Positions 1-64,000 of a stretch of DNA of 64,000 bases are shown here, piece by piece (within the stretch, counting starts at the first letter, position 1; the number at the start of each line of letters is the position of its first letter). The DNA lies in the IMG/VR virus record IMGVR_UViG_3300042878_001023, positions 32,001 through 96,000 of that record; one strand, given 5' to 3'. A program made the translations under genes and the position numbers. Source of the stretch: a virus (Duplodnaviria > Caudoviricetes). A model generated the notes under the pieces. It was not told where the DNA came from. It did no database searches and worked only from the letters and a program-made list of their open reading frames with translations.

Positions 1-3000
1 AATTACCTTCTTCATCAATACCTCCTATCAAAGTTTCAGACATAGATTGTTCAAAACCTAAATCAACTTCAACTCCATATGACCCATCAGCTTGTAAAAT
101 CAATGTTCCAATTCTACCATTGAAAACTACTTGTTTACCTACATTATCATTAAGTGTTAATTTAGATGTGTCAGATGTTTTTGTTTGTGTAGATGGTTTA
201 ACTTTTTCAACTTCTTTTGTTTCTTCACCAGGTGTTTCAACTTCTGAAGAAATTTCAGGTGCAGACATAGTAATACCCTTACCTTCCACATCAGGTAAGT
301 ATTCAAGCTCAAGTGTATTAAATAACTTAGCCGTGTTTGATACTAATGGTACTAACTCACTATCCCTAGTTTTTTCTCCACCAACAGTTACACTAGTAAC
401 ATATGGTGTAGCATTTTTTAAAGTAATCCTCATTGGAAATAATGCAATCCTTGGAATAACTCCCGTCATGTTATGATACAAGTTTCTATAAATAGAAAGC
501 TGAGCTCTATATGCAATATTTTTCCAGCTGTTTGGTTTGTTGAAACCATTCCATGATGTAGATGTTTTAATATCTACAATCATAATCTCACCTTTATTAT
601 TAATCAAAACCATATCTGTTTCACCAGATGCACCATTTTCTAATAAATTTTTATCAAACAGTTTAACATTGTTTGTTAATGGTGTAAAATTTTGAGCAGT
701 CAGACTTTCTCTAAATCTTGTAACAACACCTCTAATCCCAAACATTTCATCAAAAGCTTTCTCACTCATTATGTCTGAAATCTTAGCTTCTTTACCTTCA
801 ATTTCTATAGTGTCACTATATTTGAAAGACTTCCAAGTACCAGTTCCAGCATCTATAGTAAAGAATGTTCTTACAGCAGCATCAAGATTAGTACCAGCTT
901 CAGAGTTATTTGAGAATGCCTCTTTACCAATAAGCTTTCTAAAGTTTTCTTCAGTTGTGTTTTTTTCTAAAGAAGCTCTTATTCTAGCTTTTTTATCTTC
1001 TGTGTTTAACTGTTTATATGAATCCCTAGCTGCAATAGAAAATGCTTCCCAAGCTTTGTTAAAAGCATCTGAATCACCTTTTTTAATATGATCATTATAC
1101 ACACTAAAAAACACATTTACTATTTTGTCAACATTGTCATCTGAATAACCTGGTTTTTTTTCATCAGATAATTCAGTAGCAATACCATCAGAAATAGTAG
1201 TAGCTCTTGTAGTTAGTTTTGAATCAGGATCTCCTGCAAACTTTCTACCTATCTTGTTTCCATCTTCATCAAATACATCTTCAAGTTCATCTTGTTTACC
1301 TTGAACATTTTTTCTAAAACTGTTAAATACTTTTTCTGCTACACTTATAGGTTGTAACTTTCCTTGTTTGTACTGTAGGAAGGTTTTAAGTTTCTGAACA
1401 TCTTCACTGATTTCATTGATATCTTGTTCTGAAAGTTTAAATTCAGTAGAACCATCATTAAAGATTTTAGTCTTTAATGTAGCTTCCATTTTATCTATAA
1501 TAACATTTAATGTTCCTGTAGGCATACTAGCCTCAATTTTTATACTTTTAAAGATTCTAGAAGTTAATACAGGAGGTTTAGTTAAAGCTTCAGCTCTTGC
1601 TGCACCTTCTGTTTTTACCTGCTCATTATATTTTTTAAGTAATTCTAGACCTTCCTTCTCAATCCAGTTTTGTCTAATCTCTTCATATCTTTTGATATTA
1701 GTGTCCATTAAACTTTTTGGATCCATCTCAAGTTCATTAGTCAAATATGTATTAAATTCAGTATCAATCTGAGACTGAAGATCTTCTGGAAAATTAGCAT
1801 AACCCATTTGTGGAGTAAACTCATCAACAGTAGATTTGTCAACACCTTTTTCTTTATACTTATTAAGTATCTGATTTTCTAAAGCTGTATATCTTTCATT
1901 TATTTGACTTACTCTTTCTTCATTTACTTTAAAGCTTTTAGTACCCTCAATATCAGTCAAAGATTCTTTTTCTTTTTTAAGTACTTCTTTTTGCTCAGCA
2001 ATTTTTTCAGCTAATAATGTAGGAGATTTTTCAGATAAAACATATATTCTGAAAACTGCATTATCTATTGTATCTGGATCAGCTTTCTTAAATTTACGGT
2101 TGTAAATTGCATCAACAGCATCATTATCTATTTCATTAGGATTTAACTCTAACTCTTCTTTAGTCAACAACTCATCAGAAAGTTTTATTATTTCAGCTGA
2201 GTCAATAGGATCTTTACCTACTAGTTCTAATAAGTTCTGAAGCTTACCAATTTTTTCTGTTGCAGCTTTTTGATCTATTTCTAACTGAGCATTTGCTTCT
2301 TCAGCATCTTGGTTTTTTGCAGTTGCTTCTTGTACTGACATACCAACCTCATCAATAAAAGATTGATCATAGTCTTGAGCCGCAACTCTTAGTTCATCAT
2401 TTTTATCTTTTGTAAGATCTGTTAACTCATCATCCAGCTTTTGTTTTTCTGTAGCAGGATCACCAGCAGGTTTCTTTTGAGATAAACGGGCAGCTTGTAT
2501 AAATATTACTGCATATTTTTCATAAAGAACACTGTCTTTATTAATTACCATTTCTTTTGTGGTATCAATAAAATACTCTGGTAAATAGTTTTCAGGATCT
2601 TCAACAAATTTTGCAAATTCTTCTAAGTCAACAAAAATACCATCAGCAGCTAATGTGTTTAAGATTTCATTTCTTTCAACATTAGTAATCTCTTGATTTA
2701 CAATATCTTTATAGTATTCTTTTCTGTTGTCATACATTCTTTTCATCCAGTCAAAGTTTCTGTTTACACTTTCACGGAAACCTGCAGGATCTGCAAGAAT
2801 ATTTATGTACTTAGCAGTATTTAATTGTTCATGTTTTAAAAAGTGTATGTCAATTAATGAATCAAACAACTTTTTATGACCACCAAGATTATCAATTTCA
2901 TTTCTTAATGTAACTTTATTTTCTTCTGAACCAGCAATTGTTTCAAGTAAATTCTCAAATGCGTTAAAATACTCATTCATTTCAGGTGTTACAGTACCTT

Positions 3001-5482
3001 CATTAATTGCATTCAACAATAAATTAAGATTTTCTCCAGAATTACTATCCTGAGCTTTTTGAAATCTATCTAAAGCTTTTAATAACTCTCTCTTTTGTCT
3101 TACTTGAGCTACAGCTTCTGGTAAAGTTGATGTTTCTCCCGACTCAATATCTTGTTTTAAATAATTTATTTGTTCATTTAGTTTAACAGCATCAGTGATA
3201 ACATCAAAATTTGAAAATGGATTACTGGAAATTGATTTTAACTTATCCAGTTGTTTATACATATTACCTAATCTATCAATATGATCATCAAATGTAGACT
3301 GTAAAAAGACTAAGCTATTAATAGATTCTTCATAAGCTTTGTTATAAATTATAGCAGCAGTATATTCTGGAGATCCTTCTTTATACTGTTGTGGATCAAC
3401 ATAGTCTTTAAACTTATCTTTAGCCATTTTATATCTTGCTGCAGTTACTTTTGCTGAACCTATAACTTTATCAATATTTTGTAATGCTTTCTCACCTTGT
3501 CCTGGTTCTAATGACCAAGCTTGTTCTAACTCTTCAGGTGTAGTATTTTTATATTCTTTTAAGTTATCAAGAAAAGTATCATATGTACCTGTTCTTAAAG
3601 CAGTTTGAACAGAACTTTGGAATGCAGCAAACTCAGCATCTTTTAAAACTTTTGTTTCAACATTATCTGGATTGTCAACCATTTTAGCAGTCAACATCTG
3701 ATTTGAGTAGTTGTTTATTCTTGGGTCAAAAAAGTACTTTGCATTCTTATGCATGTTATTCAAAGAGTTAACTATTGCATCTGCTTGAGCTTCTCTTTGT
3801 TTTACATACTCTTCATTTACTGCTTTATCCTTAAAGATTCTGCTGAAGTTTTTAGTACCAAACTTAAACATCTTGCTTGGACCTTCCAACAAACTACCCA
3901 TCAAAAACCCAGATGCAAATGTTTCTCCACCTTGTGCATTTAATTGTTTGTCTAAACCATCAAACATTGCAGCTAACCCGTATCTGTAACCTCTTACAGA
4001 AGGATTATAAAAACTATCTACATAATATTTCTCAACAGCAGATGCTAATGCCTCCTGACTAATTTCTTGAATACCTTCCATTAAATTACCTTTAAAGTAA
4101 TTCAAGCCAAGTTTACCCCATTGCTTAGGGCTCTTTAATGCTTTAATAGAATTCTTTAAAGAAATTGCTTCTTTAGTATATGCTGCTTTTGCAATGTCAT
4201 CTGCAGGATTGAACATGATTTGAAACTCATTACCAACCTCACCTACAACTTTTCCAAAATTAAGTCTAGGTGCACCCTTTAAAAACTTTGCTCTTGTTAT
4301 AGAAGGAAATGCAACTTTGTTTGAATAGAATACTAAACCAGTATTGTAAAGTGTATTTTTGAAACCAGCTTTTTTAGAATCCAACATCATTTCTTGTTGT
4401 AATTCTATAGAAGGAGCTTTACCATGTTTTGCATAGTAATCATTGTATAACCTGTTATATACATTTTGCTCAGAAAAACCACCCTCTAATCTACCTTCAG
4501 ATAAGGCCATGTTTATACCCATGACATCATGCCAGAAAGCACCAGCAGTTCTTGCAGTTCTTGCAAGCTTGCTAACATCATCTGTTTCTTTTAATAACTT
4601 TACAGCATCTAAAGTATTTTCAAATGGGTTTATAAATTCAGCTGTTTTTTTACCTATTGTTCCTGCAGTATTCCAAAAGTTCTTAGCATTGTTTATATTT
4701 TTTAATGCCTGAAGAGATTTAGTAATTTTACCAATGTTCTTAGCAGATTGAAATAATGCTGAAGGAAGTTTAGTTAAAGCTTTCATACCTCCTAACGCAC
4801 CACCAAGAAGATTTAATTCTCCTCCAGTTGCTGCTCCAATAGCACCACTAACCATAGCTCCTTCTACAGCACCTTCAAGTAATATACCCGCGGAGTAAGA
4901 AACAGAGTTTAATAAGTTAGTAGCAAATCCACCTATACCACCTCTACTTGAGTATCCAATGGAATTGTAGTATTCATAATCTTTTGCTTCTTGTCTATCT
5001 GCTCCTACATCTCCAGAACCTAGGAGCTTACCGTAGGAATGTATAGGTGCTAAAAATCCTAATCCTAACATTGGTGCGGCAGAATGTTTCAACCATCTAC
5101 CCATGTCATCAAATGTGCTTGTATTTTGATTGTAAATAGCTTCATTATTTACTTGTGGATCAAAACCAATTCTGTTATAAGTATCTTGACCATAACCTTT
5201 ATATCTAGCTTTAAATGATGCACTAGAAGGACTGTTATCAAATGTAAATGTCTTACCATACTCATTGTCATCACGCAATGTAGTCTGAAGCATTTTTTGT
5301 TTTTGTATTACTCCTTGTACATGATCATTTAAATCTTCAACCGGATTAACAGACTTAGTAGCAATAGCAGGTTTATTTGGTGTTATACCAGCTGTAGCAT
5401 CATTAATATTTATTACCTTATTTGTAATAGATGCATTCTTTAAATCTAAACCTGAGCCAGAATTAATTATAGTCTTAGCCAT
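1..5482 (-). CDS. Giant virion cargo/ejection protein (>1,827 aa, 3' end outside window) with Gly/Ala-rich hydrophobic segments and a PD-(D/E)XK nuclease-like domain
   Basis: Not in the ORF track because no stop occurs in the window. ATG at 5482-5480 (MAKTIINSGSG...). I checked the same frame by hand at ~4800-4860 (GAMVSGAIGAATGGELNLLG), ~470-660 (GASGETDMVLINNKGEIMIVDIKT...AQLSIY) and 2-31 (LIGGIDEEGN). Position matches the large cargo/vRNAP-region proteins of crAss-like phages. Confidence 0.85.
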   Translation of the reverse strand, partial: MAKTIINSGSGLDLKNASITNKVININDATAGITPNKPAIATKSVNPVEDLNDHVQGVIQKQKMLQTTLRDDNEYGKTFTFDNSPSSASFKARYKGYGQDTYNRIGFDPQVNNEAIYNQNTSTFDDMGRWLKHSAAPMLGLGFLAPIHSYGKLLGSGDVGADRQEAKDYEYYNSIGYSSRGGIGGFATNLLNSVSYSAGILLEGAVEGAMVSGAIGAATGGELNLLGGALGGMKALTKLPSALFQSAKNIGKITKSLQALKNINNAKNFWNTAGTIGKKTAEFINPFENTLDAVKLLKETDDVSKLARTARTAGAFWHDVMGINMALSEGRLEGGFSEQNVYNRLYNDYYAKHGKAPSIELQQEMMLDSKKAGFKNTLYNTGLVFYSNKVAFPSITRAKFLKGAPRLNFGKVVGEVGNEFQIMFNPADDIAKAAYTKEAISLKNSIKALKSPKQWGKLGLNYFKGNLMEGIQEISQEALASAVEKYYVDSFYNPSVRGYRYGLAAMFDGLDKQLNAQGGETFASGFLMGSLLEGPSKMFKFGTKNFSRIFKDKAVNEEYVKQREAQADAIVNSLNNMHKNAKYFFDPRINNYSNQMLTAKMVDNPDNVETKVLKDAEFAAFQSSVQTALRTGTYDTFLDNLKEYKNTTPEELEQAWSLEPGQGEKALQNIDKVIGSAKVTAARYKMAKDKFKDYVDPQQYKEGSPEYTAAIIYNKAYEESINSLVFLQSTFDDHIDRLGNMYKQLDKLKSISSNPFSNFDVITDAVKLNEQINYLKQDIESGETSTLPEAVAQVRQKRELLKALDRFQKAQDSNSGENLNLLLNAINEGTVTPEMNEYFNAFENLLETIAGSEENKVTLRNEIDNLGGHKKLFDSLIDIHFLKHEQLNTAKYINILADPAGFRESVNRNFDWMKRMYDNRKEYYKDIVNQEITNVERNEILNTLAADGIFVDLEEFAKFVEDPENYLPEYFIDTTKEMVINKDSVLYEKYAVIFIQAARLSQKKPAGDPATEKQKLDDELTDLTKDKNDELRVAAQDYDQSFIDEVGMSVQEATAKNQDAEEANAQLEIDQKAATEKIGKLQNLLELVGKDPIDSAEIIKLSDELLTKEELELNPNEIDNDAVDAIYNRKFKKADPDTIDNAVFRIYVLSEKSPTLLAEKIAEQKEVLKKEKESLTDIEGTKSFKVNEERVSQINERYTALENQILNKYKEKGVDKSTVDEFTPQMGYANFPEDLQSQIDTEFNTYLTNELEMDPKSLMDTNIKRYEEIRQNWIEKEGLELLKKYNEQVKTEGAARAEALTKPPVLTSRIFKSIKIEASMPTGTLNVIIDKMEATLKTKIFNDGSTEFKLSEQDINEISEDVQKLKTFLQYKQGKLQPISVAEKVFNSFRKNVQGKQDELEDVFDEDGNKIGRKFAGDPDSKLTTRATTISDGIATELSDEKKPGYSDDNVDKIVNVFFSVYNDHIKKGDSDAFNKAWEAFSIAARDSYKQLNTEDKKARIRASLEKNTTEENFRKLIGKEAFSNNSEAGTNLDAAVRTFFTIDAGTGTWKSFKYSDTIEIEGKEAKISDIMSEKAFDEMFGIRGVVTRFRESLTAQNFTPLTNNVKLFDKNLLENGASGETDMVLINNKGEIMIVDIKTSTSWNGFNKPNSWKNIAYRAQLSIYRNLYHNMTGVIPRIALFPMRITLKNATPYVTSVTVGGEKTRDSELVPLVSNTAKLFNTLELEYLPDVEGKGITMSAPEISSEVETPGEETKEVEKVKPSTQTKTSDTSKLTLNDNVGKQVVFNGRIGTLILQADGSYGVEVDLGFEQSMSETLIGGIDEEGN

Positions 5483-5485
5483 TTT

Positions 5486-8400
5486 TTATATAATTTTTAG
5501 TCCTGCGTTTTTGAAACTTTTACCAAATGCTTTTTCCATATTCATTTTCTTTTGAGTATCCTCAAGATTATGAAAATTTGTATAAACTTCTTTAAGTTTT
5601 ACATTAGTGTTATGCATGTCTATCATTATTTCAGACATTTTAGTATCAATGTTATTTCCATAAGGAACTGTTTCATTTAATGAATATTCAATGAATTTAC
5701 CATTATCATCAATAGAATTTATTTTACCAGTAATACTATAATTACCAGTTACATTATCTCTTCTGACTACATAGTTATGACCATAACTAGGATCTACATA
5801 ACTCAAACCTTTTCCGGTGTTCATTATAGCTTCAGTAGGTGTTGTTTTGTTAGATTGATATAAATTATTTTTCCAGTTTGATTGAGGAGCCATGAAAGTA
5901 ATACCATTAGCCTTAATCTCATTTATGATTGCAGCATCTTCTTTTTTATCAAAGTATTTGTCTATAACAGATTGTGGTATATTACCTACTGTCATAGCAC
6001 CTAAACCACTATCTTCCATACCTACTTGATGCTGAATAAGTTTGAATATATCAGGCTTATCTTTTTGAGCCTTATTATTTGACAGTGCTGCTAAATCAAA
6101 CATCATATTCTTTAATTTCTTCAAATTAGATTGATTCTCAGCTAAATAATCAGAATCATATTTAGAATCTAAAACATTACCTTTTGTAGATATTCTAAAA
6201 TTTGTTGGATCATTTAAGAAGTTAATACCTTTGATATCTTGAACAAACTGTTTAAAGCTTGTTAAGTTCTCATCTCTTCTTCCAAGGTTAACAGGAACAG
6301 ATGAAGGTCTAGCTGCTAAAGTAGCTCTACCAGTATTAATATCAATATCTGTTTTTCTATATGATAACAAACCTAATTTATGATTAGGGTTAGTTGTAAT
6401 TTTATCATATGCTTCTGATAATATTTGAGCAAAAGGAACTTTATTAACTGTTTTAGTTGGTCCTGGAGCAAATCTAGCGTTTGCTTCATTCATTTCAGTA
6501 TTTTTCCAAGTTGTTTTTACTACAGAAGTTTTATTACCTTCTCCAGTTTTATCTAAGAACTCTTCTATATAATCATCAAAATCTTCATCATTATACAATT
6601 TACCAGAAACATATTTTTTTACATAAGCATCAATAATTGAATACTTTGCTTTATCTGATAAATTAGTTTCACCCAATGAAGCATATAACTGTTTTTGTAT
6701 TCTACTATCATTATCTTTTTTAATCTGCATGTGAGCAGAATATTTAAGCTGAACTTGATCTAACTTAAACAATGCTAATGGGTTTGAGTTGTATGATTCA
6801 GATGTTGTCAAAGCATCATTTTTTTCAGCCCAAGTATCCATTCTTTTCTTTAAATCAAACATTTTTGAACCCAATGTTAATTCTTGAACTAATTTTTTTC
6901 TTCCTTCTGGAGTATCTGCTTGGTTATTATATTTTTCCCAAATCTTATCAACCCATTTATTATTTTGACCAAGTAAATAAGCTAAGTCAGCTTTCTTAAT
7001 TTCTTTTGAATCAATTCCTTTTCTGATATTATCAATCCAGTGGTTAAAGTATTCTCCAGCATTTTTATCAGCATCTTCTAAAAATAAATTTCTGTTATCT
7101 TTTAGAATACCAATATTTTTAATAGCTGTATCACCGGCTTCAATTTCTTCAAGAGATTGACCAGGTGTTCCTATTGGAACAACTTCTCCCTTTTCATTTA
7201 GCTCAGCAAAACCATTTTCAAGTTTATATTTAAGAATTACATTGTCAGCATCCGCATTTTTTAACATTATATCTCTTTGAAATTTGATGTTATCTCTAGC
7301 AATTGCAGCTGAATTATTAGCAGCATCTCTACTCATGTTATGAGAATGTCTTACTTGTTCTAAACCTAATGGATTAACCTTATAGTCTAGAATCATATCT
7401 TTCTTAGCAAAAATATCTGAGTTAAGTAATATATCTTTCTCAGCTAAATATGCAGCTAAGTTAGAGTCTACCATTTCTCTTGCCAATTCAATATTTTCTA
7501 AATCTAAGCCATCTACTGTAGGAGTAGGTGTGTCTGTATATGGAGATGAGTTACCCCTGTTAATTTGCTCATTTAACTTAGAGTTGTGTTCATAAACAAT
7601 TTTATCAACCTGCAATGCTTGATTGATTCTTTCCATGTAAGCTGGTTGTTTCACATTTACCTTTCCTGAATCAATATCATTTTGAACTATGTTAGCTTTA
7701 GATTTATTTGCATCTAATACTTCTTCAGAAGTCTTAGTTTTTTCATTTGTGTAATCTTTTAAAATTACATACTGTTCTTTTAAATATTCTTGCTCTGCTA
7801 ATAATTCATTACCCTTATATTTTTCAGCTTTACCTTTAATCTCATCTTTTCTTTTAACATAAGCCTCTGTTGCATACTTAGCTTGTAATGATGGATCACT
7901 AGCATAAGCTGATAAAAACATTTTTTGTATAGTTGGTAATATTAAATCTCCATTTTTTTGTCTCACCAAATACATACCAGACTTATCTGGTTGAGTTATA
8001 TCAACAGATAAATCCATTTCTTTTGCCAAGTCTTTATACTTTTGAAAAGCATCAACATTTGGAGTATAAGTAATATTATTAAAACTAAGAACATCTTCTT
8101 TAGCAGCATTCTTAAATTCTTCTAATCTATAGTCCATATCTTTAATACCAGTATTCCAATAACCAGAACTAACTTTAGGATCTCTAGCATTTTTTAATGC
8201 AACAGCTCTTGATTTTTCATTGTCATAGTTTTTGGTAAGAGCCATGTCTTTCATCAAGTGAGCATCTTCATAAAGAGGCTTAAATACTTGTGTTGCTTGG
8301 TCAACATTTTGTTGTAGAGATAAATCTAAAGCACTAACTCTTTTTAATTCATAGTCAACTTTTTTTAAATAGTCATCTTTGATTTTAGTACTATCATCTC

Positions 8401-8569
8401 TAGTAACTCTTTGATGATACAACTCACCATATAAATTATTTAACGCTTTATAATTTGAGTCATACTGGTTTTGTTTTGTTTGCAAAACATGAGCATAGAA
8501 ATTCAAATCAGGTTGAAAGGTTTGATAATCTGGAATGTAGTCAGTTACACCTTGTATATATGTTGCCAT
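5486..8569 (-). CDS. Putative virion cargo/ejection protein (1027 aa)
   Basis: Long, helical-looking, K/D/N-rich ORF between muzzle-proximal cargo genes and the giant ORF; N-terminus ...FQPDLNFYAHVLQTKQNQYD resembles crAss-like cargo proteins. Confidence 0.6.
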   Translation of the reverse strand: MATYIQGVTDYIPDYQTFQPDLNFYAHVLQTKQNQYDSNYKALNNLYGELYHQRVTRDDSTKIKDDYLKKVDYELKRVSALDLSLQQNVDQATQVFKPLYEDAHLMKDMALTKNYDNEKSRAVALKNARDPKVSSGYWNTGIKDMDYRLEEFKNAAKEDVLSFNNITYTPNVDAFQKYKDLAKEMDLSVDITQPDKSGMYLVRQKNGDLILPTIQKMFLSAYASDPSLQAKYATEAYVKRKDEIKGKAEKYKGNELLAEQEYLKEQYVILKDYTNEKTKTSEEVLDANKSKANIVQNDIDSGKVNVKQPAYMERINQALQVDKIVYEHNSKLNEQINRGNSSPYTDTPTPTVDGLDLENIELAREMVDSNLAAYLAEKDILLNSDIFAKKDMILDYKVNPLGLEQVRHSHNMSRDAANNSAAIARDNIKFQRDIMLKNADADNVILKYKLENGFAELNEKGEVVPIGTPGQSLEEIEAGDTAIKNIGILKDNRNLFLEDADKNAGEYFNHWIDNIRKGIDSKEIKKADLAYLLGQNNKWVDKIWEKYNNQADTPEGRKKLVQELTLGSKMFDLKKRMDTWAEKNDALTTSESYNSNPLALFKLDQVQLKYSAHMQIKKDNDSRIQKQLYASLGETNLSDKAKYSIIDAYVKKYVSGKLYNDEDFDDYIEEFLDKTGEGNKTSVVKTTWKNTEMNEANARFAPGPTKTVNKVPFAQILSEAYDKITTNPNHKLGLLSYRKTDIDINTGRATLAARPSSVPVNLGRRDENLTSFKQFVQDIKGINFLNDPTNFRISTKGNVLDSKYDSDYLAENQSNLKKLKNMMFDLAALSNNKAQKDKPDIFKLIQHQVGMEDSGLGAMTVGNIPQSVIDKYFDKKEDAAIINEIKANGITFMAPQSNWKNNLYQSNKTTPTEAIMNTGKGLSYVDPSYGHNYVVRRDNVTGNYSITGKINSIDDNGKFIEYSLNETVPYGNNIDTKMSEIMIDMHNTNVKLKEVYTNFHNLEDTQKKMNMEKAFGKSFKNAGLKII

Positions 8570-8628
8570 AGTTTTTTTTTCTATTGTAAATCTATAAATT
8601 TTTTATGTTTATCATAAACATGTTAAGT

Positions 8629-11403
8629 TTATAATATAAATGGATAAGTAATATCACCATAAACAAAACCTCCACTTTGCTTTTTACCAAATTGTGCATT
8701 CAATACTTCAAGCTTATTATCTCCAGAACCAGAAGGGCTGTTTTTCAATTTTTCAGACACACATTTTTGAATTGTTGCTTCATCTTTATAACGATTAGAA
8801 CATTCTTTGTAATAATCATCTTCAGTATTTCCTGCAGTTTCAGGTTTGATTTGTCTAGCTTTACTTGGATCAAATTCTACTTTACCACCAACACTAGGAT
8901 CAACTTGCTGTTGTGGATACATTTGATTTAAAGCATCTGTTTTGTACTTATTAGTAATACCAGCATTAGTTTGATTAAGAAGATTATTTTTTAATGCCAT
9001 TTTACTATTATCAAACTGTTGATTAGCAATTGTATTTTGATCATACATTTTACTTTGATTAGCTTGATTAAGAGCAGCCTCTTGATTGTTAATTGCAGTA
9101 CTACTTTGCTCAAACTGATTAGCAATTCCAACATTTGCACTATTATATTTAGCTAATACATCAGCTGCATTTTTAGCACCTTGTCCTTGAATAGATGATG
9201 ATCTAGCAGACAAAGCTTGAGGTCCTGCAAACTGAGCCATTCCAGCAGTTTGAATATTTGCTTGTTCAGCATTAGCAGCAAGTTCTCTAGTAGGATCCAT
9301 AAAAGTAGGTTTTGGTGTTTGTAAATCTACTCTTGGAGCCCCCATTGGAGAATATTTCTTAGCAGAAAATAAATCAATAGCGGCATTACCAATATTTAAT
9401 TTATCTTGTAACCACATTTCAGGTTCTTTCTGTTCTACTTCTTGTTTTATTTCTTCTTGTTCTACTTCTTCTTTTTCTTCTTGTCCTGGTTCTGGATCAC
9501 CTTCTACTACTTCTTCTTTTTTCACTTCTTCTGTTCCAGGAGCTTCTTCAAACTTTCCTTTATCCATATTAGGACTTACACCATGACCTAATGTACTATT
9601 ACCAGCATAACCATCAATAGGTGATAGTGTAGCATATTCATCACCATATAATTTAGCCATCTCAGATTCATCTCCAGCACCTGTATTACTTTCTCTACTT
9701 GCAGCATCTCTACCTAAAAAAGTATCCATTCCGTATGTTGTATCATCATCAAAACTATTATATTCACCTTTTACTTTTTTAGCTTGCATTCTAGCAACAC
9801 CATGTGTTGCAGCTTGTTCTAAAACAGTTTCTTCTTCTGTTGGTAAAGTAATCCCTAAACCTTTAGCAATATCATTTTTATTTGTCCACTTTTTTTGTGT
9901 ATACTCATCTTTTATTTTATCATATTCAGCTTGATCTTTTACAAGATTTCTTTTTTTCAAGTCCTCAAATTTTCCAAAACCTTTAGCACCATTATCAAGA
10001 TAAGCCATATCAATTCCCGATTCTTTAATCTTATCATTTCTTTCTTTTTGTTTGATAAGACTACTTGCAATCTGGTCATCAGTAAAATTTTTCTTATTAT
10101 ATACACCATACTTACCAGCACCTTTTGAACCATAAGCAGCAGAATTCTTTAAAGCTTCTTTTGTTTCTTTAATAAGTTCAGCTCTAATTTTTGAATCTTT
10201 ATTATTAAACTCAGATTTTAAAAAGTCTGTACCTACTTTATTAATAGATTGAAGATCAGCTACAGTTTTTTGTTTTTGTGGATCTGGAGCTTTATAATTC
10301 ATTTTCTTACCACCTTTCATAATAGATGGTTCTTTATCTGGATTTTTTCTTTTCCATGCATAACGTGCTTTATCAGCTTGATTATCATCCATTCCGGTAA
10401 TATCTAATACATCACCAGCTGGACTAGCACCACCTGTAGGACCTGTTGTACTAGGACCTTTATCACCTTGGTATGTTCTTAAAGCACCTCCTCTAGCATA
10501 CATAGGAGATTTAGGTCTTCCCATATAGTTTCTAGGATTAGCTCCCATAGCCATACCATATTCAGCTTCTGGTATATCATCTGAGTAAGGGAAATCAAAA
10601 CCACCAATAAACATACCACCATACTGTTGTTCGGGCATAGCTACTGGTTGACCTTGATTCATTTCTTGAGCTTCATTATCTTGAAATTCAGTATTTGATT
10701 CATCTGTTTCTTCAACATTTTGTTGTTCTGATTGCTCAAGTTTCTGACCAACTTTATTACCAAAGTCTTTTATTTCAGGACTGATAAAAGTTTGTTCATC
10801 TTGTTTATTTTCAGCCATATATGGTTTAGCCACAGCAGGAATACCTTGTGGGAATCCTTTCTGAGATTCTTGTACTAATGCTAAGGCTGCTAATTTTTTA
10901 TTAAAATTACCAATCATTAACTCAGCAGTTCTAACATCAATGTTATCAGAATCCGGATCTTGAAGTATTTTTCTATACTTATCTACATCATATTGCTTTG
11001 CTAACTGAGCGGGAGTATAACTTTTTTTACCTTTAGAGCCTTTACCAAAATGAGACAATAATACAGGATCTTTTACATTCATTCCTCTAAAGTCACTGTA
11101 TATAAAAGTATCATCTGGTAGATTTAATGGTACACCACCACCAGAGTGTCTTGGCCCTTTAATGATTTTGTGTTCTGGTATTCCATCTCCATTGATATCA
11201 CCATATACAGTCTCACCTCCTTCAGCTTCAAGATTAGCTTCTTCTCTAGGAACAGCAGTAAGATATTTACTGATGCGGGTATTAGGTTTACCTATATAAG
11301 CATTATAGTCTGCACCACCCATTGCTGGTACATCATTTGCTAATGAACCTTGTACTTGGTAACCTGTTCTAGCTTGCGGTACTTTTTTAATTCTAACTCT
11401 CAT
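8629..11403 (-). CDS. Putative cargo/ejection protein, C1-like (924 aa)
   Basis: N-terminal EANLEAEGGETV...GPRHSGGGVPL motif typical of Bacteroidetes-phage cargo proteins; Q/N/A-rich coiled-coil C-terminus; several xxxGG motifs. Confidence 0.6.
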   Translation of the reverse strand: MRVRIKKVPQARTGYQVQGSLANDVPAMGGADYNAYIGKPNTRISKYLTAVPREEANLEAEGGETVYGDINGDGIPEHKIIKGPRHSGGGVPLNLPDDTFIYSDFRGMNVKDPVLLSHFGKGSKGKKSYTPAQLAKQYDVDKYRKILQDPDSDNIDVRTAELMIGNFNKKLAALALVQESQKGFPQGIPAVAKPYMAENKQDEQTFISPEIKDFGNKVGQKLEQSEQQNVEETDESNTEFQDNEAQEMNQGQPVAMPEQQYGGMFIGGFDFPYSDDIPEAEYGMAMGANPRNYMGRPKSPMYARGGALRTYQGDKGPSTTGPTGGASPAGDVLDITGMDDNQADKARYAWKRKNPDKEPSIMKGGKKMNYKAPDPQKQKTVADLQSINKVGTDFLKSEFNNKDSKIRAELIKETKEALKNSAAYGSKGAGKYGVYNKKNFTDDQIASSLIKQKERNDKIKESGIDMAYLDNGAKGFGKFEDLKKRNLVKDQAEYDKIKDEYTQKKWTNKNDIAKGLGITLPTEEETVLEQAATHGVARMQAKKVKGEYNSFDDDTTYGMDTFLGRDAASRESNTGAGDESEMAKLYGDEYATLSPIDGYAGNSTLGHGVSPNMDKGKFEEAPGTEEVKKEEVVEGDPEPGQEEKEEVEQEEIKQEVEQKEPEMWLQDKLNIGNAAIDLFSAKKYSPMGAPRVDLQTPKPTFMDPTRELAANAEQANIQTAGMAQFAGPQALSARSSSIQGQGAKNAADVLAKYNSANVGIANQFEQSSTAINNQEAALNQANQSKMYDQNTIANQQFDNSKMALKNNLLNQTNAGITNKYKTDALNQMYPQQQVDPSVGGKVEFDPSKARQIKPETAGNTEDDYYKECSNRYKDEATIQKCVSEKLKNSPSGSGDNKLEVLNAQFGKKQSGGFVYGDITYPFIL

Positions 11404-11412
11404 GTTGTAAGA

Positions 11413-14337
11413 TTATAAATATTCTACTTCACCTCCATTTGCAAGGAATTCTTCTAATTCTTCTTCAGTCATATCAACTTCATCTCCCTCAGTAAATCCT
11501 CCTTCTTGCATATAACCACCTGTTTGCATACCTTCATATTCATTTGGACCAGGTTGAATTGCTTCTAATGTTCTAGGATCAATTCTACCATCTTCAAATG
11601 GTGTAGGTCTTCTTTCATCCATTGGATAATATGATGGATCATTTCTTCTTGGACCACCACTTCCTACAGCATATGGAGTATTATATCTTTCTAAACCATA
11701 AGCTTTATTCATTAAGTCTTGTAATTCTCTGTGTCTATTAGTTTTTGTATATGCACTTTTTTGAGGTACTATTTTTAACCACTCAGAATCATTCATGGCA
11801 CCAATTGCTTCACGGTATTTAGTTTTATCTTCTTCACTATAATCAGCTTCTTCCATTGCATTAAGGAAGGGATCAACATTATCAGTATTTTCTCTTTGCA
11901 TCATTAATTCAAGACCTCTTTTAAACTCAGGAGTATCTGTAAATTCTTTTAGTATTTCTTTTTTAGTATTACCACCTTTTTGCATATAACCACCTTCTTG
12001 ACCATAAGCAAATCTTCCGCTAGTGTCACTACCCATTTGATCATATCTAAACTGACCAACTTGTTGACCATAATCTACATAATCACCTCTGTCTTTTGAG
12101 TTAGAAGCAGCATACATGTTATCAGAAGTAAAATTGTTGTCATACATTTCTTTCTGTTGCTTAGCAGAATCAAGATTGTTTAAGAATCCTGTTACAGCAG
12201 TTGCCCCTACATTAAATTTATTAACAGCATCTTCACCATCAAAGTTACTAGGAGCTCTTTGTTTATCAACTGCAATTATATCATCATTTTTTGGATCACC
12301 AAAATCTTCAGAAGTAATTGTTTGACCCTTAGTTTGATTAGGATCCATCTGTACTGTTTTAACTTTACCAGCATCAGGATTAACAGGAGCTGAAGGTGCA
12401 CCTGGAAATGATTGTGTAGCTCCCATAAAACTATTTGGATTTGAAGCAGGCTTTAACATACCTGATAAATCACCAGTGTTAGTAGTTGGATCAGAAGGTT
12501 TTTTAACCGGAGGTCCTGTTTGTGCTTTTGGTAAACCACCATATCTAAATGCATTTTTTTGATTTTTAAAATCAGACTGCTCTTTATTTTCTATATATTC
12601 TTGTAAATTTTCAAATTCTTGAGCTTTAGATTTACCAGGTTTAAATTGAAAAGTTTGAGGTAACATAGGTTCCTCTAATTCATCAGCTCCGTATTCTTCT
12701 TCTGTATCTAGTATATTTTGCATCTTATTACCATGAAATTTTAGAAAATCTTTCATGCTACCTGAATTTTTTATTAACTCTGAATCTGCTTGATCTCTTT
12801 CATTCATTACAGATGCATTCTCAAAATCTATTGGTGTAATCAGATCCTTATACTTAAATTTATCCACTACTGTTGGTAATTCAGCTTTATCTAAATCACT
12901 ATATGCAGGACCATAAACTTTATCAAAAATATTTACTGGATCCCAACGGTATTCTCCATTTCCAAGATCTCTTTTTTTAGTAATGATGTCTTTGTATGGT
13001 ACACCTTCATAATCTATATCAGACACAAAAGATTTATCTTTATCCCAAGCATCATCACTTCTTTTTTGATCTCTTGCTAAATCTTCTGGATTTTCATACT
13101 TATATTCAGCATGAACACCTTTGTTAAATGCAGCATCTTCTTTCATTGAGTCAGCACCTCTTCTAGCTTCTCTACCTAATTGTCTTTCTCCTCTTCTAAT
13201 TTCTCTTTTTGCTTTACCAGGTAAAGTATCCCAAACATCTTTTTCAACACCATGCTTTAGAGATTTATCTTCTGCCATTTGTTTTTCATAAGCAGCTTTA
13301 ATTTCTTGACCAGATGTTAATGGTTTACTAGAACCAGAACCTTTAGAATAATATTCAGTCCACTGTTTAGGTCTTCCTAATAATCCTCTTTTGTGAACTG
13401 TTTTAGCATATGGATTTAATCCTTCAAAAGAATCTTTGTATTCTTCTTTTGTTTTTGCATTATATGCTTTACTAGATATAATACCTCTTTTTGCTTCTGG
13501 TAACATATCAGCTTCATAGAATGGTATATCTGTTCCACCATACATGAACATTTCTGGTTGTTTATCACCACCAACTAGACCACCTGACTGTGCTTCTTGA
13601 AATGTACCCGTAGGCGGTTTATTTCTTTGCTCTGCAATTTTCTGAGCACCTTGGATTAATTCAGGATTATTAGAACCCATCATTTTTTTATAAAGCTCAT
13701 CAACAGCTGCTTTATCAGCAATCTCTTTTATTTTAGAAACAAATTCAGATTTTTTAGAAACATCTCCATTGATTGTATCAAACCTTTCTCCTTTACCAGG
13801 TTCTTTTTCAGCTCCTCCTTCTTGCTTTTTAAGTAAGCTTAATACATTTTTAGTAAAGTTTTTCTTAGATGTTTTACCACCATACTGGTATTCCATATTA
13901 GGATTGTAATCTTCTTCTTCATCCGCATATGAATTATAGTAATCTAATCCTTGATCAGATTCTTCTTCAACAGGTACTTCTTCTTGAGACATTTCTTGCT
14001 GTGGTTCAGTACCTTCTTCTGTAACCCCATTTTCTTTTTGTTCAGCAGCAGCTTCTTCCTCTTCAATTTCAGAATTAATTTCTTCCAATAAATAAGAAGC
14101 TATATCTTTTCTTATACCCTTACTTACAAGAACTTTATATATATCCTGATCATCAATATCTTCAGATTTTAAACCTTTTATGTAAAGCTTAACATTCTCA
14201 AGTTGTTCTTGGACATCATCTTGACTACCAGATACCTCCATACCTCCTTGAGCTTTTTCTAAAAACTGCTTTGTTTTATTTATGTATTTACCTTCTCCAT
14301 CATGAGATTTGTAAATTCTAACTTTTCTTTTTTCCAT
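11413..14337 (-). CDS. Putative internal/cargo protein, low-complexity, multiple xQxGG motifs (974 aa)
   Basis: Acidic and disordered-looking; about 10 [MFYAK][QR]xGG-type motifs; C-terminal EVDMTEEELEEFLANGGEVEYL module. Confidence 0.55.
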   Translation of the reverse strand: MEKRKVRIYKSHDGEGKYINKTKQFLEKAQGGMEVSGSQDDVQEQLENVKLYIKGLKSEDIDDQDIYKVLVSKGIRKDIASYLLEEINSEIEEEEAAAEQKENGVTEEGTEPQQEMSQEEVPVEEESDQGLDYYNSYADEEEDYNPNMEYQYGGKTSKKNFTKNVLSLLKKQEGGAEKEPGKGERFDTINGDVSKKSEFVSKIKEIADKAAVDELYKKMMGSNNPELIQGAQKIAEQRNKPPTGTFQEAQSGGLVGGDKQPEMFMYGGTDIPFYEADMLPEAKRGIISSKAYNAKTKEEYKDSFEGLNPYAKTVHKRGLLGRPKQWTEYYSKGSGSSKPLTSGQEIKAAYEKQMAEDKSLKHGVEKDVWDTLPGKAKREIRRGERQLGREARRGADSMKEDAAFNKGVHAEYKYENPEDLARDQKRSDDAWDKDKSFVSDIDYEGVPYKDIITKKRDLGNGEYRWDPVNIFDKVYGPAYSDLDKAELPTVVDKFKYKDLITPIDFENASVMNERDQADSELIKNSGSMKDFLKFHGNKMQNILDTEEEYGADELEEPMLPQTFQFKPGKSKAQEFENLQEYIENKEQSDFKNQKNAFRYGGLPKAQTGPPVKKPSDPTTNTGDLSGMLKPASNPNSFMGATQSFPGAPSAPVNPDAGKVKTVQMDPNQTKGQTITSEDFGDPKNDDIIAVDKQRAPSNFDGEDAVNKFNVGATAVTGFLNNLDSAKQQKEMYDNNFTSDNMYAASNSKDRGDYVDYGQQVGQFRYDQMGSDTSGRFAYGQEGGYMQKGGNTKKEILKEFTDTPEFKRGLELMMQRENTDNVDPFLNAMEEADYSEEDKTKYREAIGAMNDSEWLKIVPQKSAYTKTNRHRELQDLMNKAYGLERYNTPYAVGSGGPRRNDPSYYPMDERRPTPFEDGRIDPRTLEAIQPGPNEYEGMQTGGYMQEGGFTEGDEVDMTEEELEEFLANGGEVEYL

Positions 14338-14352
14338 AACTTGGGTATATAA

Positions 14353-14361
14353 ATAATATAC
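14353..14361 (-). promoter_or_regulatory. Putative late promoter GTATATTAT
   Basis: Recurring intergenic motif, 15 nt upstream of ATG 14337. Confidence 0.55.
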
Positions 14362-14394
14362 TAAATTTTAATTTACAAAATAAACTTATTATGT

Positions 14395-16185
14395 TTATTG
14401 TTCTTCTACAATGTATCCTTGATTTATATAATCTTGAATCTCATCATCTGATAATTCTAATTCAACTTCTCCACCTGATTCAAAAAATCTACTTTTAGGT
14501 TTCATTATGTAATCATGACCCCCAAGTTCATTTTTTACTTTTCCAATTTTTCTTAAATTTAAATCTGTACCAATAAGTTCTCTTTCTTGTAAAACAAGTT
14601 CGGGTAAGCTTTTATAAGAAGATCTCAAGTCTTCAGGTATTTTATTTAAAACTTCATCAGAATAATCTGTATAATGCTCATTTTTTATAAAATTTTTACC
14701 AGCTTTTTTTGCATTTTTTCCACTAAGAACAATTCTATCTTTTGGTCCATTATAATCTGCACCTCTACCTGCAGAAAATGAAACAGGTCTATCACCAAAA
14801 TTTATAGTTTTGTTTTTTAAATTAAATAGTTTTGGATCTTCAGCATTTATTTTTCTTATTAATACTGTATCGTCAGGCATATCAACACCTGTTTTTTTTA
14901 TCAAATTATTTAGTTTAGATCTTAATACCTCGTCTACATTACCCCATCTACCTGTATATGGAGATGAGTCAAATGCATAATCTCTAATCATAGCATGTTG
15001 CCATTCTGTAAGTGGTTTTTTATTTTTTATAGCATTATATATATCTTGTGCTTGATCTGATGTTACACCTTGTGCTCGGCTTTTCCAAGCATAAGGTAGT
15101 ATAGTTTCACCATGAGCAACTTTATCAGCAACATCATCAACATATTTATAAGCATCTTTTACTTTATTACCTGTACCAAAACCTGAAAAGTTAAGTGCAT
15201 TTAAGGTGTTTTCATATAATGCATTTGCTACATTATCCGCTGTTGGCTTTTTATAAGCTTTCTTAGTTGCCTTTCTTACATCACTGTTTGGGTCAATATA
15301 GTCATTAACACCCATGACACCTCCTGCTGCGGTAAGAAAGTTTCCAAGATTAGCTCCTGGAGCCCATGATGGAGCAGCCGCCATCATTGTTTTGAAACCT
15401 TGTTTTACTAATGGAGCAGCAGCTTTTACTCCCTTTACAGTACCTGGTAGTAAAGCAGCTTCTGTAAAAAATTCATCTGCATAATTACCAGCACCTTGTG
15501 GTTTAGAATATAGATTTTTTGTTTGGTCTGTTGCCCAAGAGTCTTTCTTAGGATCAAAAGTCTTATTAAAAACTTTACCGTCTTTACCTATAACTTTTGT
15601 ATATACAGTACCATCTTCTTTCTGAACCTTAATAGTTTTGTTACCTTTTTTATCAGTGTGTTCTTTAGTAGATATTATTCCTTTCTGAGCTTGATTAAGT
15701 TCTGGTACAGATATATCTTCTACTATGTAACCACCTTTTCTGTATTCTTCTATTTCATCATCTGTAAGTTCTGCTTCTACATATTCACCACCATCTTGAT
15801 AATAATCTACAGTTGGATCATATACTCTATTCTTGTAATTCTCAAACAATGGATATTTAAGGAATAACTTATTAGTACCAGATAAGCTTTTAGTTTTTTT
15901 CTTAGCTCCTCCTTTTCTCATTTGTGGATATTCATCAACATAATCTGCTCCAGGAAAAGTGTAGTCTGCTCCGGGAAGCATTATCTTTCTTTGACCATTA
16001 TTGGCTACACCTAATACAGGATAACCTACTCCTTTCATAGTAATATCATTACTAGGAATTCTAGTTGGTAATCCAGGATATTTCCACTGACCCATTGGAT
16101 CATTGATCATATCTTTAGGTTTCTTAGGTGCTTTAGCTTTGTCCAACTCAGCTGAAGCTTTAGATAGAGCTTTTTTATTATACAT
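14395..16185 (-). CDS. Putative cargo protein with C-terminal ADP-ribosyltransferase-like (R-S-E) domain (596 aa)
   Basis: LTEWQHAMIRDY..., VLIRKI (Arg), PVSFSAG (Ser), LQERELI (ExE) in the order of VIP2/Alt-type ARTs; two copies of EL[TS]DDEIxxYxxxGYIVE. Confidence 0.55.
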   Translation of the reverse strand: MYNKKALSKASAELDKAKAPKKPKDMINDPMGQWKYPGLPTRIPSNDITMKGVGYPVLGVANNGQRKIMLPGADYTFPGADYVDEYPQMRKGGAKKKTKSLSGTNKLFLKYPLFENYKNRVYDPTVDYYQDGGEYVEAELTDDEIEEYRKGGYIVEDISVPELNQAQKGIISTKEHTDKKGNKTIKVQKEDGTVYTKVIGKDGKVFNKTFDPKKDSWATDQTKNLYSKPQGAGNYADEFFTEAALLPGTVKGVKAAAPLVKQGFKTMMAAAPSWAPGANLGNFLTAAGGVMGVNDYIDPNSDVRKATKKAYKKPTADNVANALYENTLNALNFSGFGTGNKVKDAYKYVDDVADKVAHGETILPYAWKSRAQGVTSDQAQDIYNAIKNKKPLTEWQHAMIRDYAFDSSPYTGRWGNVDEVLRSKLNNLIKKTGVDMPDDTVLIRKINAEDPKLFNLKNKTINFGDRPVSFSAGRGADYNGPKDRIVLSGKNAKKAGKNFIKNEHYTDYSDEVLNKIPEDLRSSYKSLPELVLQERELIGTDLNLRKIGKVKNELGGHDYIMKPKSRFFESGGEVELELSDDEIQDYINQGYIVEEQ

Positions 16186-19100
16186 TATCTTAGAGAAGTT
16201 TCATTTTTACTATTACTGATTTTCAAAATAATATTAGTATTACCAGATTTATTTTTCTTTAAGTTAACAAAACTCATGTAATGTCTAAACTTTTTTCTTT
16301 GTAATTCTGGTTTGGAATAATCTAAATTATTAAAATTAAGTGTTCTTCTAAAACCATCTGGTTCAGTAATCCATGTAGTTTCACCAGCATAGTTACCAAT
16401 CAATACTGTTGTATCAGGTATAACTTGTCCTATTGGAGGATATGATCCACCTAATGGGAACTCACCTCTGTTGTTAGTAATATCCCAAAACTGATTAAAT
16501 CTATATTTATTCTCTTCTTTTGAAAATAGTATATCAAAAGAATTATTATTTAGATTTAATTTTGGATACTGTCTAGCTAATATTAAATCATTTTTAGGAT
16601 ACAAATTTAAGTTTAAATATCCGGATACTTGTTCTGAGTTATACACAACAGCTGTATCAAAGTTAAAATCTAGCACATGATGTGAATCCACACAGTTATC
16701 AGATTTTCTATAAGCCTCCATTATATACTCAATAGATCTTGTAGTAGTAATAGTTTGACCTGACACAATTGGAATATCTATTTCACATGCGTAGTCTACA
16801 CCATAGTACTTACAATAAGAATCACATAACCAGTTATGTCTCCAACCACCTGCACCTTTTGTAGATATAAATACATCTTTAGTAGGTAATAATAAATCTG
16901 GATGCCAGTCATGAAAACTAATCCAGAATTGACTTTTAGGGTCATAACTAATTGTCCAGGAAGCATCTCTAAATATAGTAGTGTCACCTAATCTATATTG
17001 AACTGCCTGATTGTTATCTACTATAAAGTAATCTCCTGTACCATCAGATTTTAAGGGCACATAAGTTGTTCTTCTTTTGAATGAATCTATTAACTGATAA
17101 TCCTTCTTACAGAAGTATAATATAGTGTTAGTATTATCAAATACAGATTGACATCCAATACCAGCTACTGGGTTATCTTGATAAGGATATAAAGGAAAGT
17201 CTACTGTTAGTTTGTACGGTAGGAAAAGTGTGAACCACCATTTCATCCCCTGTTGAGATAATTCTTGAAGTCCTTGACCATATGAGAATATTTTACCAGC
17301 TGCTTGAGATATATAGAATATACCTACTGGTGTTGATATCACAGACAATCTATTTTGAGAAGCACCATATTCATATGCTTTATCAGAATTTGCTACAGCT
17401 TGACCAGGTTGACTAAATAATCCTCCGTCCCCAATAGTAACTTTTGTTCCTAAATCAGTATTAAGTGTATCCACACCTTGGAACATCACAGGGCTATCAT
17501 TCTTAAAAGTGATCATAATACCTGATTTGTTTATAGGTTTTACTCCACTAATTTGAGATTTAAATGTTCTATAGTTATTTATTAAATATACAAACCAGCT
17601 ATCTTTAATTGCTTCATCTTGTTGTGGTAATGAATAAATGATTCTATTAGGGTAGTATGTATAACATAACTCAGACACATTTGGATTATAATATCTACTC
17701 TGCATAGATCCTAATGAGAAATACTGGTTGTATAATTTAGAAACACTTAATGAATAGTCATATTGGTAAAAAGAATTCTTACCCATGATCTCTGGATTCA
17801 TATCAAACATCTCTTGGTAATTAGTATATCTGTAAGGATCATAAAACTTATTACCAATGTTATCTGCTTGCTTTCTAAAGTCTAGTAATACTTCTGACTC
17901 AACAAAGAAGTCTCTTATTGAAGAAGCTGCTAAGTAAAAGTAAGAATCTTTACATATAAAAAACCCAGGATAATTAGATGCGGTATCAGTTACATAATCA
18001 TATTTTTTAGTAGTACCTTCAAAGTAATCTAAATTATAAAAGTTAGAAGGTAAAGGACCTGTACCAGGAGTTTGAGCATTATCAGCAAAGTTAGCAAAAT
18101 CTGTAAACAAACTTGCCAGATTACTTGAATCATATAATTGACTGTTTAATCTAAACCTTGGATGAGGAATCATACTTTTTAAATAGTAATTATATTCAAA
18201 ACCATCAGGCTGACTATATAACCAATCAAAAAAGAATAACATGTTATTTTTTTCTGTGTATCTATTTACATAAGTATCTCCTCCAAAAAATATTGGTGTT
18301 CTAGGAATTACAAATCTTTTTTTACTAACAGAATTACAAGTTACAGCTGTTATTTCTTGAACATTAGATACACTAAGTTTTTGTTCACAATTAGAAATTG
18401 TAATTTGTTTAATAGAATCTAACTGTCCATATTGATTTCTAACTCTACCTTTAAGAGCTCCGTAGTGACTTGCAATTGGTAAACTAAAAGGATCATCTGT
18501 ATCATTCATACCAAAATTTGGAACAGAAGGATTTCTAATTTGTTTTAATGTACCTAATGTAACTAATGATTCATCAATGTTTAAAAGCTTAGGACCTACA
18601 TTTTGATTAGCACCATTTTTAACTCTTAATGTAACTGTAGCTGGTCTTTTTAAATTATTGATACTATAAGATCTGTAAGTATTAGTATTATCAAGATACT
18701 TACTCATTTGTTGAATATTATCTCTTAAATAAAAAGCATCATCAATAGTAAATCTTTTAGTATCTGTATTTCCTACAGGTTGCATTTGAGAATAAAAACC
18801 ATAAGCTTTCATTTGAAGAGCAAATGGTTTATAAGATGTTACAGCATATAATATTTTAAGAGCAATGTCTACACCTTGAGAAAAGTATGTTGCAATATTT
18901 TGACCCGCTGCTAGTATTCTAAGAGGTCCTGGTAAATAATTTGTTTTAGCAATTTCTGTATGTAATTCAGGGGCTGTATACACGGCTCCTTTTTGTGTTA
19001 AATTAGTAGTAGCTGATGTTTGATATGCAGTACCTAATACATCAACTAATCCTGCTGTAGCCAAATCAGCTAAGGCACCTGTTGTTGCATTATAAGTGGT

Positions 19101-21623
19101 GACTGCTGTTTGTAAAGCAGCAACATTACTAATTACTGCATTTTTACTTAAATCAGTATACTCATCTTCTTTTGTTGATATATCTCCTCCAGTTAAAGGT
19201 TTACCCACAATAGGTTGATGATTAACATTAACATTATAAATAGCAGCACTACCTGCACCATTTATACTTTCTTGACCTGATGAACCACCACTAATATCAC
19301 CACCTCCAATTTCTTTACCTGTTATATCCGGCCCTACTAAACTTTGAAATGCAGGACCTGCTTGCACTGTTGTTCTTTTACCGACACCTGCTATTATAGC
19401 TTCTGCAAGACCAAATATTATCATTACAAAAACTGTGGCATCTGAAAGTAATTTAAACTTAGGATGATCTGATGGAGTAACAAATTGTTGATTTGATAAA
19501 CCTTGTAAATGACCATATATTTTAAACTCAGGAGTAGATAAGAACGGAGTTCTAAACATTGTATCCGGTGAGTGAAAACTAATAATATCACTAGGTACAG
19601 TAGCTACAAGCCCGGCTTTAATAAATGGATCTGACTGACCTGCAACATTACCACCTAATGCTGAACTTATAGGAGTAATTGTATTAAACGGGTAATTAGC
19701 ATAAAGACCTGTGTAATTATTATTACCGGAAATTTTATAAGTTCTATAGTTATTAACCATCCCTTTAGCAACAATAGTCTTGTTACCCTCTCTAGATCCT
19801 CTAAGTATTTCATAGCCTGCAATTCCTGGTATATCATTACCATCATTATCTTTTGGTAGCTGTATGTTTGTAAAAAATACACCCATTAATCTTATGAAAT
19901 AATCATTACCTACATTAGTTTGTGGTGTAGGATTACTTCTAAATCTAATTACATCAGCTGTGTTGCTACCATTAATAAAATCTTCAGGAAATTTATGATG
20001 TCTAATATTTTTACCACACAAATCAAAAGAATTATCCGTAGCTCCTGTCCAACATAAACTACTTGGATTCCATATTTCTGGTCTATTATCAGGATAACTT
20101 TCTGTTGATTGCCAGTATCCCATGTCTCCTGTTGCTATAACAGTTCCCCCATCATCAGTAGTAGTACCAATATAAGAATTGTTATTATCAGCTGTAGCAG
20201 TGTTATATATTTCAAATACTCTTTCATCTGTAGTTAAAGTATTTGTATCTCCGTTTAATGTAGATGTTTCTTTAAATATTACTCCTGTTGTAGGAAGAGT
20301 AAAGTCTCTAGGTGCTCTTCCCGGAATATGGTATGAAGATGTTTTGTCTCCAGTGTTGTAAACCCATCTAATAAAAAATGAATATACTTCATCTCTCATA
20401 TAGTTAGTTTTGTTACCACCTTTCATATAATAGTTAGCAGGATATTCTACAGAAGCCCACTTAGTTGTAATCATATTAGCCAAAGGCTGGTAATTAAAAT
20501 CAAATTTAGATTTAGGACCCACTCTTAGTAAGTAAGTATTTAACTCTGCAATCTGATCACTACTTTCAAATACCGGAGTTCTTAATGGTAATTGTTCTAA
20601 TGGGATTGTAATATTAGAAGGATCAATTTGATCAAAAGATAATGCTGAAGTATTTGTTGAATAAACACCCATTCTTTTAGCAACAGTTTGTTGATTAGTA
20701 CAACTTACTATTACTAACTCAAACTCATCAAAGTTTAATCTATCAGCTTCAATTTCTAAATCTAAAGATCCTTCAAGATCATCAGGAGAATATACAAACT
20801 GATAATTACTTTGTGAAAAATAATCTGTAACCTTCTGACCATTTATTAAATAAGCAATTACTACAAAGTAACTACCATTAGCTAGTGTACCACCTGTTTG
20901 TCCTAACTTTAATCTAAGACATGGTGTAGTCATCAGTCTAGCTAATCTTATTCTTTCACAATCAAGAGTATTAACATTTTCACATATGTTACAGTCATTA
21001 ATGATCTTACATGTTTCATTCCATTGCACACCTGGCCAAAGTGATTTTGTACTAGTTCCTAGTAGAGAATAGTAATTAGCCATAACTCCTGTTGCCCCAC
21101 CAAATATATGATTATCTAATGATGGCCAAGTTTTAGAATTTCCAATATTTAAAAACCTATCAGGGTTTAATCCATCAGCCCAATATATTTGCCAAGTACA
21201 GTCTTCTCTTTCTCTAGAAGTACCTGATATTAAGTATCTCTTGTCAAACTTTAAACAAGGATCAATTACAATTGGTCTGTAAACACAGTTCTCTTCTTCA
21301 AATAATCCTATTTCAGAATTAATTGGTTGACATAGTGAATTATGACCTGCTGTAAGAATGACCCATTTATCGGAGTATAGATAGATTGCTCCAATTACAT
21401 ATTTTTCTTTAACCTGTGGTGGAAAAAATTTACCGGATTCAAAACAAATATAATTGGCAGACTCATTAGATAATGAACCTACTCTACCTGTCTTAGAATT
21501 GTTGACCATGTTTATAGCATGCGTCCACATTCCTTCAGTTACATAAGAAGGATCAGAATCTTTGTTCAGACCCTTTATGAAACTGTCAGTAATATTCTGA
21601 GAAGTATCTTGCATGTTTGACAT
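16185..21623 (-). CDS. Tail muzzle / stabilization protein (P22 gp10-like position), 1812 aa
   Basis: N-terminal SFIKGLNKDSDP, internal YMRDEVYSFFIRW and FGGDTYVNRY, C-terminal WTISYDP...WISFHDWHP; lies between ring genes and cargo genes as in crAss-like phages. Confidence 0.75.
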   Translation of the reverse strand: MSNMQDTSQNITDSFIKGLNKDSDPSYVTEGMWTHAINMVNNSKTGRVGSLSNESANYICFESGKFFPPQVKEKYVIGAIYLYSDKWVILTAGHNSLCQPINSEIGLFEEENCVYRPIVIDPCLKFDKRYLISGTSREREDCTWQIYWADGLNPDRFLNIGNSKTWPSLDNHIFGGATGVMANYYSLLGTSTKSLWPGVQWNETCKIINDCNICENVNTLDCERIRLARLMTTPCLRLKLGQTGGTLANGSYFVVIAYLINGQKVTDYFSQSNYQFVYSPDDLEGSLDLEIEADRLNFDEFELVIVSCTNQQTVAKRMGVYSTNTSALSFDQIDPSNITIPLEQLPLRTPVFESSDQIAELNTYLLRVGPKSKFDFNYQPLANMITTKWASVEYPANYYMKGGNKTNYMRDEVYSFFIRWVYNTGDKTSSYHIPGRAPRDFTLPTTGVIFKETSTLNGDTNTLTTDERVFEIYNTATADNNNSYIGTTTDDGGTVIATGDMGYWQSTESYPDNRPEIWNPSSLCWTGATDNSFDLCGKNIRHHKFPEDFINGSNTADVIRFRSNPTPQTNVGNDYFIRLMGVFFTNIQLPKDNDGNDIPGIAGYEILRGSREGNKTIVAKGMVNNYRTYKISGNNNYTGLYANYPFNTITPISSALGGNVAGQSDPFIKAGLVATVPSDIISFHSPDTMFRTPFLSTPEFKIYGHLQGLSNQQFVTPSDHPKFKLLSDATVFVMIIFGLAEAIIAGVGKRTTVQAGPAFQSLVGPDITGKEIGGGDISGGSSGQESINGAGSAAIYNVNVNHQPIVGKPLTGGDISTKEDEYTDLSKNAVISNVAALQTAVTTYNATTGALADLATAGLVDVLGTAYQTSATTNLTQKGAVYTAPELHTEIAKTNYLPGPLRILAAGQNIATYFSQGVDIALKILYAVTSYKPFALQMKAYGFYSQMQPVGNTDTKRFTIDDAFYLRDNIQQMSKYLDNTNTYRSYSINNLKRPATVTLRVKNGANQNVGPKLLNIDESLVTLGTLKQIRNPSVPNFGMNDTDDPFSLPIASHYGALKGRVRNQYGQLDSIKQITISNCEQKLSVSNVQEITAVTCNSVSKKRFVIPRTPIFFGGDTYVNRYTEKNNMLFFFDWLYSQPDGFEYNYYLKSMIPHPRFRLNSQLYDSSNLASLFTDFANFADNAQTPGTGPLPSNFYNLDYFEGTTKKYDYVTDTASNYPGFFICKDSYFYLAASSIRDFFVESEVLLDFRKQADNIGNKFYDPYRYTNYQEMFDMNPEIMGKNSFYQYDYSLSVSKLYNQYFSLGSMQSRYYNPNVSELCYTYYPNRIIYSLPQQDEAIKDSWFVYLINNYRTFKSQISGVKPINKSGIMITFKNDSPVMFQGVDTLNTDLGTKVTIGDGGLFSQPGQAVANSDKAYEYGASQNRLSVISTPVGIFYISQAAGKIFSYGQGLQELSQQGMKWWFTLFLPYKLTVDFPLYPYQDNPVAGIGCQSVFDNTNTILYFCKKDYQLIDSFKRRTTYVPLKSDGTGDYFIVDNNQAVQYRLGDTTIFRDASWTISYDPKSQFWISFHDWHPDLLLPTKDVFISTKGAGGWRHNWLCDSYCKYYGVDYACEIDIPIVSGQTITTTRSIEYIMEAYRKSDNCVDSHHVLDFNFDTAVVYNSEQVSGYLNLNLYPKNDLILARQYPKLNLNNNSFDILFSKEENKYRFNQFWDITNNRGEFPLGGSYPPIGQVIPDTTVLIGNYAGETTWITEPDGFRRTLNFNNLDYSKPELQRKKFRHYMSFVNLKKNKSGNTNIILKISNSKNETSLR

Positions 21624-21624
21624 A

Positions 21625-22677
21625 TTATATCACTTTAGTATTATAGTTTAATCTTGCATAGTTTCCTCTTGTAGGAGCTTTGAACATATCATAGTATTTA
21701 GAATACTGTGCTCTTCTATTAGTCCACCATAGTTGCTCCATCTCTTTGAAGTTTGGAGTATTTATAAAACTTAATGCATTTACTCTAGCATCTTTTAATT
21801 CAGGTAAAATGATCTGTAATCTTTGACCAATATTTTCACCATTAAGTGCCAAGTTTTCAAATATTCTTTTCTTAAATGCATACTCATAGTAATCATTAAG
21901 TCTTGGGTGATCAGGAACCATAATGTTTCCATCATCATCAATAAGTTCACCTTGATAGTTTACATATACATGACCATCTTGGAAAGTAGTAAATAAGAAA
22001 CCATTTTTAAGCCATCCTTCATCCGGTCCATTGTAATACAAGTTAGGACATTCACATTCTATGTTTTGACTTGGCTTCATTCTTAATTGCACAAGCGTAG
22101 TGTACTTTCTTGTAAGTCCCGCATGAACAACTTGTATTAATTCATATGACTCACCTTTACAATTCATAAATACTCTTGGAGCTACACAAGTATTTCCATA
22201 AGGATTTTCAGGATCATATTCCGGAGTTGTGGTTGTAATAGGTGTATTAAGTTCACAACCTGCTGTATGATTACATGGATTAGAATTACATGTTCTACAG
22301 TTAACAGTTTGAACTGCACATGAATCTACACCACCAGGAAACTCTTGATACTTTACAGTTCCTAAAGGAACCTCTTGTATATTAGTTCCACCTACTCTAC
22401 CATCATAGCCTACATGCTCTGTTCTTTCACGACAAGACATACCAAAATTCCATACATAGAAATCATCTGGTAATTTTACTCTACCATGACAAACATCCAA
22501 TACAACTTCTTTAGTTTGATTAAGTCTCAAACCTAAGTCATAATTAATTTTTCTAGCTAGTTTGATTAACTGCTGAGGATCTATCATGTTCTCCAATGCA
22601 AAAGTTGGTAGATCAATTAAAACATCTTCCATCAACTGGTCAAATGTTCTGTATTTTATTGTATAGTTAAAGTCCAT
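21625..22677 (-). CDS. Tail tubular/ring protein with Cys-rich insertion
   Basis: Directly upstream of muzzle; GRVKLPDDF and NYQGELIDDDGNIMVPDH...YYEY motifs typical of crAss-like ring proteins. Confidence 0.6.
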   Translation of the reverse strand: MDFNYTIKYRTFDQLMEDVLIDLPTFALENMIDPQQLIKLARKINYDLGLRLNQTKEVVLDVCHGRVKLPDDFYVWNFGMSCRERTEHVGYDGRVGGTNIQEVPLGTVKYQEFPGGVDSCAVQTVNCRTCNSNPCNHTAGCELNTPITTTTPEYDPENPYGNTCVAPRVFMNCKGESYELIQVVHAGLTRKYTTLVQLRMKPSQNIECECPNLYYNGPDEGWLKNGFLFTTFQDGHVYVNYQGELIDDDGNIMVPDHPRLNDYYEYAFKKRIFENLALNGENIGQRLQIILPELKDARVNALSFINTPNFKEMEQLWWTNRRAQYSKYYDMFKAPTRGNYARLNYNTKVI

Positions 22678-23348
22678 TATCTTAAAGTATTTTGACCATC
22701 ATCTGGTCCATCAGTAGGAATTTGTAATGACATTGCTAACTCTTTCACAACCATTTGTTCAATTTCAGAAAATAAATATTCTGGAAATGGTAATGAAAGA
22801 TCTTGTTTAAGCTTACACTGATCTTCAGGGTCACATAAAAAATCTCCTTTATCTCCTTGGAACATAGCCTCTACTCTTACAGCCTCCCAAATCAAATTAG
22901 GAAAATATAAATAGCCATTTAAAAACCAAAAATATTTTCTTTTATTATACTTAAATGTAGTAGATTTAGTTATAGAAACCCAAGTACCAGGATTAGTTCT
23001 AAAGATAATTTCTGAACCATCTATTGAAGATATAGTACGTATGATTGGTCCAAACATACCGGAAAGCATATCTGGAATTTTTTCTTTACTTCTTTTAAAG
23101 TAACAACCTGAATATACACCAGTACATCCAGCTTCTATTTTATCAACATCTATTAATTCTACATAAGGTAATACAGAAAATATATTACTCAGCTGCATCA
23201 ATCTATATTGATTATCTTCTCTTTTAAGAAGAGTCTGTCCATACTTTATAATAGAGTAATAGATTACTCTATCAGTCAAGAAGGCATCTTCTTTAACGGC
23301 CTTTAGTGTATTCCTAACCCTTGATATTGCTTCTCCTACTGTAGTCAT
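22677..23348 (-). CDS. Tail ring protein
   Basis: Synteny (IHF-like, ring, ring, muzzle); C-terminal FPEYLFSEIEQMV...PTDGPDDG of ring type. Confidence 0.55.
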   Translation of the reverse strand: MTTVGEAISRVRNTLKAVKEDAFLTDRVIYYSIIKYGQTLLKREDNQYRLMQLSNIFSVLPYVELIDVDKIEAGCTGVYSGCYFKRSKEKIPDMLSGMFGPIIRTISSIDGSEIIFRTNPGTWVSITKSTTFKYNKRKYFWFLNGYLYFPNLIWEAVRVEAMFQGDKGDFLCDPEDQCKLKQDLSLPFPEYLFSEIEQMVVKELAMSLQIPTDGPDDGQNTLR

Positions 23349-23926
23349 AAGTCAAATTCATTATAAGTCTCTAATTTTTTTAGAGTTTCTTTATTATTTA
23401 TTCTTTCATACTGCAATTTCTGATATACTTCTTTAATTGCTTTTGTATTTTCTACTACCAAATACATATTCCAATTTTCAGGATATGTTTTAGAAACTGC
23501 TCTTTTAAAATCTCTACATGCTGTAAAACTCCAAAACTCTCTATTTTTTATTTTATGCTTTGGTGCATAGTTTGTAAAAAATATCTTTGCTAACTTTCCA
23601 TCTGTAGCAAAATTATTATTAGATACTTCTACACCATATTGATTTGATTTAGCAAAGTCAATGTTCTTCTTCTTACTATGTTGACATGTTCCTATAAAAA
23701 GCCATCCTATCTGTTCTGGTATTTGCACTCCATCTCTATTGTCAATTACCATTGTATATAATGCTTTATTAAATGCTTTAGCAATGTTTTTTAAAGCTTT
23801 ATTATCATAAGTACTATACTTAGGATATTTCTTTTTAAAGCTATCAAAAAACTCTTTATCCAAAAGTGTAAGTATTTCAGGTCTATATCTTGGTGCTGAT
23901 AAGTCAGGTTTCTTAAACTCTCTCAT
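23345..23926 (-). CDS. IHF/HU-like DNA-binding protein of crAss-like tail module
   Basis: Basic 193 aa; helical N-terminus then DGVQIPEQIGWLFI beta-arm; conserved position before ring genes; ATGA overlap with next gene. Confidence 0.55.
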   Translation of the reverse strand: MREFKKPDLSAPRYRPEILTLLDKEFFDSFKKKYPKYSTYDNKALKNIAKAFNKALYTMVIDNRDGVQIPEQIGWLFIGTCQHSKKKNIDFAKSNQYGVEVSNNNFATDGKLAKIFFTNYAPKHKIKNREFWSFTACRDFKRAVSKTYPENWNMYLVVENTKAIKEVYQKLQYERINNKETLKKLETYNEFDL

Positions 23927-23955
23927 AATAATATAGTAAAAATTAGTTAGTTTAA

Positions 23956-23964
23956 CAAATATAG
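23956..23964 (-). promoter_or_regulatory. Putative promoter -7 element CTATATTTG
   Basis: Matches Bacteroidetes TAnnTTTG; lies just downstream of a terminator and ~30 nt upstream of ATG 23926. Confidence 0.5.
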
Positions 23965-23968
23965 CTAT

Positions 23969-23996
23969 AAAACAAAACCCCTACAAGTGCAGGGGT
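23969..23996 (-). terminator. Rho-independent terminator
   Basis: Minus strand ACCCCTGCA-CT-TGTAGGGGT followed by TTTGTTTT. Confidence 0.75.
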
Positions 23997-24033
23997 ATGT
24001 CTAGTTGAAGATAAACCAACAAACTGCAACTAA

Positions 24034-24600
24034 TTAGACTGGTGGGGTAAATACAGGAAAAGACATCTTCATACTCATGTAATGAAACTCTTTTAGTTTT
24101 TGTAAAAATACTCCAAGTTTTGTTCTATATTCTTTATACAATTCTTTTGTTAATACTTGAGCATTTGTATAATCTACAACTAATGTATAGCTTTGAATTT
24201 GACCTGATGGATAGTATATATCTCTTGTTCTGTTATAAGTTATTATACCAGATTGTTTATCAGGATTTCCAGGAAGATATAATGAATTCCAAAATCTTTT
24301 TTCAACATTACCAAATACTTCATCAAAGTATATAATAAGACCGTTTGGTCCTTGTACATGATCAATAAGTTTTCCAAAATCTACTAGACTAATACAATCA
24401 GTACAAAAATTTCTATTTGGATCAAAGTATTTATTGACTAAAGTTGTTAATAAATATTCATGTAAAGCTTTTCTATAAGCAGCCAGTGTTGCTCTAAAAG
24501 TTGTATATGACTCATCTACATTAAGGTGATTTACATCAGGTGTATAACCTTCACATGTATTACCTATCATTTTATAATATTTATAATCAAATGGATCCAT
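24034..24600 (-). CDS. Hypothetical protein (188 aa), tail module
   Basis: Tyr-rich ORF co-oriented and tightly packed with tail genes; no recognised motif. Confidence 0.6.
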   Translation of the reverse strand: MDPFDYKYYKMIGNTCEGYTPDVNHLNVDESYTTFRATLAAYRKALHEYLLTTLVNKYFDPNRNFCTDCISLVDFGKLIDHVQGPNGLIIYFDEVFGNVEKRFWNSLYLPGNPDKQSGIITYNRTRDIYYPSGQIQSYTLVVDYTNAQVLTKELYKEYRTKLGVFLQKLKEFHYMSMKMSFPVFTPPV

Positions 24601-24605
24601 AACAA

Positions 24606-26252
24606 TTAAATTAATTCATATTTATATCTATGTAAAGCAAGAGTATCTGCAGCTAATAAAAATGTTTCTTGTGCTATAACTAGTTCACCAAAAGCTTTTG
24701 ACTGAGCATCTCTTCTTGCTCTTTTAAAGGTTTGAATGGTATTCTCTATTGCCATTCCTAAAGCAGAACTAAATTGACTTATAGTAGGATCCCAAGCATA
24801 GAGGTTACTATCTTCATCACATCTTAAATATTCACCAGGCATACCAACAGTTGGTATTTGAGAAATTAAAGTAACAGGAGCTAATGTTACCATATGATCT
24901 TTTACAGTTGGTAATCTATCAACTATTCTATCACCATTTAAAGAAAGAAACTTTATGTTACTCCAACTCCAATAAGTATATTGTGGACAACCAAAATCAA
25001 GATTAACTGTAGTTAATCTTCCTTTACGAACTATTGTTTGATCAGCAATACCATTAGGATCCCATGTAGTGTAGTCTAAAGGTATAAAATTTGAACATTG
25101 TACTTCAGGACTAACTTTGGCCTGTTTTCCTGTAACTATACAATTTACATTTTTAATAAAATCATCTCTCAAATCTCTATAAGCATCATTAAAACTCACA
25201 GTTGGACTAATACATCCAAAACTTTTTAACTCAGAACAAGTAATTGTTGTATCATCTCTATCAAGAAAATTTATACCAGGGTAAGGATAATCCGTGAATT
25301 GTAAATTACCTCCTAAATATTCTGTATACACACCTTCTGGATCTTGTGTTTGAACATAACAGTCACAAGAGAAATCATAGTAAACAGATTTTTTACAGCC
25401 TTTTGAATCTGTTACATCTAACCTAACAACAGTTGACTTTATCACTTCTCTTTGATCACATATTGTTGGAGCATAAGTAATTACATCTTGTACTGTTAAA
25501 GTAGATAACCATTTTCTTACACATAAACTTGTAGAAGATTGAGCTGATAAGGTAAAAGAAAAAGTATTGTTATCACAGTCAATAAGGCTATATGAAACAT
25601 CTGGTGTTCCAACAGTTCTGTTATTTTTTATAGTTAAGAATTTATCAACTGCATCAGTTGGTCCTAAAGGTATAAGCCACTCATATACACAAATAGGTTC
25701 AGGAATTGTTTCATCAGGTTCTAATGTAAGTGTTATTAGTTCATTATCACAATTTATATACTGATAAGTTTTATCTGTTGTACCATAATTTGTTAAAACT
25801 AAATAATCACAAGGATATGGATAATTTGCTAAAATAGAATTAGCTCCAATAGTTTCTAAATCTAAAGTACTAAGATCAGTGTCACCTAATATATCATGTC
25901 CTACAAAAGGACCTTGAGCTATTGACCAATTATATGTATAAGGTCCTGTTCCATTTGTTACTGCTGCTGTAAGAGAGGGATAGCTACCCTCAATCCCACT
26001 TATTGATACTGACATAGCACAATTCTCACAAGCTGCAGTAAAAAGCTTCTGAAGGGCTACTTCTACATTATCATTTTGTAATATAAGTTTATACTCCTGA
26101 CACAATAACAAATCTTGACCAGAGTATGCAATACATGCAGAATCTATAATTTCAGAACATTTAGTATTCTGAATACACTCTTGTGTAATACATGGTTGTG
26201 GTGCTGTAAATAAATTTCCTTTACAACTTTTACATTTTTGAATGTTACTCAT
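24606..26252 (-). CDS. Cys-rich tail fibre/appendage protein with SprB/Ig-like segment (548 aa)
   Basis: N-terminal CxxC...C-E-xxDxxCxxYxG module shared with neighbours; NGTGPYTYNWS...VTDSKGC SprB-like signature. Confidence 0.55.
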   Translation of the reverse strand: MSNIQKCKSCKGNLFTAPQPCITQECIQNTKCSEIIDSACIAYSGQDLLLCQEYKLILQNDNVEVALQKLFTAACENCAMSVSISGIEGSYPSLTAAVTNGTGPYTYNWSIAQGPFVGHDILGDTDLSTLDLETIGANSILANYPYPCDYLVLTNYGTTDKTYQYINCDNELITLTLEPDETIPEPICVYEWLIPLGPTDAVDKFLTIKNNRTVGTPDVSYSLIDCDNNTFSFTLSAQSSTSLCVRKWLSTLTVQDVITYAPTICDQREVIKSTVVRLDVTDSKGCKKSVYYDFSCDCYVQTQDPEGVYTEYLGGNLQFTDYPYPGINFLDRDDTTITCSELKSFGCISPTVSFNDAYRDLRDDFIKNVNCIVTGKQAKVSPEVQCSNFIPLDYTTWDPNGIADQTIVRKGRLTTVNLDFGCPQYTYWSWSNIKFLSLNGDRIVDRLPTVKDHMVTLAPVTLISQIPTVGMPGEYLRCDEDSNLYAWDPTISQFSSALGMAIENTIQTFKRARRDAQSKAFGELVIAQETFLLAADTLALHRYKYELI

Positions 26253-26282
26253 AATATATTATCTTAATTGTAAACTAACTGG

Positions 26283-27134
26283 CTATACTACAGTTCTATT
26301 AATAGTACATGTTTGACCGGCTAGATAAATTATAAAAGTAGCTGTTCCAGTTTCATATGGTGTACCTGTTATTGTAAATGTTAAACTTCCATTTCCATTT
26401 GCAAAAGTACCAGCTTGTAAAGTAGCAATTAAATTATTTACTCCAGTAGACAATACTGTTTGTTCACCGTATGGTCCACCATTTCCTCCACTATAAGAAA
26501 TCACACTTGACACACCACTTGCTGCTACTCCGTTTGTAAGCGTTCCGTTATTTGTTATTGATGAACAGTCTAATGTATAAGTTTCAGAATTAGCAATTGT
26601 ATAATAAGCATCTGCTGTACATCCTTTTGCATCTGTAACTTTAAGTTTAATTAATGTTTTATAAATTTTATTTCCAGATGTACCTTGAAAAAAATTATCA
26701 ATACCCTCTTCAACACTAACATTAAGACCTAAAAGTAAAGATGCGTCAGCAACAACAGGAGGAAGTAAATGACCAGCATACTGTGAATTTTGATTTGCAG
26801 ACCATTGATAAGTATAAGGTGCTGTACCACCTGTAACTACAGATTCTAATAATAAGTCATCTGTAGAAGATAAATTAATAGTTACTGCTAAATTACATTT
26901 ACATAAAAATTCTACTATATTAGATAGTATTTGTGATAATGGATTGTTTGCAAATATAATACTCTTAGTACCACACTTAATATCAGCTGTAGTATATTCA
27001 AAGCAAAGAGCATTAAACATTTCTGCATCATTACACTTATTTGGTGTAGGGCAAATTACTTCAAAAGGTCTAACTGTTTCACAGTTACACGTTTCAAAGT
27101 TACATACATTACATTTATTACAATTACTTTCCAT
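26283..27134 (-). CDS. Cys-rich tail fibre/appendage protein with SprB-like and Ig-like domains (283 aa)
   Basis: Same N-terminal Cys module; GGTAPYTYQWS...VTDAKGC; beta-rich C-terminal domain. Confidence 0.55.
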   Translation of the reverse strand: MESNCNKCNVCNFETCNCETVRPFEVICPTPNKCNDAEMFNALCFEYTTADIKCGTKSIIFANNPLSQILSNIVEFLCKCNLAVTINLSSTDDLLLESVVTGGTAPYTYQWSANQNSQYAGHLLPPVVADASLLLGLNVSVEEGIDNFFQGTSGNKIYKTLIKLKVTDAKGCTADAYYTIANSETYTLDCSSITNNGTLTNGVAASGVSSVISYSGGNGGPYGEQTVLSTGVNNLIATLQAGTFANGNGSLTFTITGTPYETGTATFIIYLAGQTCTINRTVV

Positions 27135-27142
27135 TTTTTATT

Positions 27143-27766
27143 TTAATTATGTTCTGGTTCATATTGACAATCTTCTTCATCAATAACAACAGTATAAAAG
27201 AAATCATGACTACAACCAAAAGCATCTATTACTTCAATTCTTATAGTACCAGAATATTTATTTGTATTATTATCACCAATATAAAATTTATTAGGTAAAC
27301 AATATACAACAACATAGAAACCCATACCTCCTTGTCCTACAGGATTAAAACAATCAGAACTTGTACCTTCTTCATAACTTGAACAATTAGAAATTGTAAT
27401 ACCAGTAAATGGTCCTTGTACTACCGAAGGTTTTATTGTATACGTTGGTGTACCCCCTGTAATAGCAAAACCCAATGATGAACCTACATATACACCACCT
27501 GTTAGAAAATTAAACTCAATATCTATTTCACAATTTTTATTACAGATTGTATCTACAAGTGTTGTTAATACAGTAGGTAATGATTCTCCTGATTCCACAA
27601 GCACCTCACCATTACAAACTATTGGATCTCCTGTATAGTTAACACAATCAAGATCAAATATCTGTTCACAGTCTGGTGCAGGTGGACAGTTTCCACCATA
27701 CTCACAAGGAGTAGGTGGAATAACCACCTTCTTTTTGCATTTACAATTTTTACAATTTTTTTTCAT
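27143..27766 (-). CDS. Cys-rich tail fibre/appendage protein (207 aa)
   Basis: Same N-terminal Cys module; GGTPTYT...VIDAFGC. Confidence 0.55.
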   Translation of the reverse strand: MKKNCKNCKCKKKVVIPPTPCEYGGNCPPAPDCEQIFDLDCVNYTGDPIVCNGEVLVESGESLPTVLTTLVDTICNKNCEIDIEFNFLTGGVYVGSSLGFAITGGTPTYTIKPSVVQGPFTGITISNCSSYEEGTSSDCFNPVGQGGMGFYVVVYCLPNKFYIGDNNTNKYSGTIRIEVIDAFGCSHDFFYTVVIDEEDCQYEPEHN

Positions 27767-27786
27767 TTAACACATTGTATTTATTA

Positions 27787-29859
27787 TCATGAACAAACTG
27801 ATAATGTTGAATCAGAAGTATTACATGGAGCTAAAAATGACATCAAACCGTCCAATCTGAATCTAAAACCACCAACTTGTCCTGCATTTGCTGCATCACA
27901 ACTAAATGGCCAAGTTTTAGATGATCCGACTAAATTAGGTTGATATGCTAAACCTGCTGTTGGAGCATTTGATGTATCCGTATTACTTGTACTAACAAGT
28001 TGACTATCATATAAAGGAACAACTTCACCTGTTTTAATTCTACTAACAAACATTCTGTTTTTAGATGAAAAATCTAGATAATTAAGTGAAAAATTTTCTG
28101 TAGCTATAAGTGTGTTAAAACCTAATATACATCCAGGAGTACCACCTGACATAGAGCCTGTAAACGGTAAACCTACACCAGTTAAAAATACACCATTACC
28201 ACTAAATTCAATTCCGCGATAAATTAAATGATTATTACCATGTGTAAAACTATTATCAATTGTACCAGAAGCTAAAACTTCAGGAGGTAATACATTACCA
28301 CCTCTTGCAAAACGTATTTGCATTGCATGAACTTTTGACTCACCATTATTTATTAAAGTTGTAGTACTTCCTCCTTCATATATAGCACAAGCATTTGGAT
28401 CTGAAGTGTAAGCTTGATCTAGCACATTACAAAACATATTATTACGAAATGCATCTGGTTTATCAATTCCTATTGCAGTTCCTGCTTGACCATTGTCAGC
28501 ATTACCCATAGGTATCTGAATAACACCTCTAAAATATATTACGTTACCAACTCTTCTTGCTTGTGGTCTTGCTACACTAGAAGCGTTGTCATACTGAGAA
28601 AATCCCAAAAGATAATGCCAACCTGTATCTTTAATAGCCGTTTTTATTTGCCACTGATTAGTACTTGGTAATTTAACAACAGTCATATCAATTGCAGAAG
28701 TATCTTCTACAATTATTTCTGCTCCATTTACAGTATATGTTGTATCACCTGGATTAGGACCCACTGCAGATGTAACAGTAATATTATCACCTGCTGCTAC
28801 AATTGCTTCTTTACCAGCAATAGTATATGTTGTAACATTAGAAACTGTAGTAGGTGTTACTGTAATATTATCTCCAGCAGCTACAATAGGTAAATTAGCA
28901 GATACAGTTACAGTATCTTTATTACCACATCCTGTAGTAGCTGTGGTAGTTGCAACATTTACACTTGTATTACCTGCAACAACTTCATATGTTTTATGAG
29001 CTTTTCTTATATCAGAAACAGTAATCCATAAGTTAATAAAACTATCACTTAAATTTTGAGGTGTACCAATCCAAGAACTATATTCTGATTGCATTGCTGT
29101 ACCGCAATTGAATAGTGATGGTGAAGTTGCTAAAGTAGGGACATAAAGACCAGCTGAAGTATTAGTTTGAAATTTATAAGCTGTAAATACATTCCCTGGT
29201 TGTCCTAAAGAACTTAATAAAGCACAATAACCATGAGTATCATCATTTACTAAAGCTGTAAGTATAACCTCTAAATTATGTGAAGTACCCGCTAATACAC
29301 CATCTGGATTATCTTTTAATGTACAGTCTACTATAAAAGATGGTAATACATATGGTACTGGAGGTGGTAAGTTTTCTAATATAGTTACTCTGTTATCAAT
29401 ATTGGTAAGTGAAGTATTTATAGTACCTATCTGATCAACAAGACTACAAACTTTTTCACCAATCATCTGTACATAATCAAGCAACAACATTGTTGTTTGT
29501 GTTGCTGATGTCTTAAAGCAATCTGCTATAGGAACAATACAGTTAGTAGGACACGGGTCAGTTAGTGCAGCAGGCCCCGGTGTTCCAGTTCCAGCATTAC
29601 ATATTTTGTTAATTAATAACTGTATTAATTCACTAAATGTATCTGGAGGATTATTACCAACCTGTAAACATGTAAGATCTAAATTACTTAGATCTAACTG
29701 ATTCATGATTGTACATAATTCAGTAGCTAAATTATATATTACTGTGGATATACTATCTCCTGTACATAAACTGATACAGTCTATATTTGGTCCTTGCCAG
29801 ATAACACAGTTACTAGATACTGGAGAACATGGAGAATTATCTAAATTTAATGGTTTCAT
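27787..29859 (-). CDS. Tail fibre protein (690 aa)
   Basis: CVIWQGPNIDC N-module, repeated VAAGDNITVT shaft units, DTGW...ARRVGNVIYFRG fibre-tip signature. Confidence 0.65.
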   Translation of the reverse strand: MKPLNLDNSPCSPVSSNCVIWQGPNIDCISLCTGDSISTVIYNLATELCTIMNQLDLSNLDLTCLQVGNNPPDTFSELIQLLINKICNAGTGTPGPAALTDPCPTNCIVPIADCFKTSATQTTMLLLDYVQMIGEKVCSLVDQIGTINTSLTNIDNRVTILENLPPPVPYVLPSFIVDCTLKDNPDGVLAGTSHNLEVILTALVNDDTHGYCALLSSLGQPGNVFTAYKFQTNTSAGLYVPTLATSPSLFNCGTAMQSEYSSWIGTPQNLSDSFINLWITVSDIRKAHKTYEVVAGNTSVNVATTTATTGCGNKDTVTVSANLPIVAAGDNITVTPTTVSNVTTYTIAGKEAIVAAGDNITVTSAVGPNPGDTTYTVNGAEIIVEDTSAIDMTVVKLPSTNQWQIKTAIKDTGWHYLLGFSQYDNASSVARPQARRVGNVIYFRGVIQIPMGNADNGQAGTAIGIDKPDAFRNNMFCNVLDQAYTSDPNACAIYEGGSTTTLINNGESKVHAMQIRFARGGNVLPPEVLASGTIDNSFTHGNNHLIYRGIEFSGNGVFLTGVGLPFTGSMSGGTPGCILGFNTLIATENFSLNYLDFSSKNRMFVSRIKTGEVVPLYDSQLVSTSNTDTSNAPTAGLAYQPNLVGSSKTWPFSCDAANAGQVGGFRFRLDGLMSFLAPCNTSDSTLSVCS

Positions 29860-29876
29860 AATTAATACTAGTTAAT

Positions 29877-29885
29877 ATAATATAC
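29877..29885 (-). promoter_or_regulatory. Putative late promoter GTATATTAT
   Basis: Recurring motif, 17 nt upstream of ATG 29859. Confidence 0.55.
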
Positions 29886-29897
29886 AAAATAATATTG

Positions 29898-31475
29898 TTA
29901 ATTACAATATGGATTACTACAACAGTCTGTTGAAATACTACATACTATAGACTTGTCTCTTAGTGATGCTAAGTCAATAAGTTCTTTTCTTATTAAAGAT
30001 TGTTCATCTTCTTCCGGACAGCAATTTGAAATACCATATCTTTCAGTAAGAACTCTATGATATAATATTTCTGCAGCTCTACAAGAAATAGATTCAAATT
30101 TATCTGGAGTACAGGCAGGAACCGTATAACCTGGTTCTACTAATCTACCTGTTCTTTGTACTGGACAAACCCAAGGATTAGAATTAAACAAAGTTATACC
30201 AGAAGATAATATAAGACTATTATCAATACATGCTCCATATTCTATAACAATGTCTGTTACAGGATCAATTGGAATAACCCAGCCAGCACTACAGAATTTA
30301 TCACTTGTTTCATTTGGTTCAAGTGTAAACTGAGGTTCCAAAATTTCACCACCATCATCATAAATATAATACTGATATGTTTTTGCTACTGCAGAATCAT
30401 TTGTTACTCTGATACATCCAACCTCTGCTTCTGGTTTACAATCAATACAAGTTTCAAATTCAGCAGCTATTTGTATCTCTACACTTAGTTGTCCTGTAAG
30501 TAAAGTGTGTTCTTCAACATTCCAACATATTGGATTATTTACAAGATTGATTACTTTACCCACATAAGTTGTCATGTTAGTATATGTGATAATTGGCGCA
30601 GCAAAACCTTCACAGTCTGTAAGAATCCAATATTCTCTCAAACATATCTCACAATTTTTAAAGTTTTCTTCAATAGTTATAACTGATGTTGTAGGAGGCT
30701 TAATATTTATTTGCTCAATGCTCCAGCATCCACCACATGTTGAATCTGTAATTGTTCTACCTACGTAAGCAGATAAATCTTGTTCAGTAAATTTTACTTC
30801 ACCTGTCTCACAGTTAGTAACTCTATAAGCAATTACAGGAAGGCAATCAATACATGCAGCATATGATTTACTTACAACAACAGAAACTGCACAATCACAA
30901 TCTTCTACTGACTCAGCTTTACTTATAGTCCAGCAACCATCTTCACCAACAAGACTTACAATTTTATTTTGAGCCCATAATGTTTCTAAAGCAGAAGACG
31001 TAGATTGAATAACAATTAAAGGATCCGCACAATTTGTTAACAAGTAACAAGTTGGTTGACTAACACATGGTTGTCCTTCAACACATTCTCCATTAAAAAC
31101 TATAGCAGGTGTACCACTAGTTGTAGAAACTTGTGGTATAATTTTAGTACATATGTTTGTGGGACCCGCAGCTGAAGATAATACATCATCTGTATTAACA
31201 TAAGTAATAGCACCTGATGTTACATAATAACAATATTCAGCCACTGCTGTTGGTTCACCTGTAACAACTACTTCTGAAGGACTAGGACAATTGCTTTGAT
31301 CAGGATTTAATACTACATAATAAGTTCCACCATATACACCACTTATTGTAACATCAAAATTAAAAAATTTATTAGTGTCAACAACATCAATAGTAGACCA
31401 ATACAAAATTTCTTGTAATTCTGCAGGATTATCTTTTACTGGATATAATATGTAACATTTAGGTCTTACTGCCAT
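29898..31475 (-). CDS. Cys-rich repeat structural protein (525 aa)
   Basis: Three Y-x-[LV]T[ND]C...CW...CxxC repeats; about 34 Cys by hand count. Confidence 0.55.
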   Translation of the reverse strand: MAVRPKCYILYPVKDNPAELQEILYWSTIDVVDTNKFFNFDVTISGVYGGTYYVVLNPDQSNCPSPSEVVVTGEPTAVAEYCYYVTSGAITYVNTDDVLSSAAGPTNICTKIIPQVSTTSGTPAIVFNGECVEGQPCVSQPTCYLLTNCADPLIVIQSTSSALETLWAQNKIVSLVGEDGCWTISKAESVEDCDCAVSVVVSKSYAACIDCLPVIAYRVTNCETGEVKFTEQDLSAYVGRTITDSTCGGCWSIEQINIKPPTTSVITIEENFKNCEICLREYWILTDCEGFAAPIITYTNMTTYVGKVINLVNNPICWNVEEHTLLTGQLSVEIQIAAEFETCIDCKPEAEVGCIRVTNDSAVAKTYQYYIYDDGGEILEPQFTLEPNETSDKFCSAGWVIPIDPVTDIVIEYGACIDNSLILSSGITLFNSNPWVCPVQRTGRLVEPGYTVPACTPDKFESISCRAAEILYHRVLTERYGISNCCPEEDEQSLIRKELIDLASLRDKSIVCSISTDCCSNPYCN

Positions 31476-31481
31476 GATAGT

Positions 31482-31694
31482 TTATTTTTTAATTGTGTTC
31501 ACATATCTGTTTGCACCCCATACATTTTTTTGTACAGTTAGTGTTGGTGAACCTGTTGTAGTAGTTGTTGTAGGTTTAGAAGTTAAACCTTTTTCATAAA
31601 ATGATATGCAGTTTGTACAACAAGCTTTACCATCTCTAGCAGTTTTTCTTTGGCATCCGCAAGATAGTCTTGCACCACAATTTGAACATGTCAT
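31482..31694 (-). CDS. Small Cys-rich (metal-binding-like) protein (70 aa)
   Basis: CSNC-x4-SCGC-x10-CCTNC. Confidence 0.6.
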   Translation of the reverse strand: MTCSNCGARLSCGCQRKTARDGKACCTNCISFYEKGLTSKPTTTTTTGSPTLTVQKNVWGANRYVNTIKK

Positions 31695-31717
31695 AATAGT
31701 TAGTTTTTAAATTAGTA

Positions 31718-32287
31718 TTAACAGTTTTTACATTCAAATTTATTCAAAAGTTTTAAAGCATAGTTATATAATGTCATACCTTTTTGAGATTCATGACAAA
31801 ATTCTACTTTAGACTTTGCTGCATCAAGATACATTTTAATCAATCTTAATCTTTCTAGCCTTTCTTTAACCTTAGCTGGTGGATCACATGCAGCAACTTC
31901 TAAGCTACATAAGATTTTTTCATATTTGTTTAATGCTTTTGAAATTCTTAAATGATTGTACTGTACAAATACTTGATCATTAGGAGAAACACTGTAGGTA
32001 ATGTTATATACACCATCCGGTATATCAGAATATGTACTTCCGCAACCTTCTTTTTGTATAGCTAAATCACAAGCTGTAATATTTGTATGACCAAATTCTA
32101 CAAAGTCTTGTGTCTTTGTTGCACTTAGTTCTACGGAATGAGCAAATCCTGGTACACCAATTTGTAATTTAGGACACAGTATTGGAATACTTGGATTACT
32201 TGTCTGATATATACTTGTATCAAATATTTTCAATACACAAGTATTCATAACAGTTGGGACTTCTAAACTTAATACATGATTTGCCAT
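31718..32287 (-). CDS. Putative tail structural (hub/adaptor-like) protein (189 aa)
   Basis: IPDGVYNITYSV then helical C-terminus ending CKNC; located at start of tail block. Confidence 0.45.
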   Translation of the reverse strand: MANHVLSLEVPTVMNTCVLKIFDTSIYQTSNPSIPILCPKLQIGVPGFAHSVELSATKTQDFVEFGHTNITACDLAIQKEGCGSTYSDIPDGVYNITYSVSPNDQVFVQYNHLRISKALNKYEKILCSLEVAACDPPAKVKERLERLRLIKMYLDAAKSKVEFCHESQKGMTLYNYALKLLNKFECKNC

Positions 32288-32295
32288 ATGCTATA

Positions 32296-32340
32296 AAATA
32301 AAAAAAGGAGAGAAGAATTTGAAACTCTCACTCTCCTTTT
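32296..32340 (-). terminator. Rho-independent terminator
   Basis: aaaaggagag...ctctcctttt inverted repeat (32303-32340) with a T run on the minus strand, after the 32358 gene. Confidence 0.7.
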
Positions 32341-32357
32341 AAAGTTTATTATTTTTT

Positions 32358-33947
32358 TTATCTGATTGTTTCAGGAATGTTCACAACTGATACACAGTTT
32401 GTACCACAACTAAATGTTTCTAAACCATCACAGTTATTTCCACAAGCATTTAACCAAGCTTCAACAAATGTTTTTAAAGCTTGTCCTTGTCCACCATCAG
32501 TTGGAGTTACAGTAGATGCAACAATAATCTCTAATAAGTATTGATCATTATCAAAAGTACTAGATGCATTGTTGAAACGCGGAACATGGTGTTGAATATA
32601 AAATCTATTGTAAGATGAATCTCTATCAATAACATTCAACATTTGGTTTCCTTGAGTAATCTCACGGATACGGAAATCAGAATGGAAGAAGTTTTGTCTG
32701 TATCTTTCTGAAAGAATTACATCTCTCAATACAGTTTCACCTAAACCATTTGCTTGTCTTCCTTGACACTCAGTAATTACACACAATCCTTGGAATGTAC
32801 ATGGGTCACCGTTTAAGTCAGTTTCAGAAGCATACAATCTTACTGGTTCTTTTTCATAGAAGTCAGAAACTTGGAATGTACAATCACCAAATTTAGTATC
32901 TACATAAGCACCAAATAATGTGATACCTGCATATTGACCAACAACGTGACCAGGAGATACATAATTATCCCAAGTACCACCGATTGTATAACCTGCTGGA
33001 GGTGTAACACCTGTTAAATCAGATCCTGGTTTGTACCATAATGTATTATTCTCAGCAGTAACTACAGGATAGATGAAAGGAGCAATTAATGGAGAATCAA
33101 CAATTTGTTGAGCCCATTTAATATATACCTCAGTAGCATCTACAGCAGTTGGAACAATGTTTCCAGTTGGGCAACATCCTGTGTAAGCAGTTAATGTTAA
33201 GTAAGCATTGTGATTTAAGAATCTTAATGCAGGAGAACCTTTAATATCTAAACGTAAGTTATAAGTTTCACCACATAAGAAATCTTTTTTACAATTATCT
33301 TTAGCACCAGCAGTATCTACAGTTAAAATAACTTCAGTAACAGCACCACCATTAGATAATAATTGACCAGCAATAGAAGTTAATGTATCAGATACTGCAT
33401 ATCCTGTACCACCATTAACAATTTCTACTACAGTAGCTTGACCACCTACAACAGTTACTTTAGCAATGAATCCAGAACCTGAACCACCAGAGAAAGCAAT
33501 TTCATTATAAACACCATCAACAATGTTTGCACCATCATTAGTGATTGTCAAACTTAATACTTGGTCATCTGTAAATGGAGTATATCCTACATGGATAACA
33601 TTTTGAGATGCTGGACAAGCTGGAGCAAAGTAAAATTTGCTTACATACTTAGGGTTGATTTCTTTAGACTTGTTAGACTCTAAATAACCACCGTGGAAAG
33701 GTCCAATTTTATCATTTGAAAATAAAGAACCTGATGCCAAAATTAATGGACAACATCCTGAACCACTGAAAGTAGTTGGTTGAATCAACCAAGTTTTTGG
33801 ATTAACAAAAGCATACTGCCCAGCTGTTAAAATGTTTCCTGTTGTTCCTAAGACACCACCTGCTTTAGCAGTGTAACCTTGTGTACCCGGAGATAAAGCA
33901 TTTACCCCTACAAAGGATTTTTGAAATGCATGATTAAAATAACTCAT
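32358..33947 (-). CDS. Putative auxiliary capsid/major structural protein (crAss gene 74-like), 529 aa
   Basis: Own promoter motif and terminator, near capsid genes; C-terminal YNRFYIQH...LEIIV; contains a GGTGY Ig-like insert. Confidence 0.5.
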   Translation of the reverse strand: MSYFNHAFQKSFVGVNALSPGTQGYTAKAGGVLGTTGNILTAGQYAFVNPKTWLIQPTTFSGSGCCPLILASGSLFSNDKIGPFHGGYLESNKSKEINPKYVSKFYFAPACPASQNVIHVGYTPFTDDQVLSLTITNDGANIVDGVYNEIAFSGGSGSGFIAKVTVVGGQATVVEIVNGGTGYAVSDTLTSIAGQLLSNGGAVTEVILTVDTAGAKDNCKKDFLCGETYNLRLDIKGSPALRFLNHNAYLTLTAYTGCCPTGNIVPTAVDATEVYIKWAQQIVDSPLIAPFIYPVVTAENNTLWYKPGSDLTGVTPPAGYTIGGTWDNYVSPGHVVGQYAGITLFGAYVDTKFGDCTFQVSDFYEKEPVRLYASETDLNGDPCTFQGLCVITECQGRQANGLGETVLRDVILSERYRQNFFHSDFRIREITQGNQMLNVIDRDSSYNRFYIQHHVPRFNNASSTFDNDQYLLEIIVASTVTPTDGGQGQALKTFVEAWLNACGNNCDGLETFSCGTNCVSVVNIPETIR

Positions 33948-33981
33948 TTTTGTTTTGTTTTAGTTAATAAATAAATACTAT

Positions 33982-33990
33982 ATAATATAG
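33982..33990 (-). promoter_or_regulatory. Putative late promoter CTATATTAT
   Basis: Recurring motif, 34 nt upstream of ATG 33947. Confidence 0.55.
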
Positions 33991-34013
33991 TGAAAGATTT
34001 TATAAAATCAAAA

Positions 34014-34466
34014 TTATTTCAAGAAAAGTAATTTATATTTTGCAGAATTCATTGTAGACTTGATTGTATCAAGATCATTAACAATTTCTGAGTATGGCAT
34101 TTTGTCTTGTAACTTACATACCATATCACACATATCTTTTAAATAATCTATAGCATCAGCAACTGTATCCAACTTTCTTGGAGCAACTTCTGCATAGGAT
34201 AATAATTTTTCATGAGCACCTTGGAAACTTTCTGCTAAATCATCAGCATGTCCAGGTAATGCATCATATAAATCATTCAATGCTTTATGTGCAGCATATG
34301 AACCTGTACCTGTTATTTTTAAATGTAACTTATGAATACTTGTAGAAGCATTCATTAATTCACTTACACAGGCTGCTGTAAGAGATTCTATGTTTCCTCC
34401 AGCTGGAGCAGAAGCATATTCACCATTTGATTTTGTAGCCATTGGCCTTTTTAACATTCTTTGCAT
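34014..34466 (-). CDS. Dps/ferritin-like protein
   Basis: IHKLHLKITGTGSYAAHKALNDLYDALPGHADDLAE matches the Dps H...H..LD.LY......D..AE ferroxidase helix pattern. Confidence 0.75.
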   Translation of the reverse strand: MQRMLKRPMATKSNGEYASAPAGGNIESLTAACVSELMNASTSIHKLHLKITGTGSYAAHKALNDLYDALPGHADDLAESFQGAHEKLLSYAEVAPRKLDTVADAIDYLKDMCDMVCKLQDKMPYSEIVNDLDTIKSTMNSAKYKLLFLK

Positions 34467-34468
34467 GA

Positions 34469-35167
34469 TTAGTTATTTTTTTCTGATGATTGAGAATTTC
34501 TACTGTATTGGTTTGTAGATTCAATATCTCCAGCTATTATTGCTGTAGCATCATCAATTAGTAATTCAATTATATCATCTTTAAATTCACATGTTATATC
34601 AGCAGCTGCAATAGCATTTGTATAAGGATCTGAGCAGTCTAAAAATTCTACTCTTCTTGGTTGTCTATAATATATTAATGATAATGCTCCTATAGTAAAA
34701 TCCCCATTAGTGTAAACATTAACATTATTATTGCTTAGAGTAGCAAAGGTTTCCCCCCACTCAAAGCTTGGTTGTTTTGCTTTATCTCTTAAAAGTTCAG
34801 ATACATTAGATTCTTCTGTAAGATAAATCATCATCCTCCGGTTATCACAACAACCTTTTTCTCCAGTAAAATCTACTCGCTTCCATGCTAAATAATTAGT
34901 AGGTAAAGCAGCAGAATAAAAAATTTGTTTATTAACAGGAGTCAATTGAGTTGTGGTAAGTAAAACCTGTAAGTCATCCTTTCTTCTATTAGTTTGCTCA
35001 TCACCTTCTTTAACAAGATTCAATCCATGAAGTTGTCTTCTTACCCATTCTACCTGAGCTTTATTAAATGCCTCAACTATTTGCCAACATTGGATGTTGT
35101 CGTAATCTTGGCTATCAAGCTTATTGAGACGCTGCTTAACTTTTATTTCAATTGTACTGTTTAACAT
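34469..35167 (-). CDS. Head-tail ring/adaptor protein
   Basis: LNKLDS...FNKAQ...LPTNYL...YYRQP...CEF pattern of crAss-like ring proteins. Confidence 0.6.
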   Translation of the reverse strand: MLNSTIEIKVKQRLNKLDSQDYDNIQCWQIVEAFNKAQVEWVRRQLHGLNLVKEGDEQTNRRKDDLQVLLTTTQLTPVNKQIFYSAALPTNYLAWKRVDFTGEKGCCDNRRMMIYLTEESNVSELLRDKAKQPSFEWGETFATLSNNNVNVYTNGDFTIGALSLIYYRQPRRVEFLDCSDPYTNAIAAADITCEFKDDIIELLIDDATAIIAGDIESTNQYSRNSQSSEKNN

Positions 35168-35173
35168 TACATT

Positions 35174-35509
35174 TTATTTTAATGATCTATGTTTTTTAGT
35201 TCCTCCATAAATACCTGCAACAGCAGCAGCTGTACCAACAGCAATACCAGTAGCTTTAGCTTTATTGGATATCTTAACTTTTTCAGGATTTTTTATAGCT
35301 GTGGTTGTTGCAGCAGCACCTTTATCAGAAACTGGTTTACCAGCAGATGCCCAATCTGAAAAAGATTTTTTAACAGTACTTGTAGGCTTACTAGCTTTGT
35401 AAGTAGTTTTAGCAGCTTTCATTCCTTCATTAATACTTTTAGCACCTCTTACAACAGTTTTGATAGCTTTACCCATCATTGCTTTTGGAAGTTCTTTTTT
35501 CTTTGCCAT
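35174..35509 (-). CDS. Small Lys/Ala-rich protein with C-terminal hydrophobic segment
   Basis: 111 aa; LPKAMMG motif; GIAVGTAAAVAGIYGG. Confidence 0.6.
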   Translation of the reverse strand: MAKKKELPKAMMGKAIKTVVRGAKSINEGMKAAKTTYKASKPTSTVKKSFSDWASAGKPVSDKGAAATTTAIKNPEKVKISNKAKATGIAVGTAAAVAGIYGGTKKHRSLK

Positions 35510-35511
35510 AA

Positions 35512-35670
35512 TTATTTCTTTTTTGCCATTGCTTTAAAAGTCTTAGCTAACTGTTTAGCTTTACCTGTACAACCAGGTTTAGTTATAGGGGTACATTTAC
35601 CTTTTGTACCCCTTTTCTTAATATCAGCTGTAGCTTTTTGAATCCAGTTTTTATCTTTTTTCTCAGCCAT
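35512..35670 (-). CDS. Small basic protein (52 aa), not in ORF track
   Basis: Hand translation MAEKKDKNWIQKATADIKKRGTKGKCTPITKPGCTGKAKQLAKTFKAMAKKK; fills the gap with 2-nt spacing on both sides. Confidence 0.75.
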   Translation of the reverse strand: MAEKKDKNWIQKATADIKKRGTKGKCTPITKPGCTGKAKQLAKTFKAMAKKK

Positions 35671-35672
35671 TA

Positions 35673-36065
35673 TTAGCATTTCTTTTTAGTAGCACCACCC
35701 ATTTTCTTTTTGCTCATTTTAGCACCAGCTATTCTATCTGCTGCAGTAGCTTTAGGATTTTTGTCTACACCAGCTTTAACTGATAACATACCAAAAGATG
35801 AACCACCTTTTTTAAAGCTTGGTCTTTCAGATACACATCCACCAGTAGCAGATCTAACTGTACCTGGAGGGCAAGAATGTTTAACAGCGGTTAGTTTAGA
35901 ACCACCTTTTTTCATAGACTCCATACCTTGTAAATTAGGTCCTGTTGCACCTGCATTAGGGATTCCATATATTTGTCCTTTTGGTGTAGCAGAACCAACA
36001 GTAGTTTTCATTGTAGAACCACCTTTTTGCATCTTAGTTCCACCACATTTCATACACTTTGCCAT
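35673..36065 (-). CDS. Small basic protein with repeated xKxGG motifs (130 aa)
   Basis: MQKGG, MKKGG, FKKGG, KKMGG; N-terminal CMKC. Confidence 0.7.
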   Translation of the reverse strand: MAKCMKCGGTKMQKGGSTMKTTVGSATPKGQIYGIPNAGATGPNLQGMESMKKGGSKLTAVKHSCPPGTVRSATGGCVSERPSFKKGGSSFGMLSVKAGVDKNPKATAADRIAGAKMSKKKMGGATKKKC

Positions 36066-36077
36066 ATTATATAAGTT

Positions 36078-36587
36078 TTAACAATTCCATTTTTTTAAAG
36101 CTAATGCTTTTCTTGTAGGTTTTCCCTTCTCATCTTTCATAGGTCCATCAACCCCTGACATTCTAGCACAAAAACTTTTTCTTCTCTTAGCATCTTTACT
36201 ATCTGGATCAAGCTTTGATGGCTTAGTAGTCACAGCCATTTTAAGTTTGCTTCCTGGATTTTCTTTTCTGTAGGAAGCAACTCCTTTAGCATTAAGACCA
36301 CCCGCTGGATTCTTTCCCTCCTTGCGTGTCCATGCAGCTGTACTACCTCCTGTTTTCATTTTAGGCATTTTGTCATTTTGCTTATGCCAATCTTTTTCAG
36401 CCTTAACTCCTTGCTTTACAGTTTTAGCATTTGCAGTTCTAGTCAAACTAATAGTATCATAGGTTCCTTTATTTTTGGTAAGATGGTTCACCATAATGTC
36501 ACCAACTTTACCTTCACCTTTTTTAGTACTTTTTTTATATACTACATGTTTTTCATTACCCGTAGTAAGTTTAACCTTAGCTGCCAT
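36078..36587 (-). CDS. Basic protein with C-terminal DUF6321-like domain (169 aa)
   Basis: AWTRKEGKNPAGGLNAKG...RRKSFCARMSG...ALKKWNC, a widespread phage domain, joined to an N-terminal domain through MKTGG. Confidence 0.7.
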   Translation of the reverse strand: MAAKVKLTTGNEKHVVYKKSTKKGEGKVGDIMVNHLTKNKGTYDTISLTRTANAKTVKQGVKAEKDWHKQNDKMPKMKTGGSTAAWTRKEGKNPAGGLNAKGVASYRKENPGSKLKMAVTTKPSKLDPDSKDAKRRKSFCARMSGVDGPMKDEKGKPTRKALALKKWNC

Positions 36588-36589
36588 GA

Positions 36590-36742
36590 CTATTTCTTTT
36601 TGGTAGTTGTTTTAATCTTCTTTTCTTGTTTAAGCATTTGAGTTGTAGGTTTCTTACCAGAACCTTTATTAGCACGGATGTTGTCCCAGAGACCTCTCTG
36701 AGACATACTACCGTCTTTTCTTTTTATCATTTCTTTTGCCAT
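36590..36742 (-). CDS. Small basic protein (50 aa), not in ORF track
   Basis: MAKEMIKRKDGSMSQRGLWDNIRANKGSGKKPTTQMLKQEKKIKTTTKKK; TAATG overlap with the upstream gene. Confidence 0.75.
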   Translation of the reverse strand: MAKEMIKRKDGSMSQRGLWDNIRANKGSGKKPTTQMLKQEKKIKTTTKKK

Positions 36743-36984
36743 TATTTTCTTTTTAAAGTTCTAACTGGTCTTGCTACAGTTTTTCCTGCTGGAGCTTTAC
36801 CTGCAGTAACAATTCCTCCTAGTGCTTTAATTTGTTCTTGTGCATGCTTTGCAACATGACTCATCATTTTAGGATCTTTTCTAATTTCATCAGCTCTCTT
36901 CAAAGTAGATAAGGCAGATTCAATTTCCCATCTGTCCATTTCCTTCTTTGCAGGAGTTATAATTGCTTTAGTTACTTTTGCCAT
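36742..36984 (-). CDS. Small basic protein (80 aa)
   Basis: DRWEIESALSTLKRADEIRKDPK motif; packed operon. Confidence 0.7.
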   Translation of the reverse strand: MAKVTKAIITPAKKEMDRWEIESALSTLKRADEIRKDPKMMSHVAKHAQEQIKALGGIVTAGKAPAGKTVARPVRTLKRK

Positions 36985-36986
36985 GA

Positions 36987-37271
36987 CTATTTCTTTTTAA
37001 ATAAATTTTTAAAAAATAATTTAATTTTAGTAGACAATGATACTGACTCAACTACTATTTCTTTAACTTCATCCTCAATTGTTTCTTCAATTGTTTCTTT
37101 GTGTTCAGAAATGAGTTTAGTTGCTTCATATGTAGCATTTTCAAGTACTGGTAACACTTCTTCAAGAGTTGCTTCAACTTCTTTTACAATTTTTTTTAAA
37201 ACTTTTTTTCTTGGAGCTCTTGGAGTTTTTACTTTCTCAACAATAGCTGCTTCTACTTTTTTTCTTGCCAT
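36987..37271 (-). CDS. Hypothetical protein (94 aa), basic termini and acidic core
   Basis: Packed operon, plausible composition. Confidence 0.65.
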   Translation of the reverse strand: MARKKVEAAIVEKVKTPRAPRKKVLKKIVKEVEATLEEVLPVLENATYEATKLISEHKETIEETIEDEVKEIVVESVSLSTKIKLFFKNLFKKK

Positions 37272-37282
37272 AATATTATAAT

Positions 37283-37313
37283 AAAATTAAGCAGTACCCT
37301 ATTTAGGTACTGC
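37283..37313 (-). terminator. Rho-independent terminator overlapping the stop of the 58-aa ORF
   Basis: gcagtacc-ctattta-ggtactgc perfect 8-bp stem (37291-37313), then TTAATTTT on the minus strand. Confidence 0.65.
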
Positions 37314-37475
37314 TGTTTTAGGAGCACTAGATGTTCCACCTACTCTTCCTTTAGCTACTTTTTGAGCAGATGCTTTTGGATTAACTCCAGATTTTACACC
37401 TTTACTTCCAGCTACTTTAGAAGCTGTAACTTTTGCATTTGGGTTATTAATTTTCCCGGTTGTAAACTTTGCCAT
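37299..37475 (-). CDS. Small basic K/A/G/S-rich protein (58 aa), not in ORF track
   Basis: MAKFTTGKINNPNAKVTASKVAGSKGVKSGVNPKASAQKVAKGRVGGTSSAPKTAVPK; internal NP.A..A.KVA repeat; no acidic residues. Confidence 0.7.
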   Translation of the reverse strand: MAKFTTGKINNPNAKVTASKVAGSKGVKSGVNPKASAQKVAKGRVGGTSSAPKTAVPK

Positions 37476-37487
37476 TTTATTTTTGAA

Positions 37488-38504
37488 TTAAGAGTTCCAA
37501 TACTTTTCACAAGCCATGTTTAAGTCTTTCAAAATATCCTCATTTAAAGGATTTTTTAAGTGCTCTAATACATCAGAAACATTCCTACCTAACAATGCAT
37601 TAGTTTTGGTATGATAGATATAACCATCGGCCTTATTAACAATATACTTAAAAAATACGGAATCTCTAACAATTGATTTAATTTTTAGTGTTTCCATATC
37701 CATATTAGCTGTTTCCATAAAGGTTTTAGCAGCTCTTTCTTTGTTTGATTCACCAGCTAAACCAGCAATGTAATTATCCATGTTTTCATAGATTACATCA
37801 TTTGGTGTAGATTTTCTATATTGTGTACTATTGATATCTACAACTTTTGCAATGTAGAATAACTTAGTACTGTTTTTGTCAAATAATTTTTGCAATTCAG
37901 ATAGAGCTTTGTTACGTAATTTTTTGTACTCAGTTCTAACCATTACAGTTTCTTCTTCTTTATCTAAATAAAACTTAGGTGGAACAGCTTTTGCTCTTGC
38001 ATCTTCTAAGCTTTTTGAAACTAATGAAAATCCACCAGCTTCAATTGCATAAAGTTTAATTCTATCATAGGGGTCTTTAGGATCCAGGAACACTGGTTCA
38101 TTACCACATGAAATAAAAATTCTATTCCAGAAGTCAGAATTGTTTGGTCTTAGTAAAGTTACTTTAGCCCAAAAGTCTTTATCATCAATATCAATAACAT
38201 TTGCAGCAAGCTCTTGCTCTAACTCTGCAACTGCTAATCTTATCTCTCTTACTCTAGCTTCTTTTTCTGCTATAGGAAGTAGTTTGATCTCCGGAGCAAA
38301 TTCATTTAATCCAGTTACATATCTTACTACACCATTGTTGTCTAAACAAGCTAATTGTTCATTGTGTGTTACTCCATCAAATAAACTCATTCCATAGTCT
38401 TCTAATCCCATGTTAGAAGCAGAGTTATCAAAGTAAGGTCTAACAGCAATTGCTGTTTTTTTAATTGAGCCTTTTCCGGTCTCAACCATTGTGAAATTTT
38501 CCAT
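37488..38504 (-). CDS. Conserved protein downstream of major capsid (crAss gene 75-like), 338 aa
   Basis: Position after MCP; FW...LDPKDPYDRIK...PKFYL pattern. Confidence 0.6.
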   Translation of the reverse strand: MENFTMVETGKGSIKKTAIAVRPYFDNSASNMGLEDYGMSLFDGVTHNEQLACLDNNGVVRYVTGLNEFAPEIKLLPIAEKEARVREIRLAVAELEQELAANVIDIDDKDFWAKVTLLRPNNSDFWNRIFISCGNEPVFLDPKDPYDRIKLYAIEAGGFSLVSKSLEDARAKAVPPKFYLDKEEETVMVRTEYKKLRNKALSELQKLFDKNSTKLFYIAKVVDINSTQYRKSTPNDVIYENMDNYIAGLAGESNKERAAKTFMETANMDMETLKIKSIVRDSVFFKYIVNKADGYIYHTKTNALLGRNVSDVLEHLKNPLNEDILKDLNMACEKYWNS

Positions 38505-38537
38505 TATATTGTTGGTTTTGGTTTTTGTAAATTTAAT

Positions 38538-38574
38538 AAAAAAAATAGGTAGAGGAAACTAATCCCCTACCTAT
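38538..38574 (-). terminator. Rho-independent terminator after major capsid gene
   Basis: ataggtag...ctacctat stem (38545-38574) followed by a T run on the minus strand. Confidence 0.75.
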
Positions 38575-38586
38575 CATAGGTATTTT

Positions 38587-40206
38587 TTAGAATGATCCAC
38601 CAGTAATAGGGTTTCTCATTACAATCTTGAGAACTTTTGTAGGATCTTTAACCCAAATAGCAGGCATTGTTTGAGACATCATTACACGGTAACCATTGAA
38701 CTGACCTGAAGATTGGAACCCTTGAGTTCTTCCCATGTAGTCCATAGTACCATTTTGATACCACCATTTCAATTGATTATCCCAAGATAATTTCAATAAG
38801 TAAATGTTGTCATTAGTATTATCTGTGATATCAAAGATAATGAATGAGTAAGAAGATAATGGGAAACCATCAATGATTGGATTCTCAATATCATTAGTGT
38901 GAACATTATCAAATGCTGGATTCAATACAAATTTCACGTTAGCCAAGAATGGGATAACATATGAAGTGTATGCAAATCCAAAGTTCAAGTCCATACCTTT
39001 ACCAGTGATAGCACCTATATCAGCAGCTTGAATCAATAAACCAGAAGATACTGCTTCACGTTTGATAGCCTCATTTACCATTCTCATACCACCCATACCA
39101 GTTTGTACAACTAATGAGCGTTTTGGATCTGGACCTTGGAATTCAACTTTACCATTAAAGAAGTTGTAGATCTCACCACGGAATAAATCCAATGTGAAGT
39201 TATTCTTGTTGTAGATTCTTTTGAAAGAGTTATCTAACTGTTTCCAAAGACCCACTGACAATCTTAAATCATCTGGACCATCTTGTTTGATTCTACCACC
39301 TTGTCCCCACATCAAGTATGTCTCAATATCTTGAGCAATCTTAGATAAGTGAGCAGATTCCATTGTAGTTAAGAAAGTTCTAGATAAATCACCATTGTCA
39401 AAAGCTTTTTTAACTTTGTCTTTACCTAATGTCTTAACCATATCATCTAAGCTATTGATTGAAGGATCATTTAAGTTTGTATCAAATGTTCTCCAGATCT
39501 CAGTTACAGGAACTGTACCATCTGCATTCATACCACCTTTGATCATTAAATCTGCTCTAGAAGAAATAGAGTAATGAACGTGAGCTTCAGCACCTCCTAC
39601 AAAGTTGTAGAATTCACGGAAACCAGCTCTAGTTTGGATGTCAGAGAATCTCTCACCATACTCACCACGAGCAGAACCTTTACGGAATACTTTAGTACCA
39701 TTAGCTAAGTACTTGTTATCCAAGAACTTGAAGTTATCATTATTTACTAACTGTACGGTATAGATAAATCCATCACCTACAGGTAAAATATCTTCAGCTG
39801 TTACATAAAGTTCAACACCGTTATATTTGTCATATGTGAACATATCACCATGTCCAAACTCACGTCTGTTTAACTTTACTCTGAAAGTTGATCCTTCAAT
39901 TCCTTTGAACTCATTATCTGGTTCAATGTCCTCAATAATGTAAGGAAGATCAATAGACACAGGAGTCTGCCATCTATATTCACCTCTTGCATTATCAACC
40001 ATAATTACATTTTTTCCGCCAAAAGAAGACATTTGGTATAGGGGCATTTCAACTTTTTGAGCCATAGCCCATAAGTCTACTGGACCTAAATCCATTGGTT
40101 GTGCATCTTTCAACATGTTTACTAAGTGGTAAGAATCCACATGTGAACTTGCATTGTATGCAGTATCACGCAGAAATATACCATTGTTTAAAACTGGAGT
40201 TGCCAT
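38587..40206 (-). CDS. Major capsid protein (HK97 fold, crAss-like), 539 aa
   Basis: Portal-scaffold-MCP order; EYRWQ, ETYLMWG, GLWKQL, TGMGGM, GFAYTSY and C-terminal IWVKDPTK motifs; followed by a strong terminator. Confidence 0.85.
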   Translation of the reverse strand: MATPVLNNGIFLRDTAYNASSHVDSYHLVNMLKDAQPMDLGPVDLWAMAQKVEMPLYQMSSFGGKNVIMVDNARGEYRWQTPVSIDLPYIIEDIEPDNEFKGIEGSTFRVKLNRREFGHGDMFTYDKYNGVELYVTAEDILPVGDGFIYTVQLVNNDNFKFLDNKYLANGTKVFRKGSARGEYGERFSDIQTRAGFREFYNFVGGAEAHVHYSISSRADLMIKGGMNADGTVPVTEIWRTFDTNLNDPSINSLDDMVKTLGKDKVKKAFDNGDLSRTFLTTMESAHLSKIAQDIETYLMWGQGGRIKQDGPDDLRLSVGLWKQLDNSFKRIYNKNNFTLDLFRGEIYNFFNGKVEFQGPDPKRSLVVQTGMGGMRMVNEAIKREAVSSGLLIQAADIGAITGKGMDLNFGFAYTSYVIPFLANVKFVLNPAFDNVHTNDIENPIIDGFPLSSYSFIIFDITDNTNDNIYLLKLSWDNQLKWWYQNGTMDYMGRTQGFQSSGQFNGYRVMMSQTMPAIWVKDPTKVLKIVMRNPITGGSF

Positions 40207-40231
40207 TTATATTTATTTATTAGTTACTTAA

Positions 40232-41506
40232 TTAAAATGTACGTCTGAATATATTAGTATTCTGACGCTGTACTGTTTTTTGTGGTTTATTTGAAGATCT
40301 CATATCTTCTCCTGCACCTGTATTAGTTGAAGAACTAGATAATTTTCTAGACTCTTCAGTTTTTAATGTTCTAACTGTTTTCTCTATAGCAGCTTTAGAA
40401 CCTTGTTCTTTAATTTTTGCTTCAAATCCTTCTGGATCAGAAAGCAACCAAAGAGCTTTAGCAATTAACCCATGGTTTGGTTCAACAAACTGATATTTCT
40501 CTAACAAGTGCCCTAACAAGTTTGTATTCTTACCTGATATAGAAGGGTAATTTGGTTGAACTAATCCTGAATAAAGAACACTTTGTGTTTTCTTATCTAA
40601 CTTAACTCCTCCAATTTCTCCCGCTGCAAGTGTGTTATAAACACTATCAGTATAAGCTCTTGCTTGTTTTTGTTGTTGTTCTTTCTTATGCTCTTGCTCA
40701 GCTAATTGTCTTGCAACAATCTCTTCTTGCATTCTATCCAATTTAGGTTTAAACTGATTAGCTTTTTGCTCAAGCTTATTCATATCAGCCCAATCTTGGA
40801 TTTCAGATTCAATTTCTTCTGCTGTTCCAAAGTTAGTTGCCCAAAGATATTGTCTAGCAATTTCTTCTTGATCAGCTTCATTAGATGGATCAAGTTGCAC
40901 AATCTCTTCAACATGTGCTAAGGTTCTAAACAAACCTTTAAGGTCTTGTCCACCATCAGCTACATATTTAGCAGCAATTTGAAGTTCTTCAGGAAGAGCA
41001 TTAAAAAATTCTTTAGGAACCTTTGCTTTTACAGCATTTTCTCTTTCTTGAAAATTAGCTTCAAACAATTCTCTAAAATCTTTAGTGCTATACTCCTCTA
41101 AAGGTTTCTCATCATCAAAAGGCATTAGAGTACCTTCCTCAATCATTTTTTGTGCTAAATCATAAAGACCTTCTTTATCTACTTTAGGTCTTCCTTTTGT
41201 TCCAGCTGTTTCTTCTTGAGAAATTAAATTATCTAACTCAGCAATAGTTTCTTCAACTTCTGCTTTATCCTCTACTGCTTGAGCTTTTTCTTTTGCAGTA
41301 CTTGTTGTATTGTCAAGGAACGTAGTGTCAATGTTTTCTTTGGAGAACATGGTCTTAGGCTTACTTTCTTCAGCTGTTTTCCCATCTTCAGGAACCATGA
41401 TGTTTGCAGCACCAGGGTTTCCAAATAATTCATCAATGTTTACATCAACCTGTTCTACCGTTGTAGAATCTTGAATGTCATCAAGATTAGTTGCATCTTT
41501 GTTCAT
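40232..41506 (-). CDS. Putative capsid scaffolding protein (424 aa)
   Basis: Acidic N-half, coiled coil, between portal and MCP. Confidence 0.7.
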   Translation of the reverse strand: MNKDATNLDDIQDSTTVEQVDVNIDELFGNPGAANIMVPEDGKTAEESKPKTMFSKENIDTTFLDNTTSTAKEKAQAVEDKAEVEETIAELDNLISQEETAGTKGRPKVDKEGLYDLAQKMIEEGTLMPFDDEKPLEEYSTKDFRELFEANFQERENAVKAKVPKEFFNALPEELQIAAKYVADGGQDLKGLFRTLAHVEEIVQLDPSNEADQEEIARQYLWATNFGTAEEIESEIQDWADMNKLEQKANQFKPKLDRMQEEIVARQLAEQEHKKEQQQKQARAYTDSVYNTLAAGEIGGVKLDKKTQSVLYSGLVQPNYPSISGKNTNLLGHLLEKYQFVEPNHGLIAKALWLLSDPEGFEAKIKEQGSKAAIEKTVRTLKTEESRKLSSSSTNTGAGEDMRSSNKPQKTVQRQNTNIFRRTF

Positions 41507-41612
41507 GTTGTTGGTTTTGGTTTATAATTTAATATAATAAATAAACTTGATAAATTTAAAATTCTTAAAAACATTTTTTGCATTATATAGCTAAGGTTAT
41601 TCTTTTTTTTAT

Positions 41613-42332
41613 TTATAAGTATTTAAAATAATGACCTTTTGTTAAACCTGATTTAGATTTACCTTTACATACTCTTGTTATATGTGTAGGTTCAATTTTA
41701 AAAAACTTTGCTGCTTCAGTAACACTTTTAAATTCAAATAATACTACACCTTCTTTAGTTATATTACAAACAGGTTTTTTAAGTTTTTCACTTAAATAAT
41801 TAAAACAATCAGGATTTTTTTTATATTTTTCTTTTAATTTTTGAGAATGTTTAACACCTATTTCTTTTCTTTTTTCATCACTTAAATGACCATAACCCAA
41901 TAAAGTCAAACCTTCAGCATGCTTTTTTTTCATTATTTTAGAATGTCTTTTATGTTTTTCTTTCCAAAGTTCTGAATTTTCTAAAGATTTAAGTCTTTTT
42001 TCTTTGCTTTCATTAGTTGCTTTATAACCTGTTGTTCCTTCACCTCCATCAGTATGATTTGTTAAATCAAAACCCCAGGTTTTAAATTGTGCAATCCAAT
42101 ATTGTTCTAACCAAATCCATTCACCTTTAATATTGTCTATAACAACCATCTTAGGTTTTTTATCTTTTAATGAAAGATGTTTAACCCAACTATTTACTTT
42201 ACTAAGTCTTATAGATCTTTTCCATTGGTAAATATGTTGATTATATCTGTTTTGAGGTTTCACATTAGTTTTACCAACATATCTTACTTTATCAGTTTCA
42301 GGATCTACTAAAGTATAAATATAAGTTATCAT
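41613..42332 (-). mobile_element. Free-standing GIY-YIG homing endonuclease with NUMOD3/NUMOD1-like DNA-binding repeats
   Basis: YIYTL-x9-YVGKT, RYNQH, LEQYWI, LTNHTDGGEG; C-terminal FKSVTEAAKFF...ITRVCKG; interrupts portal-scaffold adjacency; ATGA overlap with portal stop. Confidence 0.85.
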
Positions 42333-45070
42333 ATTTTTTTATCTGCTTTTAATTCACTTTTTGTTTTATTTTCTCTTGCAATTTCTAATTGTTTATTAGC
42401 AATTTCTCTTTGTACTTGTAGTTTTTCTCTTTCAATTTGAGCTTTTGTAGAATCAGCATTCTGTCTATTAGTTTCTTTTTCTCTTTGAAGATTCATCTGA
42501 TCTTGAAACTGTTCACTATCTTTAATATCCTTCATAGCATCAATATAATCAGATTGCATGTTTTGATCTATATCAACCATAGATCCCATACCAGCCGCTC
42601 TAATCTCAGCAACAAGAATATCTCTTTGTCTATTTTTCTCATCTCTCAACTCTTGAGCATCAATTTCCATTTTCTTTTGTCTTTCTTGAGATTCAAGTTG
42701 TTGAGTTTGCATTTCTTGTTGTTGCTGTTGTTCTTCTTGTTTTTGTTTTTGTTGTTTTTCTTCAGCAGCTTTAAGAGTATTGTTAACTTCAGATACTGTA
42801 TCCGCTTGTACAAGTTTTCCTAAATCATAGATAGTAGCTCCTGTAGTATTATTAGTCATAGCCATTTGTTTTAATTGTTCCAACACTGCTCTATGGTTTG
42901 CTGTTGTACTGCAGAATATATTAAGATCTCTTAATAATAAATCAGTTCCATTTATTTCAAAGTTTACTTTTTCATCACTAGATGTCATATAGGAAAGTCT
43001 TGCTGACGGCTTTGTTGATTGATAATACTGAGCAACATCTGTTCTCATTGTATGCACTCTAGGCATTAAGTAATCACAGTGCTGTATAAAGTATACTTCA
43101 GTTTGTGCATAAGATGCAGAAGCAGCTTGCTCTACTCCTGTAGCAGTCATTTGAGATAACTGTTGTCCCAACCTTTGAGGATTAATTCCAATTACATCAT
43201 ATGCTTGTTGTTTAAAATGTTCTGATAATTTAATCCTTGACATTAACCTATTTGTTTGCTCAAGATCTAATTTTTGGAAATGTTGAAAGTTTAATGGATT
43301 TTCAGTATTAGTAATAGATGTATCAAGTGGTAACATCTGGAAATTTTTCATAGCAACATAAGCTTTTGCCAGGTTGTTTTTTCCCCAGTCTTCACCAGCT
43401 GAATGTCTTGGTAATGCATTTTGATCAAGTAATATTACAGTACCTAACTCATCAACAAGTATGTCAGCTATTTGATTGTTTACAATATTGTATCCAATCT
43501 GATAAGGCTTCATTAAATCTAACAAAGATGTTGACTTAGTATTTCTATCTGAGAACACAGCTCCTTCTACAGGAAGCTTACAACCATACAAACTATTGTC
43601 ACCTTTAAATTGAAACTTTAATGGTCCAATATGATTTTTATTTACACCAATATATAGTGGAGAAAATCCTCCAGGATTATTCATACCCCAAAATGAAGGA
43701 ATATTTGGACCAATTTTTACACCACCCCAAACTTCATTAATCCATATCCAGTCAATGTGCTCTCCATATACAAGATTTTCTTTTGTTTTATTCTTAAATA
43801 GTCTTGTATCATAAATTGGATTATCTGTTACTTTATAATCTTCAGTTATAATCTCATTAATAACTTCTCCGTTTTCTTTTATTTTTGTTAAGTGGCCAAC
43901 TTTTCTTTGAGATTTCCAATAACAAGTTGTAACTCTTAATAGATATGCTGTACCTTGGTCATAGTAATCTTCTCCTTCAGAAAGAATTTGATTAATTATA
44001 TCTCCACCATCATATACTGATCCAGCCATCATTGTGGTATATTGTCTATATGCTAATGAAGGCATGTTAGTATTCCACTCATGAGACTTAGTAGCATCAT
44101 AGAATGTACCATCATTTTGACCACCAATAGCATAACCAGCAGATCTGATTGGATAGACTGCTTCCAATGCTTCATGTTGTTCTTCCGTAAGTACATAACC
44201 ATACTTATCAATTACATCAGCTACAGTCATCATGTCTACTTTACCTACCCAGTTACCTTGAGAAATATACCTTGCATCAGGAGACTTGTGATAAAAAGTA
44301 ACAGGAGGATTCCATAGTTCTACTTCATAGTCATCTTCCATCATACGCATGTGCCAAAACTCTCTATCTGTAATAAGCATGTCTCTAAAGGCTCTTTCTT
44401 CAAGTTCTTCCATTCGGAATCTTTCAACATCTACCTTATGTTGGTGAGAAGCCCACTGCTCTACCATTGATCTATAATCTTTCTTAAAGAAGCCTTCTAT
44501 TTCTGGTAAAGATTTTAAATTTTCAGGAGCTAATTGTTGTTGTGCTTCAGGAGAGTTGGGGTCTAACCCTTGTTCCATTAATGCAGCTTGTATTTTTACT
44601 TTTGCATCTGACATTAGAGTATCTTCTACCATCTTTCTTTTTTGCTCCATCATCTCATTATATGAGAAATCATCAATGGCTCTGTAAGTAAGTTTGGTAG
44701 ATCTCTTAGCAAATTCAGCTACAAGAACATTAATAACATTTGGAATAATAGGATAAAACTTTAACTCTAAAGCAGACCAGTCTTCTCTAGTTAATACATC
44801 AACAATCTCTTTCATTTCATTGTTTTCTTCAACTATGTAGTCTGACTTATCTATAATACCTTTAGCAAGCTTATAGTTTTTCATCAGCCTCCGTGCATTT
44901 CTACGGATTTGTTTTAACCCATTCCACTCTAACCAGTCAAGATTCCAAGCTGCCCACTCATCATCCTTTTCTTTTTTAGGAATAAATTGCAATGGCTGAG
45001 TAATACTACCCATTCTATTATGAGAGGCCTTTGCTCCTTTTTTGAGCTGCATTGCGTTAAATACTTGCAT
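42329..45070 (-). CDS. Portal protein (913 aa)
   Basis: Directly after TerL; FYPIIPNVINVLVAE, SLLDLMKPYQIGYN, GINPQRLGQ motifs and C-terminal Q/E-rich coiled coil (barrel). Confidence 0.85.
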   Translation of the reverse strand: MQVFNAMQLKKGAKASHNRMGSITQPLQFIPKKEKDDEWAAWNLDWLEWNGLKQIRRNARRLMKNYKLAKGIIDKSDYIVEENNEMKEIVDVLTREDWSALELKFYPIIPNVINVLVAEFAKRSTKLTYRAIDDFSYNEMMEQKRKMVEDTLMSDAKVKIQAALMEQGLDPNSPEAQQQLAPENLKSLPEIEGFFKKDYRSMVEQWASHQHKVDVERFRMEELEERAFRDMLITDREFWHMRMMEDDYEVELWNPPVTFYHKSPDARYISQGNWVGKVDMMTVADVIDKYGYVLTEEQHEALEAVYPIRSAGYAIGGQNDGTFYDATKSHEWNTNMPSLAYRQYTTMMAGSVYDGGDIINQILSEGEDYYDQGTAYLLRVTTCYWKSQRKVGHLTKIKENGEVINEIITEDYKVTDNPIYDTRLFKNKTKENLVYGEHIDWIWINEVWGGVKIGPNIPSFWGMNNPGGFSPLYIGVNKNHIGPLKFQFKGDNSLYGCKLPVEGAVFSDRNTKSTSLLDLMKPYQIGYNIVNNQIADILVDELGTVILLDQNALPRHSAGEDWGKNNLAKAYVAMKNFQMLPLDTSITNTENPLNFQHFQKLDLEQTNRLMSRIKLSEHFKQQAYDVIGINPQRLGQQLSQMTATGVEQAASASYAQTEVYFIQHCDYLMPRVHTMRTDVAQYYQSTKPSARLSYMTSSDEKVNFEINGTDLLLRDLNIFCSTTANHRAVLEQLKQMAMTNNTTGATIYDLGKLVQADTVSEVNNTLKAAEEKQQKQKQEEQQQQQEMQTQQLESQERQKKMEIDAQELRDEKNRQRDILVAEIRAAGMGSMVDIDQNMQSDYIDAMKDIKDSEQFQDQMNLQREKETNRQNADSTKAQIEREKLQVQREIANKQLEIARENKTKSELKADKKI

Positions 45071-45072
45071 AA

Positions 45073-48000
45073 CTATTTTATATTTTTAAATGGAGATCTT
45101 TTTACATTTTGTCCTCCTGATGAACTACCTGAAGTCCTCCCCATATGACGGAAAGGACTACTGTTTAATTTAAACAAATTTTCTGACTTCTGCAAGTTTT
45201 TGGCTGCATCATCCATGATGACTCTCTTAGCATAACCTCTGTTTGCTTGCTGTATTCTCATGAATGCAACCAGTGCACAAAATGCTACAAGCCTATCCAC
45301 ATTGACTCCATCTGAGTATGCACCCATTTCTTTTAGCAACATAATATCTGGTATCCTTTCAATACCATATTTAGTTCTTACAATAGTACCATCAGATTTA
45401 GTTTCAACATCTAATTCTTCTTTAGTATATTCTATAGCATAACTTAATAAGTGAGCTTTGAATAATGTTCCTGTATTCTTCCAACCATACTCTTGATATA
45501 CTGAATTATTAGAACCAAGATCTTTTAAGAACATTATTTGACTTTTTGGTACTAAGTACTTCTGCTTCTTTCTAGAGATCATGTACTGGATAAATAATGA
45601 GATGTTATTCTCAATTACTGTCCAGGCATTATACCATTCTATTATTGTCTCAAGTCTTTGGTGAGTTTTATTAATATCATCAAACCTTCCGCACCAAGCT
45701 GCTACAATTTTATCTGGTTCTATATATGTTTCAGTTTCTATACCTGTAACCTTTGTTACTTCTACAGGAGCTTTCATTATATATATAGAACACAAAGATT
45801 CAGATGTAGTTGTATTATGTGTAAGCAAAGCATGTTCTGTAACATAAAGATTATCCGGTGCATCAACTGATATACAAATTGCTTCTGCATCATTAATGTA
45901 TTCTATATTTGTTATATATCTACTAAATACTTTTGATAGTTTGTATATATCTCTTTTTCTTTTCAATCTAAAAGGTGTCAAGCCTTCAGGTAATAAAACT
46001 CTTACAATATATGAATTTAGATGAGTTGTTTTTTTACATCTTATTTTTGCTATTCCTCCAAGTGATTGTACTAATTCAACAACTTGATAAGCCATTATTT
46101 TTGATGATGAATAAAATTCAGCACCATGATTTGAATAAGAACCATCTGTATCCATTAAACCCTGCAATAAAAGAAGTCTTGAGTATATAGTTGAATACAT
46201 ATATTGATGAGGTATATGTTTATCTTCAGATCTTCTGCCTTTTAAATCTAAGGCTTTTAATTTTTGTGTTAATGAATTTCTTGAACTACCCTTTGTTACA
46301 ATTGCATAATCACAATTTGAATTTTTTACTTTTTTTATTAATAAATCATCATCTAACAGGTGTTCAATATAAGTAATTAATTCTTCATCAACTGTACTAA
46401 ATCTAATAGATTTTTGTGATAACGCTCCATCACCTAAAAGTAAACCTAACAAGTAAGGATGAATAGACAACTCTGTAGAACCCTTAAAGAAAACTGGTTT
46501 AGTAATAGGGATAGACCATTTATTTCTATTTTGTTTATCCTTGTAATAAGTAGAAATTGTGTATTCTTTTTTAATATTTTTACTCGTACCTGTATAAGTA
46601 ATTGTTTTAGTATTGTCTAATAAATCTTTTACAGAAAGGGTAATGTATCCTTTTGTACCACCATTCAATTTTACATTCCATAAGTGATCTTCACATACTT
46701 TAATATTGTGTCCATCACTAAATGTAATTTTACATAATTTTTTAATACCTTGAGGATATACACCAATTACATTTATTGGTTGACCATCAGAACCAATCAC
46801 TTTATCTCCTGTTTGTATATCACCTATTCTTTTTCTACCTGTTGGTGTATATAACATATTATCAACATGTTCAGCTTTACCTTCAGCTACGGGGTCAATA
46901 GAAGCATAGTACATTCCAAAGTTAGGATTCTCAACGGGTCTTTCCCATACTACAAGAACTCCTGTTTTATCTTCAGTATTTTTTGTAATTGGAAATTCTG
47001 TAATTGGTCTTTTATTACTATGCTCTGGAAGTATCTTTCCATTGGCATCTCTACCTAAATCTAAGAACTCATATGGGTAATCTTTATCTTCAATTCTTCT
47101 TTGTTGTGCTGTTACCAAATGCATTGGAAACTTAGATACTGTTCTGTTAGCAAAAGCTTCTTCAATGTTTCTTGGATGCTGAGAAATCCTTAGCTGATAT
47201 GTTTCTGGATCAAGTTCTTTTTTCCATTTTTCAAACTGATCATCTAATGCTTCTAATGCTTCTTGTACTTTAGAATTTCCAAAGTTATCAATATAGGGAG
47301 GCATAGACCATTGCTCAGGTATAAATAACCCAGATTTTCCTACAGAACCTTTATTATCTAGCAAATCAGTTTCTACAGAGTATATATCATTTTCAGTTGG
47401 ATACAGAATCATTTTTCTTAATGGTTCACATTGAGATAAATCCCCCACTGATCCTGCTGCAATAAACATACCTGTAGTAGTTAAACCAGATCTCATTGCA
47501 GGACGCATATACTCATATGTATTATTCATTCTTGGAGCAATACCAGCCTCCTCATGGAAGAAGTACTTAACCGGACCCCCTACACCATTTGTTGGATCTT
47601 TCTCAAATGACATACCTTGGATAGTACCTTTAAGACCTACTTCTGTTTTTCTGTCCCCTCTCCTTACCTCAATCTTCTGTTGCCACATCATCACCTTGTC
47701 TGGAGACATAGGTCTATACCATGCTGTATGTTCATTAAGAAAAGCCGCGTACTCTTGTAAAAACTTCCAGGAACCTTTCTCATTAATGTAGTCTTTAAGG
47801 CTAGCACCAATCTTTAGAGTAACCCCTTCTTCAAACCATTGCTGGTTAAGAAGTTTAGCCATGTGATAATATGAAGAAGCTATCTGTCTTTTCTTTAAAA
47901 TAGCTACATGGTTATAATTTAATTCTGATAGTATTTCATAAAGAGCCATGTGATATTGAGCATCTCTAATATCAGCAAAACCAAATTTTTGAATTTCTTT

Positions 48001-48348
48001 GTTAAAGATAGGTAAGAAGTTTAACCACATATAGTAGTCTCTAGTCATATACCAAACTTTATCATTTTCTTTTATCAATAGCCCTCTTCTGCATTTTGCT
48101 TTCTGATCATCCCAGTATGTTATAAAATCTTTAGATTTAAAAGGAGCTGTACAGTAAACTTTGTCTTTATTAAACTTAGCTGACTCTTGTGTAAATAAAT
48201 GTGTAGTAGTATCATTGAATTCATACTTACCAGGTTCTTTAAAAACATTAGTTAGTAAGTATTCATAGAATTCTTCTCTTGAGTTAAAGTCAGTAGAAGC
48301 CCATGTACCATTATCCCATGTTGGTATGTCTTGATATATTTCTCTCAT
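45073..48348 (-). CDS. terL: Terminase large subunit containing an intein (1091-aa precursor, ~737 aa spliced)
   Basis: LKKRQIASSY (Walker A-like), FFHEEAG (Walker B), nuclease ASIDP, C-terminal NVDRL. Confidence 0.9.
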   Translation of the reverse strand: MREIYQDIPTWDNGTWASTDFNSREEFYEYLLTNVFKEPGKYEFNDTTTHLFTQESAKFNKDKVYCTAPFKSKDFITYWDDQKAKCRRGLLIKENDKVWYMTRDYYMWLNFLPIFNKEIQKFGFADIRDAQYHMALYEILSELNYNHVAILKKRQIASSYYHMAKLLNQQWFEEGVTLKIGASLKDYINEKGSWKFLQEYAAFLNEHTAWYRPMSPDKVMMWQQKIEVRRGDRKTEVGLKGTIQGMSFEKDPTNGVGGPVKYFFHEEAGIAPRMNNTYEYMRPAMRSGLTTTGMFIAAGSVGDLSQCEPLRKMILYPTENDIYSVETDLLDNKGSVGKSGLFIPEQWSMPPYIDNFGNSKVQEALEALDDQFEKWKKELDPETYQLRISQHPRNIEEAFANRTVSKFPMHLVTAQQRRIEDKDYPYEFLDLGRDANGKILPEHSNKRPITEFPITKNTEDKTGVLVVWERPVENPNFGMYYASIDPVAEGKAEHVDNMLYTPTGRKRIGDIQTGDKVIGSDGQPINVIGVYPQGIKKLCKITFSDGHNIKVCEDHLWNVKLNGGTKGYITLSVKDLLDNTKTITYTGTSKNIKKEYTISTYYKDKQNRNKWSIPITKPVFFKGSTELSIHPYLLGLLLGDGALSQKSIRFSTVDEELITYIEHLLDDDLLIKKVKNSNCDYAIVTKGSSRNSLTQKLKALDLKGRRSEDKHIPHQYMYSTIYSRLLLLQGLMDTDGSYSNHGAEFYSSSKIMAYQVVELVQSLGGIAKIRCKKTTHLNSYIVRVLLPEGLTPFRLKRKRDIYKLSKVFSRYITNIEYINDAEAICISVDAPDNLYVTEHALLTHNTTTSESLCSIYIMKAPVEVTKVTGIETETYIEPDKIVAAWCGRFDDINKTHQRLETIIEWYNAWTVIENNISLFIQYMISRKKQKYLVPKSQIMFLKDLGSNNSVYQEYGWKNTGTLFKAHLLSYAIEYTKEELDVETKSDGTIVRTKYGIERIPDIMLLKEMGAYSDGVNVDRLVAFCALVAFMRIQQANRGYAKRVIMDDAAKNLQKSENLFKLNSSPFRHMGRTSGSSSGGQNVKRSPFKNIK
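45814..46875 (-). mobile_element. Class 3 intein (354 aa) with LAGLIDADG endonuclease, in TerL nuclease domain
   Basis: EGK|AEHVDN...TPTG...IGDIQTGDKV (block A, Ala1); CEDHLW (block B); LLGLLLGDG and LLQGLMDTDG (LAGLIDADG); ICISV (block F); LLTHN|T (block G). Confidence 0.9.
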
Positions 48349-48350
48349 AA

Positions 48351-48866
48351 TTACTGATCATATCCTAATCCAATTCCTCCGCGCACTTTGCTGGATTGTT
48401 CTTCTTGTAAATCTTTATATACTCCTTTAAATGAAGTTCTGATATCATTAAAACTTTTAGCAGCTGCAATAATAGAGTTCATGTTACCGTCCCTACCCGT
48501 AGTAAGTGTTGATGTTTCCATAAACTTTGCCAATCTATCTAGCATAGATGCAATACCTTTATATGCTCTTGATGTTGGTGTTTCATACATTCTTTGACAG
48601 AATAGTAAACCAATAGCAATGTCATCATCTTCTGTAGAAAACTCAGCTTGTATTTCATGAAGAATTATAGATTCTTTATCTATTTCCGGAGTATGAAAAA
48701 ATGGATTCATATCTGGATTAGGACAAGTCATGTAAAAAAAATACTGGTATATCTTTAAGTAGTCATCTGGATAATTATCCATAATATCCTTTAAAGCTTT
48801 CAGTGTATAACAATGTTCAGTAGGAATCACCACACCATTTTGCACATCAAACAATCTTACTATCAT
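48351..48866 (-). CDS. Conserved protein upstream of TerL (terminase small subunit candidate)
   Basis: 171 aa, helical, 2 nt upstream of terL, C-terminal VRGG. Function inferred from position only. Confidence 0.4.
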   Translation of the reverse strand: MIVRLFDVQNGVVIPTEHCYTLKALKDIMDNYPDDYLKIYQYFFYMTCPNPDMNPFFHTPEIDKESIILHEIQAEFSTEDDDIAIGLLFCQRMYETPTSRAYKGIASMLDRLAKFMETSTLTTGRDGNMNSIIAAAKSFNDIRTSFKGVYKDLQEEQSSKVRGGIGLGYDQ

Positions 48867-48867
48867 A

Positions 48868-49707
48868 CTATTTTTTTTTAATTATTATTTTGTTGTCTTT
48901 GATATAATGCATTAAAGCATTAACCTCATCTACAAGATACGGAATTACCATTGGAATTACTTCTTTTATTACAGGATCTCCATTGTGATTTAGTTTAATT
49001 ACTGGATATCCATACTCATCTTCAGATTCAACTTCAAACACAACATGATGAATAAACATTTTTCCTGGTTTTAATTTAGGATTATGTTTAAGCATAATGT
49101 ACATGTAGATGCTTAATTGGATTGCATAGTGATTAAAGTTACAATCATCTAAACTATCTAATGGAAATTGTAATTTGTCTGAAGCTCCTTCCCAGTTTAC
49201 AAAAGATTCTTTCTTAATCTCTTTGTTTGTCTTGTAGTCAATGATATTTATTTTACCATTCACTACCTCAACTAAATCTGACTGACCACATATACCTGCA
49301 GATTTAAGATAAACCATATGTTCAGGATACACTCCTTCTTCTAGCTTCTGATTAGGTGCAAGTTTTATACCGCTTTCTGTTGTTTCATTAGGAATAAATA
49401 TTGGTATGTTCTTCCCATCAACTTCAAGAGATGATAATGCACAAAGATCTGCTTCTCTTTGATTATGGTAATATGTTCCCATAGTAACAGCTCTTTCAGA
49501 TTCAGTTTCCCAAATCTCTTGTATTTTCTTTGGATCAATACCAAACCATTTAGATCTTTTATTCTTAGAAACTTTTGCAGCAATAGACTTAGCATCAAAA
49601 GGTTTTTTAAAGTGAGCGACTAATGTTGTTACACTTATCCAATTGAGTTTATCTTCAGCTGTTAAGCTTTTGTAAGTATGATCTGTTGCACTAAAGTATA
49701 TACTCAT
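48868..49707 (-). CDS. PD-(D/E)XK (RecB/Cas4-like) nuclease
   Basis: SVTT, GTYYH, PEHMV, ICGQSDL, IIDYKT, YAIQLSIY motifs. Confidence 0.85.
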   Translation of the reverse strand: MSIYFSATDHTYKSLTAEDKLNWISVTTLVAHFKKPFDAKSIAAKVSKNKRSKWFGIDPKKIQEIWETESERAVTMGTYYHNQREADLCALSSLEVDGKNIPIFIPNETTESGIKLAPNQKLEEGVYPEHMVYLKSAGICGQSDLVEVVNGKINIIDYKTNKEIKKESFVNWEGASDKLQFPLDSLDDCNFNHYAIQLSIYMYIMLKHNPKLKPGKMFIHHVVFEVESEDEYGYPVIKLNHNGDPVIKEVIPMVIPYLVDEVNALMHYIKDNKIIIKKK

Positions 49708-49708
49708 C

Positions 49709-50011
49709 TTATTTAAGATTATCTAGTTTATCCTCATCTTCTTCTGATATTAATGCTTTCCATACCAAGTCTGGGCAGCTTGATGATAATGATCTTGTTT
49801 TAAAAGAAAGTGAGCAACCACATAAATTACAACAAGGTTGTGTACCAGGCATAACACATGATTTGCCTTCATCATCTCTTTTTACACAAATATTGCATTT
49901 AGCCATTCTTTCGGCTGCTATCTCTTCAACAAACTGATCTCTAATGATGGTATTTTTAATCCCCTCCATTATTTCTTTCCGGTGTTTCCAGATGTTTTGA
50001 AATGTACTCAT
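49709..50011 (-). CDS. Small zinc-binding protein (100 aa)
   Basis: ERMAKCNIC...CNLCGC...KT...CP..W pattern. Confidence 0.65.
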   Translation of the reverse strand: MSTFQNIWKHRKEIMEGIKNTIIRDQFVEEIAAERMAKCNICVKRDDEGKSCVMPGTQPCCNLCGCSLSFKTRSLSSSCPDLVWKALISEEDEDKLDNLK

Positions 50012-50366
50012 TTTTAATAGTTTTAAAATTATTCTTTTTTTCTTCTTCTTTTAAAATGATGATGTCTAGTTCTTTTAATAATTCAATTTTAGACTCTAAT
50101 TTCTTTTTATTAAAGTAAGCATTAAATGTAGATGTATCATGGCTTTTAAGTTTTCTTTCTGCTTCACTTATACCTCTTCTTACATTATAGGCTTTACATA
50201 CAAATTGACCTAACCCATCTACATTAATTCTAGGATGTACAAGATTTGATAATTTTTGTCTTAAATTCTTGTACATGAACTCTACAAGATCCTCAATTAA
50301 ATATTCACTAATACTTAACTCTTCTGAAAGAGTTTTATACAGGTTGTTTGTTTTCTTCGGATTCAT
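49956..50366 (-). CDS. HU/IHF-like DNA-binding protein
   Basis: Two helices then RINVDGLGQF, matching the HU/IHF [IV].[LV].GFG.F arm. Confidence 0.6.
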   Translation of the reverse strand: MNPKKTNNLYKTLSEELSISEYLIEDLVEFMYKNLRQKLSNLVHPRINVDGLGQFVCKAYNVRRGISEAERKLKSHDTSTFNAYFNKKKLESKIELLKELDIIILKEEEKKNNFKTIKNEYISKHLETPERNNGGD

Positions 50367-50724
50367 AACCTAATAATTTATAATCAAGAAGTATTGTCCC
50401 TGTTGTTTGAATTTTTAAATTTGGATTAAGCATAACTTGTTTTTTATTATTTGGATCTTTAATTACCAATCCAATTTTTTCAGATTTGTTAATACAGTTT
50501 CTTACTGTCTGTGGAGATTTAAATATCCAATCTTCTTCAGAAGATGCATCATAACAAAAATGAGTTAATTCTACTGGTTGATTAAAACTTAATAATGTCA
50601 AACAATTTAAATCAGAATCACTCATTACTACACGGTTAATGTAGCAATGAGTTAATATCTGAAACTTAACCACATCCCATTTAGGCATCTTCACCTTTTT
50701 CTGAACTTGGTTAACTGTTGCCAT
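50335..50724 (-). CDS. Putative winged-helix DNA-binding protein (129 aa)
   Basis: KSPQTVRNCINKSEKIGLVIK...VMLNP resembles a wHTH recognition helix and wing. Confidence 0.45.
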   Translation of the reverse strand: MATVNQVQKKVKMPKWDVVKFQILTHCYINRVVMSDSDLNCLTLLSFNQPVELTHFCYDASSEEDWIFKSPQTVRNCINKSEKIGLVIKDPNNKKQVMLNPNLKIQTTGTILLDYKLLGYESEENKQPV

Positions 50725-50726
50725 AC

Positions 50727-51020
50727 TTATGATTTTTTAAGTTTTCTCTCTGCTGTAGGAGTAGGTTCTCCTGACGGTATTCCTTCTTCTTCTTCACCAT
50801 CACCTGTTTCTTGCTCTTGTTGAGCAGCCATAATGTTAGCCCACTGAATTTGAATAGTAGCTCTCTTAAATCTTGCTTCCTCAATTTCAGTTAACAGCTT
50901 TTCATACTTAGCTTGTGCTTCTAAATAAGGATGTGACTCTGTGTAGAACTGCTTCATTTCTTCCTTTCTTGCAGCTAACTCTTCTTGAGTCAATTCTCTT
51001 TCTTCTGTTACATTTTCCAT
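50727..51020 (-). CDS. Acidic coiled-coil hypothetical protein (97 aa; start revised to MENVTEE)
   Basis: ATG at 51020 with A-rich leader; the ORF-track start at 51053 overlaps the promoter-like GTATTTTTG (51043-51051). Confidence 0.65.
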   Translation of the reverse strand: MENVTEERELTQEELAARKEEMKQFYTESHPYLEAQAKYEKLLTEIEEARFKRATIQIQWANIMAAQQEQETGDGEEEEGIPSGEPTPTAERKLKKS

Positions 51021-51082
51021 TTTTATATTTTTTAAGTTTAAACAAAAATACAAATAAAGTTTAAATCTAAAATATTTAAAAT

Positions 51083-51113
51083 AAAAAAATCCAGATGTAC
51101 AAACACCTGGATT
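51083..51113 (-). terminator. Rho-independent terminator
   Basis: aatccag...ctggatt stem (51088-51113) with T run on the minus strand. Confidence 0.7.
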
Positions 51114-51139
51114 ATTGTAAATTCATCATGTAATATGCA

Positions 51140-51298
51140 TTACCTATTTTTAATTGTAAAATTTAATATGGTTAAGCAATAAAACATTCTAGTTTTATCA
51201 ATTTCAATACTGAATACATCAATGCTAGATATTCTTAATTTAATTATTAATTTATCCCATTGTTTATTTGGTGACTTCCAATTATTTCTAAATTTCAT
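51140..51298 (-). CDS. Small hypothetical protein (52 aa), not in ORF track
   Basis: MKFRNNWKSPNKQWDKLIIKLRISSIDVFSIEIDKTRMFYCLTILNFTIKNR; ATGA overlap with the upstream gene. Confidence 0.6.
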   Translation of the reverse strand: MKFRNNWKSPNKQWDKLIIKLRISSIDVFSIEIDKTRMFYCLTILNFTIKNR

Positions 51299-51888
51299 AT
51301 TTCAAATTCATTTAATAAAACATAAGTAACTTTCTTTTGTGGTTTCACAAGTTTAATTATTTCTAAATGTTTTTGTTTATTATTTACTACCTGACAACCT
51401 GCAGACCAAGTTTCAATATTTTCTTGAATACCTTTAAAGTTATTATCATAAGTAGCAGCATGAAAGTTAATACCAAAACCAGAACCTTTAGTAGGAATTC
51501 CATACTCTTCTGATTTTTTATTTTTGTTTCCATCTCGGAATACAATAAAGTTACCTACTTGTTTTAAAGCTGGCATTTTTCCTAAATGTAAACCATAAGC
51601 CCATACATCATAATACCACTCATCAGATTTAACTAAAGCAGCACCTGCTTTATTGTATTTAAGAAAACCACCTTCTAGAATTGGTGTACCAGGATTAGTT
51701 GTACCAGATACAACCATTATAAAAAGTTCACCATTAAATAAATAAAACTTATCATCAAATTTATTTGGAGCATCTTCATTAGATCTTATTCCAAGTATCC
51801 AATAACCTTGTGGAATATTTTTAAATGAGGGTAAAGATTTTACTTTAGCAATTAATTGCTGATCATTATAAGTTCTTACGTTTGTCAT
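51295..51888 (-). CDS. YkuD/L,D-transpeptidase-fold Cys peptidase, putative endolysin
   Basis: GINFH-x15-WSAGCQV matches the H-x(14-17)-SxGC catalytic motif; follows two membrane-protein genes. Confidence 0.55.
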   Translation of the reverse strand: MTNVRTYNDQQLIAKVKSLPSFKNIPQGYWILGIRSNEDAPNKFDDKFYLFNGELFIMVVSGTTNPGTPILEGGFLKYNKAGAALVKSDEWYYDVWAYGLHLGKMPALKQVGNFIVFRDGNKNKKSEEYGIPTKGSGFGINFHAATYDNNFKGIQENIETWSAGCQVVNNKQKHLEIIKLVKPQKKVTYVLLNEFEI

Positions 51889-51898
51889 ACTTTAATTT

Positions 51899-52126
51899 TT
51901 AATGAGCAACTTGAGAATCATCAACTGTTAGTTGAGACATAGCGGCAATTAAACTACCACCAAATGCAGCGTAGCCACCTGCTGTAATAATTGCTATTGG
52001 TAAACCTACCGGAGCTGTTATCAACACTGTTCCTACAGCAGACAACACTAAACCTATACTTTGTACTTTTTTCCAAAACTTAGGTGTAGGTGCTAAAAAT
52101 CTTTCTTTGATTGTTAATTTTTTCAT
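51899..52126 (-). CDS. Holin-like membrane protein (75 aa)
   Basis: RFLAPTPKFWKKV then two hydrophobic segments. Confidence 0.6.
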   Translation of the reverse strand: MKKLTIKERFLAPTPKFWKKVQSIGLVLSAVGTVLITAPVGLPIAIITAGGYAAFGGSLIAAMSQLTVDDSQVAH

Positions 52127-52131
52127 AATGT

Positions 52132-52431
52132 TTATTTTTTAATTATCAGTGCTTTTACAGCATCTGAAAGTTCACTAACATTTTTTGCAAGATTTTTAAT
52201 TTCAAGCTGAGTCAGTTCTTGTATAGCTTGATACTTTAACTGATTTTCTTGTTGTACTAACTCAATTTTTCCTTTAAGTTTTCCAAGTTCTTCACTTGTT
52301 TTAGTGTGATGATTTAATAACAATTCAATGTCTTTTCTTGTATCATTATAAGCATTCCTTAAAAAGAAACTAAACAGAGTAATAACAGTACCTGCTATAA
52401 ATAATATTAAGGTTAATGTTGAAGCATCCAT
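52132..52431 (-). CDS. N-terminal TM + coiled-coil protein, lysis accessory candidate (99 aa; start revised to MDASTL)
   Basis: LTLILFIAGTVITLFSFFL helix; ORF-track start at 52470 runs through the promoter motif at 52460-52468. Confidence 0.6.
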   Translation of the reverse strand: MDASTLTLILFIAGTVITLFSFFLRNAYNDTRKDIELLLNHHTKTSEELGKLKGKIELVQQENQLKYQAIQELTQLEIKNLAKNVSELSDAVKALIIKK

Positions 52432-52459
52432 GTACAATAAGTTTATAAAAATATATATA

Positions 52460-52468
52460 ATAATATAC
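52460..52468 (-). promoter_or_regulatory. Putative late promoter GTATATTAT (lysis cassette)
   Basis: Recurring motif, 28 nt upstream of ATG 52431. Confidence 0.55.
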
Positions 52469-52487
52469 AAAAAATTTTAAAATAAAC

Positions 52488-52730
52488 CTATAAAAAATAC
52501 TGTTCTCTAACCTCTATAGGAACATTATCCATCTCCTGAAACTTCTCAAATAAGATAGGTCTCTGAGTAATAGCTAATTCATAAATTTCATCTAATGCGG
52601 CTTGTTCATTTGGGTATGTGAAAAAACTTGCAATGTAGTCTGATATCTCTGGATCAGATGGTCTTAAACAAACATTAGCCTCTAAATCGGGCTCTATGTA
52701 ATAACTTGTTGATAATGTAAATTGTTTCAT
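52488..52730 (-). CDS. Small acidic protein after fibre gene (possible fibre chaperone)
   Basis: 80 aa, 2 nt after the 52733 gene. Confidence 0.5.
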   Translation of the reverse strand: MKQFTLSTSYYIEPDLEANVCLRPSDPEISDYIASFFTYPNEQAALDEIYELAITQRPILFEKFQEMDNVPIEVREQYFL

Positions 52731-52732
52731 AA

Positions 52733-53815
52733 TTATAAAGAATAAACACCTAATCTATAAACATCAAATTGTCCTGAATTGGTAACACCACCTGCTGATG
52801 TACCCATAGTTCTTGCACCATAGAAATTTAAAGCCGGTGCTGGTAAATTATCATATATTGTTCCTTGTGCAATAGCTCCTGTTTCTTTATTTATTATTCT
52901 ATAATTAACCTCACTTGAATTTGGAGCATTATATAAATAACAACTATAGATTGTTGTGATAGCAGCACCTGCTGTTCTATTAGATGGGAATGAAGAACCT
53001 AAATCTATTTTTGTTGCTGTACCAGATGCATTGTTGTGCATTATTTGCAAATTAGCGTCTCCTGAATCATTTGCAAATGCAATAATATTTATTAATGAAG
53101 AAGGTTGATCATTTGCTGCACCACCTATAACTAAGTCAGATGTTGATGAAGCAAGACCCCAAAAGTTATGTGTACCTGTAGCAGTTGCTGTATCTGAGAT
53201 ATTAAATTCACCAGTAAATAGAAATCCTCCTGAAACATACCATAATAAAGCAGATCCTCTTAGTCCAGAATATCTACCTGTTGCTACTATGCTTGCTGTT
53301 ACACCCAGTCTAATACTTCTTGTTGCATATGAAGTAGCTGAAATTGTTCTAGCAACGGTAGTACCACTTGTAGCTAATGTTACACCTGCTACAGTATCAA
53401 CTGTTGTAGAATTATTTCTAAATGTACTACCTCTCCAAATTCCATTAGAACCAATTTTATAATTAAATGTATTCCAATCTTCTGAACTTAACCAACCATC
53501 AAATGTAGAAGTTGATTGTCCAAGCTTATATTTAATACTTATTAAAGTTTCATCACCTGTATTGGCACCACTTAAATTTTCAGCAAAAATTTCTCCGGTA
53601 AAAGTATCACCATTTATGTTTGCCGGAGTATATCCTAAAGTAGTAAATATATTCCAAGTTGTTCCATCTGAATAATAGTAACTCCCATTATGATACACTA
53701 TTCTTTTAGTATTAGCACTTGCCAAATTAGTTGTAATATCTAATGTATCAGCTCTTAAATTATTGATGTTATTACCTTGCATGTTAACATCAACAAAAAA
53801 CTTCTTGTCTGCCAT
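52733..53815 (-). CDS. Fibre/decoration protein (360 aa)
   Basis: N-terminus MADKKFFVDVNMQG paralogous to the 53942 gene; NLSGANTGDET and GWLSSEDWNTFNYK fibre motifs; beta-rich C-terminus. Confidence 0.6.
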   Translation of the reverse strand: MADKKFFVDVNMQGNNINNLRADTLDITTNLASANTKRIVYHNGSYYYSDGTTWNIFTTLGYTPANINGDTFTGEIFAENLSGANTGDETLISIKYKLGQSTSTFDGWLSSEDWNTFNYKIGSNGIWRGSTFRNNSTTVDTVAGVTLATSGTTVARTISATSYATRSIRLGVTASIVATGRYSGLRGSALLWYVSGGFLFTGEFNISDTATATGTHNFWGLASSTSDLVIGGAANDQPSSLINIIAFANDSGDANLQIMHNNASGTATKIDLGSSFPSNRTAGAAITTIYSCYLYNAPNSSEVNYRIINKETGAIAQGTIYDNLPAPALNFYGARTMGTSAGGVTNSGQFDVYRLGVYSL

Positions 53816-53829
53816 ATTATTATTTTTTA

Positions 53830-53838
53830 CAAATATAG
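53830..53838 (-). promoter_or_regulatory. Putative promoter CTATATTTG
   Basis: TAnnTTTG match between a terminator and ATG 53815. Confidence 0.5.
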
Positions 53839-53857
53839 TAAATTTAGAGTTTTTTTA

Positions 53858-53900
53858 TCAAAAAAAACTCTTGCACTAATTAAATGCAAGAGTTTTTTGA
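53858..53900. terminator. Bidirectional-type Rho-independent terminator
   Basis: aaaaaactcttgca-ctaattaaa-tgcaagagtttttt inverted repeat. Confidence 0.75.
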
Positions 53901-53941
53901 TTATTTTTTTTTAATTAATTATTTTGTTAAATAACAATTAA

Positions 53942-55399
53942 TTACACTTCAGGATTTACTCTTGATAAAGCAATACCAATATTGTCCGTTGGTATCTGAT
54001 TTACATACACTCTTGATGTATTTTGGTCAATTTTAACAACTTGTAATTCACACAACGCACCGTTTGATAAGTCAAAAGCAGAAATGTTTAACCAATTTGA
54101 ATTTAAATTGTGAGTTACATCTTGTAAGTAATAATCCGATTGTGCAACCCAATTCGCAACTAACAAAGTTTTTGCATAACTATTAGTATTAAATTTACCA
54201 TCAGTGTAAGCATTAGCATCAGTTAATGCTTGAGCAGCAGATCCTGCAGCATCATAGTTAGGAGCTAATGAATCAGCGTAAGCTTCAGCAGCAGCTTGTG
54301 CAGCATCTGCTTTTGCAGTAGCGTCAGCAGAAGCAGTAGCTTCAGCGTTAGCTTGTGCACTTGAAGCAGCACCATCTACATACAATTTGTTTGTAGCATC
54401 TCCGTCATTGGTTGGTGCTGTTAGGTTACTTATTTTACCAAGATTTAAATCTAATTCTTGAGTAATAACATTAATTTTATTACCAAATAAATTTTCTATT
54501 GAGTTTGTACCTAATGATAAAGTTGAAGTAGTTCCAACATTACTAAGATCATTACCACCCATGTCAATAGCACCAGTCATTGTACCACCAGTAAGAGGTA
54601 ATGCAGTAGCTACTTGACCGTCAACATACGTTTTGTTAGTTGCATCATTTTCACTAATTGGAGAATCTAATTCAGTAATCCTATTCAACCCTAGCTTAAC
54701 ATTACCTGAAAAAGCAGATCCAGGTAAAGCTAAATATCCAGTACCACTTGTTGTAGAAATTTGATTAGTGTTGATAGAGTTTACACCAGCAATATTATTG
54801 TTAGCCATGTCAAGAGTTCCAGACATAGTACCACCAGCCAGAGGTAATTTGTTGGTAATCTCAGGAGTAATTTGAGCATCAATTTTACCTTGTAATGTTG
54901 CAGGAGTAATAACAACTGCACCAGCTTCAGTACCATCAATAGCTTCTGTTTGAGTAGCTAAACGAGAAATACCATCAACTTCATCATTAGCAATAACAAT
55001 GTTACCTTGTAAAATCAACCAGTCTGCAATTGTTGCACCAGCATTATCAACTTTAGCAACAATTGAATCACCAACTTGTACAGACTCTCCTAAGAAACCA
55101 CCTGCTGCAGTTGCTGCCCAAAAGAAACCTTTTAATGCTGATCCGTCTGTAATATTTGGAGTATCAGTTGTTGGATCATATCCACCTTGGAAGATCAAAC
55201 CACCTGTTACTGCTGAAATATCAGATAAGTTAGCTACATTTTGAGTAGCTGTACCATTGAAATATTGTAAACGGTGTGATCCTGAGTCATATCCAAAAGC
55301 ACCTTCCGTTGAACCAATACCCGTGTTAGTTCCAATTTTTGCATTTGTTAATGCACTACCTTGTAGATTAATGTCTACAAAAAACTTTTTTTCTGCCAT
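53942..55399 (-). CDS. Fibre protein (485 aa)
   Basis: Two LPLxGGTMxG repeats, two DATNKxYVD repeats, GISRLATQTEA, Ala-rich coiled coil. Confidence 0.7.
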   Translation of the reverse strand: MAEKKFFVDINLQGSALTNAKIGTNTGIGSTEGAFGYDSGSHRLQYFNGTATQNVANLSDISAVTGGLIFQGGYDPTTDTPNITDGSALKGFFWAATAAGGFLGESVQVGDSIVAKVDNAGATIADWLILQGNIVIANDEVDGISRLATQTEAIDGTEAGAVVITPATLQGKIDAQITPEITNKLPLAGGTMSGTLDMANNNIAGVNSINTNQISTTSGTGYLALPGSAFSGNVKLGLNRITELDSPISENDATNKTYVDGQVATALPLTGGTMTGAIDMGGNDLSNVGTTSTLSLGTNSIENLFGNKINVITQELDLNLGKISNLTAPTNDGDATNKLYVDGAASSAQANAEATASADATAKADAAQAAAEAYADSLAPNYDAAGSAAQALTDANAYTDGKFNTNSYAKTLLVANWVAQSDYYLQDVTHNLNSNWLNISAFDLSNGALCELQVVKIDQNTSRVYVNQIPTDNIGIALSRVNPEV

Positions 55400-55432
55400 T
55401 TTGTTTTGTTTTAAATTAAGTTAGGTTATAAT

Positions 55433-55441
55433 ATAATATAC
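55433..55441 (-). promoter_or_regulatory. Putative late promoter GTATATTAT
   Basis: Recurring motif, 33 nt upstream of ATG 55399. Confidence 0.55.
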
Positions 55442-55453
55442 AATTTAATTTTA

Positions 55454-55726
55454 TTAATTACAATAAACATACCCAGAAACTGGAATATTTAATGTTATGT
55501 TTACAGTGTTATTATCTATCCAGTCAATCTGAGCAATGATTTCATTCTTATCTTCATCAACTACTTGCACAGAACACTTGGTATTTAGATTATGATTAAC
55601 AATCCATAGAGTTTCTGGAACAGATTGAGTATGTACATAACTTATATCTGGAAGTGAATTTACAAGATCAAATTCACCAGATACAGGATTGTATTTATTT
55701 TTCATACCGTTATTTCTATTTTGCAT
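55454..55726 (-). CDS. Small beta-rich structural protein
   Basis: YVHTQ...WIVNHNL...SVQVVD...SGYVYCN, similar to the C-terminal THNLN domain of the 53942 protein. Confidence 0.6.
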   Translation of the reverse strand: MQNRNNGMKNKYNPVSGEFDLVNSLPDISYVHTQSVPETLWIVNHNLNTKCSVQVVDEDKNEIIAQIDWIDNNTVNITLNIPVSGYVYCN

Positions 55727-55728
55727 AA

Positions 55729-56094
55729 CTATGAATATTGAATTTGTGTTACATTTCCATTTACATCATAGGTGAAAGTTTCTATAATAGTTTCTACACC
55801 ATATTCGGTAGTTCCTGTATGGGTAACACTTGTAATATCATTATCACCATTGTAAGCTAAAACTCTATTATAATTTGATGCTCCTTGAATCCTACCTATT
55901 TTAGATATTGAATTCTTTTTAATTATTTCTACAAATGCCTCAACTATTAAGAGAGTTGTTTCTGTAGCAGCCCCACCTGGAGGTGCAATACTGGAAATAC
56001 CATCTACTATTTGTTGAAGGCCTAGTAAGGTTTTCATTTGATACGGATAATTATTTCCTTGATTTCCTGTATCTTTTAAGTTTCCTATTGACAT
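55729..56094 (-). CDS. Structural protein (121 aa), MSIGNLKDTGN family
   Basis: N-terminal ~30 aa near-identical to the 58738 protein; C-terminal YD-like TYDVNGNV. Confidence 0.6.
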   Translation of the reverse strand: MSIGNLKDTGNQGNNYPYQMKTLLGLQQIVDGISSIAPPGGAATETTLLIVEAFVEIIKKNSISKIGRIQGASNYNRVLAYNGDNDITSVTHTGTTEYGVETIIETFTYDVNGNVTQIQYS

Positions 56095-56153
56095 TATTTC
56101 TATTTTTTAATTAAACTGATTTCTGATTTCTATAAGAACATTATTTAATTGCT

Positions 56154-58736
56154 TTATGAATATAATGTACAAGCAAATCTAATTCCAGTAGCAGTACCTG
56201 TTGGTGTTGCGGGCATAGTTGTTATATTTGCTGTATTAGTTATTCCGAATATAACATCAGAAATTCCTACATCATATATTGTTCGCCAGCTAGTTCCATC
56301 TGCATAATAACCTACAACAAGATTTTCACCAACTACTAACTTTAATGTCTGTCCTACTTCTGCTGTAAGAGATATTTCATTTGGACCAACACCACAAGTT
56401 AAAGATCCTTGACCTATCAATGTCATTGACCCACCCAAAGTTCCTCTATAAATTCCAAATCTAACTAAATCTGTTCCAGAAAAACCCCATAGTTTTACTT
56501 TAGATATAGTTCCTGTAACAGTACTTATTGTTTGATAATAATACTGAGTAGATGCTGCAGTTGGCGCAGTGTCAGCAGAAGATACATCTTGAGGTGAAAA
56601 CGCAACAGCTTCTGTATGTTGAGGTATACTCAATGTATTACCAACTAATGTTGCGGCACCAGTTGTACCAGTAGTATTCAATGTTAATCCTGTATCAGCA
56701 ACTGTTAAAGTGGCCCAGTTAGCTTTACCATCAGTAGTCATGTTTTTTAGGAATCTACCTGCTACTGTTTCTGTACCATCAATTAATTGTACTGCATATT
56801 GAGATACACCAACTGCCTCAAACTTACCACCGATACCTAACAGACCACTATAACCACTACTTTCACCTCCTATAGCCCATATACCAATATTAGTTGTTGT
56901 TATAGTATCATTGCCTTGAGATCTAGCTTTAATTCCAATATTTAAGGTACTACTTAAATTTGCAAATGCTTGAATAGCAGTTGCTGTTTGTGAATGCTGT
57001 GAAGCAAAACCTCCATTCTGAGAATTTGCTACTGTAAGCACATCTGTAGCTGCTGTTGGATTAGTACCCTCTAATCTAAATATAGAATATTTATAATCAT
57101 CAATAACTCTTAATATGTTATCATTAGTAAATAAACCAGTTACTTGTCCTATTTGAACTGTTGTAGATGATGAATATATTAATGAATCCCCTAAACTTGT
57201 ACCATCTGGTGTCCACTTAGGAACATAATTAAGAGTACCACTACCATCTATTGCTCCCGATACATCAGCAGCAGTAATTGTAGCCCAATTAGCTTGTCCT
57301 GTTGCTGTTACGGATTTAAGAAATTTACCAGAAGCTTCTGAACCATCTACCAACTGTACAGAATAGTTTGCTGCTCCACCATATGCTTCAAATTTACCAC
57401 CTGTGTTTATAGCCAATGCAGGAAGATCTGTTTGAAAAGCTTTACCATACACACCTGTATTACCGCCAAAATCAGAACTACTAGATTCAGCATAAACACC
57501 TGTGCCTTTTGCTGCATAAGCTGCAATAGCAGTACTAAAATCACTAATTGTACTTGCAACAACAGCATTAGAAGAAGATGTAACATTTATACCATAAAGA
57601 TTGCTAAGACCTGATTGTATTGAAAGTATTGTATTTGCAATATATGTACCACCTATATTAGCTCTAGTTCCATTATCTTCAAACAAACTATCACCAAGTG
57701 TTGATGCACCTGTCCATTTTGAAAGTTTATTGATTGTTCCTGAGCCATCTACTTTGTTATTAAAGGTTGTCCAGTTAGCTGAACTTAGAGCACCTCTATT
57801 GGTAGCTGATGCTGTTGGTAAGTTAAACATGTGTGTAGTTCCACTTGATACTATTGCAAAATCTGTACCTGTAGTACCTACTCCTAAATTTTGAACTTGA
57901 GCAGTTAAACCATTTAAAGCAGTTAAGCCAGTTGAAAATGTAGTTATTATCTGACAAAGATGGCTATCCTCTGTATGCAATTTTATAGTCCTACCACTAT
58001 GTGTTACATAGATACGGACAGCTAATCTATCAGTAGCTAATAATGTTGTTTGTGGCACAGCTAATGCAGTGATGTATAAATCTATTACTGTACCACCTGT
58101 TATTCCTTCAGGATTTGCTGAATTACTTGCAATTAAAGATAAGGTAGTCCCATCCCATTTATATAATTCAACATAAAATGAAGGTGTACCACCGCTACTT
58201 GAAGCACTAAAATAAGTTTCAAAATTCCAATTTCCTCCCGGTATTTCTAATAAACCTGGTACACCAATATCTGTAATAAATGATTGAATATAACCATTGG
58301 CATTTATTGTAAAATCTGTTCCAGCACCTAACACTGGTGTTCTATCTACTTGTTTAAATGCAACACCACCAAGTGTACCTTGTGAAACTGAACCGTTTAA
58401 ATATAATGATAATGATGCCCCACCACCTGTTGATCCTGGAAAATTAGCAAGTGTACCATCTCCTCTAATATATTGACCAACAGTTCCAGCTCCTGTTACA
58501 CCTATTATACCAGATGAAATAATTGGTGAATTAGTTACTGTAAATGCAGACGGCATTGATAAACCAACACTAGATACACCCATAGGTGCTCCATTAATAG
58601 TGACTGTTACATCATTACCTATAGTTGATGCAGTAACACCAGCACCAACAAAATCAATACTAGAGACATCTGTAGTGAGTATTGTTGATTCTTCTGAAAT
58701 AGCAATTTTTTTCTTTATATTTATTTCTGTACTCAT
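56154..58736 (-). CDS. Long fibre protein with internal duplication (860 aa)
   Basis: IDFVGAGVTA, QYIRGDGTLA, RGALSSANWTTFNNK fibre motifs; DGSGT.N...KWT...LGDSL and GGKFEA...VQL.DG.E..G.FLK...G.ANWAT each occur twice. Confidence 0.7.
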   Translation of the reverse strand: MSTEINIKKKIAISEESTILTTDVSSIDFVGAGVTASTIGNDVTVTINGAPMGVSSVGLSMPSAFTVTNSPIISSGIIGVTGAGTVGQYIRGDGTLANFPGSTGGGASLSLYLNGSVSQGTLGGVAFKQVDRTPVLGAGTDFTINANGYIQSFITDIGVPGLLEIPGGNWNFETYFSASSSGGTPSFYVELYKWDGTTLSLIASNSANPEGITGGTVIDLYITALAVPQTTLLATDRLAVRIYVTHSGRTIKLHTEDSHLCQIITTFSTGLTALNGLTAQVQNLGVGTTGTDFAIVSSGTTHMFNLPTASATNRGALSSANWTTFNNKVDGSGTINKLSKWTGASTLGDSLFEDNGTRANIGGTYIANTILSIQSGLSNLYGINVTSSSNAVVASTISDFSTAIAAYAAKGTGVYAESSSSDFGGNTGVYGKAFQTDLPALAINTGGKFEAYGGAANYSVQLVDGSEASGKFLKSVTATGQANWATITAADVSGAIDGSGTLNYVPKWTPDGTSLGDSLIYSSSTTVQIGQVTGLFTNDNILRVIDDYKYSIFRLEGTNPTAATDVLTVANSQNGGFASQHSQTATAIQAFANLSSTLNIGIKARSQGNDTITTTNIGIWAIGGESSGYSGLLGIGGKFEAVGVSQYAVQLIDGTETVAGRFLKNMTTDGKANWATLTVADTGLTLNTTGTTGAATLVGNTLSIPQHTEAVAFSPQDVSSADTAPTAASTQYYYQTISTVTGTISKVKLWGFSGTDLVRFGIYRGTLGGSMTLIGQGSLTCGVGPNEISLTAEVGQTLKLVVGENLVVGYYADGTSWRTIYDVGISDVIFGITNTANITTMPATPTGTATGIRFACTLYS

Positions 58737-58737
58737 A

Positions 58738-59169
58738 CTATGAATTATAAATTATTATCAACTCTGTTCCTGTACCATTATAAGTAAAGGTACCAGTTGT
58801 ATAATAATTATTTATTGCATCTGCACTAAAACTAAAACTTTCTCCTGGCTTAATTGTACTACCTAAGAATGTACCATTTGCTGCTCCTACATTAGAAACT
58901 GAAAGGCTGTAAGTTTTTACAGCAACAGTACCTGATCCAGTAACTCTAAGAAAACCTGGAGTTCTTGCTACACCAGCTTGATCAGAAGCAAGAACAACAG
59001 CCAAACTATTAGACATAGTATCTTGACCAAGAGGATTAACAATAGTTACATTTCCACTTCCACCACCAGCAACAGTATCAATAATACCCTGTAAACCTTG
59101 TAATACTTTATATTGGTATGGAAAGTTATTACCTAAATTCCCAGTATCTTTTAAATTTCCAATTGACAT
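58738..59169 (-). CDS. Structural protein (143 aa; start revised to MSIGNL)
   Basis: ATG at 59169 gives the same N-terminus as its paralog at 56094; LGQDTMSNSLAVVLASDQ motif. Confidence 0.7.
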   Translation of the reverse strand: MSIGNLKDTGNLGNNFPYQYKVLQGLQGIIDTVAGGGSGNVTIVNPLGQDTMSNSLAVVLASDQAGVARTPGFLRVTGSGTVAVKTYSLSVSNVGAANGTFLGSTIKPGESFSFSADAINNYYTTGTFTYNGTGTELIIIYNS

Positions 59170-59192
59170 GATATAAAAATTTAGACTATGTA

Positions 59193-59201
59193 TTAATATA
59201 C
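59193..59201 (-). promoter_or_regulatory. Putative late promoter GTATATTAA
   Basis: Motif variant between a terminator and ATG 59169. Confidence 0.5.
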
Positions 59202-59221
59202 TTAAAAAAATTAACAAAAAC

Positions 59222-59250
59222 AAAAAACCCCGGAAGTTAATCCAGGGTTT
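59222..59250 (-). terminator. Rho-independent terminator
   Basis: aaaccc-cgga...tcca-gggttt imperfect stem with T run on the minus strand. Confidence 0.6.
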
Positions 59251-59268
59251 GTATAAGTCAAGTTAAAT

Positions 59269-59430
59269 TTATTCAGCTACTTCTAATTTTAATTCCTCAA
59301 CAGGAATTAAATTGTGAACTACATTTAATGCTACTAATATTTGATTAGTATCTGCTAATGTATAAACTCCTTTTAATGTAGCTGCGTTTAATGCTTGCTC
59401 AATTGTTTTAACTGCTTCAGTTGGTGTCAT
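59269..59430 (-). CDS. Small hypothetical protein (53 aa), not in ORF track
   Basis: MTPTEAVKTIEQALNAATLKGVYTLADTNQILVALNVVHNLIPVEELKLEVAE. Confidence 0.7.
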   Translation of the reverse strand: MTPTEAVKTIEQALNAATLKGVYTLADTNQILVALNVVHNLIPVEELKLEVAE

Positions 59431-59482
59431 AGTAAATTTATTTAGTTTATGGTTTAGATTGTAAATATATAAAATTTATTAT

Positions 59483-59719
59483 TTATATTAAACCTTCCAA
59501 CTCAGTTTTTTGTGCCGGAGTTAATGCAGTTGCAAACCATTCTTTACCTAACATAATAGCAATGTGATCCACATTACGTGTTACAGTTGCTGTTTCTTCT
59601 TCAGATAATGTTCTTTTTCTTTTTAATTCTGCAATTAAGTTTACACTATCATAAGCTGCTAATACAGACTTTGCTGCTTGTTCAGCTGTTACTTCTTCTT
59701 TAAATTGTTTTACTAACAT
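59483..59719 (-). CDS. Small helical protein after fibre genes (possible chaperone)
   Basis: AAYDSVNLI...RNVDHIAIML motif; follows NxxIG-repeat genes. Confidence 0.55.
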   Translation of the reverse strand: MLVKQFKEEVTAEQAAKSVLAAYDSVNLIAELKRKRTLSEEETATVTRNVDHIAIMLGKEWFATALTPAQKTELEGLI

Positions 59720-59738
59720 TTTATTTTTATTTAAATTA

Positions 59739-60521
59739 TTAAAGTCTTACACCTTCTATGGCAAATGTTGTTTGATTATAATACAAATAAGTACCTCCGG
59801 CTCTAGCTCCGTTAGGTACAGTAATCGCTGTTGTTGCGGCTGCTCTATTTGTATAAGATGCAAATGATGTATTAGAAAAAACTGTTTGTCCTGATAGTGT
59901 TCCTGTTCTATGAGCTTGATATCCAAAAGCATTTACATTATTGCCAGTTGACTGTGCTCCTGCTTCTTGACCAAAGAAATTTGACCTGAAAGTACCGCTT
60001 GATTCATTCCCAGCAAAGTAACCTATAAAATTTGATGAATATGCATTTGATGCTCCTTGACCAGCGGAACCTCCAATAAAGTTTGACCAATATGCATTAT
60101 TTGTTAATTTTCCTGCAGTGTTTCCTATAAAATTTGATTGAGACGAATTAGTTGCATTTTCGCCAGCCATTCTACCAATAAAGTTATTTGCTGCACCAGA
60201 AGAATTCTTACCAGCATTGAAACCTATAAAGTTAGATATTTCAGCAGTTGTTGCATTTGAACCTGCTTCTAATCCAAATGCTATATTATCAAGAGGACCA
60301 ACTGGTCCAGCTGCTGGATTTGTAGAATACAAGGAAGTACCATTAACAGCTATCACTGATGGTGATAACGCTAAAAAGTCAGTTACTGATATAGCACCAG
60401 CTAAGTATCCATCATCCCTTTTAGGATCTTTAAATCCTAATGGTACTAATGTATTTGCTCCATCTACAGTAGAAACTGTTCTACCGTTTTTTGTCCATGA
60501 TATAAAATTTAAAATATCCAT
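59739..60521 (-). CDS. Fibre protein with YadA-head-like SNFIGxxAG repeats
   Basis: About seven 13-14-aa N[FA][IF]G..AG repeats. Confidence 0.7.
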   Translation of the reverse strand: MDILNFISWTKNGRTVSTVDGANTLVPLGFKDPKRDDGYLAGAISVTDFLALSPSVIAVNGTSLYSTNPAAGPVGPLDNIAFGLEAGSNATTAEISNFIGFNAGKNSSGAANNFIGRMAGENATNSSQSNFIGNTAGKLTNNAYWSNFIGGSAGQGASNAYSSNFIGYFAGNESSGTFRSNFFGQEAGAQSTGNNVNAFGYQAHRTGTLSGQTVFSNTSFASYTNRAAATTAITVPNGARAGGTYLYYNQTTFAIEGVRL

Positions 60522-60534
60522 TTTTTTATTTTTA

Positions 60535-61425
60535 TTATGCTAATAAAATTTTTCTTGCTACACCATTGATTATAACAGTCCATGTTCTTGTTGATGCTAC
60601 AGTTTCAGTTGTTACAGCACCTGCATTATAAAATGCACTACCTATTACAAATTGATTTGATGCAGTAGCTGTTGCGCCACGTCCTAAAATTGTAGAATTA
60701 CTAAAATTTCCAGTTGATGATCCGGCCCCTATACAAGTATTACTATTACCTGTTGTATTATAAATTGCTGCACTATGACCAACTGCGGTATTAAATAATG
60801 CTGTTGTGTTATCCTTTAAAGCATCTTTACCTATAGCAGTATTAGCAACCCCAGTAGTATTCTGTCTTAAAGCATTCTCACCAAATGCTATATTATTACC
60901 ACCTGATGTATTATTTTGCAAGGTAAAATGTCCAACACTAGTGCTTTCACCACCATTGTTGTTTGTTATTAGCATAGAATAATTTCCTATTGCAATATTA
61001 TTACCACAAGAAGCAAAAAGCATTGTTTCAAGACCAATTGCAATATTACCACTAGCTGATGAACCGTATCTTAATGTTGAATAACCAATAGCAATGTTGT
61101 TACCTGCAGTATTAGCACTTAATGTATATGCACCTAATGCAGTGTTATTAGTACTAGTTATAGTATTTAAACAAGATTCAAAACCTATTGCAGTATTACT
61201 CATACCAGTAGTAACATTTTTTAATGCATCTGCTCCATAAGGAGTGTTATTATTTGTAAATGACGGGGTGACCTGTAATTTTAAATCTCCAAAAGTTACA
61301 CCAAGAATATTACCTTGTAAGCTGCTACCTATTGATAAAGGTAACACAGCATTATCTGGTACTGTTGTTACTATATTGGGGGCCGTTAAAGGATACCCAA
61401 AATTTATTTGTCCTAAAAAACTCAT
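60535..61425 (-). CDS. Fibre protein with YadA-head-like NxAIG repeats
   Basis: More than ten N[TI]A[IVLF]G-type repeats; C-terminal VIINGVARKILLA. Confidence 0.7.
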   Translation of the reverse strand: MSFLGQINFGYPLTAPNIVTTVPDNAVLPLSIGSSLQGNILGVTFGDLKLQVTPSFTNNNTPYGADALKNVTTGMSNTAIGFESCLNTITSTNNTALGAYTLSANTAGNNIAIGYSTLRYGSSASGNIAIGLETMLFASCGNNIAIGNYSMLITNNNGGESTSVGHFTLQNNTSGGNNIAFGENALRQNTTGVANTAIGKDALKDNTTALFNTAVGHSAAIYNTTGNSNTCIGAGSSTGNFSNSTILGRGATATASNQFVIGSAFYNAGAVTTETVASTRTWTVIINGVARKILLA

Positions 61426-61435
61426 ATCTATATTT

Positions 61436-61654
61436 TTAAAATTCTGAAGGTGTACCTAGTACAACTTCTAATGATTCATCATATGCAATATAGTAAAATA
61501 TATTGTTTTCATCTTCTGCGTTAGGAAAGTACTGGGTCCATGTTATTGTCACCGGATCATCTTCACGCGGGTATTCATAATGAGTATTTACTAAAGCAAC
61601 TGCATCAATAGCATCTTGTTCTAATGTGTATCTATATCCTATCATATTTTCCAA
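61436..61654 (-). CDS. Small acidic hypothetical protein (72 aa)
   Basis: Packed in the fibre operon. Confidence 0.55.
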   Translation of the reverse strand: MENMIGYRYTLEQDAIDAVALVNTHYEYPREDDPVTITWTQYFPNAEDENNIFYYIAYDESLEVVLGTPSEF

Positions 61655-62535
61655 TAATTAATTAAACTACCTGCTATAACATTAGTATCATTTGTGTAGT
61701 CATTATTATTAGCAATAACTATTGATGATATACCTCCTTTTAAAGATCTTGTTAAACTGACAGCACTTGTTCTGTAGGATATCCCTACATAAAAACCACC
61801 TGTATTAAATTGAGATGCTGGATAACTATGTGCAGCAGAATTTTCTATACCTGTATTTCTATTCACAAAAGTTATAGCACCAGAATTTCTTATAGTAGTT
61901 ACATTATGAGGACATACCCCAGCAGGACTTGTTGATCCAGCAATATTTACAAAAACATTTGTACCACCTGTTGTCAACTGTGTATTAAATCCTGTTCCTG
62001 CTTTTCTAGTATTTAAGTTTCCAGAATTGGTTTGATTAAAATCATTTCCTGTTAGTGGAGCGTATGTTATAACACCTGCATTATCAACAGCTGTAGTTTC
62101 TTCAAACACAACAAACTGAACTCTTTGATCAAGTCTTGTTAAACCTACTGTTAAATTTTGAAAATATTGATTACCAGCAAATCTAATTATAGGTCTACCA
62201 TTTTTAGTGTTTAACACACCTGCTGTAACAATGGTTGGTTGGTTAGTACCAGATGGTTGTGTTAAATTAATACCTCCTTTCTGTCCGTAAAAAGTAGTAA
62301 CAAAACCTGTGTTTGCACCAATAAATGTTAGTATTGCAGCAGTATTTAAATCACCATTAGCATCAAATCCAAAGTTTTGTATAACACCATCACTAGATCT
62401 TCTTACAGCAAGACAATTACCACCGGCATAAGCTGTGTTTTCTAATTTTAATGACCATACATAATTAAAGTTAGGATAAACATCTAGTATCCTAACCGGG
62501 TCATTCAATAATGTTGAATCAATTACATAGCTCAT
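61642..62535 (-). CDS. Concanavalin A-like / arabinofuranosidase-B-catalytic-like domain protein (receptor-binding candidate)
   Basis: WSLKL...AYAG...VRRSSDG...FGFDANGDL...GFVTTFYGQ N-terminal signature. Confidence 0.55.
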   Translation of the reverse strand: MSYVIDSTLLNDPVRILDVYPNFNYVWSLKLENTAYAGGNCLAVRRSSDGVIQNFGFDANGDLNTAAILTFIGANTGFVTTFYGQKGGINLTQPSGTNQPTIVTAGVLNTKNGRPIIRFAGNQYFQNLTVGLTRLDQRVQFVVFEETTAVDNAGVITYAPLTGNDFNQTNSGNLNTRKAGTGFNTQLTTGGTNVFVNIAGSTSPAGVCPHNVTTIRNSGAITFVNRNTGIENSAAHSYPASQFNTGGFYVGISYRTSAVSLTRSLKGGISSIVIANNNDYTNDTNVIAGSLINYWKI

Positions 62536-62537
62536 AA

Positions 62538-63026
62538 CTAAATGGTTTCACCAATTAAATAAATTTTTAAACCTTTTGGTGGTGTAGTAGCAACAGTAGT
62601 TATATTAATTCCAATAGAATTACCTTTTGCAAAATTTATTGGAGATCCTAATGTATTATATTGAATAAGACTTGAAGCTAAACTATAAACATTAGCTGTT
62701 GCTCCATTTTTCCTAACCGTTACATTTAAAGTTGTTACACCAGAACCAACAGAAGCTAAAGAATAACCAATTTCTTTTACTTTAAAATCGCGTGGTGCAT
62801 AAATTATAATTTTATTAACAGCTGTTATAACAGATTCTCCTTCACCAGTTACAGCAAAGTTTAAATCATAAGGAAGTTGTTTTTTAAACTCTCCTACTTC
62901 AATACCAACAACACCTCTTTGTATACCATTTGTGGTTCCAATAGGAATAATATCGGTATCTAAAAGACTACTTACTAAATTATCTTTAGTAATAGTTGTT
63001 GCAAAATTGATTGCTGTAAGTATCAT
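62538..63026 (-). CDS. Beta-rich structural protein (162 aa)
   Basis: C-terminal beta-sandwich-like ...KGLKIYLIG. Confidence 0.5.
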   Translation of the reverse strand: MILTAINFATTITKDNLVSSLLDTDIIPIGTTNGIQRGVVGIEVGEFKKQLPYDLNFAVTGEGESVITAVNKIIIYAPRDFKVKEIGYSLASVGSGVTTLNVTVRKNGATANVYSLASSLIQYNTLGSPINFAKGNSIGINITTVATTPPKGLKIYLIGETI

Positions 63027-63028
63027 AA

Positions 63029-63235
63029 TTAATAAACTATAAACAACTGTCCTGTTGTAGTTCTGTAAAAATCTCCAGCTTTTAAACCACCAGCTAATGC
63101 TGCTGTATTATTAGCATATACATTGTTGTTACATTGTTCCAATATAAAATTCATGTGTCCAAATTTTATCAAAGACATTTCTGCTTCGTTATTTAAATAT
63201 GGATCTGGAGATTGAGGTATAAATTGTTTTGGCAT
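63029..63235 (-). CDS. Small structural protein (68 aa)
   Basis: YANNTAALAGGLKAGDFYRT motif, related to the C-terminal YTNRAAA...GGTYLY of the 59739 protein. Confidence 0.6.
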   Translation of the reverse strand: MPKQFIPQSPDPYLNNEAEMSLIKFGHMNFILEQCNNNVYANNTAALAGGLKAGDFYRTTTGQLFIVY

Positions 63236-63261
63236 GTTTTCTAAATTTTAAAGGTTACATG

Positions 63262-63270
63262 ATAATATAC
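63262..63270 (-). promoter_or_regulatory. Putative late promoter GTATATTAT
   Basis: Between a terminator and ATG 63235. Confidence 0.55.
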
Positions 63271-63284
63271 AAAAAATTTTGCAC

Positions 63285-63317
63285 AAAAAAAAGCCTTTGG
63301 AATAATTACCAAAGGCT
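63285..63317 (-). terminator. Rho-independent terminator
   Basis: agcctttgg-aataatta-ccaaaggct perfect 9-bp stem (63292-63317) followed by a T run on the minus strand. Confidence 0.8.
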
Positions 63318-63338
63318 CAACATAAACAAATAATATTA

Positions 63339-63530
63339 TTACATAAATAATCCTAACAGAAATGCAATAGCTAACATCAACACTAATATACCATTTGCAT
63401 TTTTAATAGATTCTTCATCTTCTTGCCAAACATTATACATTCGGTTAAACTTAGGTTTCCTTATCTTATCTTGTACTTGAAACATTACAAATAATAAAAG
63501 TAATGTTAATGTGTAGATTGCATATTTCAT
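63339..63530 (-). CDS. Small membrane protein (2 TM, 63 aa)
   Basis: Two hydrophobic segments; ATGA overlap. Confidence 0.6.
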   Translation of the reverse strand: MKYAIYTLTLLLLFVMFQVQDKIRKPKFNRMYNVWQEDEESIKNANGILVLMLAIAFLLGLFM

Positions 63531-63868
63531 AAACTATCAATTCTTCTTCGCAAATATACTAAAGCTTTTTCTAAATCTTCTTTTGTTTTTGCAGGATCTT
63601 TTTTACCAGCACGAGCAATATACTTAATAACATTACCAAGATAAAAGTCTTTGTCCAGATTCCAAGCTTCCAATACATTAAATACCTCATACGCATTCCC
63701 AGCTCCACCATAATATACAGGCCTTACAGCATGTAACTTATCACATAGTAAGTTTTTTCCTGTTTGATTTGGTTCATATACGGCACCTACTGTAGGAGTG
63801 TTTGCTTCTTTCATTCTTTCCTTTAGTATTTGGTTTCTTGTATTAATCTTATATTCTTCGTAGTCCAT
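63527..63868 (-). CDS. DUF3310 (SaV / T7 gp1.7-like) protein
   Basis: PVYY...EVFNVLEAW...FYLGNVIKYIARAGKKD...EDLEKALVYL. Confidence 0.8.
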   Translation of the reverse strand: MDYEEYKINTRNQILKERMKEANTPTVGAVYEPNQTGKNLLCDKLHAVRPVYYGGAGNAYEVFNVLEAWNLDKDFYLGNVIKYIARAGKKDPAKTKEDLEKALVYLRRRIDSL

Positions 63869-63870
63869 AC

Positions 63871-64000
63871 TTAGTATTTAAAAGCAATGTCAAACTCTTT
63901 TACTAACAACTTCATCTCTTCACCTACTATGATTTTTTCAGCAGATTCTAATCCAAAAGCTTGTACATATACTTTGTCACCCACTTGAACTTTTTCTACT
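63871..64000 (-). CDS. GroES-like co-chaperonin, C-terminal fragment (5' end outside window)
   Basis: Hand translation VEKVQVGDKVYVQAFGLESAEKIIVGEEMKLLVKEFDIAFKY*, matching V.VGD.V...GE..LL..E.DI. Confidence 0.65.
   Translation of the reverse strand, partial: VEKVQVGDKVYVQAFGLESAEKIIVGEEMKLLVKEFDIAFKY

Follow-up and report, generated by a model that had tools for sequence, protein, structure and literature searches.

A conserved Gly-Gly tag at the joints and ends of probable cargo proteins in a marine crAss-like phage

The window, the whole stretch of 64,000 nucleotides that was analyzed, comes from an abundant marine crAss-like phage with a genome of 121,857 bp. The phage possesses a virion module of the Crassvirales type, with a capsid protein and a muzzle protein identified by Pfam along with the ring proteins (CrAss_Ring_1, E 3.8e-8; CrAss_Ring_2, E 2.3e-21). 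Two separate loci, at 8.6-16.2 kb and 35.2-37.5 kb, are linked by a pentapeptide tag that in its strict form reads [MFY]-[QKR]-x-G-G, confirming the link proposed in an earlier sequence-only reading of this DNA; a second motif, [LIVM]-P-[KEQ]-A-x-x-G, occurs in some of the same proteins. From the place of the muzzle gene, the three genes downstream of it are the positional equivalents of the crAss001 genes gp45 and gp46, and a cluster of small basic proteins adjoins the capsid gene. The features are as follows (tag positions in nucleotides, confirmed by translation).

8629..11403, minus strand: 924-aa protein in cargo position; its strongly conserved N-terminal 200-aa domain opens with the second motif VPQARTG (PQARTG at 11362-11379), followed by IPEAEYG, loose tags QQYGG and YARGG, and KQSGG (8668-8682) 12 aa before the C-terminus
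11413..14337, minus strand: 974-aa protein in cargo position, predicted to be mostly disordered; strict tags YQYGG (13876-13890), FRYGG (12535-12549), MQKGG (11971-11985), MQTGG (11515-11529) and MQEGG (11497-11511); LPKAQTG (12514-12534) directly after FRYGG; conserved 27-aa C-terminal piece (11416-11496)
14395..16185, minus strand: 596-aa protein, first gene after the muzzle gene, polyvalent cargo family; strict tags MRKGG (15907-15921), YQDGG (15787-15801) and YRKGG (15730-15744); loose tag FESGG (14470-14484), then a 24-aa beta-alpha-beta-like C-terminal end piece (14398-14469)
16185..21623, minus strand: muzzle protein (crAss_MUZ, E 1.8e-21), context gene
35174..35509, minus strand: 111-aa basic protein with N-terminal second motif LPKAMMG (residues 7-13)
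35512..35679, minus strand: 55-aa basic protein, no tag here; eight tags in 18 related proteins
35673..36065, minus strand: 130-aa basic protein (pI 10.3) ending in ATKKKC; tags MKCGG (36039-36053), MQKGG (36018-36032), MKKGG (35901-35915), FKKGG (35802-35816) and KKMGG (35694-35708)
36078..36587, minus strand: 169-aa basic protein with a 76-aa N-terminal extension, MKTGG (36345-36359) and DUF6321 from residue 91
36590..36742, minus strand: 50-aa basic protein, no tag here; four tags in 26 related proteins
37299..37475, minus strand: 58-aa basic protein (pI 11.6), tag decayed to FTTGK
38587..40206, minus strand: major capsid protein (Crass_capsid, E 7.4e-28), context gene

The strict tag is narrower than the [MFYAK]-[QKR]-x-G-G pattern of the sequence-only reading, and the signal is sharpest in this form. 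In the ORF call made for the present analysis (133 ORFs, 38,796 aa), it occurs 13 times, all within four proteins, against fewer than 0.2 copies per protein in composition shuffles. Five copies are found in the 974-aa protein (shuffle mean 0.18), three in the 596-aa protein (0.09) and four in the 130-aa protein (0.07), and for each of these three proteins none of 1000 shuffles was as high; the single copy in the 169-aa protein was matched by 28 of 1000. The 924-aa protein contains loose forms only (one match to the earlier pattern, none to the strict one). Every peptide previously listed is present in the ORF to which it had been assigned, and the looser pattern of that reading has 20 matches; 17 of these lie in the five proteins then named, and the remaining three (AKSGG, AKAGG and ARAGG, all with Ala first) lie elsewhere. 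Although GG alone is not enriched (183 occurrences across the 133 ORFs; 13 versus 7.5 in shuffles for the most extreme protein, the 974-aa one, with 28 of 1000 shuffles as high), its context is, so the peptide is indeed non-random beyond Gly content. The P[KEQ]AxxG form has seven matches in the proteome, five of them in the 924-, 974- and 111-aa proteins.

The comparison with composition-based expectation was extended to 119 related loci, as the sequence-only reading had suggested, and gave 613 strict tags versus 33.6 expected in the cargo families (200,806 aa; 18-fold), compared with 12 versus 22.0 expected in other homologous proteins (307,390 aa; 0.5-fold). The tag is absent from the capsid, portal, scaffold-like, ring and 1027-aa proteins of these loci; relatives of the major capsid protein have no tags in 17,535 aa, and relatives of the muzzle protein are nearly tag-free (seven in 67,160 aa). 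These counts bear out the claimed rarity in portal, ring, muzzle and fibre proteins. In the 24 relatives recovered, capsid identity is 81-100% (at least 89% in 23 of the 24), whereas in the 974-aa family identity falls to 25%, and all 65 homologues of this protein, query included, retain at least one strict tag, against 0.06-0.37 per protein expected from shuffles. The alignments are gap-rich on either side of the tag, but its glycines show no or almost no variation. After GG there is usually an aromatic or small residue and then I, V or T (aromatics are enriched 3.5-fold and I/V 3-4-fold); Gly never takes the second place after GG (0 of 290 contexts), and Pro directly after GG is tolerated (16 of 425). 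Codon use at the tag is close to background (second Gly GGT 0.59 versus 0.61; Gln CAA 0.86 versus 0.84), which indicates that selection acts on the protein, with no conservation at the DNA level. The tag is a selected signal, not an artefact of Gly content. We found no description of it in the literature, where it is apparently new.

The small basic proteins next to the capsid gene show the highest tag density, up to 18 per 1000 aa. The 130-aa protein has 1100 homologues at E ≤ 0.001, and among the 120 of these that were listed, 119 carry at least one tag and 57 carry four; its family has 148 tags per 8,060 aa. Residues 91-167 of the 169-aa protein match DUF6321 (PF19846; E 2.2e-24, 86.3 bits versus a cut-off of 28.5), and tblastn matches in 538 phage records start near residue 84, just past the tag. 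Of 29 relatives of the 58-aa protein, 15 have its core as the C-terminal module of a larger protein (the unique ones listed measure 68-320 aa) dense with KKYQDGG and MKTGG; where the module stands alone and nothing upstream is left to be removed, the tag has decayed.

In the 596-aa family (178 tags per 59,451 aa; relatives of 363-2789 aa), several unrelated enzymatic domains occur on one chain, which is the defining feature of polyvalent proteins. Among the 27 relatives scanned, 13 contain Pfam domains and eight contain at least two different ones (SET, SLT, Phage_lysozyme, VanY, Amidase_2, GNAT, ART-PolyVal, PG_binding_1), with enzymes acting in the periplasm and in the cytoplasm on the same chain; the protein in the window has no Pfam match, and the ESM Atlas offers ADPrib_exo_Tox clusters (0.85, 0.83) as a lead. 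In the 13 relatives with Pfam domains, none of 61 tags lies inside the Pfam stretches (8.8% of the residues), consistent with the earlier view that the peptide sits between modules. The tags precede SLT and VanY domains by 20-35 aa, and an 85-aa domain and a SET domain, which are unrelated N-terminal modules, replace each other exactly before [MF][RK]KGG, near residue 89. A given payload domain takes differing positions among relatives, and BLAST between relatives with unlike payloads matches the joint pieces only. The AlphaFold2 model of the 974-aa protein has pLDDT below 50 at 601 of 974 residues, including the surroundings of four of the five strict tags, and a confident end piece (950-974). 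The 924-aa family has 53 strict tags per 48,434 aa, and [LIVM]P[KEQ]AxxG is present in 52 of its 57 members. In the corresponding genes of Leptolyngbya phage Lbo-JY46, a cultured relative, FQTGG, FQQGG and LPKAQIG are encoded.

The ends of the proteins are marked as well. In the 974-aa family, the final tag is followed by 27-28 aa up to the C-terminus in 18 of 51 members; the corresponding distance is 23-26 aa in 10 of 45 members for the 596-aa family and 8-14 aa in 13 of 29 for the 924-aa family. A tag is found within the first 12 residues of 33 unique ORFs. Tandem tags, 6 aa apart, also exist. No cargo ORF ends in GG: 29 of 1285 unique proteins end in GG plus 0-2 residues, none from a cargo family, and thus gene fission has never mimicked a cut at this site. 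Altogether, the tag lies in joints predicted to be disordered, is restricted to cargo families, and modules are swapped at these joints.

We infer that the tagged proteins are packaged in the virion because of the synteny with crAss001 gp45 and gp46 after the muzzle gene; accepting this, the tag, which is real and conserved, marks joints and ends of proteins that the phage probably packages and injects. As a mark of cargo, the role proposed for it previously, it holds for the genes in the gp45/gp46 position and for the basic cluster and is not universal. The tag is missing from the 1027-aa protein and from the three giant proteins, of which two match the RNA-polymerase-associated cargo proteins gp47 and gp50 of crAss001 and the third, weakly, gp49 (E 1.4e-4); it is therefore not a general entry ticket.

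The sequence-only reading recognized no protease in the window, which is correct for the window, and suggested a search of the rest of the genome for C48/Ulp-like or zincin proteases. The cysteine side of that search was empty: nowhere in the genome does a cysteine protease family score, be it C48, adenain-like or another, PF02902 has no match at E ≤ 10, and peptidase families C5, C48, C57 and C63 are missing from the genome Pfam scans. Prohead protease (gp21-like) families were not detected by Pfam and PHROG scans of 91 ORFs (covering the genome's ORFs from about 100 aa upward), and the structural gene block likewise gave no match to a protease family. The zincin side yielded HExxH motifs, one in a Pfam-recognized, metallopeptidase-like DUF2201_N gene outside the window and one (YHEAWH) in a conserved domain of a 3428-aa giant protein encoded just upstream of the window. 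The latter, DlYHEAWHgFsQ with a downstream EE.lAEdFR, is conserved in the alignment consensus of the 150 listed of 586 matches (E ≤ 0.001), nearly all of which are giant proteins, and aligns also to crAss001 gp47. The model of this domain has a mean pLDDT of 62 and no fold match (Foldseek best E 0.46; VIA best Z 4.2), and hhalign aligned only 14 columns with the N4 virion polymerase region. HExxH is absent from the 596-, 974- and 924-aa proteins, and no embedded zincin-like MPTase was found in 27 relatives of the 596-aa protein. The motif makes the domain of the giant protein a candidate protease; this domain or the DUF2201_N zincin might be the cutting enzyme. crAss001 has the same HExxH motif and no tag, an observation against cutting.

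Our preferred reading, with a probability of roughly 40%, is that the tag is an address-and-cut signal comparable to the T4 capsid-targeting sequence with its gp21 site; a docking tag or a passive hinge is nearly as likely. Under the preferred reading, each module of the internal proteins bears the tag at its N-terminal edge, where one phage-encoded partner would recognize it inside the assembling particle and would cut the chain after Gly-Gly, freeing payloads from the conserved handles (the N-terminal domains and the C-terminal end pieces of 11-27 aa). Each polyvalent protein would yield separate enzymes, with peptidoglycan hydrolases released to the periplasm and SET, ART or GNAT enzymes to the cytoplasm, and the basic proteins with several tags would end up as small DNA-associated peptides. 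Both recognition by a partner and cutting are conjectural. In favor of them we count the restriction to cargo families, conservation amid divergence, disorder around the tags, their position at module edges with an own tag for each module, selection at the protein level, decay of the tag on the free-standing 58-aa module, the combination of periplasmic and cytoplasmic enzymes on one chain, the T4 precedent, and the conserved HExxH domain as a candidate enzyme. Against them stand the information past GG, which looks like a two-sided structural or binding element, GG sites inside a small beta-alpha-beta end piece whose fold a cut would break, the tandem tags, the N-terminal tag of a free-standing gene with nothing to release, the tagless giant cargo proteins, the failure of fold searches to confirm the HExxH domain as a peptidase, and the lack of protease family matches in the structural block and of cargo ORFs ending in GG.

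Several of these objections fit, instead, an uncut docking or packaging tag, a tentative alternative in which the peptide would bind some part of the procapsid (the capsid interior, scaffold, portal or ring proteins, or else beta-alpha-beta end pieces belonging to further cargo proteins) and multiple copies per chain would provide avidity, resembling encapsulin cargo-loading peptides or the portal- and ring-seated segments of crAss001 gp45. The conserved, cargo-limited tag, the residue preferences on both sides of GG, the tandem copies, the N-terminal tags on 33 free-standing small ORFs, the absence of ORFs ending at GG and the tags at the ends of conserved handles are all compatible with docking, and pieces of crAss001 cargo protein 1 are described as binding portal and ring proteins (PMC10172136). 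However, the giant and 1027-aa proteins lack the tag, the 58-aa protein with its decayed copy would miss its ticket, and one tag per chain would suffice, yet selection keeps one at every joint. A passive joint, in which a Gly-Gly turn with hydrophobic flanks closes one module and starts the next strand with no partner, and is kept because floppy, thread-like cargo folds module by module and passes the tail channel, is somewhat less likely. It would account for the hydrophobic residues at -3 and +1, the beta-branched residue at +2 and the exclusion of Gly from that place, for GG within the end piece that is modeled confidently as beta-alpha-beta, and for tags in inter-domain linkers and in acidic as well as basic contexts; it leaves unexplained the Q/K/R preference at -2, the near-absence from muzzle, fibre and giant proteins, which are multi-domain virion proteins of the same phages, the occurrence of tags right at the start of small proteins and the extreme density in the basic ones.

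That the joint is kept chiefly as a seam for recombination, for module exchange between phages, appears improbable. Modules do swap exactly at the joints, payload positions vary and only joint pieces match between relatives with unlike payloads, but codon use at the tag is that of the background, fifteen bases are short for homologous exchange, and residues seldom stay invariant in proteins with as little as 25% identity through selection for evolvability alone. The idea that the tag is due to chance or follows from a composition rich in Gly and Lys, for which the unremarkable frequency of GG could be cited, was rejected on the shuffles, which did not reach the observed counts in three proteins, the contrast between cargo families and other proteins, and the conservation of aligned positions. 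Cutting could also be considered in a more specific form, namely that a protease carried in the particle reads the tag as its cutting code, with the YHEAWH zincin-like domain of the 3428-aa cargo protein as the best candidate; we consider this doubtful. If true, polyvalent cargo would be dissected into periplasmic wall-degrading and cytoplasmic host-modifying enzymes and the multi-tag basic proteins chopped into small DNA-condensing peptides, so that a tailed phage would mature its core in an adenovirus-like manner, and any tag-bearing protein could be read from its sequence as an injected effector. The earlier interpretation as a whole is partly supported.

Adenovirus protease, ASFV pS273R and Ulp-type enzymes (clan CE) process core or internal substrates, including small basic DNA-associated proteins, at a peptide ending in Gly-Gly. 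The tag resembles these sites as a putative recognition peptide with this ending on internal proteins, whereas the parallel drawn in the sequence-only reading does not hold as formulated: the hydrophobic residue occupies the fifth place before the presumed cut rather than the fourth, as in the (M/L/I)xGG quoted there, M, F and Y are preferred over L and I, so that the tag departs from the substrate consensus, and no clan CE cysteine protease was found in the genome. Encapsulin cargo-loading peptides are short, Gly-containing, disordered ends that address cargo to the inside of an HK97-fold shell. The tags are likewise short, Gly-containing and located in disordered parts of cargo proteins; they differ in sequence, are mostly internal and multiple, and their binding is putative.

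In crAss001, gp45 (C1) and gp46 (C2) were detected in virions by mass spectrometry, and the structure as described resolves only short segments of C1, with cargo pieces bound to portal and rings (Bayfield et al., 2023; PMC10172136). The proteins in the equivalent position here are likewise large and encoded directly after the muzzle gene. No match to them was obtained by sequence (none in Pfam; hhalign versus gp45, probability 0.09%), and neither the 924-aa protein nor 12 N-terminal domains of its family matched PF25725 (crAss_CARG1) in Pfam; the sole link is an ESM Atlas lead from the 924-aa protein to crAss_CARG1 (0.94, 191 shared features). The 29 crAss001 proteins examined, gp45 and gp46 included, contain no strict tag.

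Polyvalent proteins of phages and conjugative elements combine several unrelated enzymatic domains in one polypeptide and were predicted to be delivered with DNA and processed by zincin-like peptidases, an argument based on periplasmic and cytoplasmic activities on one chain; about 36% of them embed a zincin-like peptidase, MPTase (Iyer, Burroughs, Anand, de Souza and Aravind, 2017; PMC5512222). By contrast, the tagged proteins here lack HExxH, and the tag also occurs on small single-module basic proteins; in the available text of that article, no junction or cleavage motif is named and the words 'linker' and 'glycine' do not occur. The likeness lies in the 596-aa relatives, which string together SET, SLT, lysozyme, VanY, Amidase_2, GNAT and ART-PolyVal domains, each flanked by the tag.

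In T4, according to PMC9026906, ten N-terminal residues target internal proteins to the head and are then removed by gp21, and the packaged ADP-ribosyltransferase Alt is trimmed at both termini. The gp21 sites (L/I-x-E) end in Glu and the present tag in Gly-Gly; no gp21-like, assemblin-type serine prohead protease was found in this genome, and the tags, for which targeting and cutting are putative, occur also in tandem and inside long multi-domain chains. Nevertheless, in T4, with phiKZ gp175 and SPN3US gp245 as comparable cases, as in this phage, a very short peptide is common to many internal or probably internal proteins, placed N-terminally on small basic ones (compare the 33 ORFs noted above) and, in the case of the packaged T4 enzyme Alt, at either terminus, and the internal proteins vary among related phages while the head genes are conserved (PMC9026906).

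The source record of 121,857 bp is a complete virus according to CheckV, and the window represents its bases 32001-96000. A crass-type capsid protein, a muzzle and two ring proteins were identified through Pfam matches, and the portal and the large terminase through PHROGs matches; therefore, the window belongs to a crAss-like phage. The G+C content is about 31%, and every structural gene is located on the minus strand. The muzzle gene is followed by ORFs of 596, 974, 924 and 1027 aa and, past the 1027-aa ORF and running out of the window, by giants of 2430, 3428 and 1977 aa:

16185-21623, minus strand: muzzle gene
14395-16185, minus strand: 596-aa protein
11413-14337, minus strand: 974-aa protein
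8629-11403, minus strand: 924-aa protein

According to the accessible text of PMC10172136, the muzzle of crAss001 is followed by the cargo proteins gp45 and gp46 and then by RNA-polymerase-associated gp47, gp49 and gp50, all of which were detected in virions. The closest cultured phages are distant, with capsid identities of 28% (Leptolyngbya phage Lbo-JY46) and 25% (Cellulophaga phages phi17:2 and phi4:1). The capsid protein (38587-40206, -) has 3144 relatives at E<=1e-10 (clusters at 90% identity), one cluster comprising 2060 member sequences and one relative carrying a Tara (ocean survey) source label; the phage lineage is abundant. Capsid identity is 85-92% in the best 120 of the 3144 relatives and 81-100% across related loci, whereas the cargo proteins of the same lineage diverge down to 25%; therefore, evolutionary rates differ greatly within one particle.

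A LAGLIDADG_3 domain (E 1.3e-10) is inserted in the large terminase (1091 aa; 45073-48348, -), which also matches Hint weakly (E 5.8e-4; 20.4 bits, below the cut-off of 32.1); the combination looks like an intein. A homing-endonuclease-like ORF (phrog_314; 41613-42332, -) lies between the portal and scaffold-like genes, and further GIY-YIG/NUMOD endonucleases are encoded elsewhere in the genome. A 150-aa DUF5856 or 'starvation-inducible regulator' (Dps-like) protein is encoded in the middle of the structural block (34014-34466, -), and a 301-aa protein outside the window (L004:9945-10850, +; genome 105744-106649) combines a sigma-70 region-4-like segment with an RNA polymerase alpha C-terminal domain. 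Tail-side proteins inside (24606-27134, -) and outside the window (L005:4739-5308, +) show SprB-repeat (below cut-off) and Fib_succ_major matches, which hint at a Bacteroidota host.

The sequence-only reading proposed that a peptide of the form [MFYAK]-[QKR]-x-G-G marks internal or cargo proteins as a di-glycine code. Each of its peptides was found in place, and 17 of the 20 matches to this loose pattern are indeed in the proteins it named; the 924-aa protein carries loose forms only. The signal is sharpest in a narrower form. GG as such is not enriched in the proteome; the non-random element is its context. The strict tag, [MFY][QKR]xGG, occurs 13 times in the 133-ORF proteome of 38,796 aa (ATG-initiated ORFs, minimum length 50 aa, overlaps removed greedily), exclusively in the 974-, 596-, 130- and 169-aa proteins; for each of the first three, none of 1000 shuffles reached the observed count.

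All 65 of the 974-aa homologues (query included; identity down to 25%) contain 1-7 strict copies each, where shuffling predicts 0.06-0.37 each. The tag glycines vary little or not at all in alignments of 17 sequences and of the full 65, where the flanks are gapped and variable. The 130-aa tagged protein, encoded in a small basic cluster beside the capsid gene, has 1100 relatives. Tags were counted in two locus sets. The first comprises the surroundings of 974-aa gene relatives (65 loci; minimum ORF length 60 aa; end-cut or X-containing ORFs dropped; families assigned by the best BLASTP match, E<=1e-5, to the proteome of the window phage), and the second those of 130-aa gene relatives (54 loci; minimum ORF length 50 aa).

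Strict tags by protein family in the two locus sets
First set
974-aa family: 162 tags; 62 proteins (59 with a tag); 72,398 aa
596-aa family: 178 tags; 55 proteins (52 with a tag); 59,451 aa
924-aa family: 53 tags; 57 proteins (40 with a tag); 48,434 aa
Muzzle family: 7 tags; 51 proteins; 67,160 aa
1027-aa family: 0 tags; 50 proteins; 50,663 aa
Ring proteins: 0 tags; 29 proteins; 7,711 aa
Second set
130-aa family: 148 tags; 56 proteins
58-aa family: 46 tags; 29 proteins
169-aa family: 14 tags; 49 proteins
Capsid: 0 tags; 17,535 aa
Portal: 0 tags; 27,350 aa
424-aa scaffold-like protein: 0 tags; 13,494 aa
338-aa protein: 0 tags; 12,518 aa
Terminase: 0 tags; 11,480 aa

The pooled cargo families contain 613 tags against 33.6 expected from composition, the other assigned proteins 12 against 22.0, and the unassigned ORFs, mostly small and basic, 65 against 7.5; in these pooled counts some contigs are present in both sets and related sequences are not independent. 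A second motif, [LIVM]P[KEQ]AxxG, is just as restricted, with 75 copies spread over 52 of the 57 proteins of the 924-aa family, 35 in the 974-aa family, 7 in the 596-aa family, one in the muzzle proteins and none in the 1027-aa family.

Among the 34 CDS of Lbo-JY46 examined, the second gene past a muzzle-sized gene encodes FQTGG and FQQGG, the third has LPKAQIG at residue 8, and one more strict match (YKTGG) is found in a 631-aa protein near the capsid gene. No strict tag was detected among 29 proteins of crAss001 or in the DUF6321 proteins of two non-crass phages, and comparison of the 974-aa protein with phage records yielded no match. Occurrence of the tag across unrelated phage lineages was considered and rejected: of five records in which the basic cluster has no crass capsid gene nearby, two have the capsid elsewhere and three are fragments 30-39% complete.

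The 596-aa relatives range from 363 to 2789 aa, and 13 of the 27 scanned have Pfam matches (SET, SLT, Phage_lysozyme, VanY, Amidase_2, GNAT, ART-PolyVal, PG_binding_1); they are polyvalent proteins in the sense of the accessible text of Iyer et al. 2017 (PMC5512222). In these 13 relatives, none of the 61 tags falls inside a Pfam stretch, although chance would place about 5 there (8.8% of residues are covered); instead, tags bracket domains, as in the succession YKSGG337, SLT, MKYGG593, VanY, MKKGG809, end piece. Exactly before [MF][RK]KGG, near residue 89, an 85-aa domain and an unrelated SET domain (in 7 of the 27) replace each other as the N-terminal module; the middle domain of the window protein is found at position 171, 366, 616 or 738 in different relatives; and BLAST against a relative with another payload aligns only the joint pieces. 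The last tag is 27-28 residues from the C-terminus in 18/51 members of the 974-aa family, 23-26 in 10/45 of the 596-aa family and 8-14 in 13/29 of the 924-aa family.

The SET (lysine methyltransferase-like) module opens the first cargo protein in 6 of 32 aligned relatives (loci L026, L028, L041, L064, L066 and L024), replacing the first 85 aa of the window protein, and was confirmed by Pfam in the four scanned (L024, L026, L028, L041). For the window 596-aa copy, ESM Atlas scores of 0.85 and 0.83 are only a lead towards an ADP-ribosyltransferase; this copy has no Pfam match and no similarity to the ART-PolyVal domain of a relative. Over residues 1-200 of the 924-aa protein (8629-11403, -), column identity averages 76% among 12 sequences, and the block GPRH..GGVP..LPDD is invariant; ESM Atlas points to a crAss cargo-1 domain, and comparison with crAss001 gp45 gave no match. 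PDB sequence searches with the 596-, 924-, 2430-, 3428- and 1977-aa proteins retrieved only a polynucleotide-kinase domain and LysM.

Before GG, information is concentrated at -3 (M/F/Y) and -2 (Q/K/R, also A). In the large proteins, aromatics are enriched 3.5-fold directly after GG, followed by I/V/T/P, and Gly is absent from the second place (0 of 290 contexts); the small basic proteins have S/M/A first and T/V/I second. Among 425 unique contexts, 16 have Pro directly after GG, a frequency only a little under background. In the AlphaFold2 model of the 974-aa protein (65-row alignment), pLDDT is below 50 for 601 of 974 residues, including 4 of the 5 strict tags, and the C-terminal 25 residues form a confident strand-helix-strand piece. 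The 596-aa protein has a like piece (GG, strand, acidic helix, GG or QG, strand) at its C-terminus and again internally; therefore, some GG are structural.

Every small protein encoded between the genes of the 338-aa protein and the 232-aa structural protein has a pI of 9.3-11.6. Tagged relatives of the 58-aa protein (15 of 29) are basic, 68 to 320 aa long, and carry up to about 10 KKYQDGG/MKTGG tags with the 58-aa core directly after the last one; the window core stands alone, its tag decayed to FTTGK. The 169-aa protein consists of an extension, MKTGG and a DUF6321 domain from residue 91. Phage records with DUF6321 number 538 and stem mainly from marine cyanophages and pelagiphages; in HTVC119P its gene lies between the scaffold and capsid genes. 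The proteins encoded at 35673-36065 and 36078-36587 (-) share a basic C-terminus that closes with Cys (ATKKKC, KKWNC), and the DUF6321 proteins of marine phages from other lineages conserve the terminal W-x-C. In other contigs, the basic cluster is preceded by a 338-aa phrog_4417 protein; identity of the window 338-aa protein with it was rejected, as the two are unrelated and their equal length is a coincidence.

Candidate enzymes for a cut at the tag were sought by the HExxH motif, which is present in five proteins of the phage genome, namely a DUF2201_N + VWA protein, 133-aa and 147-aa proteins, and the 1977-aa (residue 211) and 3428-aa (residue 751) giants. The first and the last of these, encoded outside the window, are located as follows:

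L001:1597-4095 (genome 1597-4095), plus strand: DUF2201_N putative metallopeptidase with VWA, adjoining a MoxR-type AAA ATPase in the replication block
L002:6005-16291 (genome 19904-30190), minus strand: 3428-aa giant with a YHEAWH zincin-like domain at about residues 700-810

The former, labelled 'HNH endonuclease' by PHROGs, probably wrongly, is present in 4/4 near-complete relatives and not in crAss001; it was rejected as the partner of the tag, lying in the replication block, with a co-occurrence that is not independent of kinship. The giant also contains a polynucleotide-kinase-like P-loop at residues 3080-3230 (AAA_33, E 1.8e-16; PDB 4jst, E 1.2e-4). Its HExxH domain has 586 relatives at E<=0.001, nearly all giant proteins, and the consensus of the best 150 retains DlYHEAWHgFsQ and a downstream EE.lAEdFR, a pattern that fits a putative zincin. 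The AlphaFold2 model of the region (13-row alignment) is all-helical with a mean pLDDT of 62; Foldseek found nothing in the PDB at E<=0.001 (best 0.46, sigma factors), and the best Z in the VIA wide search was 4.2, over the last 50 residues only. The HExxH profile had one unrelated match among PDB sequences (E 0.023), hhalign against the HELVH region of the N4 virion polymerase aligned 14 columns with a probability of 0.33%, and Pfam at E<=10 gave no relevant match for four HExxH regions. A peptidase fold was thus not confirmed. The motif aligns to crAss001 gp47, there YHEAFH, and its presence in this tagless phage counts against the candidate.

Several features argue for cutting: tags are present at every module edge and individually conserved; periplasm-acting and cytoplasm-acting enzymes are joined in one chain; conserved handles (an N-terminal domain or a short C-terminal end piece) flank variable payloads, with the last tag at a set distance from the C-terminus in part of each family; and the tag decays where nothing lies upstream, as in the 58-aa protein. 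A T4-like tag that serves as an address and is then cut is our main, still tentative reading (probability about 0.4). However, no protease family was found in the structural block, residue preferences extend to both sides of GG, tandem tags occur 6 residues apart, and some GG are part of a folded end piece. Furthermore, the tag starts 33 unique ORFs and no cargo-family protein ends at GG (1285 unique proteins), and the giant cargo proteins have no tag.

An uncut tag that docks cargo is somewhat less probable but worth serious consideration; the predicted complex of the capsid protein with the 130-aa tagged protein, run without controls, scored 0.00 against a mark of 0.32 and counts neither way on binding. 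We consider a passive joint between modules to be slightly less probable than docking. A recombination seam might be suspected from the module swapping at tags but is improbable: codons within the tag are used at background frequencies, so it is the protein that is under selection rather than a DNA seam. Chance, set against the tag counts, can be practically dismissed.

If the peptide marks every injected module, sequence alone would suffice to list the injected effectors of uncultured crAss-like phages, and the processing predicted for polyvalent proteins, so far unseen, could be tested at defined sites. In the manner of the T4 targeting sequence, the tag could serve to load foreign proteins into such capsids; were it an uncut joint, it would still define exchange points for the swapping of host-attack domains. 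A description of the motif was not found in the literature on phage cargo proteolysis and Gly-Gly, no phage paper was among the matches listed for the tag strings, no paper on Lbo-JY46 was found, and the accessible text of Iyer et al. 2017 (PMC5512222) names no junction motif. The sequence-only reading had likened the peptide to the di-Gly sites of the adenovirus protease, but neither of the two features tested places it in the adenain/Ulp scheme. In T4, according to the accessible text of PMC9026906, gp21 cuts off a 10-residue targeting peptide and Alt loses both termini, a precedent for cutting. Among known systems, the T4 targeting sequence with its gp21 and the polyvalent proteins come closest.
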